From the NCBI RefSeq assembly GCF_030068475.1, contig NZ_JAQOSP010000148.1, positions 56,991 to 88,990 on the forward strand: a stretch of 32,000 bases of DNA, read 5' to 3'. The position numbers and the translations under genes are program-made. The number at the start of each line of letters is the position of its first letter. The stretch's first letter is position 1. Source of the DNA: Roseofilum acuticapitatum BLCC-M154. Lineage in GTDB: Bacteria > Cyanobacteriota > Cyanobacteriia > Cyanobacteriales > Desertifilaceae. The notes under the pieces are model-generated. The model saw nothing but the letters and a program-made list of their open reading frames with translations. It was not told the origin of the DNA and ran no database searches. Of the stretch, positions 1 through 32,000 are shown piece after piece.

Positions 1-1027
1 CAACAATATCCGACTTCAGAGAATACTGAACGATCAAGACATAGAAGACGGACAAAAAGACAACTACAGGAGTAATACTGTACTGACTACTTAACTGTTG
101 AACCGCAGACCAGGTACTAGCAGGGATTTGAAAAGATTTATGGTTACTTTCAAAGTCCGATGATAGCTGCAAATTATCAACGGGTACTGGATATAAAGTC
201 GAAACACCAGTTAGCTGCCGTTGCCAATAATTGAGTCCTTTTTCTAATACCTCGCCCTGCAACCACTGTCGCTGCCAAACCGCATAATCTCCATATTGAA
301 TCTCCAACTGGGCTAAAGGAGATGGCTGTTTCTCCAAAGAGGCATCATATAAAGTTAGCAGTTCCTGAGTTAATAAATTAATCGATAAACCATCACCAAT
401 AATATGATGATACACTAAAATCAAAGCGCCATCTGTATCGCCAAACCGTAGCCATTTCAAATTGCATAATGGAGCTTGAGCTAAATCAAAAGACCGTCGA
501 GATTCTTGGGCAATATTTTCCTCAATCAGATCGGCTATTTCAGATCCGCTTAAATTTGAATGATCTTCAACAACAATACTCACCTCTAGCTTAGGAATAG
601 ATACCTGAACTAAAGCCCCTTCAACTAAAGCAAAACTCGTTCTAAGTATCTCATGGCGATCGATAATTTGCTGCCAACTCTTTTGCAGCACTTGAATATT
701 GATTAAACCTTGAAGACGCACTGCTTGACATAGGTTAAGCGTTGCCTTTTCTGACATTAACTGGGCTACCGACCACAGACGCTCTTGCTGATAGGAGAGA
801 GTAAAGTTTCTATCCCTATGAACAGGTACTAACGGTCTAGAGTTAACATTAATACTACTACTTCTTTGCTGTAACAATTGTAGTAACTCAATCTTATTTT
901 CAGATAAAGTCTGTCTAATTTCTGCTGTTAAGGAACCCTTGGGAGCATTAACTTTGAGTTCATCACCCTCTGCCCAAACTTTAATACCTTGGCTAGAGAT
1001 TTTATATAAAAATTCTTTAATATTCAT
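1..1027 (-). CDS. Non-ribosomal peptide synthetase, 5' part only (N-terminal beta-hairpin/TubC-type docking domain + condensation domain); continues beyond left window edge
   Basis: My own minus-strand translation from the ATG at nt 1027-1025 reads MNIKEFLYKISSQGIKVWAEGDELKVNAPKGSLTAEIRQTLSENKIELLQLLQQRSS..., which resembles a docking domain. Condensation-domain sequence follows, with LSYQQERLW and the catalytic core HHIIGDG (nt 389-409). The frame stays open to nt 1. It is missing from the ORF track, probably because it is edge-truncated. It starts 42 nt after the upstream PKS stop on the same strand. Confidence 0.85.
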   Translation of the reverse strand, partial: MNIKEFLYKISSQGIKVWAEGDELKVNAPKGSLTAEIRQTLSENKIELLQLLQQRSSSINVNSRPLVPVHRDRNFTLSYQQERLWSVAQLMSEKATLNLCQAVRLQGLINIQVLQKSWQQIIDRHEILRTSFALVEGALVQVSIPKLEVSIVVEDHSNLSGSEIADLIEENIAQESRRSFDLAQAPLCNLKWLRFGDTDGALILVYHHIIGDGLSINLLTQELLTLYDASLEKQPSPLAQLEIQYGDYAVWQRQWLQGEVLEKGLNYWQRQLTGVSTLYPVPVDNLQLSSDFESNHKSFQIPASTWSAVQQLSSQYSITPVVVFLSVFYVLIVQYSLKSDIV

Positions 1028-1069
1028 GACTTAAGCATCCCCCATTTTTGATTCTTTATGATTCTGTTT

Positions 1070-4000
1070 TTATAAAGTTATTTCTTCTCGCTCTTCGTCT
1101 TCATCTATATTTTGAGCCTGCGAAATCGTTAAATCCGTAATTTGTTCGAGCAAAATTTTCTCCCCCACTAAGTTTGCTATTTGAACAATACTAATGCCAT
1201 CAATTATCCTTTCTAGAGGAAGATCGAATTCTAGTTCCCTCAGCAATAAGTTTCGCAATTCAACTGCCATTAATGAATCAACACCCATACTCGTTAAAGA
1301 TTGCTTGACTTCAATTTTAGCAGCAGTCATGCCCAAAAGAGAAGAAGTTTTATTGATCAGATAATTGAGTAATATTTTTTCTCCTTCCTCCGGTGGAGCA
1401 GATTTCAACTCTTCTAGAAGTTGTTGTGTATTTTCAGTTTCTGTTACTGATGAAATGAAAGCTTCCAAATAGGGCATTTTCTGCCCACCTAGTAACTCCC
1501 TTAAAAATTTTGACCAGTTAACGGGGAATACCCCGACTTGGGTTTGAGCGCCAGATAACAATGACTCTAATACTTGCATTCCCTGTTCGGGTTTAATAGG
1601 AACTATCCCAACGGTTTCCATTCGATTCTGATGTTCGCTGGCTAAACGAGCAGCCATGCCTCCTGCTGCCCAAGCCCCCCAGTTGATAGCCAATCCAGGT
1701 AATCCCATACCACGACGATAGTGAGCTACTGCATCCATAAAACCATTGGCAGCCGCATAGTTGCCTTGACCAGAATTCCCCAACATCGAAGCCATTGATG
1801 AGAAACAGACAAAGAAATCTAAGGGTAAATCTTTGGTCAGTTGATGCAAATGCCAAGTCCCTTGCACTTTAGGTTTCATCACTTTGGTGAACTGCTGCCA
1901 ACTGAGGTTTTGCACTAAGCCATCATCCAATACTCCCGCAGCATGAATCACTCCTTTGAGCGGGAACAAGGAAGTCTGTATCTGCTGGAAAATTTGAGCT
2001 ACATCTTTTTCAGTAGAGACATCACCTAACAATACCTTGACTGATGCTCCTGCTGTTTCTAACTCTTCGATAATTTTTTGTGCAGTTTCATTGGGAGATC
2101 TACGTCCAGTTAAAACAATTTGCTTGGCTCCCTTGGATACCATCCATTGGGCGACTTCTAAACCTAAAGCTCCTAACCCTCCTGTAATTAAATAACTTGC
2201 GTCTGGTTTGATTGATTTTTGGTCTTCTCCAGTTTCTGGCAGAGAAACGACTACTTTCCCAATATGCTTACCTTGTTGCATATATCGGAAGGCAGCTTTG
2301 ACTTCTGTACTTGGAAATACTTTATAAGGTAATGCTTTCAGTTTTCCTTGCTCGTACTGCTGGTTCAATGCTTCTGAAAATTCCGTAATTAAACTGGGTT
2401 GTTGTTGGATTGTCACTCCAATATCAAAAGGCAAGTATTCAACATCTGGGCGCTTTTCCATCACCTTTTGTTTATCCCAAATCCCTATTTTGCCAATTTC
2501 TACAAATCTACCTTGGGGAGCTAAAACAGCAAAACTCTTATCAATGAAGTCTCCATTGAGACTATTTAAAACGATATCTACACCTTTTCCCTGAGTAAGA
2601 CTCATCATTTCATCTGCAAACTCTAAAGTACGGGAATTCATAATATGTTTGACACCCATAGACTTGAGAAATTCCCACTTGGGAGGACTTGCTGTAGCGA
2701 ATACTTCTGCTCCTGCTTGGAGAGCAATTTGAACTGCTGCTTGCCCTACACCACCAGCCGCAGCATGAATTAATACTCGCTCTCCTGGCTGAATTTTAGC
2801 CAAGTGTTGTAACCCATAATAAGCTGTGGCAAAAGTCAAGGGTAAAGTGGCTGCTTCCGTAAAGCTCAAATTTTTCGGTTTAGCCATGACTAACTCAGCA
2901 GAAGTAGTAACAAAGCTACTAAAGCCATTGTGAACTATAGCCATCACTTCATCTCCCACCTGCCACTGAGAGACATTTTCTCCGACAGATGCAATACAAC
3001 CTACACATTCTAAGCCAAAGTTAAGTTGAGCTACGTCAGTAACACCTAATACCTGAACATAATAGTCTTTCAGTAAACCCAAGGAGTTGAGTACATCTCG
3101 GAAGTTTAAACCTGCGGCTTTGACTTCAATTTCTACTTCATTGGCTTGTGGAGTCCGGCGCTGCATTACTTGCCAGTTAAGGTTATCTATCAATCCATAT
3201 TCAGACAACTTCAATTCCACCGGTTGACTTTCTAATCCTAATTTTTCTTCTGAGCTAATTTTATGCTTTTGTTGTCGGATTAATCGTGCTACATAACGAA
3301 CTCCCTGACGAATTGCTATTTGGTCTTCATTATTTTGAGAAAATACTTCATCGACCAAACTGGGGAGCATTTCGGCAAAATTAGATTTGGGATCTAAGTC
3401 TATTCGTCCACACTTTAATTCTGGATGTTCTAGGTTAATCACACGCCCTAGTCCCCATAAACTTCCTTGTTGGGGTTGCACTACTTCTGCTGCATCCAAT
3501 ACACCCTGAGTCCCTTGAGTCACTAACCACATTGGTACTGTATGGGTTAATCGAGCTTGAATTAAGGCTTGCACTAAATGTAAAACTGTTGCACAACCAA
3601 GTTGTTGAGCTGTTTGTAAATCTACGGTTCCCGATAAATCAGTTTCATTTAGAGTCCATAAGTGCAAAATGCCCTGAATATCAGAATTATCTTGGAGCAG
3701 TTGAGAGAAGTGTTCGGCAACAGTGGGATTGATTTGATAATGTTGAGCATCTAACTGCTGATACTCGGATTTTTCTGGGGATACCCAAATATATTGCTGT
3801 CCTTTTTGTTGTAAATGTTGTCCGATAGACTCTACCCATTCATCAGTAAGCGCAAATACTAACCATTTACCAGAGGCGTTTTCATTAGATTTTGCGGTTT
3901 CTGTTAAAGATTGAGGTTCCCAGTTGATTTCGTAATACCAATCACTTAAATCTGAATCTAGAGTCATTAGTAATGTTTTGGGATTCGCTTTCCTACCCTC

Positions 4001-7000
4001 AAAACCCTTAACCTCAGCTACTAATTTTCCAGTTTGGTCAAATAATTGTATTTCGGCTTTGAGCAGTTTTTCTTCTGACGATCCTTCTTTTAATCCACGA
4101 GTATAACACCAAAGGAAACTATTCTCAGGGCGTTGATAAAAGGTAAACTTCTCTATACTGAAGGGCACAAAGGTTTCATGTTGGTCACCAGCAAGACTGA
4201 GGTTCAGTGCAGCTACTGACTGGAAACATGAGTCAAGTAAGGCGGGATGTATTTGATACTTTGCTGCATCTAAGATGGTCTCAGGGACTTTCATTTGACA
4301 CAGGATTTCTCCCTCTCCTAACCAGACTTGGTGTATCCATCTAAAACTTTGCCGTAATTGAACTTGTCTATCCCAAAGATTCTGGTAAATTTCTGTGCTT
4401 TCTATTTTTTGAGGACAACGAGATTGAATGACTTCTATTGTTTCTAGAGACTGTTTTTGCGAAGTATTAGTAGGAGCAATTTTTCCGGTAGCATGGACTG
4501 CCCAAGAATCACTATCAGATCTGTCAAAACTAATGACTTGAAATGAATAGTAGCTATTCTGTGGAGTAAGAGCTACCTGAACATTACGCATTCCTTGTTC
4601 GGGAATGGCTAAGGCTTGGGGAAACAGAATATCTTCCAGTTGACATCCGGTTGCAGAAAATGTGAGAGAGGCACTTGCTAACAAGAGAGAAATGTGACTC
4701 GCACCAGGGACGACAACTTTTTCATATATTCGGTGGTCTGCTAAAAAGGGTAAGGCATGGGTGCTAAACTCAGATTCAAAAAAGATATCTTTTGATAACG
4801 GAGATTGAAACTTTCGATCAATTAGGGGATGAAGTTTAGGTATAGAGATGGCTTGAGAATTGCCTGTTTCTACCCAATACCTTTCCCTCTGAAATGGATA
4901 AGTTGGCAAGATGACTTTCTGACGAACATAATCTCGGTCAAACCCTGACCAATCTACTTTAGCGCCCCGTACATACAACTGCCCTAAACTTGAGAGGATC
5001 TGTTGCCATTCATCGACTCCAGGACGTAGGGATGGTAACCAAATGCCGTTATTTTCTGGTAAACATTGACGAGCCATTCCTAACAATATGGGCTTGGGGC
5101 CAATTTCTAGGAATAATTCATATCCTTGCTCATTTAGAGTGTTCATACTCTGGGCAAATTTGACGGGTTGTCGGACATGGTTGACCCAATATTGAGCTGT
5201 AGCTATGTCTGAACCGACTTTTTGACCGGTGATATTTGATATGATGGGTAGTCGAGGCTGACTATAGGTGACTTGTTGAGCTACTGCTTCAAATTCTGCC
5301 AACATTGGCTCCATGAGTGGGGAATGGAAAGCATGGGAGACTTGTAAAGGCTTGGTTTTAATGCCTTGCGATTCTAATTGATTACAGAGGGTTGCGATCG
5401 CCTCACTATACCCGGAAATCACTATACTCTCCGGCCCATTTATGGCTGCAATTGTTACCTGTGAACTATACTCGCCTATAGCTTCTCTGACTTGAGCTTC
5501 TGATGCTAACAAAGACACCATTGCACCACCAGGGGGTAATTGTTGCATTAACCGTCCCCGCATGGCAATTAATTTTAGACCATCTTCTAAACTCAATACT
5601 CCTGCCACAGTTGCTGCTACATATTCCCCCACACTATGACCCATGACTGCATTGGGTTTAATTCCCCAAGATTCCCATAACTGAGCTAGGGCGTATTCTA
5701 GAGCAAATAAAGCTGGTTGGGTATAAGCAGTTTGGTCTAATACACTAGACTTTTGTTCATCTTGAGGGTAGAGAACTTCTAATAGAGGGACTTCTAGATA
5801 AGCTTGTAAAATTTGGTCGCATCGATCTAAAGCTTGACGGAAAGTTGGCACAGTTTCATAGAGTTGCTTTCCCATATTCACATACTGGGAACCTTGACCG
5901 GTGAAGAGGAACGCTATTTTTGGACTTTGGCTACTTCCATCGAGTTGTCCAGAAAATCCTCCTAGGATTTCTTTCTTCGTTTTCCAGTCCACCAGTTTTT
6001 CTGTTAATTCCTTTTGCTCAGAAGCAAGAATTGCTAGTCGATGATTAAAATGCGCTCTACCTGTATTAGCTGTATAACATATATCTGCTAGGGGTAACTC
6101 TGAATGGTTTTCTAAATAGTTTTGATAACGACTAACTAAATTTTCTAAAGCTTGTTCTGTTTTAGCTGAGAGCGTCAAGAGATGAATAGGACGTTTTAAG
6201 TCATCTTCACGGTTGTCTTCTCTTGGTGCTTCTTCTAAAATGATGTGAGCATTAGTGCCACTAATTGCAAAAGAGCTTACTCCTGCCACTCTTTTGTCTG
6301 CTGATGAGAGCCAAGGGGTGAGTTGAGTCGGGACTTTTAAAGGTATATTCTCCCAATCAATATAGGGACTAGGATGAGTAAAATGAAGATTAGGGGTGAT
6401 TTGTTGATGTTGTAGTTGCAAAACGACCTTGATCGCACCAGCAATGCCAGCAGCAGCTTCTAAATGACCGATATTCGTTTTAACTGAAGCGATATGCAAT
6501 GGATTTTGGCGATCGCGTCCCGGCCCAAATACGCTACTTAAAGCTCTCACTTCCATCGGGTCTCCAAGGGAAGTTCCCGTACCATGAGCTTCCACATAAC
6601 TCACTTGAGCCGCTTCTACTTTGGCTGCTTTCAGAGCTTGCTGAATCAGTTTTTCCTGAGCCAGTTTATTCGGTACAGTCAGTCCGCTACTCGGCCCATC
6701 ATGATTAACCGCAGAACCCCGAATGACTGCCTGGATATTGTCCCCATCCTTGAGTGCATCCGATAAACGCTTCAGCACCAGAATGCCACATCCCTCTCCC
6801 CGACCATAACCATCAGCAGCAGCATCAAACGTTTTACACTTGCCATCGGGTGATAGGGCCTTTAATTTTGAGAGTGCAGTGGTCACTTGAGGAGAGAGAA
6901 TGAGTTGAACCCCTCCAGCTAAAGCCAGATTAGATTCACCCTGACGCAGACTCTGACAAGCTTCATGTATAGCAACCAAAGACGATGAACAAGCGGTATC

Positions 7001-7609
7001 TATTGCCATCGATGGGCCTTGCAATCCTAAAAAGTAAGATAACCGACCTGCGGCAAAACAAAACCCATTTCCAGTAGCATCATAAGGGCTAATATTTTCA
7101 ACTTGGTTCAAACCCAAGTTCGCATAATCATTTTGACCAATACCCAGAAATACTCCGGTCTGGGTATTTTCTAATTCCTGGGGATTAATACCCGCTCTTT
7201 CTAAAGCTTCCCAAGTTACTTCTAAAATAAACCGTTGCTGTGGATCGAGGCTGTGTGCTTCTTTGCCAGAGATACCAAAAAATTGCGGATCGAACCGATC
7301 GACCTGCTCCACTAATGCTGCATGACGAATATACATTTTCCCTGGAGCATCGGGGTTGGGGTCGTAGTAAGAATCTATATCCCAACGTTCTAAGGGAATC
7401 TCTCTAACCGAGTCTTTCCCCTGAGACAATAGTTCCCAGAATAGCTCTGGTGTGTTGGCATTGCCTGGAAACCGACAACCGATACCGACGATCGCGATCG
7501 CCTCACTTTTTGAACGCTCCATCATCTCCAACTTAGTTTCAGCTTGCTTTAAAGCTAAAAACATCTGTTTGGATAATGAGAGTTCCTCTTTTTTCGTCGT
7601 CGGTTCCAT
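1070..7609 (-). CDS. Type I modular polyketide synthase, fully reducing module: KS-AT-DH-ER-KR-ACP with N- and C-terminal docking regions
   Basis: 2179-aa ORF. KS: DTACSSS (Cys207, nt 6989-6991), EAHGTGT, TNIGHLE. AT: GHSVGE and VSHAFHS (HAFH, malonyl-type). DH: HPLIDR...LADHRIYEKVVVPGA (about nt 4700-4745) and LLDSCFQ. ER: LIHAAAGGVGQ (about nt 2745-2780). KR: YLITGGLGALG, HAAGVLDDG (LDD, B-type), GNYAAAN. ACP: GVDSLMAVEL (about nt 1265-1290). The tail is acidic: ...EDEEREEITL. Confidence 0.95.
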   Translation of the reverse strand: MEPTTKKEELSLSKQMFLALKQAETKLEMMERSKSEAIAIVGIGCRFPGNANTPELFWELLSQGKDSVREIPLERWDIDSYYDPNPDAPGKMYIRHAALVEQVDRFDPQFFGISGKEAHSLDPQQRFILEVTWEALERAGINPQELENTQTGVFLGIGQNDYANLGLNQVENISPYDATGNGFCFAAGRLSYFLGLQGPSMAIDTACSSSLVAIHEACQSLRQGESNLALAGGVQLILSPQVTTALSKLKALSPDGKCKTFDAAADGYGRGEGCGILVLKRLSDALKDGDNIQAVIRGSAVNHDGPSSGLTVPNKLAQEKLIQQALKAAKVEAAQVSYVEAHGTGTSLGDPMEVRALSSVFGPGRDRQNPLHIASVKTNIGHLEAAAGIAGAIKVVLQLQHQQITPNLHFTHPSPYIDWENIPLKVPTQLTPWLSSADKRVAGVSSFAISGTNAHIILEEAPREDNREDDLKRPIHLLTLSAKTEQALENLVSRYQNYLENHSELPLADICYTANTGRAHFNHRLAILASEQKELTEKLVDWKTKKEILGGFSGQLDGSSQSPKIAFLFTGQGSQYVNMGKQLYETVPTFRQALDRCDQILQAYLEVPLLEVLYPQDEQKSSVLDQTAYTQPALFALEYALAQLWESWGIKPNAVMGHSVGEYVAATVAGVLSLEDGLKLIAMRGRLMQQLPPGGAMVSLLASEAQVREAIGEYSSQVTIAAINGPESIVISGYSEAIATLCNQLESQGIKTKPLQVSHAFHSPLMEPMLAEFEAVAQQVTYSQPRLPIISNITGQKVGSDIATAQYWVNHVRQPVKFAQSMNTLNEQGYELFLEIGPKPILLGMARQCLPENNGIWLPSLRPGVDEWQQILSSLGQLYVRGAKVDWSGFDRDYVRQKVILPTYPFQRERYWVETGNSQAISIPKLHPLIDRKFQSPLSKDIFFESEFSTHALPFLADHRIYEKVVVPGASHISLLLASASLTFSATGCQLEDILFPQALAIPEQGMRNVQVALTPQNSYYSFQVISFDRSDSDSWAVHATGKIAPTNTSQKQSLETIEVIQSRCPQKIESTEIYQNLWDRQVQLRQSFRWIHQVWLGEGEILCQMKVPETILDAAKYQIHPALLDSCFQSVAALNLSLAGDQHETFVPFSIEKFTFYQRPENSFLWCYTRGLKEGSSEEKLLKAEIQLFDQTGKLVAEVKGFEGRKANPKTLLMTLDSDLSDWYYEINWEPQSLTETAKSNENASGKWLVFALTDEWVESIGQHLQQKGQQYIWVSPEKSEYQQLDAQHYQINPTVAEHFSQLLQDNSDIQGILHLWTLNETDLSGTVDLQTAQQLGCATVLHLVQALIQARLTHTVPMWLVTQGTQGVLDAAEVVQPQQGSLWGLGRVINLEHPELKCGRIDLDPKSNFAEMLPSLVDEVFSQNNEDQIAIRQGVRYVARLIRQQKHKISSEEKLGLESQPVELKLSEYGLIDNLNWQVMQRRTPQANEVEIEVKAAGLNFRDVLNSLGLLKDYYVQVLGVTDVAQLNFGLECVGCIASVGENVSQWQVGDEVMAIVHNGFSSFVTTSAELVMAKPKNLSFTEAATLPLTFATAYYGLQHLAKIQPGERVLIHAAAGGVGQAAVQIALQAGAEVFATASPPKWEFLKSMGVKHIMNSRTLEFADEMMSLTQGKGVDIVLNSLNGDFIDKSFAVLAPQGRFVEIGKIGIWDKQKVMEKRPDVEYLPFDIGVTIQQQPSLITEFSEALNQQYEQGKLKALPYKVFPSTEVKAAFRYMQQGKHIGKVVVSLPETGEDQKSIKPDASYLITGGLGALGLEVAQWMVSKGAKQIVLTGRRSPNETAQKIIEELETAGASVKVLLGDVSTEKDVAQIFQQIQTSLFPLKGVIHAAGVLDDGLVQNLSWQQFTKVMKPKVQGTWHLHQLTKDLPLDFFVCFSSMASMLGNSGQGNYAAANGFMDAVAHYRRGMGLPGLAINWGAWAAGGMAARLASEHQNRMETVGIVPIKPEQGMQVLESLLSGAQTQVGVFPVNWSKFLRELLGGQKMPYLEAFISSVTETENTQQLLEELKSAPPEEGEKILLNYLINKTSSLLGMTAAKIEVKQSLTSMGVDSLMAVELRNLLLRELEFDLPLERIIDGISIVQIANLVGEKILLEQITDLTISQAQNIDEDEEREEITL

Positions 7610-7641
7610 AAAATCTTAGCCTTCACTTATATTTTTTGACT

Positions 7642-10600
7642 TTAGAGCATATTCTTGAGTTTTTCGAGTTGTTGAGCGGCTAGTGCTTCAAAATCCTCTT
7701 CTGAAATATCTTCAAGATCTGGCAATGATTCAGCCCCTATTTCTGATGGATTTCTTGGGTTCAGTCCATCAGAAAGTATCCCATTTTCTGTTGGCTTCCA
7801 TTCCATTAACTCCTCTACATATAAAGACAATTTAGCAATTGTGGGATATTCCATCGCTACGGTCTCAGGTAAATGAGTACCTAATTGATTTTGCAGTCTA
7901 TTTTTTAATTCCACCGCCATTAAAGAATCCATGCCCATTTCCATAAATCCTACATTGACTTCTGGTAATTGGGATGAACTTAAACCTAACACCTGAACCA
8001 CTTGCCCTCGAATGTGTTCAATTAAAATTTCTTGACGTTCCTCTCGTGATGCTGCCTCTAATTTTGCTAAAATTTCGACTTTGGCTTTCTGCTTTAGTGC
8101 ATCATGTTCTGCCAAGTCTTCCTTCTGCAATAATTCTCGTAGTAACGAACTTTTTTGCAGACCACTCCAATGCTCTGCCAATACCGACCAGTTTACAGCT
8201 ATTACACCGACCTGACCAGGAACAGGGCAGCATTCTCTAACTTCCCCCTTTCTAAGGGGGACTGGAGGGGGATCTGCAATTTGATTTCCTAACAGTAACT
8301 CCAACGCATACATACCTTCTTTAGGGGACATCTCACTTATGCCACTGCTCTGAATTCGGTTTTGATGCTCCACTGCTAAACGAGCAGCCATGCCCTCAGA
8401 TGCCCAGGCTCCCCAATTAATCGCTAGTCCTGATAATCCTATGCTCCGACGATAACCCACTAAAGCATCCATAAAGGCATTGGCCGCCGCATAATTACCT
8501 TGACCAGGAGAACCGATTAGGGAAACCATTGAGGAGAAACAGACAAAGAAATCTAGGGGCAGATTTTGAGTTAATTGATGTAAGTTCCAAGTTCCTATCA
8601 CCTTGGGCGACATGACTTGGCCAAAACGCTCCCAATTCATCTGTTGTATGGTTCCATCATCTAGCACTCCTGCTGCATGAATGATTCCTTTGAGGCTTGG
8701 CATTGAGGTCTGAATCTGCTCCAGAATTTGGGCTATCTCTTCTTTTCTAGAAACATCCCCTAATAAAACATTGACTTGGCATCCTGCTTGTTCTAACTGT
8801 TGTATGGATTCTTGGACTTTTTCTGAAGGCGGGCGGCGACCAGTTAAGATAATATTTTTAGCTCCTTTTTCTACCAACCCTTGAGCGGTATGTAATCCTA
8901 ATGCTCCTAATCCTCCGGTTATTAGGTAACTACCCTCTGATGATAAGGATAGGGGTTGAGGAAATTCTGGAGGTTCTTGGTTTGCCAGACGAGCTACATA
9001 GGTTTTGTCTCCCCGTAAGGCTAGATTATCTTCTTCGGGTTCATTCCCTAATAATTGCCACAGCATTTCTATTTCGTCTGCTGCGGTCGCTTGTGGGTCT
9101 AGATCTACTAATCCTCCCCATAATTGGGGATGCTCTATCGACATTGCTCGACCTAATCCCCACAGGGGCGATGCGGCTAATCCTGGTATATTTTTCTCTT
9201 GGGATAAGACGGACTGAGAGCCACGAGTTACTAACCACAGTTGGGAGGTGCTGGCGTTTTTCAATAAGGTTTGTACCAGGTGCATCACGCTGCCACATCC
9301 CCATAATTGGGTTTCTTGTAGAGCATCAAGGGTTAAATCTTTGGATTCTGGAGTGTCTAAACTCCACAAATGAATGAACCTTGATAAGGGCAGTTGACCA
9401 GCTTCTTGAATTTCTTGATACAGTTGGTCAAATTCTTCGGGAATAGAAGGATTGAGTTGATATTTTCCGGCGGCTTGTTTTTGATAGCTCTCTGCTCGAT
9501 AAACTAAGCTGTATTGATGACCTTGTTGTTGGAGTTTTTGGGCGAATTTTTCGGCTACGCCTGTGGTATCTGCAAAAACCAACCAGTGACTGGGTTGCAT
9601 TTTTGTATTTGAGCCAGCTCTATCTAAAGGTTTCCATTGAACTTCATAGAACCAGTTTTTGATCGTGACTGCCGCTAATTGTTCCTGATGTTGTTTCGCT
9701 AATACCTCTAATAGCTCTGGTAAAAGTTTAAGCTGTTCTGGTGAAAAGTTTACGGCTTTTTCGAGTTGTTGAGCGAGATCTGTTGTTTTTCCTTCACTGA
9801 GTAATTTTACAATTGGGGTCTCAATGATTTTACTGGATACTTGAGGTTCCTTTGGTTGATTTACTTCTACCCAGCAGCGTTCTCGCTGGAATGGATAAGT
9901 AGGCAATGCTACTTTCTGACGAGTATAATCCTGGTCAAAACCAGACCAATTTACCGTTATTCCTTTGACATACAATTGCCCTAAGCTGGATAGCATCTGT
10001 TGCCATTCTTCTACACCAGGACGTAATGAGGGTAACCATACTCCTACATCTTCTGGTAGACATCGAGACCCCATGCCGAGCAAAACGGGTTTCGGCCCGA
10101 TTTCCAAGAACAGTTCATTTCCTTGCTCGTGCAAGGTTTTTATACTTTGAGCAAACTGTACGGGTTGTCGAATATGATTGACCCAATATTCTGCCTGAGT
10201 GACTTCATTTCCTGCTTTTTGCCCAGTTACATTTGATATGAACTTGATTTTCGGTTGACGATAGGTTACTTCCTGAGCGACTGCTGCAAACTCGGCTAAC
10301 ATTGGCTCCATTAGTGGGGAATGAAAAGCATGGGAGACTTTTAATGGCTGGGTTTTAACTCCCTGTGATTCTAATCGAGTACAGATGGTGGCGATCGCCT
10401 CACTCTCCCCAGAAATCACCATACTTTCCGGGCCGTTGATCGCTGCTATGGTTACCTTTGAACTCTTGTCACCTATAGCATTTGTTACCACAGACTCCGA
10501 TGACATCACTGCCACCATCTCTCCACCAGAGGGCAACTGTTGCATCAACCGTCCCCGCATGGCAATTAACTTCAGACCATCTTCTAAACTGAAAACTCCT

Positions 10601-12579
10601 GCCACAGTTGCTGCTACATATTCTCCTACACTGTGACCCATGACGATAGTTGGTTTAATTCCCCAAGATTCCCATAACTTGAATAAAGCATATTCAATCG
10701 CAAACAGAGCAGGTTGTGTATAACCGGTTTCGTCTAACCCATTAGAACTTGACTGTTGTCCCTCTTTAGGGTATATCACCTCTAATAGAGGCACTTCTAG
10801 ATAGGGTTGTAAAATTTGGTCGCATCGTTCTAAAGCTTGACGGAAAGTTGGCTGACTTTCATACAATTGCTTACCCATATTCACATACTGAGAACCTTGG
10901 CCGGTGAATAGGAAAGCTATTTTAGAACTTGCGCTACCGCGATCGAACTCTCCACAAGATAGGCCAACAACTTCCTTGCCTCTTTTCCAATCCAGTAGCT
11001 TTTCTGCTAATTCTTTTGGCTCAGAAGCAACCACTGCTAGTCGATGCTGAAAATGTTGTCTTCCTGTATTAGCCGTGTAACAGATATCTGCTACTACCAA
11101 ATCTGGATAGGTTTCTAAATGCTTGTGATAACGATCGACTAAATCTTCTAAAGCTTTTTCTGTTTTAGCTGAAAGAGTCAATAGATGAACTGAACGTTCT
11201 AGATCATCTTTAGTGTTGCCTTCTTTTGGGACTTCTTCGAGAACGATATGAGCATTCGTGCCACCCATACCAAAGGAACTCACCCCCGCTATTCTGGGTT
11301 TTCCTTCATCAGAAGACCAAGGCATTAGTGAAGTCGGAATTTTGATGGGTAATCTATCCCAATCTACATGAGGATTCGGTTGTTTCAAGTGCAAATGAGC
11401 AGGAATTTCTTGGTGCTGAAGGGCTAAAATCACCTTGATCAAAGATGATACACCTGCTGCTGCTTCCAAATGCCCCAAATTGGTCTTGACCGATCCCACA
11501 ATTAAAGGAGAATCTACTGGACGTTTTTTGCCATATACTTCTGCCAGAGCTTCTATCTCAATGGGGTCTCCTAAAGACGTTCCTGTACCGTGAGCCTCTA
11601 AATAGCTAATTTGATGGGGTTCTAATTTGGCATTGGCTAATGCTTGTTGAATGACCTTTTTCTGGGCCATTCTATTAGGAACGGTCATCCCACTACTGGG
11701 GCCATCATGGTTAACAGCAGAACCTCGAATAACGGCGGAAATGAGATCCCCATCATTGACTGCATCAGACAAGCGTTTCAAAACTAGGACACCACATCCT
11801 TCTCCCTGACCATAACCATTGGCAGACGCATCAAAAGTCTTGCAACGACCATCAGGAGATAGTGCCTTCAGTTGGCAACGACCAATTGTGCTGAAGGGCG
11901 ATAAGATTAAATTAACTCCACCCACTAAGGCTAAGTTGGATTCTCCCGATCGCAAACTCTGACAGGCTAAATGGGCAGCAACTAAAGAACTTGAACACGC
12001 TGTATCGACCTGTATATTAGACCCTTGCAGACCCAAGAGATGAGAAATACGACCGACACCAATACTTCTATTGCTTCCAAGAGTCGGGTAACTTTTGGCT
12101 TCGTTTAGAATGACGGAAGAATAGTCATCTGTGGAGATGCCCATGAAGACACTGGTCTGACTATTCTTCAGGTTTGTCCAGGTTTGTCCCGAATTTTCTA
12201 GGGCTTCCCAGGTTACCTCTAACAGTAATCTGTACTGAGGATCTAAACTGACGGCTTCTCTTGGAGCGATACCAAAAAATAAGGGGTCAAACTGGTCAAC
12301 TTGCTCAATAAAGCCCCCTTGTTTGGTGTAAGCTTTCCCTGGAACTTCTGGATCGGGATCGTAATAAGCACTGACATCCCAGCGATCGCCAGGAACTGAG
12401 GTAATGGCATCTATGCCATCATGCAACAAACTCCAGTATTTTGAGGGGTCATTCGCTCCTCCAGGAAATCGACAGGCCATTCCTACAATGGCGATCGGTT
12501 CGGTTTTGGCTTTATTGACGGCTTCAAGCTTACCCCGCATGTCCTTCAAAGTTTGAAGCACTTCTTTGGATATGCTCAT
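7642..12579 (-). CDS. Type I modular polyketide synthase, beta-ketoreducing module: KS-AT-KR-ACP with docking regions
   Basis: 1645-aa ORF. N-terminal coiled-coil-like docking region: MSISKEVLQTLKDMRGKLEAVNKAK. KS: DTACSSS (Cys195, nt 11995-11997), EAHGTGT, TNLGHLE. AT: GHSVGE and VSHAFHS. KR: YLITGGLGALG (about nt 8900-8935), HAAGVLDDG (B-type), GNYAAAN. ACP: GMDSLMAVEL (about nt 7915-7935). The C-terminal docking tail is helical and acidic. There is no DH or ER. Confidence 0.95.
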   Translation of the reverse strand: MSISKEVLQTLKDMRGKLEAVNKAKTEPIAIVGMACRFPGGANDPSKYWSLLHDGIDAITSVPGDRWDVSAYYDPDPEVPGKAYTKQGGFIEQVDQFDPLFFGIAPREAVSLDPQYRLLLEVTWEALENSGQTWTNLKNSQTSVFMGISTDDYSSVILNEAKSYPTLGSNRSIGVGRISHLLGLQGSNIQVDTACSSSLVAAHLACQSLRSGESNLALVGGVNLILSPFSTIGRCQLKALSPDGRCKTFDASANGYGQGEGCGVLVLKRLSDAVNDGDLISAVIRGSAVNHDGPSSGMTVPNRMAQKKVIQQALANAKLEPHQISYLEAHGTGTSLGDPIEIEALAEVYGKKRPVDSPLIVGSVKTNLGHLEAAAGVSSLIKVILALQHQEIPAHLHLKQPNPHVDWDRLPIKIPTSLMPWSSDEGKPRIAGVSSFGMGGTNAHIVLEEVPKEGNTKDDLERSVHLLTLSAKTEKALEDLVDRYHKHLETYPDLVVADICYTANTGRQHFQHRLAVVASEPKELAEKLLDWKRGKEVVGLSCGEFDRGSASSKIAFLFTGQGSQYVNMGKQLYESQPTFRQALERCDQILQPYLEVPLLEVIYPKEGQQSSSNGLDETGYTQPALFAIEYALFKLWESWGIKPTIVMGHSVGEYVAATVAGVFSLEDGLKLIAMRGRLMQQLPSGGEMVAVMSSESVVTNAIGDKSSKVTIAAINGPESMVISGESEAIATICTRLESQGVKTQPLKVSHAFHSPLMEPMLAEFAAVAQEVTYRQPKIKFISNVTGQKAGNEVTQAEYWVNHIRQPVQFAQSIKTLHEQGNELFLEIGPKPVLLGMGSRCLPEDVGVWLPSLRPGVEEWQQMLSSLGQLYVKGITVNWSGFDQDYTRQKVALPTYPFQRERCWVEVNQPKEPQVSSKIIETPIVKLLSEGKTTDLAQQLEKAVNFSPEQLKLLPELLEVLAKQHQEQLAAVTIKNWFYEVQWKPLDRAGSNTKMQPSHWLVFADTTGVAEKFAQKLQQQGHQYSLVYRAESYQKQAAGKYQLNPSIPEEFDQLYQEIQEAGQLPLSRFIHLWSLDTPESKDLTLDALQETQLWGCGSVMHLVQTLLKNASTSQLWLVTRGSQSVLSQEKNIPGLAASPLWGLGRAMSIEHPQLWGGLVDLDPQATAADEIEMLWQLLGNEPEEDNLALRGDKTYVARLANQEPPEFPQPLSLSSEGSYLITGGLGALGLHTAQGLVEKGAKNIILTGRRPPSEKVQESIQQLEQAGCQVNVLLGDVSRKEEIAQILEQIQTSMPSLKGIIHAAGVLDDGTIQQMNWERFGQVMSPKVIGTWNLHQLTQNLPLDFFVCFSSMVSLIGSPGQGNYAAANAFMDALVGYRRSIGLSGLAINWGAWASEGMAARLAVEHQNRIQSSGISEMSPKEGMYALELLLGNQIADPPPVPLRKGEVRECCPVPGQVGVIAVNWSVLAEHWSGLQKSSLLRELLQKEDLAEHDALKQKAKVEILAKLEAASREERQEILIEHIRGQVVQVLGLSSSQLPEVNVGFMEMGMDSLMAVELKNRLQNQLGTHLPETVAMEYPTIAKLSLYVEELMEWKPTENGILSDGLNPRNPSEIGAESLPDLEDISEEDFEALAAQQLEKLKNML
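8215..8277. repeat. About 63-nt G5/C5 hairpin-repeat segment lying in frame inside the module-2 PKS gene (KR-ACP linker)
   Basis: The plus strand reads ...CTTCCCCCTTTCTAAGGGGGACTGGAGGGGGATC.... It holds a perfect hairpin CCCCCTT(8244-8250)-TCT-AAGGGGG(8254-8260). It encodes ADPPPVPLRKGEVRECCPVPG, which has no counterpart at the aligned position of the other two modules. Confidence 0.6.
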
Positions 12580-12580
12580 T

Positions 12581-15500
12581 TTAGTCTTCCTCCAGTAAAG
12601 CTTGAATTTCTTCTAACTCCGAAGCGATCGCGCTATCAAGTTCTCCTTCAAATTCCATTTCTATCTTCTGGGGAGGCGTTATATTTTCACTCTCTTCAAC
12701 ACTCCATTCTTCCTCTTTCTCTTCTGAGAAAATTTCTGCAAGTAAGTAGTCAGCTAAGTCTTTAATATTCGACTTTTCAAACAAGGTTGCTGTGCTGATC
12801 GAGAAACTAAAAGTAGCCATCAACTTATTTCTTAACTCAACCGCCATCAAGGAATCCATACCCATCCTGAAAAATCCTAATTCGGGATCGGGAAGTTTGG
12901 ATTTCGATAATCCGATAATTTTAGCGACATCATTTTGCAGATGCTCGATGAGGATTTCGAGCCGTTCGCTTTCTGGAGCTTGATAAAGTTGTTGTAAGAA
13001 TTCCGATCTCTGTTCAGAAGCCCCTTCTCCACTTCTTGCTTCTGAATCCAGTGAAATTTCTGCCAGAAATGACCGTTTACCTCCTAGTTCATAAAGTTCC
13101 TTAAATACATCCCAGTTGATATCTGCGACTACGGTTTGAGGGCGATCGCTTGCTAATACCTTCTCCAAAGCGGCGATCGCTTTTTCTGGTTCTAGAGGTT
13201 TTACGCCCATTTGGTTTAACCAATTCATGGCTTCTCCTGCTGCCATTCCTCCCCCTGACCAAGGCCCCCAATTGATACTATAGGTTGGTAATCCCAGAGA
13301 TTGCCGATAATCCGTTAATCCATCCAGAAAATGGTTAGCTGCTGCATAATGAGCTTGGCCTTTAGAACCCCAGACTGATGCAATAGAAGAGAAATTAACA
13401 AAAAAGTCTAGGTCTAGCTTCTCTGTTAACTGATGTAGCACCCATCCTCCGACTACTTTGGGACGCAATATGGCTTCGAGTTGAGAAAATTCCAACTCCT
13501 GAATCAGATCAGATCCGATGACTCCTGCTGCATGAATAACTCCTTTGAGAGGTGGCATAGTTTCTTGCACTTGCTTAAATGCCTTCTCCATATCTTGTTG
13601 CACAGATACATCGGCTTGAGTTACAACAACCTCTACGCCTTGCTTGCGTAAACTCTCAATTCTCAATTGTGCTTGATCTGATGGCTGAGAGCGACTGATT
13701 AATACTAGATGTTGACATCCCTTCTCTACCAACCATTGAGCTATATTCAGTCCTAATGCTCCTGTTCCCCCAGTAATTAAATAACTTCCTTCCTTACTCA
13801 AGGACACAGGGTTAGATTCTGCTAAGAGTTGTCTTTCTAAACGAGCTACATAGATTTCTCCATTACGAATAGCCAGTCGATCTTCTTCTGCTTCATCTTC
13901 TAGAACTTGTAGCAAGATTTCTGCTTCGCTTGTGGAAGATTGGCGATCTAAGTCTATTAATCCTCCCCATAATTGAGGATGTTCCAAAGATAAGACTTTT
14001 CCAAGTCCCCAGAGTGGGGTTTGGGCTATTGCAACTTCTTCTACAGGCAACACAGACTGGGAAGCTTGAGTGATTAACCACAGTTGAGGTGAGGATGATT
14101 TCCAGTATTTTTCCATCGCTTGCACCAGATGCAAGACGCTACCACAACTATTCTTTTGTGCTGACTCTAAAGCTGGCTGAGTGAGTTGTTGTGTCGGTGT
14201 AGTTTCCAGGCTCCACAAGTGAATGATTCTCGGATTTTCCCCCACAATTGCCTTTGCATCTTGGCAAAAACGCTCAAAATCGGCTGGATTAGATGGGTTT
14301 AGCTCCCAACTTGCTGTTTCCTTTTGCTGGTAGGTTTCACCCATAAATACAGTGAAACAGCGATCGTCTCTTTTTTCTAACCGGTTGGTCAGTTTTTCGC
14401 CTACCCCATCTCTATCGCTGAATATTATCCAAGTTTTTGGCTGTAGTGTTTTTTTATACTCTTGCCTAGGCGCTGCTTTTTGCCATTCCACCCCATAGAA
14501 CAGTTTTTGTAATGAAACATCAGAGTAATGTAGGGGTTTCTGTAGAATAGCTTGATTCCACTTGTAAATTTCATCTACTGACAACTGCTCTTGCTTTTGT
14601 GCTGTCATTATCACATAACTGACCAGCTTCTTACGCAACATCTTGTAGAGATTGTCATAAGATTGCAGCCCTACTCTGGCATTTTCATTTAAATTGCTTT
14701 TCTTACAAACATAGTTAAGATTCTCTGGGAAATTAGGATCGTCTAAACCATTAGCAATCTCGTTACTAATATCTACATAACGGATGATTTTGAGATGACT
14801 TTCTGATAATAAATCTAGCCATTCTTGTTGAGTCGCCAGATAAGATGAATGAGCATCATAATCAATGTTAAATGAGGCATTAGATATAAAGTCTGATATC
14901 ACGAAATCACCCCGATCGTTTAAGTGATTTTTGATATTTAAAAAGAGTTCTTTTTTCTTCTTGATATGACAAATGACTTCAAATCCGTAGATCAAATCGT
15001 AACGATCTGGAAACTCATCCTGAGAACTATCTCCATTAACGATTTTTACCCGTTCTTCTAAATTTAGTTGACTAATTTTTTTGTTTCCTAATTCTACTTG
15101 CCCTTCTGATATGGTATAACCACAAAGCTCTAAGTGATGATACTTCTGACCTAAAGCAATTAAATCAGTTCCATGACCACAACCAATATCTAGAACTTTA
15201 CGACAAGCAGAAAAATCGACTTTCTGCCAAGCTATATTTCTAATCTCTTGCTGGGCAGTTGATGCTAATTTTTGATATTTTTCTTGTATTTTTAATTGGG
15301 CGAAAAATAGAACCCATGAAAATCCTTTGATAATCCCTGGCAAAGGAATGTAGTTCAAAATTGCTTCTTCATCTGTCAACGAAGCTAACTCATCATAAAA
15401 GTCACCCACTATATCGCCCCGATCTTGCAGATACTTTTGATACCGAGCCTTCAAAATATCTAACAACTTCGGTAATAGTTTTTCTTCATCTTCGGTTAAT

Positions 15501-18292
15501 TCTTCCGATAACTTGAGTTCTCGAATTAATTCCTCTGGATCGCCTAGATCTAGTGGATTTGAACTATGATGGGTAGTATTTCGGTCTTGATTTTTAGTGG
15601 TTTCTACCCAATATCTTTCTCGCTGAAATGGATAAGTTGGCAATTCTACTTTCTGATTAGTATAATCGCGGCCAAATCCTGACCAATCTACATTGAAACC
15701 TTTTACATATAATTGCCCTAAGCTTAATAGCATTTGCTGCCATTCTTCTACTCCAGGACGTAATGACGGCAACCATACTCCGACATCTTCTGATAAACAT
15801 TGACGAGCCATGCCTAACAATATGGGTTTGGGGCCAATTTCTAAGAAAACGTTATACCCTTCTTCATGGAGAGTTTTCATACTCTGGGCAAATTTCACGG
15901 GTTGTCGAACATGATTGACCCAATATTTAGCAGTAGTCATGTCTGAACTCACTTTTTCCCCTGTAACATTTGATATGATGGGTATTTGAGGTTGACTATA
16001 GGTAACTTCCTGAGCGACTGCTTCAAACTCTGCTAACATTGGCTCCATCAACGGGGAATGAAAAGCATGGGAGACCTGTAGATGCTTGGTTTTAACGCCC
16101 ATTGCTTCTAATTTACCGCAAATGGTGGCGATCGCCCCACTCTCCCCGGAAATCACTGTACTCTCTGTCCCATTTATAGCTGCTATTGTTACTTGGTTAC
16201 TGTACTCTGCGATCGCCTCCCTCACTTGAGATTCTGATGCCATCACTGCCACCATCTCTCCACCAGGGGGCAACTCTTGCATCAACCGTCCCCGCATGGC
16301 GATTAATTTCAAACCATCTTCTAAGCTAAAAACGCCTGCGACTGTTGCTGCCACATATTCTCCCACACTATGACCCATCACCAAATTAGGTTTAATCCCC
16401 CAAGATTCCCATAACTTAGCTAGGGCATATTCTACAGAAAACAAAGCCGGTTGAGTATAAGCGGTTTGGTCTAATACAGAAGAACTTGACTGAGAATAGA
16501 TAACTTCTAATAGAGGGACTTCTAGATGTTTTTTCAGAATTTCATGGCATTGGTCTAGACTTTTCCTAAATGTGGGTTGAGTCTCATATAACTGTCGCCC
16601 CATATCTATATATTGAGAACCTTGCCCAGTAAACAGAAAGGCAATCTCCTTCTCCTTACTTTCTGCTTTTCCTCTTACCACTTCATTTGTCTCATCACCC
16701 TTCAGAAAATCTCCTAACTTTTGCTGTAGATCGCTGTTGGACTCGGCTACTATTGCCAGTCTTTCTGCAAAAGGTGTCCGTCCTGTATTGGCGCTGAAGC
16801 AGATATTTTGTAGCGATGCTTCCGCTTTGGATTCTAAATAAGTTTGATAGTTTTCTGCTAGTTCCCTTAGTGCTTGCTCTGTCTGCGCTGAGAGGGTTAA
16901 AATTTGTTGCGGACGCTCTAGCACTGGTTCATTGTTAACTTTTTCTAGGGGTTCTTCTAATACAATATGAGCATTAACACCACCGATACCAAAAGAACTT
17001 AAACCAGCACGTCTAGGAATCTCTTCTCCTGATTCATTGCTTAATCTTTCCCAGTCTTGCGTTTCCTCTAGCATATAGAACGGAGCATCTTTCAGACTAA
17101 TGCGTGGATTTAATTCCTTGAAGTTGACAATTTTGGGCAGCTTTTTGTGCTTCATTGCTAATAAGACTTTGATTAATCCCGCAATTCCTGCTGCTCCTTC
17201 TAAATGCCCGATATTGCTTTTTACTGCCCCTATGCCACAGTAGGCTTTCTCCGTCTTTTCGACTCCATACTGTTGATAAAGTTGTCTGTAGGCTCTTTTT
17301 AATGCATTAATTTCTATTGGGTCTCCCAATGGTGTGCCCGTTCCATGAGATTCGATGTAAGAGACTGTATCTGGAGAAATATTAGCGTTAGTATAGGCTG
17401 AACGAATGACTTGAGCTTGGGCGTAGACATTGGGAGAGGTTATCGTTCTCGCTCTACCTCCGTGATTAATGGCACTCCCTTGAATGACACCATAAATGCG
17501 ATCGCCATCTTCTATTGCTTTTGCCAGAGGCTTTAATAAAACAACTCCTGCTCCTTCTCCCCTCACATAACCATCAGCATCACTACTAAATGTTCTACAT
17601 TGTCCTGTTGGCGATAACATACCCAGTTGACTCATCTGGATGTAGGTTGTTGAGGTGAATAACACGCTGATCCCACCGACTAACGCCATCTCACATTCTG
17701 ATTCTTTGAGGGATTTAACCGCGTAATGAAGAGCGACTAGTGAGCTTGAACAAGCTGTATCTATTGGAATACTTGGGCCGTGTAGATTAAAAAATGAAGA
17801 GATGCGATTGGCAAGCATAGAAGTCCAAGTTCCTGTGCCACTATGACCTTCTACATTCTCTTGATTTTGGTTCATTAATAGAATAGAGTCATAGCTACAT
17901 GCCCCGATAAAAACACCTATATCTTTTCCTAAAACTTGAGAGAGGGAGTAACCTGCATCTTCGACACAAGACCAGCTCAATTCCAACAGGATTCTTTGTT
18001 GAGGGTCTATGTTTTTTGCTTCTCTGGGGGAAATATCGAAAAACTGAGCATCGAATTGGTCTATATCTTCTATCAACCCTAACCATTTACTGATAGTTTT
18101 GTGGGGAGTTTGGGGATTAGGCGAGTAATAGTCTTTGATGTTCCACCGGTTTTCAGGAATTTCTGTAATGCTATTGATTCCTTGTTCGAGGTTTTGCCAG
18201 AATTGATGGTAGTCTTTCGCGCCCGGAAACCGACAAGCCATCCCAATAATTGCGATGTCAGCTACATCCTTCTTTTCAATGGAATATTGCAT
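12581..18292 (-). CDS. Type I modular polyketide synthase, first module in operon: KS-AT-MT-KR-ACP
   Basis: 1903-aa ORF. KS: DTACSSS (Cys181, nt 17750-17752), ESHGTGT, SNIGHLE. AT: GHSVGE and VSHAFHS. Methyltransferase SAM motif I: VLDIGCGHGTD (about nt 15171-15200). KR: YLITGGTGALG (about nt 13760-13795), no LDD motif, SVWGSKGQAHYAAAN. ACP: GMDSLMAVEL (about nt 12841-12865). The C-terminal docking tail is acidic. Its stop codon is 1 nt from the next gene's start codon. Confidence 0.95.
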   Translation of the reverse strand: MQYSIEKKDVADIAIIGMACRFPGAKDYHQFWQNLEQGINSITEIPENRWNIKDYYSPNPQTPHKTISKWLGLIEDIDQFDAQFFDISPREAKNIDPQQRILLELSWSCVEDAGYSLSQVLGKDIGVFIGACSYDSILLMNQNQENVEGHSGTGTWTSMLANRISSFFNLHGPSIPIDTACSSSLVALHYAVKSLKESECEMALVGGISVLFTSTTYIQMSQLGMLSPTGQCRTFSSDADGYVRGEGAGVVLLKPLAKAIEDGDRIYGVIQGSAINHGGRARTITSPNVYAQAQVIRSAYTNANISPDTVSYIESHGTGTPLGDPIEINALKRAYRQLYQQYGVEKTEKAYCGIGAVKSNIGHLEGAAGIAGLIKVLLAMKHKKLPKIVNFKELNPRISLKDAPFYMLEETQDWERLSNESGEEIPRRAGLSSFGIGGVNAHIVLEEPLEKVNNEPVLERPQQILTLSAQTEQALRELAENYQTYLESKAEASLQNICFSANTGRTPFAERLAIVAESNSDLQQKLGDFLKGDETNEVVRGKAESKEKEIAFLFTGQGSQYIDMGRQLYETQPTFRKSLDQCHEILKKHLEVPLLEVIYSQSSSSVLDQTAYTQPALFSVEYALAKLWESWGIKPNLVMGHSVGEYVAATVAGVFSLEDGLKLIAMRGRLMQELPPGGEMVAVMASESQVREAIAEYSNQVTIAAINGTESTVISGESGAIATICGKLEAMGVKTKHLQVSHAFHSPLMEPMLAEFEAVAQEVTYSQPQIPIISNVTGEKVSSDMTTAKYWVNHVRQPVKFAQSMKTLHEEGYNVFLEIGPKPILLGMARQCLSEDVGVWLPSLRPGVEEWQQMLLSLGQLYVKGFNVDWSGFGRDYTNQKVELPTYPFQRERYWVETTKNQDRNTTHHSSNPLDLGDPEELIRELKLSEELTEDEEKLLPKLLDILKARYQKYLQDRGDIVGDFYDELASLTDEEAILNYIPLPGIIKGFSWVLFFAQLKIQEKYQKLASTAQQEIRNIAWQKVDFSACRKVLDIGCGHGTDLIALGQKYHHLELCGYTISEGQVELGNKKISQLNLEERVKIVNGDSSQDEFPDRYDLIYGFEVICHIKKKKELFLNIKNHLNDRGDFVISDFISNASFNIDYDAHSSYLATQQEWLDLLSESHLKIIRYVDISNEIANGLDDPNFPENLNYVCKKSNLNENARVGLQSYDNLYKMLRKKLVSYVIMTAQKQEQLSVDEIYKWNQAILQKPLHYSDVSLQKLFYGVEWQKAAPRQEYKKTLQPKTWIIFSDRDGVGEKLTNRLEKRDDRCFTVFMGETYQQKETASWELNPSNPADFERFCQDAKAIVGENPRIIHLWSLETTPTQQLTQPALESAQKNSCGSVLHLVQAMEKYWKSSSPQLWLITQASQSVLPVEEVAIAQTPLWGLGKVLSLEHPQLWGGLIDLDRQSSTSEAEILLQVLEDEAEEDRLAIRNGEIYVARLERQLLAESNPVSLSKEGSYLITGGTGALGLNIAQWLVEKGCQHLVLISRSQPSDQAQLRIESLRKQGVEVVVTQADVSVQQDMEKAFKQVQETMPPLKGVIHAAGVIGSDLIQELEFSQLEAILRPKVVGGWVLHQLTEKLDLDFFVNFSSIASVWGSKGQAHYAAANHFLDGLTDYRQSLGLPTYSINWGPWSGGGMAAGEAMNWLNQMGVKPLEPEKAIAALEKVLASDRPQTVVADINWDVFKELYELGGKRSFLAEISLDSEARSGEGASEQRSEFLQQLYQAPESERLEILIEHLQNDVAKIIGLSKSKLPDPELGFFRMGMDSLMAVELRNKLMATFSFSISTATLFEKSNIKDLADYLLAEIFSEEKEEEWSVEESENITPPQKIEMEFEGELDSAIASELEEIQALLEED

Positions 18293-18544
18293 AAACCTAA
18301 CGGAATCCCTGATGCAAGGAAAAAACGTCTTGAACCTTTTAACTTGAAGTCAGTGTACCACAAGAACTTGATTCCAACCAAGTCTTAACAAATTTTAACA
18401 ATTGATTGTCAAGAAGTATTGACAGACACTAGAGATTACTGAATTTCAAAGCTAACATGGAATATTCAGAATTAACTTTAGGGCCCTAAAGTTGCTGAAA
18501 ATCCCTTAATAATTCTGTGTCCTTTTGAGCTAGAGGAAACCATT

Positions 18545-19810
18545 GTGAGTCCAGAAACGTTAACCCAGACCGATGCGCCCCAGGTTTCAGACCATGCTTA
18601 TGATCCATCGGAGTTTAACCAGTATGTAATGTCTACTTATGGGCGGTTTCCGATCGCCCTCAAACAAGGAAAAGGCTGCTTGGTTTGGGATACTCAAGGT
18701 CGCGAATATTTGGATTTTGTGGCCGGAATTGCCACCTGTACGTTGGGTCATGCCCATCCCGCTTTAGTAGAAACGGTAACTCAACAGATTAGCAAGCTCC
18801 ATCATGTGTCGAATCTGTACTATATCCAAGAACAGGGGGATTTAGCTAAATGGTTAGTCGAGCATTCCTGTGCCGATCGCGCCTTTTTCTGTAATTCGGG
18901 GGCAGAAGCCAATGAAGGGGCGATTAAATTGGCCCGCAAATATGCCCATACGGTACTGAACATTGAAGACCCAGTAATTCTGACGGCAAAAGCGAGTTTT
19001 CATGGTCGTACTTTAGCCACGATCACGGCAACCGGCCAAGCCAAATACCAAAAAGGATTTAGTCCCCTGGTTCCGGGCTTTGCCTATGTGCCCTATAACG
19101 ATTTTGAAGCGGTCAAAGAGGCGATCGCCTCCCTGGATAGCTCAGAACGGCGCGTGGCGGCGATTTTACTCGAAGCCTTACAGGGTGAAGGGGGCGTGCG
19201 TCCAGGAGAATTGGAGTATTTCCTGCGCTTGCGTCAGTTGTGCGATCAGACCGGAATTTTACTGATCCTGGATGAGGTGCAAGTGGGTATGGGACGCACG
19301 GGGAAACTCTGGGGGTACGAGAATTTGGGCATTGAACCGGATATCTTTACCTCAGCCAAAGGGTTAGCGGGGGGTATTCCCATTGGTGCGCTGCTCTGTA
19401 AGCAGTCCTGTGATGTATTTGAGCCGGGGAATCATGCCAGCACGTTTGGTGGTAACCCCTTTGCTTGTGCCGCAGCCCTGACGGTGTGCCAAACCGTGGA
19501 GCAGGATCGGTTGCTTCAAAATGTACAAGAGCGGGGCGAACAATTGCGGAAAGGCTTGCGGGCGATCGCCGCTAAATATCCCCAACTCATTGCTGAGGTG
19601 CGCGGATGGGGGCTAATTAATGGTATGGAACTGCAAGCGGAGATTCCCTTAACTTCCATTGAAATTGTGAAAACCGCCATGGAACAAGGGGTGCTACTGG
19701 TTCCCGCAGGGCCAAAGGTAGTGCGGTTTGTACCGCCGTTGATTGTGTCTGCGGAGGAGATCGATCGGGCAGTTGCGGAGGTGGAAAAGGCGATCGCCAG
19801 TCTTACCTAA
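18545..19810 (+). CDS. argD: Acetylornithine aminotransferase (class III PLP aminotransferase)
   Basis: 421-aa ORF with a GTG start preceded by GAGGAAA. Typical ArgD stretches are present: YVMSTYGRFPI, GKGCLVWDTQGREYLDF, GIATCTLGHAHP, FFCNSGAEANEGAIKLARKY, LILDEVQVGMGRTGKLW, FTSAKGLAGGIPIGA. The region is HIP1-rich and visibly more GC-rich than the PKS genes. Confidence 0.9.
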   Translation: MSPETLTQTDAPQVSDHAYDPSEFNQYVMSTYGRFPIALKQGKGCLVWDTQGREYLDFVAGIATCTLGHAHPALVETVTQQISKLHHVSNLYYIQEQGDLAKWLVEHSCADRAFFCNSGAEANEGAIKLARKYAHTVLNIEDPVILTAKASFHGRTLATITATGQAKYQKGFSPLVPGFAYVPYNDFEAVKEAIASLDSSERRVAAILLEALQGEGGVRPGELEYFLRLRQLCDQTGILLILDEVQVGMGRTGKLWGYENLGIEPDIFTSAKGLAGGIPIGALLCKQSCDVFEPGNHASTFGGNPFACAAALTVCQTVEQDRLLQNVQERGEQLRKGLRAIAAKYPQLIAEVRGWGLINGMELQAEIPLTSIEIVKTAMEQGVLLVPAGPKVVRFVPPLIVSAEEIDRAVAEVEKAIASLT

Positions 19811-19822
19811 ACCGAATCACCC

Positions 19823-19850
19823 GTAGGGGCGAAGGGCCCTTCGCCCCTAC
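19823..19850. repeat. 28-nt perfect palindrome GTAGGGGCGAAGGGCCCTTCGCCCCTAC (dispersed family; possible argD terminator hairpin)
   Basis: Perfect 14+14 inverted repeat 13 nt after the argD stop. A sister copy lies at 22218-22245. Both share the 3' flank AG(T/C)TATGT. Confidence 0.8.
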
Positions 19851-19873
19851 AGTTATGTATAATTTTGATTATT

Positions 19874-20467
19874 ATGGAAGAACTACCGAAAATCAAATTT
19901 CTGCAACAGCCGACATCTGAGGCTTGGGTTCAACAGGCGATCGCCAACTTGAATACCATCCTCTTAGATCATTCCCACTGCGAGCGCAAAGCAGCCGGAG
20001 TCGCTCTAAACCTGATGTTCCGCTATCCCTCCAGTCAGGTGCTGGTGAGGAAGCTAACGGCGATCGCCCGCGAAGAACTCGAACACTTTGAACAAGTCAA
20101 TCAATGGTTAGAGCGCCTCAATATTCCCCTCGCTCCCCTCTCGGCTCCTCCCTACGCTGCCGGATTAAAAGCCCAAATTCGCCCCACTGAACCGGAAAGA
20201 ATGCTCGATTCTCTGTTGATTTCTGCCCTGATTGAAGCCCGTTCCCACGAGCGTCTCGGATTGCTTGCTAACCATCTCCCCCAACCCCAACTCGCCCAAT
20301 TTTATCGCTCTTTAATGGCTTCTGAAGCTCGCCATTATGGAGTCTACTGGATCTTAGCCACCACCTATTTCGACCGGGAAGTTGTCCAAACTCGCCTAGA
20401 TGCTCTGGCACAAATTGAAAGTGATTTACTCTCTACCTTGCATCCAGAACCACGCATTCATAGTTAG
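19874..20467 (+). CDS. miaE: tRNA-(ms2io6A37) hydroxylase MiaE (ferritin-like di-iron protein)
   Basis: Matches the MiaE pattern as I remember it: LLDHSHCERKAAGVALNLMFRYP, REELEHFEQV, ALIEARSHERL, SEARHY. The ORF track begins at a TTG (19865); I prefer the first ATG at 19874 (MEELPKIKF...). Confidence 0.8.
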   Translation: MEELPKIKFLQQPTSEAWVQQAIANLNTILLDHSHCERKAAGVALNLMFRYPSSQVLVRKLTAIAREELEHFEQVNQWLERLNIPLAPLSAPPYAAGLKAQIRPTEPERMLDSLLISALIEARSHERLGLLANHLPQPQLAQFYRSLMASEARHYGVYWILATTYFDREVVQTRLDALAQIESDLLSTLHPEPRIHS

Positions 20468-20471
20468 AGAG

Positions 20472-21677
20472 TTATTCTATAGCTTTTTGATAATATCGGG
20501 CGGCTGCCGTGCTATCCCATTCTAATAAATCGGTGCGATCGAGTACCATCATTTTCCGGGGACGAACGGGAGAATAGCCTAAAGCGTTACCAATTTCAGC
20601 AGCAACAGCTTTGGCTAAAAACGGCGGGACTGAATTCCCCACTTGTCGAAATCCGTGCCATTTGGTGCGATGAAATCTGAACCAGTCGGGGTAAGAATGG
20701 AGCCGTGCAGCTTCGCGAACAGTGATACATCTGGGTTCAAAGGGATGGATGGGACGGGGAGAAGTGTATGCGCCGCGATCGCCTGGTGTCCCTGCTCTTA
20801 AGGTATTACAGAGTCCCTGGGGATCGAGTCTCAAAAAATGACTAATGGGTTCAATTTTTCCGGGAAGTGTTGCCTTAAATCGTTGGATAGATTCAGGAGT
20901 ATGACGAGTTTTTAAGCTAGAAGTTAACAGAGTTTTATCATATTTTCTCGGATAAGAATAATCATCAGATAATCGAAATATTCCATGTAACAATTTACCA
21001 TACTCAGTATGGTTTCTAAATGCTGCTTTCACCCAATCTTGAGTTTCTAGTTCTGGATATCGAGAGATTTTGGGTAACCCTTCTATAGCATCATAAACTG
21101 TCGGATAAGAATCAAAATAGGTTAAGGGTTGGGGATAGGAAGGAAGCTCTAAATCTTGATGACATCCGACTAAAAACAGTCGTTCCCGATTTTGAGGTAC
21201 GCCATAATCGCGAGCATTTAAAAGTTTATAATGCACTTGATAACCATGGAAAGCAAACTTTTCCATAATTTCTGCAATAAATAAACGATGGTGTCCCATC
21301 ACCATACCTTTAACATTTTCTAAGACAAAAAAATTAGGTTTCAGTTGATCGACAAGGCGGATAAAATGATAAACTAAACTGTTGCGTGGATCGTCTAATG
21401 CCCGTTTACCAATCACAGAAAATCCTTGACAAGGAGGGCCACCAAAAACCACATCAATTCGTTTTCTGCCAATGGTAGATTTTTCTCGAATTTCTGCTGC
21501 TGCGATCTGGGAAATATCCGCGCACAGAACTGTCCAATGGGGGAAATTATATTCATGAACTCCGCAGTGAATGGGGTCTATTTCTACAGATGCCAAAACA
21601 TCAAACCCTGCTTGCTCAAAACCTAGGGTCATTCCTCCTGCACCGGCAAATAAATCTACAGCGATCGGTCTAGACAC
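20472..21677 (-). CDS. DNA (cytosine-5)-methyltransferase, solitary (no adjacent restriction endonuclease recognised)
   Basis: m5C-MTase motifs: I DLFAGAGGMTLGF, IV GGPPCQGFS, VI LENVKGM, VIII QNRERLF, X GNSVPP. The longest ORF starts at a TTG (21743) and has no ATG before motif I. I prefer the GTG at 21677 (M-SRPIAVDLFAGAGG), which sits about 31 nt downstream of a minus-strand TATAAT (21713-21708). This start also avoids overlap with the divergent gene. The start remains uncertain. Confidence 0.85.
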   Translation of the reverse strand: MSRPIAVDLFAGAGGMTLGFEQAGFDVLASVEIDPIHCGVHEYNFPHWTVLCADISQIAAAEIREKSTIGRKRIDVVFGGPPCQGFSVIGKRALDDPRNSLVYHFIRLVDQLKPNFFVLENVKGMVMGHHRLFIAEIMEKFAFHGYQVHYKLLNARDYGVPQNRERLFLVGCHQDLELPSYPQPLTYFDSYPTVYDAIEGLPKISRYPELETQDWVKAAFRNHTEYGKLLHGIFRLSDDYSYPRKYDKTLLTSSLKTRHTPESIQRFKATLPGKIEPISHFLRLDPQGLCNTLRAGTPGDRGAYTSPRPIHPFEPRCITVREAARLHSYPDWFRFHRTKWHGFRQVGNSVPPFLAKAVAAEIGNALGYSPVRPRKMMVLDRTDLLEWDSTAAARYYQKAIE

Positions 21678-21728
21678 AGTTTTGAAACACTGATCGGATA
21701 ACGGTCTATTATAGCATAATTGAGTGAA

Positions 21729-22091
21729 ATGAAAAGAGGTCAAATCATGCGGCGATCGCTCCTGCCCCTAGTGCTTTTAAGCCTCAGTCTTTTTTTATCC
21801 TTTAATTTAGCCGCTAGTCCCGGAAAAACAGAAGAAAGCATTAATCCCGAAAATTGTAGTTTTCAGGGTATCAAGCTCTATGGAAATGTACAAATCGTCG
21901 AGCATTTTCCCGATATTCAGGTACAGGTGGTTGAGTCCTTCCCGGATCTCAAGGTTAAATGGGTCGAGCATTTTCCTGATGCTTGTGGCAAATGGAAGCA
22001 GGTCGAACATTTTCCAGATTTTAAGATTCAATATGTAACGAGTTTCCCGGATGTGAAAATCAAGACCGTTGAATCTTTTCCTGGTATATAG
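21729..22091 (+). CDS. Small secreted protein made of tandem 11-residue (V-E-H/S-F-P-D-x-K-V/I-x-x) repeats
   Basis: N-terminal signal-peptide-like MKRGQIMRRSLLPLVLLSLSLFLSFNLAAS. Then VEHFPDIQVQV / VESFPDLKVKW / VEHFPDACGKWKQ / VEHFPDFKIQY / VTSFPDVKIKT / VESFPGI. The start could instead be ATG 21747 or the TTG at 21720. Confidence 0.6.
   Translation: MKRGQIMRRSLLPLVLLSLSLFLSFNLAASPGKTEESINPENCSFQGIKLYGNVQIVEHFPDIQVQVVESFPDLKVKWVEHFPDACGKWKQVEHFPDFKIQYVTSFPDVKIKTVESFPGI
21897..22088 (+). repeat. Six tandem coding repeats (33, 33, 39, 33, 33 and 21 nt) each starting GT(C/T/A)(G/A)A(G/A/C)...TT(T/C)CC
   Basis: Seen directly: gtcgagcattttcccgat..., gttgagtccttcccggat..., gtcgagcattttcctgat..., gtcgaacattttccagat..., gtaacgagtttcccggat..., gttgaatcttttcctggt.... 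Confidence 0.8.
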
Positions 22092-22381
22092 CAAACCTAA
22101 ATGAGTTGTGTAATGGCTGCCCCTCATCCCCCTGCCCCCTTCTCCCGCAGGAGAAGGGGGTAATATCAAATCTAAAACAGAATGCTACATATCAATCGAC
22201 AACAACGGTATATGTAGGTAGGGGCGAGCGGCCGCTCGCCCCTACAGCTATGTCTCATTCTTATGCCAATTGACTATATGTAGCAAACATTTAAGGATTT
22301 GATATAAAGTCCCTCTCCCAGTGGGAGAGGGATATAGGGAGAGGGCTTTTTCTATTTCACAACTCATTTAGACTAGCTATA
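22087..22381. repeat. About 295-bp nested-palindrome, MITE-like element between convergent genes
   Basis: Terminal inverted repeats are TATAGCAAACCTAAATGAGTTGTG (22087-22110) and the reverse complement of 22358-22381 (TATAGCTAGTCTAAATGAGTTGTG), 21/24 identical. Inner inverted repeat: ATATCAAATC at 22163-22172 with 22296-22305. Hairpins at 22135-22160 and 22311-22331. Central palindrome at 22218-22245. Confidence 0.5.
22218..22245. repeat. 28-nt perfect palindrome GTAGGGGCGAGCGGCCGCTCGCCCCTAC (second copy of the family)
   Basis: Perfect 14+14 inverted repeat at the centre of the 22087-22381 element. The arms are identical to the 19823 copy apart from the central 8 nt. Confidence 0.8.
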
Positions 22382-22429
22382 GAGTTTTAACCACAAAGAC
22401 ACGAAGGAACACGAAGGTTTAGAGTTTGT

Positions 22430-24766
22430 TTAATCGGCAATCGAAAAACCTCTACGGGTTCGTTTTAGTGGAGCTTCCTGCACTTGAAAAATGATCCGAT
22501 CGCGTTCTTCTCCTACTGCCGTTTTCACCTCTAGCTCCCAACTGCCGAGTTTCATGTTCCAAAATAGAGAATTGGTTGTAGTTGTGGCGATTTTATCCCC
22601 ATTTAACCACCATTCTACCGGTTCTTCGAGTTTACCCGCTAGTTTGAATTCTAGGCGATTGTCCTGTTCTGCTTGGGGAGAGAGCAAGAAATAATCATCA
22701 TTTGAAGGAAAGACAATTCTTAGGTTTCCTTGCCATTGGTTTTGGGGCTGTTGGGAGAGCCATTCATTATATTCTGGAGGTAGTTCTAGGGGCTGGTTTT
22801 GAGTGTTTGATGTTTGGATATCTTCGGGATAGAGATATTCTAAAACAATGGCAGAAGGACAGGTAGGAGTGGGTTTGAAACCTGCCCCTACATCGGGTTG
22901 AAATTGGGATAAATTCTCCCCCATAATTTGTCCGGTAACGGCACAAATGGGGTGCTGAACCAAACCGGATGGGGGTGCAAAATCAGCAGGTTCTCTAGTT
23001 TCGTGTAAATGTTGCATAATGCGATGCCAGAGGGGGGCTGCACCCATAACTCCGGAGACTTGTTGCATGGCGGTTCCGTCAAAGTTGCCCACCCAGGTGG
23101 CAACGGTATAATCGGTGCTAAAGCCGACAGTCCAGGTATCGCGATAGTCGGAGGATGTACCGGTTTTGACGGCAGTGGGAAAGGGCAAGTTTAATACTGA
23201 GTCTACCCCAAAACTGGTGGCACGGGCATGGCGATCGCCGAGCATCTCCCGCACCAGTTCCCAAGATGTCGTCTCTGGGGGCGTTTTTGCTGCTTCCGTT
23301 TCTTCGCCAAAATAGGTGACTAAAGGCACGGCTTTACCATGATGGGCCAATCGCAAATAAGCCCTCGCCAACTCCCACAAGCTGACCTCCCCACTGCCCA
23401 AAGTTAAGCCTAAACCATAGTATTCTGGCTCATGGCTTAGGTGGGTGAATCCCAACTCTCGCAAGTGATTGAGGAATACGGGAACCCCCACTTCTTCCAA
23501 CACGCGGACGGCGGGCACATTCAGGGAATTAGCCAGGGCTAAACGCACCCGCACCGGCCCTAAAAAGGTTTCGCTATAGTCCACGGGTTTGTATAGTTTC
23601 GCTCCAGGTATGGCGTAAGTGGTGGGCACGTCTGCGAGGATGGTTTGGGGACGGATAACCTGTTGTTCGAGGGCGAGTTGGTAGAGGAAGGGCTTCAGGG
23701 TTGAACCCGGTTGGCGCAAAGCTTGTACGCCATCATTTTGCCCCTGTTGGCTGTCGTTAAAGTAGTTGGGAGACCCCACATAGGCAAGGACTTCTCCGGT
23801 ATGATTATCAATGACCAGGGCGGCTGCATGGTGGACTCGTTGGGGTGCGAGAGCGTCCACGACTTGCTGCACTTGAGTGGCGACAAACTGCTGGAGGGCG
23901 CTATCTAGGGTGGTGCGGATGGTTCCTCCTTGGGTGCTGGGGAGCTGCTGGGCAACCCAGAAGAGGAAATGGGGAGCGGCGAGGATTCCCTGTTGTCGCG
24001 ATCGCAGATAAACTTGTTCACTATAAGCCCGTTCTGCGTCTAATTCCGTAATCATTTTATCCGCCACCATTCGGTCTAAAACATAACGCTGCCGGGTTTT
24101 CAGGGCTTGCCAATGGTGGTAGGGGTCGAGGTCGATGGGGTCATTGGGCAGGGATGCCAGCAGGGTCGCCTGTGCCAGATTTAACTCCGCAGCCGGAAGC
24201 CCAAAATAGCTCCGAGCCGCCGCTTCCACCCCATAAAGGTTACTCCCCATGGGCAGGCGGTTAATATACGCAGCCAGAACTGTATCCTTATCCATTCCCG
24301 CACTTAAGCGCCAAGATGTCCAAATCTCACCCACTTTATGGGGGAGAGTGCGGGGAGTTGGATGGAGCATCCGCGCCAGTTGCATCGTAATAGTAGAAGC
24401 TCCGCTCACAATTTCTCTCGCTTGAAGCGCTTCTAAAATAGCACGAGAAACCGCCATAAAATCCACCGAACCATGTTGATAATAGCGCTTATCTTCCGCC
24501 GCAATAATCCCTTGAATAAAGTAGGGGGAAATCTCATCCAGGGGAACCACCATCGTATGGTCTTGGTCGCGGGTGAGCAGGGTTCCCAAGGGCAGTCCAT
24601 GACGGTCTTCAAAGGTGAGTGCGCCATCAGTTTGGGCGATATCTTGGGCGCGAATGGGGATGAGATAGGGTACAGAGCGGAGAGTTAAGCAGAGTAAAAT
24701 TACACCGATGAGGATGCGGAAGGGGAGTTTATATTGTCCATGCCATAATTTACGGAAGTATTGCAT
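22430..24766 (-). CDS. pbpC: Penicillin-binding protein 1C (bifunctional glycosyltransferase/transpeptidase)
   Basis: 778 aa with an N-terminal membrane anchor. GT51 motifs: AAEDKRYYQHGSVD, GASTITMQLARM. Transpeptidase motifs: GSTLKP (SxxK), NSLN (SxN), KTGTS (KTG). The length and the long C-terminal beta-rich extension are typical of the PBP1C subclass. Confidence 0.85.
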   Translation of the reverse strand: MQYFRKLWHGQYKLPFRILIGVILLCLTLRSVPYLIPIRAQDIAQTDGALTFEDRHGLPLGTLLTRDQDHTMVVPLDEISPYFIQGIIAAEDKRYYQHGSVDFMAVSRAILEALQAREIVSGASTITMQLARMLHPTPRTLPHKVGEIWTSWRLSAGMDKDTVLAAYINRLPMGSNLYGVEAAARSYFGLPAAELNLAQATLLASLPNDPIDLDPYHHWQALKTRQRYVLDRMVADKMITELDAERAYSEQVYLRSRQQGILAAPHFLFWVAQQLPSTQGGTIRTTLDSALQQFVATQVQQVVDALAPQRVHHAAALVIDNHTGEVLAYVGSPNYFNDSQQGQNDGVQALRQPGSTLKPFLYQLALEQQVIRPQTILADVPTTYAIPGAKLYKPVDYSETFLGPVRVRLALANSLNVPAVRVLEEVGVPVFLNHLRELGFTHLSHEPEYYGLGLTLGSGEVSLWELARAYLRLAHHGKAVPLVTYFGEETEAAKTPPETTSWELVREMLGDRHARATSFGVDSVLNLPFPTAVKTGTSSDYRDTWTVGFSTDYTVATWVGNFDGTAMQQVSGVMGAAPLWHRIMQHLHETREPADFAPPSGLVQHPICAVTGQIMGENLSQFQPDVGAGFKPTPTCPSAIVLEYLYPEDIQTSNTQNQPLELPPEYNEWLSQQPQNQWQGNLRIVFPSNDDYFLLSPQAEQDNRLEFKLAGKLEEPVEWWLNGDKIATTTTNSLFWNMKLGSWELEVKTAVGEERDRIIFQVQEAPLKRTRRGFSIAD

Positions 24767-24809
24767 AATTCACCCATAAAGTATTGACGTTCAGAAGGAG
24801 CGCATCATC

Positions 24810-25259
24810 ATGATTCATTACAGAGCAGCAGAGCAAACTGATTTAGAGATCATTTTACAACTGGTGCAAGAATTTCATCACAGTGAAAAACTAGGGTTTG
24901 ATGAAAAACTCGATGCTCAGGCTTTAGAAGAGTTAATCAGCGATTCATCTTTAGGGAAACTGTTGCTGATTCAACAAGACGATGAAATCATTGGCTATGT
25001 TATTATAGCTTGGGGTTATAGTCTGGAATTCAGAGGCAGAGATGCATTTATCGATGAATTTTATCTGAGACCCCAGTACCGTCAACAGGGCATCGGGACT
25101 CAAACTTTATCATTGGTCGAGAAGACCTGTCAAGAGTTAGGAATACAAGCGCTGCATCTAGAAGTTGATTTTGAAAATCCTAATGCACAACGTCTTTATC
25201 ACCGAGTTGGATATCAACGCCATAATCGTTTTTTGATGACGAAAATATTAGATAATTAG
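24810..25259 (+). CDS. GNAT family N-acetyltransferase
   Basis: 149 aa. Acetyl-CoA binding motif A: LRPQYRQQGIGTQTL. C-terminal segment NAQRLYHRVGY. GAAGGAG ribosome-binding site upstream. Confidence 0.85.
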   Translation: MIHYRAAEQTDLEIILQLVQEFHHSEKLGFDEKLDAQALEELISDSSLGKLLLIQQDDEIIGYVIIAWGYSLEFRGRDAFIDEFYLRPQYRQQGIGTQTLSLVEKTCQELGIQALHLEVDFENPNAQRLYHRVGYQRHNRFLMTKILDN

Positions 25260-25313
25260 ATCGGGCGCAGTTCACATCCTAAGCTGTGTTACTATAGCAA
25301 GTAGAATTTACAG

Positions 25314-25319
25314 TATAAT
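25314..25319 (+). promoter_or_regulatory. Candidate -10 box (TATAAT) for the 92-aa/PIN/RHH cassette
   Basis: Perfect TATAAT 29 nt upstream of the ATG at 25349, with GAGG in between. There is no convincing -35. Confidence 0.3.
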
Positions 25320-25348
25320 ATTGAAGGCAATCTAGAGGTTAATGATTT

Positions 25349-25627
25349 ATGGCACGACAAGTTGAACAAGCAGTACGCCAAGCGAAAGCTTACTTTGAAC
25401 AACTTTTGCCTCAGTTGGGGGAAGGGATTGAAGACTTGAGACTCGAAGAAGTGGAATTTTCCGAAGATAAATGGCTGATTACTTTGGGATATACCCGTCC
25501 AACTAAAATCAAGCCTAATCCCCTATTACCTGTTACCGATAACCGGCAATATGAACGAGTCTATAAGATATTTACAATTAACTCAAGAACGAATGAAGTT
25601 GAATCGATGAAAATCCGAGAGTTATGA
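25349..25627 (+). CDS. Hypothetical 92-aa protein (helix + three predicted beta-strands), first gene of a coupled three-gene cassette
   Basis: ATG preceded by GAGG. The stop overlaps the next gene's start (ATGA, 4-nt overlap at 25624-25627). I recognise no family. The layout EEVEFSEDKWLITLGY...YKIFTINSRTNEVESMKI is vaguely PepSY-like. Confidence 0.6.
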   Translation: MARQVEQAVRQAKAYFEQLLPQLGEGIEDLRLEEVEFSEDKWLITLGYTRPTKIKPNPLLPVTDNRQYERVYKIFTINSRTNEVESMKIREL

Positions 25628-26130
25628 TCGATGAAATTGCCGAATTTTATAAACAATATCGACACAAAGGAATTTTGATTGATACGAATATTCTGATTCT
25701 CTGGGTCGTAGGTACAGTCAACCGAGAACGGATTTCTCGATTTAATCGAACCAAAACGTTTACGCCCAATGACTATGATATATTATCACAACTCCTTGAT
25801 TATTTTAGCAGAGTCGTTACTACTCCCCATATTCTGACAGAAGTCAATAGCCTGATGAATACATTGGGAGAACCAGAACGCTCTACTGGCCTACAAATCT
25901 TAGGTGAAGCCCTACAAAATTCCGATAAAGTTCATGAGGAATATCGAGAAAGTTCCCAAATTATGCAGAATAATCAATTTTATAAGTTTGGCTTAACAGA
26001 TTGTGGAATTATGGAAGTTTGCCAAGGTCGATATTTGGTTTTAACTGATGATTTTAAGTTGGCGGGTTATTTATTTTCACAAAATATAGATACGATTAAT
26101 TTTAATCATATTCGAGGATTATTAAAGTAA
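25624..26130 (+). CDS. PIN-domain ribonuclease-like protein (VapC-like, enlarged)
   Basis: 168 aa with a canonical PIN acidic quartet in the expected contexts: D20 (GILIDTNILI), E73 (HILTEVNSL), D126 (GLTDCGI), D142/D143 (VLTDDFKL). It overlaps both neighbours (ATGA upstream, TAATG downstream). Confidence 0.8.
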   Translation: MIDEIAEFYKQYRHKGILIDTNILILWVVGTVNRERISRFNRTKTFTPNDYDILSQLLDYFSRVVTTPHILTEVNSLMNTLGEPERSTGLQILGEALQNSDKVHEEYRESSQIMQNNQFYKFGLTDCGIMEVCQGRYLVLTDDFKLAGYLFSQNIDTINFNHIRGLLK

Positions 26131-26471
26131 TGAAGTTAAAGATGAGCCAAGTAGAACTCCAATTACCAGAAACACTCCACCAACAGTTAACCCAGTTAGC
26201 GGAGAATGAAGGTGTTTCGTTAAACCAATATATCGTTTATGCACTCACGCGCCAAGTTACTATGGCGTATACAGTTCAAGCAATACCTACTGATGAAGTA
26301 AACCAACAGGAGCAGAAATTTCAAGCTTTACTGAACAAGTTAGGACAAGCATCTTTAACGGAGGTAAAATCGGTTTTAGAGCGGCGAGAAGTGGTTGACC
26401 CAGAACCAGAATTAAGTCCTGACATTATTGCCCGTTTTCAGCAGCGTATTAATGATGCTTCCAAGGGTTGA
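26130..26471 (+). CDS. Ribbon-helix-helix (CopG/Arc/HicB-C-like) DNA-binding protein, putative antitoxin/regulator
   Basis: 113 aa. The N-terminal RHH pattern is VELQLPETLHQQLTQLAENEGVSLNQYIVYALTRQV (beta strand, helix, helix). The ATG shares 1 nt with the PIN gene stop (TAATG). Confidence 0.7.
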   Translation: MKLKMSQVELQLPETLHQQLTQLAENEGVSLNQYIVYALTRQVTMAYTVQAIPTDEVNQQEQKFQALLNKLGQASLTEVKSVLERREVVDPEPELSPDIIARFQQRINDASKG

Positions 26472-26548
26472 TTTTACCACGAATGAGTGCTGATATGGTA
26501 TTTTAAATTGGATTGTCCTGAATTGACCTGAAAAAAACAGAGAAAGGT

Positions 26549-28168
26549 TTATTTTTTGGCTACTTTTTCTCGCTGAAAGGTTAACTTCATTTCCGGTAAG
26601 TCGGAGACTTCCAGACGGCGCTTGATTTCTACTTTGGCGGTTTCAAAGGTGGGAAAGTCATCACTCGGCCCAAAGGGAATGCCAAAACCAGAACCGACTT
26701 CTAGGATTTTGATATTCACTTTCGCAGGCACTAGCACCTTACGGGGAGAAACATAAAATTTATTGATATATCCTACTCCATTAGCCCAGCGATTCACAGA
26801 GGCAAAATCTTGTAGATATTCTTCGACTAATAGCCAAAATTGTCGGTCAACGCTGGCTAAAAGATATAGGATTTCAAATCGCTCTGCACTAGCGTGTCTT
26901 GCATGATTATCTATCAATCCGTACGCTCTATTATAGAGATCACGTTCCTGTAAAGGTTGATCGGAGTTTTTTGAATTATTATCAATTCTTCTTCCTTCAC
27001 GATCAAATGAGAAATTGTATTCTCCATCTTCTCTCCATTTTTCCCGTTTGTAAGGCTTCTTCAAGTCAGCACTAAAACTTTTGATAAACAAACCAATTCT
27101 CTCAGCACGGTAATCGAAGCGTATTGCACCCTCATTACTATATTTTTGTGGATCGATATCTCGTTTGTGCAAGAGATCTTTTACGGTTATAGTACCTGAC
27201 TTTTTGGAGCGGCTGCCATAGCCTCGCTTACCGGTTTTATAATCTTCACATAGGGTGGTTATTTTATTTTTGATTTTATCCTCATCAATCGGTTCATTAA
27301 AGAAAATCTTGATCAAATCCGTATCATAAGGTCTCATGCGCTTAAACAGGCGACTATAGAAATCTGTATCATCGGTCTCTGATTGCATTTGACTTAATGA
27401 TTCAGGAGTTACGGCTTTTATGGATATTCCCGCTAAATCAACATCATGATATTTCCGGATATCTTGTGTTTTTTGTTGAGAGTAGAAATAATCAAATGAA
27501 TACAGTTCTATGGCATAACCGTTGACATATAAACGATAGGCATGAAGAGAACGTACTGATTCCCAATTGGAAGCATAGGCTTTACGATAATTCAATGATG
27601 CCTTGATAAATGGGCTTTCTTTTGTATACCCAAGACTGAAATTATATTTTTCTTTGAAGGCAGTTTGATCTAGAGAAATGTGAATGATCTCTAGGGATAG
27701 CAACTTCTTGTGAAACAACCAATAATCATAATCTAAATCGACAATATCTTCGCGGGGAGGTTCAATACCGAGAATGAAGGCAAAATCGGAAATGGCGACT
27801 AGGGTTTCTCGTAAGAGGGTTTCGCTGGGTAATACTTTTTTGGCTTTGACTGGACTCTCGTTTAAGTGGGGATGATATTTTTCAATGCGCTGCTTCTCGA
27901 CTTCATCAAGTCGATCTTTGCTCACTAACTCATAGTAAATGGTAAAGTGTGTTTTCTTCTGTGCTTCGAGTTGAGCGATGCGATGATGGGTTTTGCCTTG
28001 CCAGCGTTTGCAGATGTTTTTGGCTTGGCCAATGTACCACACCTTGTGAGCTTGATCGAGAACATAATAAATCCCGGAAGACTCTGGAAGCAGCTCTTTG
28101 GTTTGTAGGGGGATATGGGGGAGTTGGAGAAGATCGCGATCGCCTTTCATTTCGCAAATATGTATCAA
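26549..28168 (-). CDS. GIY-YIG nuclease-domain protein with a roughly 430-aa C-terminal region of unknown function
   Basis: N-terminal GIY-YIG motifs: SSGIYYV (GIY 32-34), VWYIGQA (YIG 45-47), Arg in NICKRW, then EKQRIEKYHPHLN (Glu/Asn). I find no recognisable motif in the remainder. The ORF-track start at 28168 is a TTG; the first ATG is at 28150 (MKGDRDLL...). Confidence 0.8.
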   Translation of the reverse strand: MIHICEMKGDRDLLQLPHIPLQTKELLPESSGIYYVLDQAHKVWYIGQAKNICKRWQGKTHHRIAQLEAQKKTHFTIYYELVSKDRLDEVEKQRIEKYHPHLNESPVKAKKVLPSETLLRETLVAISDFAFILGIEPPREDIVDLDYDYWLFHKKLLSLEIIHISLDQTAFKEKYNFSLGYTKESPFIKASLNYRKAYASNWESVRSLHAYRLYVNGYAIELYSFDYFYSQQKTQDIRKYHDVDLAGISIKAVTPESLSQMQSETDDTDFYSRLFKRMRPYDTDLIKIFFNEPIDEDKIKNKITTLCEDYKTGKRGYGSRSKKSGTITVKDLLHKRDIDPQKYSNEGAIRFDYRAERIGLFIKSFSADLKKPYKREKWREDGEYNFSFDREGRRIDNNSKNSDQPLQERDLYNRAYGLIDNHARHASAERFEILYLLASVDRQFWLLVEEYLQDFASVNRWANGVGYINKFYVSPRKVLVPAKVNIKILEVGSGFGIPFGPSDDFPTFETAKVEIKRRLEVSDLPEMKLTFQREKVAKK

Positions 28169-28186
28169 GCATAACTCTCTTATCCG

Positions 28187-28192
28187 ATTATA
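28187..28192 (-). promoter_or_regulatory. Candidate -10 box (TATAAT, minus strand) in the 26-nt Uma2/GIY-YIG spacer
   Basis: The minus strand reads TGA GGTATAATCGGATAAGAGAGTTATGCTTGATACATATTTGCGAAATG. The TATAAT comes immediately after the Uma2 stop, 36 nt before the first ATG of the GIY-YIG gene. Confidence 0.25.
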
Positions 28193-28194
28193 CC

Positions 28195-28848
28195 TCAGTT
28201 TCCTTGCGTCGGCGATCGCCAGTAATTCCTCCAGATCTTAGCCGCAGCTAAAGGTTGGGGATTCTTCACACATTCTGCTAAAAAATCAATGTCAATCTCT
28301 GGCAATAACTCACTGTTTTCAATCCGTTCATACCCATGATTGGATTCTGATTCCACTGGAAGATTGGAGCGCAAATGATAGACAGAAAACTCGCCATTTT
28401 GCCAAAACCAGACTTCAGGCACTTGCAAGCGACGATACACTTCTAACTTATTAATCCCACCATGGGTAACCACCACTTCAATCGCTAAATCGGGAACATC
28501 TTTATCTGTGCCAAAACAGTATCCTTCATCCGCTTCTAGTCCTGCTCGTTTTGCTTCCTGTTTCAGGGTAGTGGAGCCAAAGGGAAAATATTCGATATCG
28601 GCTTCTAAGAAGTAAAGTTCTAGTAAATTTCCAATCCGAGTTTTTTCCGTTTCATGGCGGCGAGAGGTGGACATGATTTCTAAAACTCCATCTAAATAAG
28701 TGACGCGATAACCGCCATTGTCTCCGATGATATTCAGCAAGGTTTCATAGTATTCCCAAGTGGCGCTATTGGTCAAATAGCGGTCTTCAGAATCCTGGTG
28801 GGATAAGGGAGGTTCGGGAAATAGGGTATTAAATTTCAATGCCAGCAT
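28195..28848 (-). CDS. Uma2 family (DUF820) PD-(D/E)xK-like endonuclease
   Basis: 217 aa with the typical Uma2 layout: N-terminal ...TWEYYETLL, YLDGVLEIMSTSRRHE, PDLAIEVVVT, and a C-terminal segment LQVPEVWFWQNGEFSVYHL. The family is highly expanded in cyanobacteria. Confidence 0.85.
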   Translation of the reverse strand: MLALKFNTLFPEPPLSHQDSEDRYLTNSATWEYYETLLNIIGDNGGYRVTYLDGVLEIMSTSRRHETEKTRIGNLLELYFLEADIEYFPFGSTTLKQEAKRAGLEADEGYCFGTDKDVPDLAIEVVVTHGGINKLEVYRRLQVPEVWFWQNGEFSVYHLRSNLPVESESNHGYERIENSELLPEIDIDFLAECVKNPQPLAAAKIWRNYWRSPTQGN

Positions 28849-28853
28849 GATTC

Positions 28854-28884
28854 AATTAAAAATTAAAAATTAAAAATTAAAAAT
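28854..28884. repeat. Tandem heptamer (AATTAAA) x 4.4
   Basis: aattaaa aattaaa aattaaa aattaaa aat, located 6-36 nt upstream of the Uma2 start codon (minus strand). Confidence 0.85.
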
Positions 28885-28987
28885 GTGTACTTGAGCTACA
28901 ATGTATCACAAACACACCAAGAGCTACAAAGAAAGAAGACTGTTTTTATCTTTGCTGAGGATCTCCGTGTCCCCGTGTCTCCCCTCT

Positions 28988-29015
28988 TTGCGGGATTTCC
29001 AACTCACTCTACAAT
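28988..29015 (+). promoter_or_regulatory. Candidate sigma70-type promoter of fumC (TTGCGG - 16 nt - TACAAT)
   Basis: Hexamers at 28988-28993 and 29010-29015, about 31 nt upstream of the fumC ATG. Sequence pattern only. Confidence 0.3.
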
Positions 29016-29046
29016 CTAAGAGGTTAGGAGATGGAGAAACCAGGAT

Positions 29047-30456
29047 ATGACGCAAGATGTAGCTCAGACTCGGATTGAGAAAGATAGTATGGGGGAAATT
29101 GAGGTACAGAGCGATCGCTACTGGGGAGCGCAAACCCAGCGATCGCTCAAATATTTCTCCATTGGTCACAATTTTATCCCTCAAGAGGTGATTGTTGCCT
29201 TTGCCATCTTGAAAAAAGCGGCCGCGATCGCCAATCACGAATTAAGTAAACTTCCTGAAGACAAAGCAAAATTAATCATCCAAGCCGCCGATGAAATTAT
29301 TGCCGGTAAACTCAACGATCATTTTCCCCTGCGCGTGTGGATGACAGGGAGCGGGACGCAGTGCAACATGAATGTCAATGAAGTGATTGCGAATCGGGCG
29401 ATCGCCTTTGCAGGAGGAGAACTAGGTAGCAAAACGCCTATTCATCCCAACGATCATGTCAATATGTCCCAGTCCTCCAATGATACCTTTCCCACTGCCA
29501 TGCATATTGCCGCAGTTTTGGCGCTCCATCAGCATCTGCTCCCCAAAGTCACCAAAATGCGGGATGCTCTGCAACAGAAATCCGAAGAGTTTGCCAACAT
29601 TGTCAAAATTGGCCGCACCCATCTCCAAGATGCCGTTCCCCTCACCCTCGGTCAAGAATTTTCTGGCTATGTAGCCCAATTAACCGCAGACTTAAAACGT
29701 ATCGAACAAACCCTACCCGATATGTATGAATTAGCACTCGGAGGAACCGCCGTCGGCACGGGCTTAAATGCACCCAAAGGCTTTGCCCAACTGGTGGCGC
29801 GGAAAATCCACCATTTAACCGGCTATCCCTTCATTTCTGCCCCCAATAAATTCGCCGTCATTGCCGCCCATGATGCCATGATTATGACCAGTGGCGCATT
29901 AAAAACCTTGGCTTGTTCATTGATGAAAATTGCCAATGATATTCGCTTTTTAGGTAGCGGGCCGCGCTGTGGTTTAGGGGAGTTAATTCTACCCGAAAAT
30001 GAGCCGGGTTCTTCCATTATGCCCGGTAAAGTGAATCCCACCCAATGCGAGGCTATGACAATGGTTGCGGCTCAAGTCATTGGCTATGATACCGCCATTA
30101 GCATTGCCGGTTCCCAAGGTCATTTTGAACTCAATGTTTTTAAGCCCATGATGATTTTTAATCTGTTGGAATCCATCACTTTATTGGGCGATACCTGCAA
30201 TAACTTTACCGATTTTCTGTTGGATGGACTGCAAGCCAATCAAAAACAAATTAACACTTATCTGAACGAGTCCTTAATGTTAGTCACCGCCCTAAGTCCG
30301 GCGATCGGCTATGATAATGCCGCTAAAGTCGCTCATTATGCCCTAGAAAAAGACTTAACCCTCAAGCAAGCCTGTTTAGAATTAGGCTATATTTCCGCCG
30401 AAGAATTCGATCGCATTGTCGTAGCCGAAAACATGGTTTATCCCCAACAAGGATAA
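29047..30456 (+). CDS. fumC: Class II fumarate hydratase
   Basis: 469 aa. Fumarate lyase signature [17 protein letters not shown]. Also [51 protein letters not shown]. Confidence 0.95.
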
Positions 30457-30551
30457 TTGGGGAGAGACAAGGATTACTAAATGTAATCTTTGAGACTACG
30501 GGTGACCCTCTTGAACTAACTTAACATTCTCCCTAGTCACCATTCGGCACA

Positions 30552-31502
30552 ATGAAAAGCTATATCCACTCTCTTAAACCTATTTCAATGACTAAAGCCG
30601 GACTCACTGCTAACCTCGTTAATCGTATTCTCTCCATTAAACCCCTCGCCAGCATCGCCAAACACCAAGCCCGCCAAATGATCGTCAAACGGGCTGAAAA
30701 AAACGGTATTCCTTGGCGAGCAGAAGTCAAAATCCTGCAAACCCTTGATTGGACTCCCCGACTCGAAGCCATCCAAAACCCCAACATCACCTACCCCGAC
30801 TATTACTTACAACCCTTCCATGCTTACGACCGAGGAAATCTCAGTTGGGAAGCCGCCTTGGAAGTCGAATTTGCCGCCAAAGGCGTTCATGCCCAACTCT
30901 GGAAAGATGCTGGAGCAAAAGGAGACGAGCGCTTACGCCAAACCTATCATCAAATTCTGCTAGAAAAACTCACCCCCGCGCCCCAAGATATCCTTGATGT
31001 CGGCTGTAGCATCGGCATGAGTACCTTTGCTCTCCAAGACACCTATCCCAACGCCACTGTCACCGGACTGGACTTATCCCCCTACTTCCTGGCCGTCGCT
31101 GGATATCGAGCCGAACAGAGACAGAGCCAGCACAAAACCCCCAACCATTGGATTCATGCCCGTGCAGAAGAAACCGGACTGCCTGATGCTTCTTTCGATC
31201 TGGTTTCCCTCTTTCTCATTTGCCATGAATTACCCCAAGCCGCCACCCGCCAAATCTTCCGCGAAGCTCGACGCATATTACGTCCCCAAGGTCATCTGGC
31301 GATTATGGAGATGAATCCTCAGTCTGAGGTGTACAAAAAAATGCCACCCTATGTGTTTACTTTACTCAAAAGTACAGAACCCTATATGGATGAATATTTC
31401 ACCCTAGATATTGCTCAAGCCTTAGTGGAGGCTGGGTTTAAAACTCCCTTGATTCAACCCAACACCATCCGCCATCGCACCATTATTGCCCCATGTGCCT
31501 AA
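30552..31502 (+). CDS. Class I SAM-dependent methyltransferase (substrate unknown)
   Basis: 316 aa. SAM motif I is ILDVGCSIGMSTFAL, followed by VTGLDLSPYFL and FDLVSLFLICHELP. The start could be Met13 (nt 30588). Confidence 0.8.
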   Translation: MKSYIHSLKPISMTKAGLTANLVNRILSIKPLASIAKHQARQMIVKRAEKNGIPWRAEVKILQTLDWTPRLEAIQNPNITYPDYYLQPFHAYDRGNLSWEAALEVEFAAKGVHAQLWKDAGAKGDERLRQTYHQILLEKLTPAPQDILDVGCSIGMSTFALQDTYPNATVTGLDLSPYFLAVAGYRAEQRQSQHKTPNHWIHARAEETGLPDASFDLVSLFLICHELPQAATRQIFREARRILRPQGHLAIMEMNPQSEVYKKMPPYVFTLLKSTEPYMDEYFTLDIAQALVEAGFKTPLIQPNTIRHRTIIAPCA

Positions 31503-31581
31503 TAAACAGGACTCGATTTTGGGGATTGGGTTAATATGGAGAGAAATATCATCTAATCTTGTGTAGGACTAGAGCTTTTCT

Positions 31582-31853
31582 ATGAGTTCCTTCGCCCTCT
31601 CTCCTTCTCCCCTCCCCACTGCCGAACAACGCCTGGTTTTATCAAAGGTTTGGGAGTCAAGGAAGTTTGGCAATGGAAAGAGGGAGAATTTTCACTCTAT
31701 CATCTGGATTCTACAGGCTATGAGGCGATCGCCAACAGTGAACTGCTTCCCAACTTAGATATCTCTCTCTTAACCCGTTGTGTCAAACCCGACCAACAAT
31801 TTGATGCCGTCATGGAGTTTCGCGATCGCCTTCGCCAACTCAATGATATCAAG
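31582..31853 (+). pseudogene. Internally deleted/frameshifted Uma2-family remnant
   Basis: From the ATG at 31582: MSSFALSPSPLPTAEQRLVLSKVWES..., which resembles a Uma2 N-terminus, stopping after 58 codons. The +2 frame from about 31650 reads LGVKEVWQWKEGEFSLYHLDSTGYEAIANSELLPNLDISLLTRCVKPDQQFDAVMEFRDRLRQL. This parallels the C-terminus of the 28195-28848 Uma2 protein (LQVPEVWFWQNGEFSVYHL...GYERIENSELLPEIDIDFLAECV). The catalytic middle is absent. Confidence 0.45.
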
Positions 31854-31867
31854 TTCGCTCATTCATG

Positions 31868-31996
31868 TCCGCGAAGCGGAAATACCCTAATTAAAAATCC
31901 AGGGAGCAAGATGCTCCCACTCCAGTCAGATCAAAGAATTCGAGGAGTGCGGGCATCTTGCCCGCTTCTTAACAAATTTTCAAGTCCGCTTGCGGA
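31868..31996. repeat. Cluster of four short GC hairpins arranged as a larger palindrome
   Basis: TCCGCGAAGCGGA (31868-31880). GGGAGCAAGATGCTCCC+ACTCC (31902-31923). GGAGT+GCGGGCATCTTGCCCGC (31944-31965), an inverted copy of the previous 22-mer with 4 substitutions. TCCGCTTGCGGA (31985-31996). The structure may continue past the window edge. Confidence 0.7.
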
Positions 31997-32000
31997 AACC

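What the first reader, a model, noticed from the sequence alone, without database searches (positions are those of the whole stretch)
1..18544. Uncharacterised-looking hybrid PKS-NRPS assembly line (three collinear cis-AT modules feeding a condensation domain)
Four co-directional, tightly spaced genes have gaps of 1, 32 and 42 nt. They encode KS-AT-MT-KR-ACP, KS-AT-KR-ACP, KS-AT-DH-ER-KR-ACP, then an NRPS starting with a docking domain and a C domain. Every KS keeps the Cys-His-His triad, and all three ATs carry GHSVGE plus HAFH (the malonyl-CoA fingerprint). Matching C-terminal acidic helices and N-terminal coiled-coil docking regions support the collinear order. Collinear logic predicts a 5,7-dihydroxy-6-methyl-acyl intermediate, or 5-hydroxy-7-methoxy if the MT is an O-MT. 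That intermediate would be passed to the NRPS as an N-acyl group, giving a lipopeptide-like product. I cannot match this module order to a characterised cyanobacterial pathway from memory (microcystin, curacin, jamaicamide, hectochlorin, hapalosin, cryptophycin, nostophycin and others differ). The thioesterase, A domains and any tailoring genes lie outside the window.
Basis: partly seen in the sequence, partly recalled or inferred. Interest (0 to 1): 0.7.

Follow-up and report, generated by a model that had tools for sequence, protein, structure and literature searches.

The report
Lyngbic-acid-type PKS cassette, malyngamide-like cluster
These genes are the intact front end of a hybrid polyketide/peptide gene cluster from the marine cyanobacterium Roseofilum; it most likely builds the methoxy-fatty-acid tail known from malyngamides, so it is a new copy of a known kind of pathway rather than an unknown one.

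Summary
On the minus strand lie three intact cis-AT PKS genes: KS-AT-MT-KR-ACP, KS-AT-KR-ACP and KS-AT-DH-ER-KR-ACP. They are followed by a docking domain plus C domain. The gaps are 1, 32 and 42 nt and the catalytic motifs are intact.

The window comes from Roseofilum sp. BLCC_M154: the first PKS is 100% identical to an NCBI protein of that strain. The same three-gene cassette occurs at 76-95% identity in other Roseofilum genomes, two metagenomes and an Okeania MAG.

- The MT is a beta-hydroxyl O-methyltransferase (StiE/StiD-like).
- Module 2 has no DH.
- The module-3 DH is about 75% identical to CurJ DH, an enzyme reported to make gamma,delta as well as alpha,beta double bonds.
- KR1 looks A-type.

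Together these fit a 7-methoxy-4E-enoyl ("lyngbic acid") chain built on a fatty-acyl starter loaded in trans. Roseofilum is reported to produce lyngbic acid, and its genomes were already annotated with malyngamide-type clusters.

Downstream, outside the window, come tandem ACPs and an HMG-CoA-synthase beta-branching cassette, as expected for malyngamides. Two features do not fit. No LipM-like loader lies upstream, and the "NRPS" module carries an oxalyl-CoA-synthetase-like ligase instead of a canonical A domain.

Verdict: real, a new member of a known kind, of modest interest.

The parts
12581..18292 (-). PKS1, 1903 aa: KS (17120-18259), AT (15695-16639), O-methyltransferase (about 14552-15394), A-type-like KR (13256-13789), ACP (12743-12940). 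Only 11 residues precede the KS, so there is no loading module and no N-terminal docking domain.
   Evidence: Pfam. Motifs. The MT region's best solved-structure matches are the StiE and StiD O-MTs (6ecx at 6e-62, 6ecu at 1e-54), with no PKS C-MT among the hits. 100% identical to a type I PKS of Roseofilum sp. BLCC_M154 (P0001).
7642..12579 (-). PKS2, 1645 aa: N-terminal docking helix, KS (11386-12501), AT (9958-10914), B-type KR with LDD (8401-8934), ACP (7816-8013). No DH: only about 100 aa of linker lie between the AT and the structural KR subdomain.
   Evidence: Pfam. Sequence inspection. Orthologues at 81-91% identity in L080, L081, L083, L084 and L001.
1070..7609 (-). PKS3, 2179 aa: N-terminal docking helix, KS (6380-7504), AT (4961-5911), CurJ-like DH (3986-4831), ER (2246-3145), B-type KR (1667-2200), ACP (1169-1363), acidic C-terminal tail ...DEDEEREEITL.
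   Evidence: Pfam. The DH matches CurJ DH (3kg8) at 6e-132, about 75% identical, including the same LADHxxYExVVVPGASH variant. Orthologues at 85-95% identity.
1..1027 (-). First 342 aa of gene 4: TubC_N-type beta-hairpin docking domain (866-1021) and the N-terminal two thirds of a C domain (2-805, HHIIGDG). The full product in this genome is P0123 (2680 aa): dock, C, degenerate Asub remnant, oxalyl-CoA-synthetase-like ligase, Asub piece, T, KS, AT, ACP, ACP.
   Evidence: Pfam. The P0123 sequence begins with the window's translation. Ligase identity.
18293..18544 (.). 252-nt divergent intergenic region between PKS1 and argD. It is the presumed promoter region and the upstream edge of the cluster.
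   Evidence: ORF map. argD assignment. The same argD-PKS1 junction occurs in R. reptotaenium AO1-A (L080). The consensus sigma-70 scan found nothing.

Best explanation
This is the upstream 18 kb of a malyngamide-like hybrid PKS/NRPS gene cluster of Roseofilum sp. BLCC_M154. The three PKS proteins form a lipid-tail cassette that most likely makes a lyngbic-acid-type chain, a 7-methoxy-4E-enoyl thioester. The chain would be C14 if the starter is octanoate.

Proposed steps:
1. (Inferred) A medium-chain fatty acyl group is placed directly on KS1 by a trans-acting enzyme. PKS1 has no loading domain, ACP or docking domain ahead of its KS.
2. Module 1 extends with malonate. Its A-type-like KR gives the L-3-hydroxyl, and the O-MT methylates it. 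The domains are shown; the chemistry is inferred.
3. Module 2 extends with malonate and its B-type KR leaves a D-3-hydroxyl. There is no DH in this module.
4. Module 3 extends and reduces. Its CurJ-like DH performs the normal 2,3-dehydration. By the vinylogous route described for CurJ and CurH DH, it also removes the 5-OH left by module 2. The ER then saturates C2-C3, leaving the 4E double bond (inferred).
5. The ACP3 tail docks on the beta-hairpin docking domain of gene 4. The C domain of gene 4 joins the acyl chain to a unit loaded on the T domain.
6. The KS-AT-ACP-ACP half of the same protein extends the product once. An HMG-CoA synthase/ECH1/ECH2 cassette then beta-branches it. This step is seen in the 93-94% identical JGI contig and the 92% identical BLCC-M91 contig, not in the window.

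The final product is not known.
For: - Source and integrity.
- O-MT rather than C-MT.
- No DH in module 2 and LDD-type KR2 and KR3, versus a KR1 without LDD.
- DH3 is about 75% identical to CurJ DH. [quoted passage not shown] 2016 is listed).
- No loader upstream of PKS1 in four independent genomes (window, L080, L081, L083).
- The published malyngamide model has octanoyl transferred directly to the first KS (PMC10088813; PMC10180397).
- The cassette is conserved at 76-95% identity in Roseofilum, two metagenomes and Okeania.
- Roseofilum is reported to produce lyngbic acid (PMC5394123). All nine Roseofilum MAGs studied carry clusters that antiSMASH calls malyngamide C acetate or malyngamide I (PMC9967302).
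- Downstream tandem ACPs plus HCS, ECH1 and ECH2-KS.
- KR1 predicted as L-hydroxyl agrees with the usual 7S configuration. The title of a reference listed calls 7R 'the first'. The mapping from KR type to 7S is my own derivation.
Against: - No LipM/LplA-like octanoyltransferase gene lies in the window or within 6-10 kb upstream of PKS1 in any relative.
- I could not align against the reference Mgc/Mgi proteins. The primary paper is not held and the domain order of mgc is from my memory.
- The unit-loading domain of gene 4 is an oxalyl-CoA-synthetase-like ligase, not a glycine-type A domain. The head group may therefore differ from malyngamides.
- The far end of the cluster was not retrievable.
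- No expression or metabolite data exist for this strain.
- The starter length cannot be read from sequence.
Confidence: 0.65

Rival explanations
1. Strictly collinear reading. Each module acts only on its own beta-carbon, so the chain delivered to the C domain is a saturated 5-hydroxy-7-methoxy acyl group.
For: Module 2 has a KR and no DH. The collinearity rule is the default expectation.
Against: DH3 is about 75% identical to CurJ DH, which removes a delta-hydroxyl left by a DH-less upstream module. The genus produces lyngbic acid, which carries the 4E-olefin and no 5-OH. KR2 is B-type, the stereochemistry that feeds E-selective dehydration.
Confidence: 0.15
2. The cluster shares only the lipid cassette with malyngamides and makes a different conjugate. 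The ligase in gene 4 would load a non-amino acid, for example a small hydroxy acid, and the C domain would form an ester rather than an amide.
For: - The ligase's best solved relatives are oxalyl-CoA synthetases (6qjz and 5ie0, about 1e-71). Its NCBIfam match is the FadD7 family.
- The C domain is 66% identical to the C domain of a Caldora module with the order C, A-remnant, ligase, KR, T, TE. That layout is described for 2-keto/hydroxy-acid units (PMC13643306).
- The dock-C-remnant-ligase-T module recurs at 79-82% ligase identity behind unrelated upstream PKS modules in Symploca, Dapis and another MAG.
Against: The substrate was not tested. The KS-AT-ACP-ACP plus HCS cassette that follows is exactly what the glycine-derived vinyl branch of malyngamides needs. 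antiSMASH calls Roseofilum clusters malyngamide-like. I do not know whether the reference mgc module has the same ligase.
Confidence: 0.25
3. The MT is a C-methyltransferase, giving a 6-methyl-5,7-dihydroxy chain.
For: Generic SAM-MT Pfam hits do not distinguish C-MT from O-MT.
Against: Strong full-length matches to the StiE and StiD O-MT structures, with no PKS C-MT structure among 53 hits. PKS1 lacks PF18558, which appears on other MT-containing PKSs and not on PKS1's own orthologues; reading it as a C-MT marker is my inference.
Confidence: 0.02
4. This is the looekeyolide (lkl) cluster, the other hybrid PKS/NRPS cluster known from Roseofilum.
For: Same genus, and the lkl cluster is also hybrid T1PKS/NRPS.
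Against: Looekeyolides have a highly substituted, heavily oxygenated 16-carbon polyketide followed by hydroxymethionine and Leu/Phe. Here only three malonyl-specific modules precede the C domain, the first module O-methylates, and a beta-branching cassette follows.
Confidence: 0.02

Closest known systems
Malyngamide clusters mgc/mgi of Okeania hirsuta (Moss et al. 2018, ACS Chem Biol 13:3385)
   Same: - A first PKS whose KS is primed in trans, with no loading module.
- Three malonyl modules whose reductive and methylating domains fit 7-methoxytetradec-4E-enoic acid.
- Hand-off to a C-domain module fused to KS-AT and tandem ACPs.
- An HMG-CoA-synthase beta-branching cassette.
- 80% identity of PKS1 to an Okeania PKS.
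- Roseofilum clusters are labelled malyngamide by antiSMASH.
   Different: - No LipM-like loader gene lies next to PKS1.
- The unit-loading domain is an oxalyl-CoA-synthetase-like ligase flanked by A-domain remnants.
- Terminal modules (KR0, ring formation) were not seen.
Curacin A synthase modules CurI/CurJ and CurL (Moorena producens)
   Same: - A DH-less KS-AT-KR-ACP module followed by a module whose DH is about 75% identical to CurJ DH.
- An O-MT module with CurL's architecture, KS-AT-OMT-KR-ACP.
- The same class of N- and C-terminal docking helices.
   Different: - The order and number of modules differ.
- The window shows no GNAT loading module or cyclopropane chemistry.
- Module 3 here has an ER and no C-MT.
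- It is a relative by module ancestry, not the same pathway.
Stigmatellin PKS O-methyltransferase domains StiD and StiE (PDB 6ecu, 6ecx)
   Same: An embedded beta-hydroxyl O-MT between the AT and KR, with full-length alignment and a conserved SAM motif.
   Different: A myxobacterial pathway with no other relation to this cluster.
C-Ax-KAL-KR-T keto-acid modules (Dol15D-M2, PyrG; PMC13643306)
   Same: Gene 4 has a C domain, then a degenerate A-domain remnant, then an inserted ANL-superfamily ligase, then T.
   Different: The ligase is oxalyl-CoA-synthetase-like, only 24% identical to the ligase of the Caldora module that has the C, A-remnant, ligase, KR, T layout. There is no KR between the ligase and T.

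Membership tests
Modular cis-AT type I PKS | KS with Cys-His-His, in-module AT with GHSxG, and an ACP serine in each module | tested here: met
Modular cis-AT type I PKS | Malonyl-CoA specificity fingerprint (GHSVGE plus HAFH) | tested here: met
   All three ATs carry it.
Malyngamide-type (mgc/mgi) cluster | Lipid cassette whose domains fit lyngbic acid: O-MT+KR, then KR only, then DH+ER+KR, with no loading module | tested here: met
   The assertion that mgc has exactly this order rests on my memory of Moss et al. 2018, which is not held.
Malyngamide-type (mgc/mgi) cluster | LipM/LplA-family octanoyltransferase (MgcA) encoded in the cluster | tested here: inconclusive
   None in the window. None within 6-10 kb upstream of PKS1 in L080, L081 or L083. 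The downstream end of the cluster could not be fetched.
Malyngamide-type (mgc/mgi) cluster | Amino-acid (glycine) NRPS module fused to KS-AT and tandem ACPs | tested here: inconclusive
   C, T, KS, AT and two ACPs are present in P0123. The activating domain, however, is an oxalyl-CoA-synthetase-like ligase. Its substrate is unknown.
Malyngamide-type (mgc/mgi) cluster | HMG-CoA synthase beta-branching cassette after the hybrid module | tested here: met
   HCS, ECH1 and ECH2-KS are present in L001 and L084, which are 92-95% identical across PKS3 and the start of gene 4. This was not seen for BLCC_M154 itself.
Malyngamide-type (mgc/mgi) cluster | Inactive penultimate KR (KR0) and cyclohexanone-forming terminus | not testable with these tools
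   The downstream sequence was unreachable.
Malyngamide-type (mgc/mgi) cluster | High sequence identity to the reference Mgc/Mgi proteins | not testable with these tools
   Indirect evidence only: 80% identity to an Okeania sp. SIO3I5 PKS and the antiSMASH labels in PMC9967302.
PKS beta-hydroxyl O-methyltransferase domains (StiD/StiE type) | Full-length similarity to the solved O-MT domains, and position between AT and KR | tested here: met
   6ecx at 6e-62 over 281 residues.
Diene-forming (vinylogous) DH domains, CurJ/CurH type | Close homology to CurJ DH, the His/Asp dyad, and a preceding module that lacks a DH | tested here: met
   The activity itself was not tested.
Looekeyolide (lkl) cluster | Enough modules and branching for a substituted C16 chain before the NRPS modules | tested here: not met
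   Only three malonyl modules precede the C domain (compared).

The most novel reading that the evidence does not exclude
The acyl chain is handed to a non-canonical module (C, dead A-domain remnant, oxalyl-CoA-synthetase-like ligase, T). This module would load something other than a proteinogenic amino acid. The product would then be a new lyngbic-acid conjugate rather than a malyngamide, and the module would represent a second, KR-less class of 'ligase-inserted' NRPS modules. The module is widespread in marine filamentous cyanobacteria (Roseofilum, Symploca, Dapis).
Probability: 0.2. Interest if true: 0.55.

Novelty: new member of a known kind. Interest (0 to 1): 0.27.

Why it matters
Roseofilum is the engineer of black band disease of corals. 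Lyngbic acid from this genus has been proposed to interfere with Vibrio quorum sensing, and malyngamide C shows the same activity in marine bacteria. Pinning the lyngbic-acid tail to a specific, conserved three-gene cassette gives a genetic handle on that chemistry in a cultured, non-coral Roseofilum strain. The result also gives a clear sequence-level case of a DH-less module paired with a CurJ-like DH. In addition, it flags a recurrent ligase-bearing NRPS module whose substrate is unknown. None of this overturns current understanding.

Tried and rejected
- Exact-sequence look-ups of the window's own proteins (PKS3, P0001, P0123) found no contig on record. The BLCC_M154 contig could therefore not be extended leftwards.
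- The third protein search, aimed at recovering the full 2580-aa downstream PKS for further walking, returned only other KS-AT proteins.
- The single metagenome scan did not contain the JGI contig (best hit 70%). The cluster end and any LipM-like gene remain unseen.
- The primary malyngamide paper (PMC6470004), the CurJ paper (PMC5590676) and Meyer et al. 2016 (PMC5029210) are not held.
- The plasmid collection gave only about 71% partial PKS hits, so this is not a known plasmid cluster.
- tRNA, Rfam and promoter/terminator scans found nothing.
- Rejected readings: the MT as a C-MT; the looekeyolide cluster; the upstream class III aminotransferase as a pathway enzyme, because it is argD and housekeeping genes follow it.

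Full report
**What is there.**

All four genes lie on the minus strand:
- PKS1: 18292..12581, 1903 aa.
- PKS2: 12579..7642, 1645 aa.
- PKS3: 7609..1070, 2179 aa.
- A fourth ORF starts at 1027 and runs off the left end of the window.

The gaps are 1, 32 and 42 nt.

Pfam gives KS-AT-MT-KR-ACP, KS-AT-KR-ACP and KS-AT-DH-ER-KR-ACP. For the fourth gene it gives a TubC_N docking domain followed by a Condensation domain containing HHIIGDG.

A motif script confirmed the following:
- DTACSS, HGTGT and NxGH in every KS.
- GHSVGE plus HAFH in every AT.
- YAAAN in every KR.
- The phosphopantetheine serine in every ACP.
- The ER nucleotide motif.
- A DH with its His and Asp (DSCFQ).

**Cluster edge.**

The cluster stops at about 18.3 kb. 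The divergent neighbour is an argD-type transaminase (TIGR00707, 538 bits). The rest of the window is housekeeping or mobile-looking: MiaE, a Dcm-type methylase, a class A PBP, a GNAT, HicB, GIY-YIG, Uma2, fumarase and a SAM methyltransferase. The PKS region has 38-44% G+C, against 48-52% for parts of the flank.

**Where it comes from.**

PKS1 is 100% identical to a 'type I polyketide synthase' of Roseofilum sp. BLCC_M154, on a contig of 88,991 bp (P0001). The full product of gene 4 in that genome is P0123, whose N-terminus is the window's translation.

The three-PKS cassette recurs with the same architecture and order in:
- Roseofilum halophilum BLCC-M91 (PKS1 88%; PKS2 87% and PKS3 92%).
- R. 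reptotaenium AO1-A (85-88%).
- A JGI metagenome contig (91-95%).
- An ENA metagenome contig (76-85%).
- Okeania sp. SIO3I5 (80%).

**What the cassette makes.**

Four sequence facts go beyond the domain list.

1. The MT is a beta-hydroxyl O-methyltransferase. Its best solved relatives, over the full domain, are the stigmatellin O-MTs StiE and StiD (6e-62 and 1e-54). No PKS C-MT appears among the 53 hits.
2. Module 2 has no DH. Only about 100 residues separate the AT from the structural KR subdomain.
3. The DH of module 3 is about 75% identical to CurJ DH (3kg8, 6e-132). It shares even the unusual LADHxxYExVVVPGASH form of the His motif. CurJ follows the DH-less module CurI. [quoted passage not shown] 2016 listed).
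4. KR1 lacks the LDD motif and so looks A-type, whereas KR2 and KR3 carry LDD and so look B-type.

Read together, these give the following route:
- Module 1 makes an L-3-hydroxyl and O-methylates it.
- Module 2 leaves a D-3-hydroxyl.
- Module 3 reduces its own keto group and dehydrates. It then removes the delta-hydroxyl vinylogously to give a 2,4-diene.
- The ER saturates C2-C3.

The result is a 7-methoxy-4E-enoyl chain, which is lyngbic acid if the starter is octanoate. The predicted L-configuration at the methoxy carbon corresponds, by my own priority analysis, to the usual 7S. A reference title seen calls 7R lyngbic acid 'the first'. These chemical steps are inferred, not shown.

**Priming.**

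PKS1 begins 11 residues before its KS, and the ORF cannot be extended upstream. No FAAL, ACP, GNAT or other loader lies upstream in the window or in three relatives from other genomes.

This matches the published model for malyngamides, in which an intact octanoate is transferred straight to the first KS by the LipM/LplA-family enzyme MgcA (PMC10088813; PMC10180397). However, I found no LipM-like gene in any stretch I could read. This defining feature therefore remains open.

**Link to known chemistry and annotation.**

Roseofilum is reported to produce lyngbic acid (PMC5394123). A comparison of nine Roseofilum genomes found, in every one, hybrid T1PKS/NRPS clusters that antiSMASH annotates as malyngamide C acetate or malyngamide I (PMC9967302).

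The other Roseofilum hybrid cluster, for the looekeyolides, does not fit. It needs a heavily substituted C16 chain before its NRPS modules.

**Downstream context (outside the window).**

P0123 continues as C, a degenerate A-subdomain-like remnant, an ANL ligase, a second Asub-like piece with an A9/A10 motif, T, KS, AT, ACP, ACP.

In the 92-95% identical contigs L001 and L084 the hybrid gene is followed by:
- an HMG-CoA synthase,
- ECH1,
- an ECH2-KS-AT-DH-ACP protein,
- and a 2580-aa PKS.

A unit-loading module fused to KS-AT and tandem ACPs plus an HCS cassette is what the glycine-derived, beta-branched part of malyngamides requires (my knowledge of the structures).

The surprise is the ligase. 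Its best solved relatives are oxalyl-CoA synthetases (6qjz and 5ie0, about 1e-71) and its NCBIfam match is the FadD7 family. It is not an NRPS A domain.

Only three proteins in the 5.8-billion-protein collection share the whole hybrid architecture. However, the dock-C-remnant-ligase-T module itself recurs, with 79-82% ligase identity, in Symploca sp. SIO1C2, Dapis sp. BLCC M172 and another cyanobacterial MAG. In each case a KS follows it, and different PKS modules precede it.

The layout resembles the recently described C-Ax-KAL-KR-T keto-acid modules (PMC13643306). A Caldora relative has that same domain layout, and its C domain is 66% identical to the one here. The ligase here belongs to another ANL branch, only 24% identical to the Caldora ligase, and there is no KR. 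I cannot tell what it loads.

**Limits.**

- I could not fetch the rest of the BLCC_M154 contig or the far end of any relative's cluster.
- I could not align against the reference Mgc proteins, and I could not read the primary malyngamide paper. The exact mgc domain order is from my memory.
- There are no expression or metabolite data for this strain.

**Verdict.**

This is a real, intact biosynthetic locus. It is best read as the lyngbic-acid-type lipid cassette and hand-off point of a malyngamide-like cluster. That makes it a new member of a known kind in a genus where such clusters and the lipid itself were already reported. Interest is modest. The only feature with some novelty potential is the ligase-bearing module, almost all of which lies outside the window.

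Noticed in passing
P0123 residues about 521-1345 (gene 4, beyond window position 1); L002 9977-20560; L004 10001-14368; L007 10001-14332: The 'NRPS' module is C, a degenerate A-subdomain remnant, an oxalyl-CoA-synthetase-like ANL ligase, an Asub piece, then T. It has no canonical A domain and no KR. The same module (79-82% ligase identity) occurs in Symploca, Dapis and another MAG. In each case a KS follows it.
   Followed up: partly
L001 10001-18184 (BLCC-M91 orthologue of gene 4), compared with P0123 and P0122: The BLCC-M91 protein carries in-frame Arg/Gly/Asp-rich low-complexity insertions inside and just before the ligase. One example is a 29-residue GEGEGHGDTETRRRGDAENG... block after M154 residue 950. 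These insertions are absent from the M154 and JGI versions.
   Followed up: partly
window 1-18000 versus 18000-25000: The PKS region has 38-44% G+C, whereas adjacent housekeeping genes reach 48-52%. This is compatible with horizontal acquisition. argD sits at the same junction in R. reptotaenium AO1-A (L080).
   Followed up: partly
L084 18181-28121: Downstream order is HCS, ECH1, ECH2-KS-AT-DH-ACP (a DH with no KR in that module), then a 2580-aa KS-AT-DH... PKS. No free-standing donor ACP or decarboxylating KS was seen next to the HCS.
   Followed up: partly
L083 5092-6291; L007 1896-3089: A family-1 glycosyltransferase gene lies directly upstream of the first PKS gene in Okeania sp. SIO3I5 and in the P01_H01_bin.35 MAG. 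Roseofilum has argD at that position instead.
   Followed up: no
window 20472-22169: A Dcm-type C5 cytosine DNA methyltransferase (20472-21743, minus strand) lies next to two overlapping 120-aa ORFs with no family match. This could be an orphan methylase or the remnant of a restriction-modification system.
   Followed up: no
window 25349-28848: A run of small genes with overlapping stops and starts (25349-25627, 25624-26130, and the HicB-like 26130-26471). It is followed by a 539-aa GIY-YIG-domain protein and a Uma2-family endonuclease on the other strand. This looks like a small toxin-antitoxin or mobile-element-like patch.
   Followed up: no

Follow-up and report, generated by a model that had tools for sequence, protein, structure and literature searches.

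An A92–PIN168 gene pair followed by a ribbon-helix-helix gene in Roseofilum: a probable composite of two toxin-antitoxin-type modules

Do three genes joined by overlapping stop and start codons form one functional system? The question is raised by a locus of the cyanobacterium Roseofilum acuticapitatum BLCC-M154, in which a 92-aa protein (A92), a PIN-type nuclease of 168 aa (PIN168) and a ribbon-helix-helix (RHH) protein are encoded one directly behind the other within a 32,000-nt stretch of DNA, hereafter the window. The first-pass annotation had proposed a tripartite toxin-antitoxin or defence cassette. Probably the locus combines two toxin-antitoxin-type modules that are not related to each other, the A92–PIN168 pair and an RHH passenger.

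The three open reading frames and both stop/start overlaps are present as described (Table 1), the second overlap being a TAATG at 26128–26132, in which the stop codon of PIN168 overlaps the ATG at 26130 of the RHH gene. The genes are co-oriented and tightly packed, which supports the proposal of one operon and makes a single transcript very likely. Its promoter is presumed to lie in the leader of A92, where no strong sigma-70 site showed up in a consensus scan and the only feature present is a 9-nt palindrome, TTACTATAG. Searches for an operator-like inverted repeat 5' of A92, and for promoter or terminator signals internal to the gene string, between PIN168 and RHH, gave nothing convincing, and no terminator-like site was found in the 3' flank of the RHH gene. 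By dN/dS, all three genes are under purifying selection.

Table 1. Features of the A92–PIN168–RHH locus, in window coordinates.
Feature	Position	Strand	Remark
Leader 5' of A92 (intergenic)	25260–25348	+	89-nt gap after GNAT stop
A92 ORF	25349–25627	+	92 aa
ATGA stop/start overlap, A92/PIN168	25624–25627	+	
PIN168 ORF	25624–26130	+	168 aa
RHH gene, longer form	26130–26471	+	113 aa, from ATG 26130 (doubtful start)
Relic of PIN_3 toxin gene 3' end	26131–26141	+	Graft junction, ~11 nt
RHH109, predicted HicB-type/YlcI-type ribbon-helix-helix antitoxin	26142–26471	+	Start ATG 26142
3' flank of RHH gene	26472–26548	.	Convergent with GIY-YIG gene end

The first two genes belong together well beyond this genome. 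An A92 homologue lies directly 5' of a PIN168 homologue in 78 of 80 cyanobacterial genome loci, and 64 of 74 related loci share the 4-nt ATGA overlap; one locus (L080) carries a PIN168 homologue without A92. Pairwise identities of the two proteins are correlated (r=0.82, Mantel p=0.001), with A92 diverging faster across genera (mean identity 54% vs 66% for PIN168). Distant relatives of A92 also have a protein of 165–166 aa encoded next downstream; of three such proteins, the two that were compared are PIN168 homologues at 36–42% identity. A92–PIN168 is thus a widespread, translationally coupled two-gene module, present in hundreds of species of cyanobacteria, without a curated family for either protein.

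The acidic PIN quartet reported for the second protein is indeed complete: across 19 diverse family members D20, E73, D126 and D143 never vary and D142 hardly does, and the family carries the motifs IDTN and LTDDF. Homologues form 506 clusters of about 165 aa each and occur in at least 513 species-level genomes, every named relative being cyanobacterial. Top Foldseek matches of the AF2 model (pLDDT 86.8) in the PDB are nearly all PIN domains, including AF0591, SMG6, VapC and Nmd4, with probability 1.0, E values of only about 1e-3 and TM scores of 0.43–0.66. The Pfam PIN profile PF01850 matched PIN168 below threshold (15.4 bits vs a gathering score of 23.6; E 0.029), only 5 of the 19 members reached E<0.1 to Pfam PIN, and a profile search of PDB sequences returned nothing relevant. 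Judged by sequence and model, PIN168 is a genuine but divergent PIN-domain protein with a predicted alpha/beta/alpha fold.

The roughly 50-residue insertion that had been placed between the second and third acidic residues is an error of location. E73 and D126 are 53 residues apart, vs 47–51 in a PIN_3 comparator, and canonical VapC enzymes have about 50–60 residues over the equivalent spacing. The additional length of PIN168 consists of an N-terminal helix (residues 2–12) and a longer D20–E73 segment (53 residues vs about 38); Pfam PIN covers residues 17–138 on profile positions 1–105, a difference of only about 17 extra residues. A close relationship between PIN168 and PIN_3 was considered and rejected, as hhalign of the two families aligned the beta-1 IDTN motif only. 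Because the families are not close, a toxin swap by homologous recombination finds no support.

A92 had been described as lacking both a recognisable family and a DNA-binding fold, and profile searches, the AF2 model and Foldseek agree. Its family comprises 3627 clusters at 50% identity (E<=1e-3), with no entry in Pfam, NCBIfam or PADLOC and nothing significant in PHROGs. The best sub-significant matches were PDC-M15B (E 0.019) and phrog_8142 (E 0.016), weak PepSY matches arose in 5 of 24 family members, and a look-up of cluster members gave no annotation for the distant relatives. The model (pLDDT 84.5) contains one helix and four antiparallel strands, with a conserved SMKIR/EEVE face; Foldseek against the PDB and BFVD matched it to nothing significantly, giving only generic curved-sheet, NTF2 or cystatin-like hits (all E>=0.003). 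A DNA-binding fold is absent from the Pfam/NCBIfam matches, the model and the structure matches alike, and the usual type II autoregulation is therefore left unexplained by A92. The gene has a dN/dS of 0.07–0.16. Within Roseofilum it is unusually conserved (92% vs 73% for PIN168), and it is still under purifying selection in the congeners that lost PIN168 and kept A92 (L087 and L090); for these two reasons A92 could have a function of its own.

Taken as a pair, A92 and PIN168 most likely constitute a toxin-antitoxin or abortive-infection RNase module. PIN168 would most likely be a Mg2+-dependent PIN endoribonuclease, and A92 its stoichiometric protein inhibitor, that is, an antitoxin or immunity partner, whose release or loss would free the nuclease and lead to growth arrest or abortive infection. 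In keeping with mobile or addictive behaviour, the surroundings of the pair are variable (157 clusters among 294 flank ORFs), PIN is lost from some congeners that keep A92, and duplicates occur, in tandem at one locus (L071) and as two copies per assembly in two cases (L013/L075 and L019/L044). In 27 of 80 loci the pair lies between HmaC/DUF499 with DUF7680 on one side and HmaB/DUF1156 on the other. Hma/DUF499-centred, BREX-related systems with embedded PIN and HEPN back-up effectors have been described (PMC12839542), and within such clusters, in about one third of genomes, the pair may act as a back-up RNase effector; a literature search on DUF7680 found no papers. The window holds no remnants of HmaB, HmaC or DUF7680, and its copy is stand-alone. 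The suggested toxin-antitoxin or defence-type context is supported, and the copy does sit in the AT-rich, HIP1-free patch reported earlier, with no occurrence of GCGATCGC (HIP1) between 24006 and 28135 and a GC content of 36–41% vs 45–56% nearby. A second HIP1-free stretch, of 5.4 kb, lies at the window start, so the HIP1 gap alone is weak evidence.

In a different role, the pair would be a housekeeping RNA-processing heterodimer, PIN168 being FCF1/Nob1-like and A92 a substrate adaptor or activator, not an inhibitor. Such a role would suit a widespread family with relatives in 513 species-level genomes, many of whose PIN168 members JGI labels 'rRNA-processing protein FCF1', as well as the strong purifying selection on both genes, the folded, globular A92 model with no disordered toxin-wrapping tail, and the retention of A92 where PIN is lost. 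It is nonetheless unlikely, given that the pair is polymorphic in presence among congeneric Roseofilum genomes, lacks conserved neighbourhoods, occurs in duplicate and tandem copies, falls inside Hma/DUF499-DUF1156 defence clusters in about a third of loci and, in the window, occupies an AT-rich, HIP1-poor patch.

The third gene has a different history. Its assignment to the RHH proteins was sound, since it matches Pfam HicB (PF05534) above the gathering score (E 6e-7; 29.6 bits vs a cut-off of 21), the match being confined to the C-terminal RHH portion of the profile (positions 24–51 of 51); NCBIfam YlcI/YnfO and a PHROG Arc-like repressor are matched as well. The family numbers 1164 clusters of 107–112 aa, and every homologue begins at the position that corresponds to ATG 26142 (MSQ/MSR), which makes the start at ATG 26130 doubtful. 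Of the translational coupling claimed for TAATG, the motif stands, but the start that it overlaps is doubtful. The C-terminal extension exists but is the norm of the family.

The regular partner of this family is a 144-aa PIN_3 (PF13470) toxin, which is encoded directly 5' of the RHH gene in 72 of 80 metagenome loci. It is also directly upstream in loci L081–L085 and L175 and in all four genomic or metagenomic contexts that were checked one by one, those of R. reptotaenium, Gloeocapsopsis and Nostocales LEGE 11386 plus the contig that encodes P0145, a protein of 90% identity. PIN3/HicB pairs with the toxin first have already been catalogued in Synechocystis 6803, for example sll0624/sll0624a and slr5116/ssr5117 (PMC4963859). 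An RHH gene behind a nuclease, previously taken for an atypical order, is thus the native order of the PIN_3–RHH family. No PIN_3 exists anywhere in the window, and its position 5' of the RHH gene is taken by PIN168. The apparent synteny with the GNAT–PIN_3–RHH order of Gloeocapsopsis (L084) was dismissed as coincidence, the GNATs being unrelated (E 0.33).

The junction behind PIN168 points to the origin of the RHH gene. In an alignment with locus L082, TGAAGTTAAAG-ATGAGCC of the window corresponds to GGAAGTTAATA-ATGAGCC, where PIN_3 stops and the RHH gene starts, and blastn homology to that locus has its boundaries at 26129 and 26464, starting 13 nt before the ATG. The gene shares 84.5% nucleotide identity with the PIN_3-linked copy of R. 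reptotaenium, and RHH109 is 77–90% identical to PIN_3-linked copies, with the same start position and length. These alignments suggest that the RHH gene of the window is a copy that was relocated from a PIN_3–RHH module. The antitoxin half of that family would have been joined directly behind the PIN168 stop in a Roseofilum sublineage, bringing about 11 nt of the PIN_3 end without its toxin; because homology begins only 13 nt before the ATG, the graft brought no upstream operator. The product is now probably a passenger, a solo antitoxin co-transcribed with the pair. As the gene is intact, has a dN/dS of 0.26–0.30 and abuts the PIN168 stop, its protein may have a functional role within the A92–PIN168 operon.

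Relatives within Roseofilum differ at this locus: some carry A92 with PIN, some only A92, and some a scar where the triad was deleted, and one close relative (L086) has the A92–PIN pair without the RHH gene. Within the genus the triad is found only in the window lineage, plus the scar in BLCC_M91, where the RHH 3' flank is kept beside a PIN168 5' stub; the triad must therefore once have existed there. Either the clade of the window and BLCC_M91 acquired the RHH gene, or other Roseofilum lost it.

Among the loci surveyed, the triad does not recur beyond the genus. Conservation as a unit had been set beforehand as the test of the tripartite cassette, and none was seen: an RHH homologue occurs in 0 of 80 genome loci with the A92–PIN pair, and A92 or PIN168 in 0 of 80 metagenome loci with the RHH gene. 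The cassette as a conserved system is thereby contradicted from both sides.

What the RHH gene does at its present site can be read in several ways. With a rather low probability, the graft is a working hybrid, in which RHH autoregulates the A92–PIN168 operon or cross-neutralises a PIN_3 toxin elsewhere. On that reading, the pair may be an undescribed cyanobacteria-wide toxin/immunity family with A92 as a globular PepSY/cystatin-like inhibitor, which Hma/BREX-related systems may recruit as a back-up effector. It is less probable still, and in our view very unlikely, that the locus is a genuine three-component toxin-antitoxin system with A92 as antitoxin, PIN168 as toxin and RHH as the missing DNA-binding autoregulator. 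The lack of any DNA-binding fold in A92 would give RHH such a task, no promoter or terminator was detected between PIN168 and the intact, selected RHH gene that abuts it, and at least two lineages of Roseofilum have had the arrangement. This has to be set against the zero counts in both sets of 80 loci, the regular partnership of the RHH family with PIN_3, the missing operator, the RHH-less pair of the close relative and the joint deletion of PIN and RHH in BLCC_M91. That RHH is a functionless, decaying remnant, coupled to PIN168 by an accident of deletion or recombination that removed PIN_3, is highly improbable, because the PIN_3 relic, the indel hotspot at this site in Roseofilum and the absence of the cognate toxin from the window are countered by a full-length ORF, 90% identical to a PIN_3-linked homologue, whose dN/dS is no higher than the 0.32 between two PIN_3-linked copies.

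The composite of A92–PIN168 pair and RHH passenger is instructive in its own right. It lets one follow, nucleotide by nucleotide, the grafting of a solo antitoxin gene behind a foreign toxin, and it cautions that tight gene overlap is not proof of a functional unit. Should the hybrid prove real, it would be a natural antitoxin capture that wires two toxin-antitoxin families together.

Since the tripartite idea does not hold, the locus does not represent a new class of system, and its parts are best compared with known ones. Like omega-epsilon-zeta, it has three co-oriented genes for a putative antitoxin that does not bind DNA, a toxin and an RHH protein; unlike it, where omega comes first, the window triad is not conserved, and its RHH comes from another family's antitoxin and lacks an operator. 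HicAB differs in that the window has no HicA and its RHH gene lacks the HicB N-terminal RNase-H-like domain. RHH109 belongs, at full length, to the antitoxin family of PIN_3/HicB-type pairs, whereas of the PIN_3 gene itself only some 11 nt of 3' sequence are left, with the unrelated PIN168 upstream. As for Hma/DUF499-centred systems (PMC12839542), the window has no adjacent HmaB (DUF1156 methylase) or HmaC (DUF499 ATPase), but the 27 of 80 embedded relatives fit the embedded-effector pattern and offer a concrete candidate back-up RNase effector for cyanobacterial phage defence.

The pair itself is close to type II VapBC, in which a growth-arresting toxin is neutralised through direct binding of its antitoxin, roles that PIN168 and A92 would fill here. 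As in VapBC, a small upstream gene overlaps the PIN gene by 4 nt and evolves faster than it across genera, none of the four acidic PIN residues varies, and copies are patchy, multi-copy and set in variable contexts. PIN168 departs from VapC in its extra N-terminal helix, its longer first-to-second acidic segment and its sub-threshold Pfam PIN match. A92 departs from VapB in having no RHH, AbrB, HTH or Phd domain but a compact helix and four-strand sheet; if it is a direct PIN inhibitor, the range of antitoxin folds known for PIN toxin-antitoxin systems would gain a new one.

The conserved unit at this locus is the pair formed by the 92-aa protein A92 and the 168-aa PIN nuclease PIN168, and not the tripartite cassette that the first-pass annotation had drawn from these two genes and the ribbon-helix-helix (RHH) gene behind them. 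All three ORFs are present as described there (see table), with the overlaps ATGA at 25624-25627 and TAATG at 26128-26132, and family knowledge together with conservation patterns suggests that they are co-transcribed. In a one-genome-per-species scan, 513 stretches encode PIN168 relatives, and among the best 80 of these 513 loci, which were fetched, an A92 homologue lies immediately upstream in 78; of the two exceptions, one is truncated at a contig end and the other (L080) has a PIN gene on its own. The 4-nt A92/PIN168 overlap is kept in 64 of 74 measurable loci, and the pairwise identities of the two proteins are correlated (r = 0.82, Mantel p = 0.001), A92 diverging faster (mean identity 54% vs. 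66% for PIN168). Distant A92 relatives (38-48% identity) also precede 165-166-aa proteins; two of these three proteins were compared, and both are PIN168 homologues (36-42% identity). One distant relative is an orphan. The 294 flank ORFs fall into 157 clusters, most of the genes beside the pair being unrelated from one genus to the next. A functional triad of the omega-epsilon-zeta type was considered as a rival: the three genes do overlap here, and an RHH homologue occurs in 0 of the same best 80 loci, which speaks against the triad as a conserved unit and is the outcome that the first-pass annotation had itself named as refuting its reading.

Features of the window and of homologous loci in other genomes and metagenomes
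Feature	Location	Strand	Remarks
A92	25349-25627		92 aa; ORF call
PIN168	25624-26130		168 aa; ORF call
RHH	26130-26471		113 aa; ORF call
539-aa protein	26549-28168	-	Weak N-terminal GIY-YIG match only (E 1e-4), otherwise unannotated
Uma2-family putative endonuclease	28195-28848	-	217 aa; very strong match (E 2e-78) to PDC-S17, a candidate defence protein in PADLOC; two HIP1 sites flank the gene start
Second, longer HIP1-free stretch	1-5393		5.4 kb, at window start
PIN168 homologue without upstream A92	L080:4001-4507		Nostoc minutum
Two A92-PIN pairs	L071:287-1041 and 3747-4480		Okeania; ~3 kb apart
Hma-embedded pair	L003:1-7340		Also L008, L009, L011, L012, L016, L021, L028, L055, L059, L061, L069 and others
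127-132-aa ORF	L001:3060-3440		Homologues in L002-L009, L032, L049, L055; downstream of pair in L011, L059
Split PIN_3	L084:2563-2998		Gloeocapsopsis dulcis; 96-aa and 70-aa ORFs (frameshift or pseudogene)
BsoBI-type endonuclease and N6/N4 methylase	L090:1278-3674		BLCC_M91; at the position of the window's GNAT gene

PIN168 is a true PIN protein, though a divergent one. Its Pfam PIN match is weak (E 0.029; 15.4 bits vs. a gathering score of 23.6), and a PDB search by sequence detects no solved structure. The best PDB matches of its AlphaFold2 model (pLDDT 86.8) in Foldseek are almost exclusively PIN domains, with probability 1.0 and E-values of only ~1e-3, including AF0591, SMG6, VapCs from M. 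tuberculosis and Pyrococcus, and Nmd4. The acidic residues recognised earlier hold up, D20, E73, D126 and D143 being invariant and D142 nearly so in a 19-member alignment. The 50-residue insertion proposed between the second and third of them was a misreading: E73-D126 spans 53 residues, comparable to the spacing in the toxin family PIN_3 (PF13470; E50 to D97/D101, the inferred equivalents). Canonical VapCs have a comparable spacing. The extra length comes from a predicted N-terminal helix (residues 2-12) and from the D20-E73 segment (53 residues vs. ~38), in which the model places an additional short helix (34-39) and a loop; Pfam PIN profile positions 1-105 align to residues 17-138, with only ~17 surplus residues. 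Close kinship with PIN_3 was rejected, the beta-1 IDTN motif being the only feature shared in the family comparison. Clustering at 90% identity gives 506 clusters for the PIN168 family; nearly all are 163-170 aa long, and every organism-named relative is cyanobacterial.

A92 matches no family in Pfam, NCBIfam, PADLOC or PHROGs. A92-family clusters number 3627 (E<=1e-3) among the 1.84 billion representatives searched by profile, and the family is therefore large, though un-named. In the AlphaFold2 model of A92 (pLDDT 84.5), a long helix at the N terminus packs against an antiparallel sheet of four strands. Foldseek gives this model no significant match in PDB or BFVD; the nearest shapes, below significance, are designed cystatin/NTF2-like curved sheets. 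Weak PepSY matches occur in 5 of 24 members (best E 0.008). Conservation is highest in the motifs LRLEEVE, W-ITLG, R-YK and a C-terminal SMKIR, and nothing suggests a DNA-binding fold.

The RHH protein belongs to another family. Its assignment is borne out by an above-threshold match (E 6e-7) to Pfam HicB, in the C-terminal RHH portion of that profile, with further matches to NCBIfam YlcI/YnfO and PHROG Arc-like repressors. Homologues (1164 clusters, 107-112 aa) begin where the window has its second ATG, 26142 (MSQ...); the C-terminal extension of ~65 residues is indeed present, although it is the family norm rather than a peculiarity. In every context looked up, a PIN_3 gene (144-146 aa, but split in Gloeocapsopsis) lies directly ahead of RHH: in R. 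reptotaenium (two assemblies and a Logan contig), Gloeocapsopsis dulcis, Nostocales LEGE 11386 and the contig of the 90%-identical homologue P0145. Metagenome scanning places PIN_3, whole or remnant, directly upstream in 72 of 80 RHH loci, and PIN168 or A92 in none of the 80. The same toxin-first PIN3/HicB arrangement is catalogued for Synechocystis 6803, among its predicted type II systems (PMC4963859). The position of RHH behind a PIN gene is therefore its native orientation, and not the atypical reversal for which it had been taken. The split PIN_3 of G. dulcis is another case in which the toxin decays and the antitoxin stays.

The R. reptotaenium PIN_3-RHH locus (L082, 2988-3323) matches window positions 26129-26464 at 84.5% identity. 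Homology begins 13 nt before ATG 26142, where TGAAGTTAAAG-ATG of the window aligns with GGAAGTTAATA-ATG, the final PIN_3 codons including the stop. RHH thus brought along a short end piece of its old toxin gene, and neither the promoter nor the operator of the PIN_3 module came with it. The 'MKLK' extension creating the TAATG overlap is a translated PIN_3 relic, and no PIN_3 remnant is found elsewhere in the window.

Compared across Roseofilum, the site, which lies between PBP and GNAT genes and that of the GIY-YIG protein, is an indel hotspot. L086 is a coral-metagenome contig whose PIN protein also occurs in Roseofilum sp. Guam; this contig has A92 and PIN168, with 29 nt only in place of the window's 434-nt RHH segment. 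R. reptotaenium carries A92 alone, the break falling exactly at the A92/PIN boundary. In BLCC_M91, A92 is followed by the initial 137 nt of PIN168, which run straight into the final 7 nt of RHH and its 3' flank; this junction is a deletion scar and shows that BLCC_M91, too, formerly had the triad. Given the cargo that BLCC_M91 carries in the GNAT position, the PBP-to-GIY-YIG interval is a hotspot for swapping defence-type cargo. The 539-aa GIY-YIG protein is conserved in a 513-aa form in other Roseofilum and mostly deleted in BLCC_M91.

A housekeeping RNA-processing heterodimer was also weighed as a rival; source annotations of PIN168 relatives read 'PIN domain-containing protein' or 'rRNA-processing protein FCF1'. 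In Roseofilum, PIN was lost twice with A92 kept, and decay in this order would be expected of a pair in which PIN does the harm. The third rival is a decaying RHH remnant, against which dN/dS points to purifying selection in all three genes (A92 0.07-0.16, PIN168 0.23, RHH 0.26-0.30), the RHH value being no higher than that between two PIN_3-linked copies (0.32).

The setting is as first described, an AT-richer patch (24006-28135; GC 36-41% vs. 45-56% nearby) lacking HIP1 sites, with genes for a GIY-YIG and a Uma2 protein as neighbours; because another HIP1-free stretch exists in the window, the gap is supportive only.

The best-supported reading is a composite locus, in which a conserved A92-PIN168 toxin/immunity-type module is joined by a relocated solo antitoxin of the PIN_3-HicB(RHH) family. 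Judging from family knowledge and conservation patterns, PIN168 would act as an RNase, A92 would inhibit it through direct binding, and the solo RHH protein may retain some activity. What is new is a variant of PIN toxin-antitoxin-type modules whose partner family is uncharacterised and non-DNA-binding, as well as its recurrent association with Hma/BREX-related defence clusters. In 27 of the best 80 of 513 loci, the pair has a DUF499 ATPase and DUF7680 on one side and a DUF1156 methylase on the other; PADLOC identifies the ATPase as HmaC (E 2e-91) and the methylase as HmaB (E 1e-80). The Hma genes are sometimes reduced to fragments, as in several Microcoleus loci (L002, L004, L005, L007), where such fragments surround an intact pair. 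Many Hma-embedded loci also have a conserved 127-132-aa ORF between DUF7680 and A92, with no Pfam or PADLOC match. A 2026 NAR study renamed the DUF499-centred BREX-related systems and reported that RNases embedded in them (HEPN, PIN and Schlafen) serve as 'back-up suicidal effectors' (PMC12839542). The window copy of the A92-PIN168 pair stands alone.
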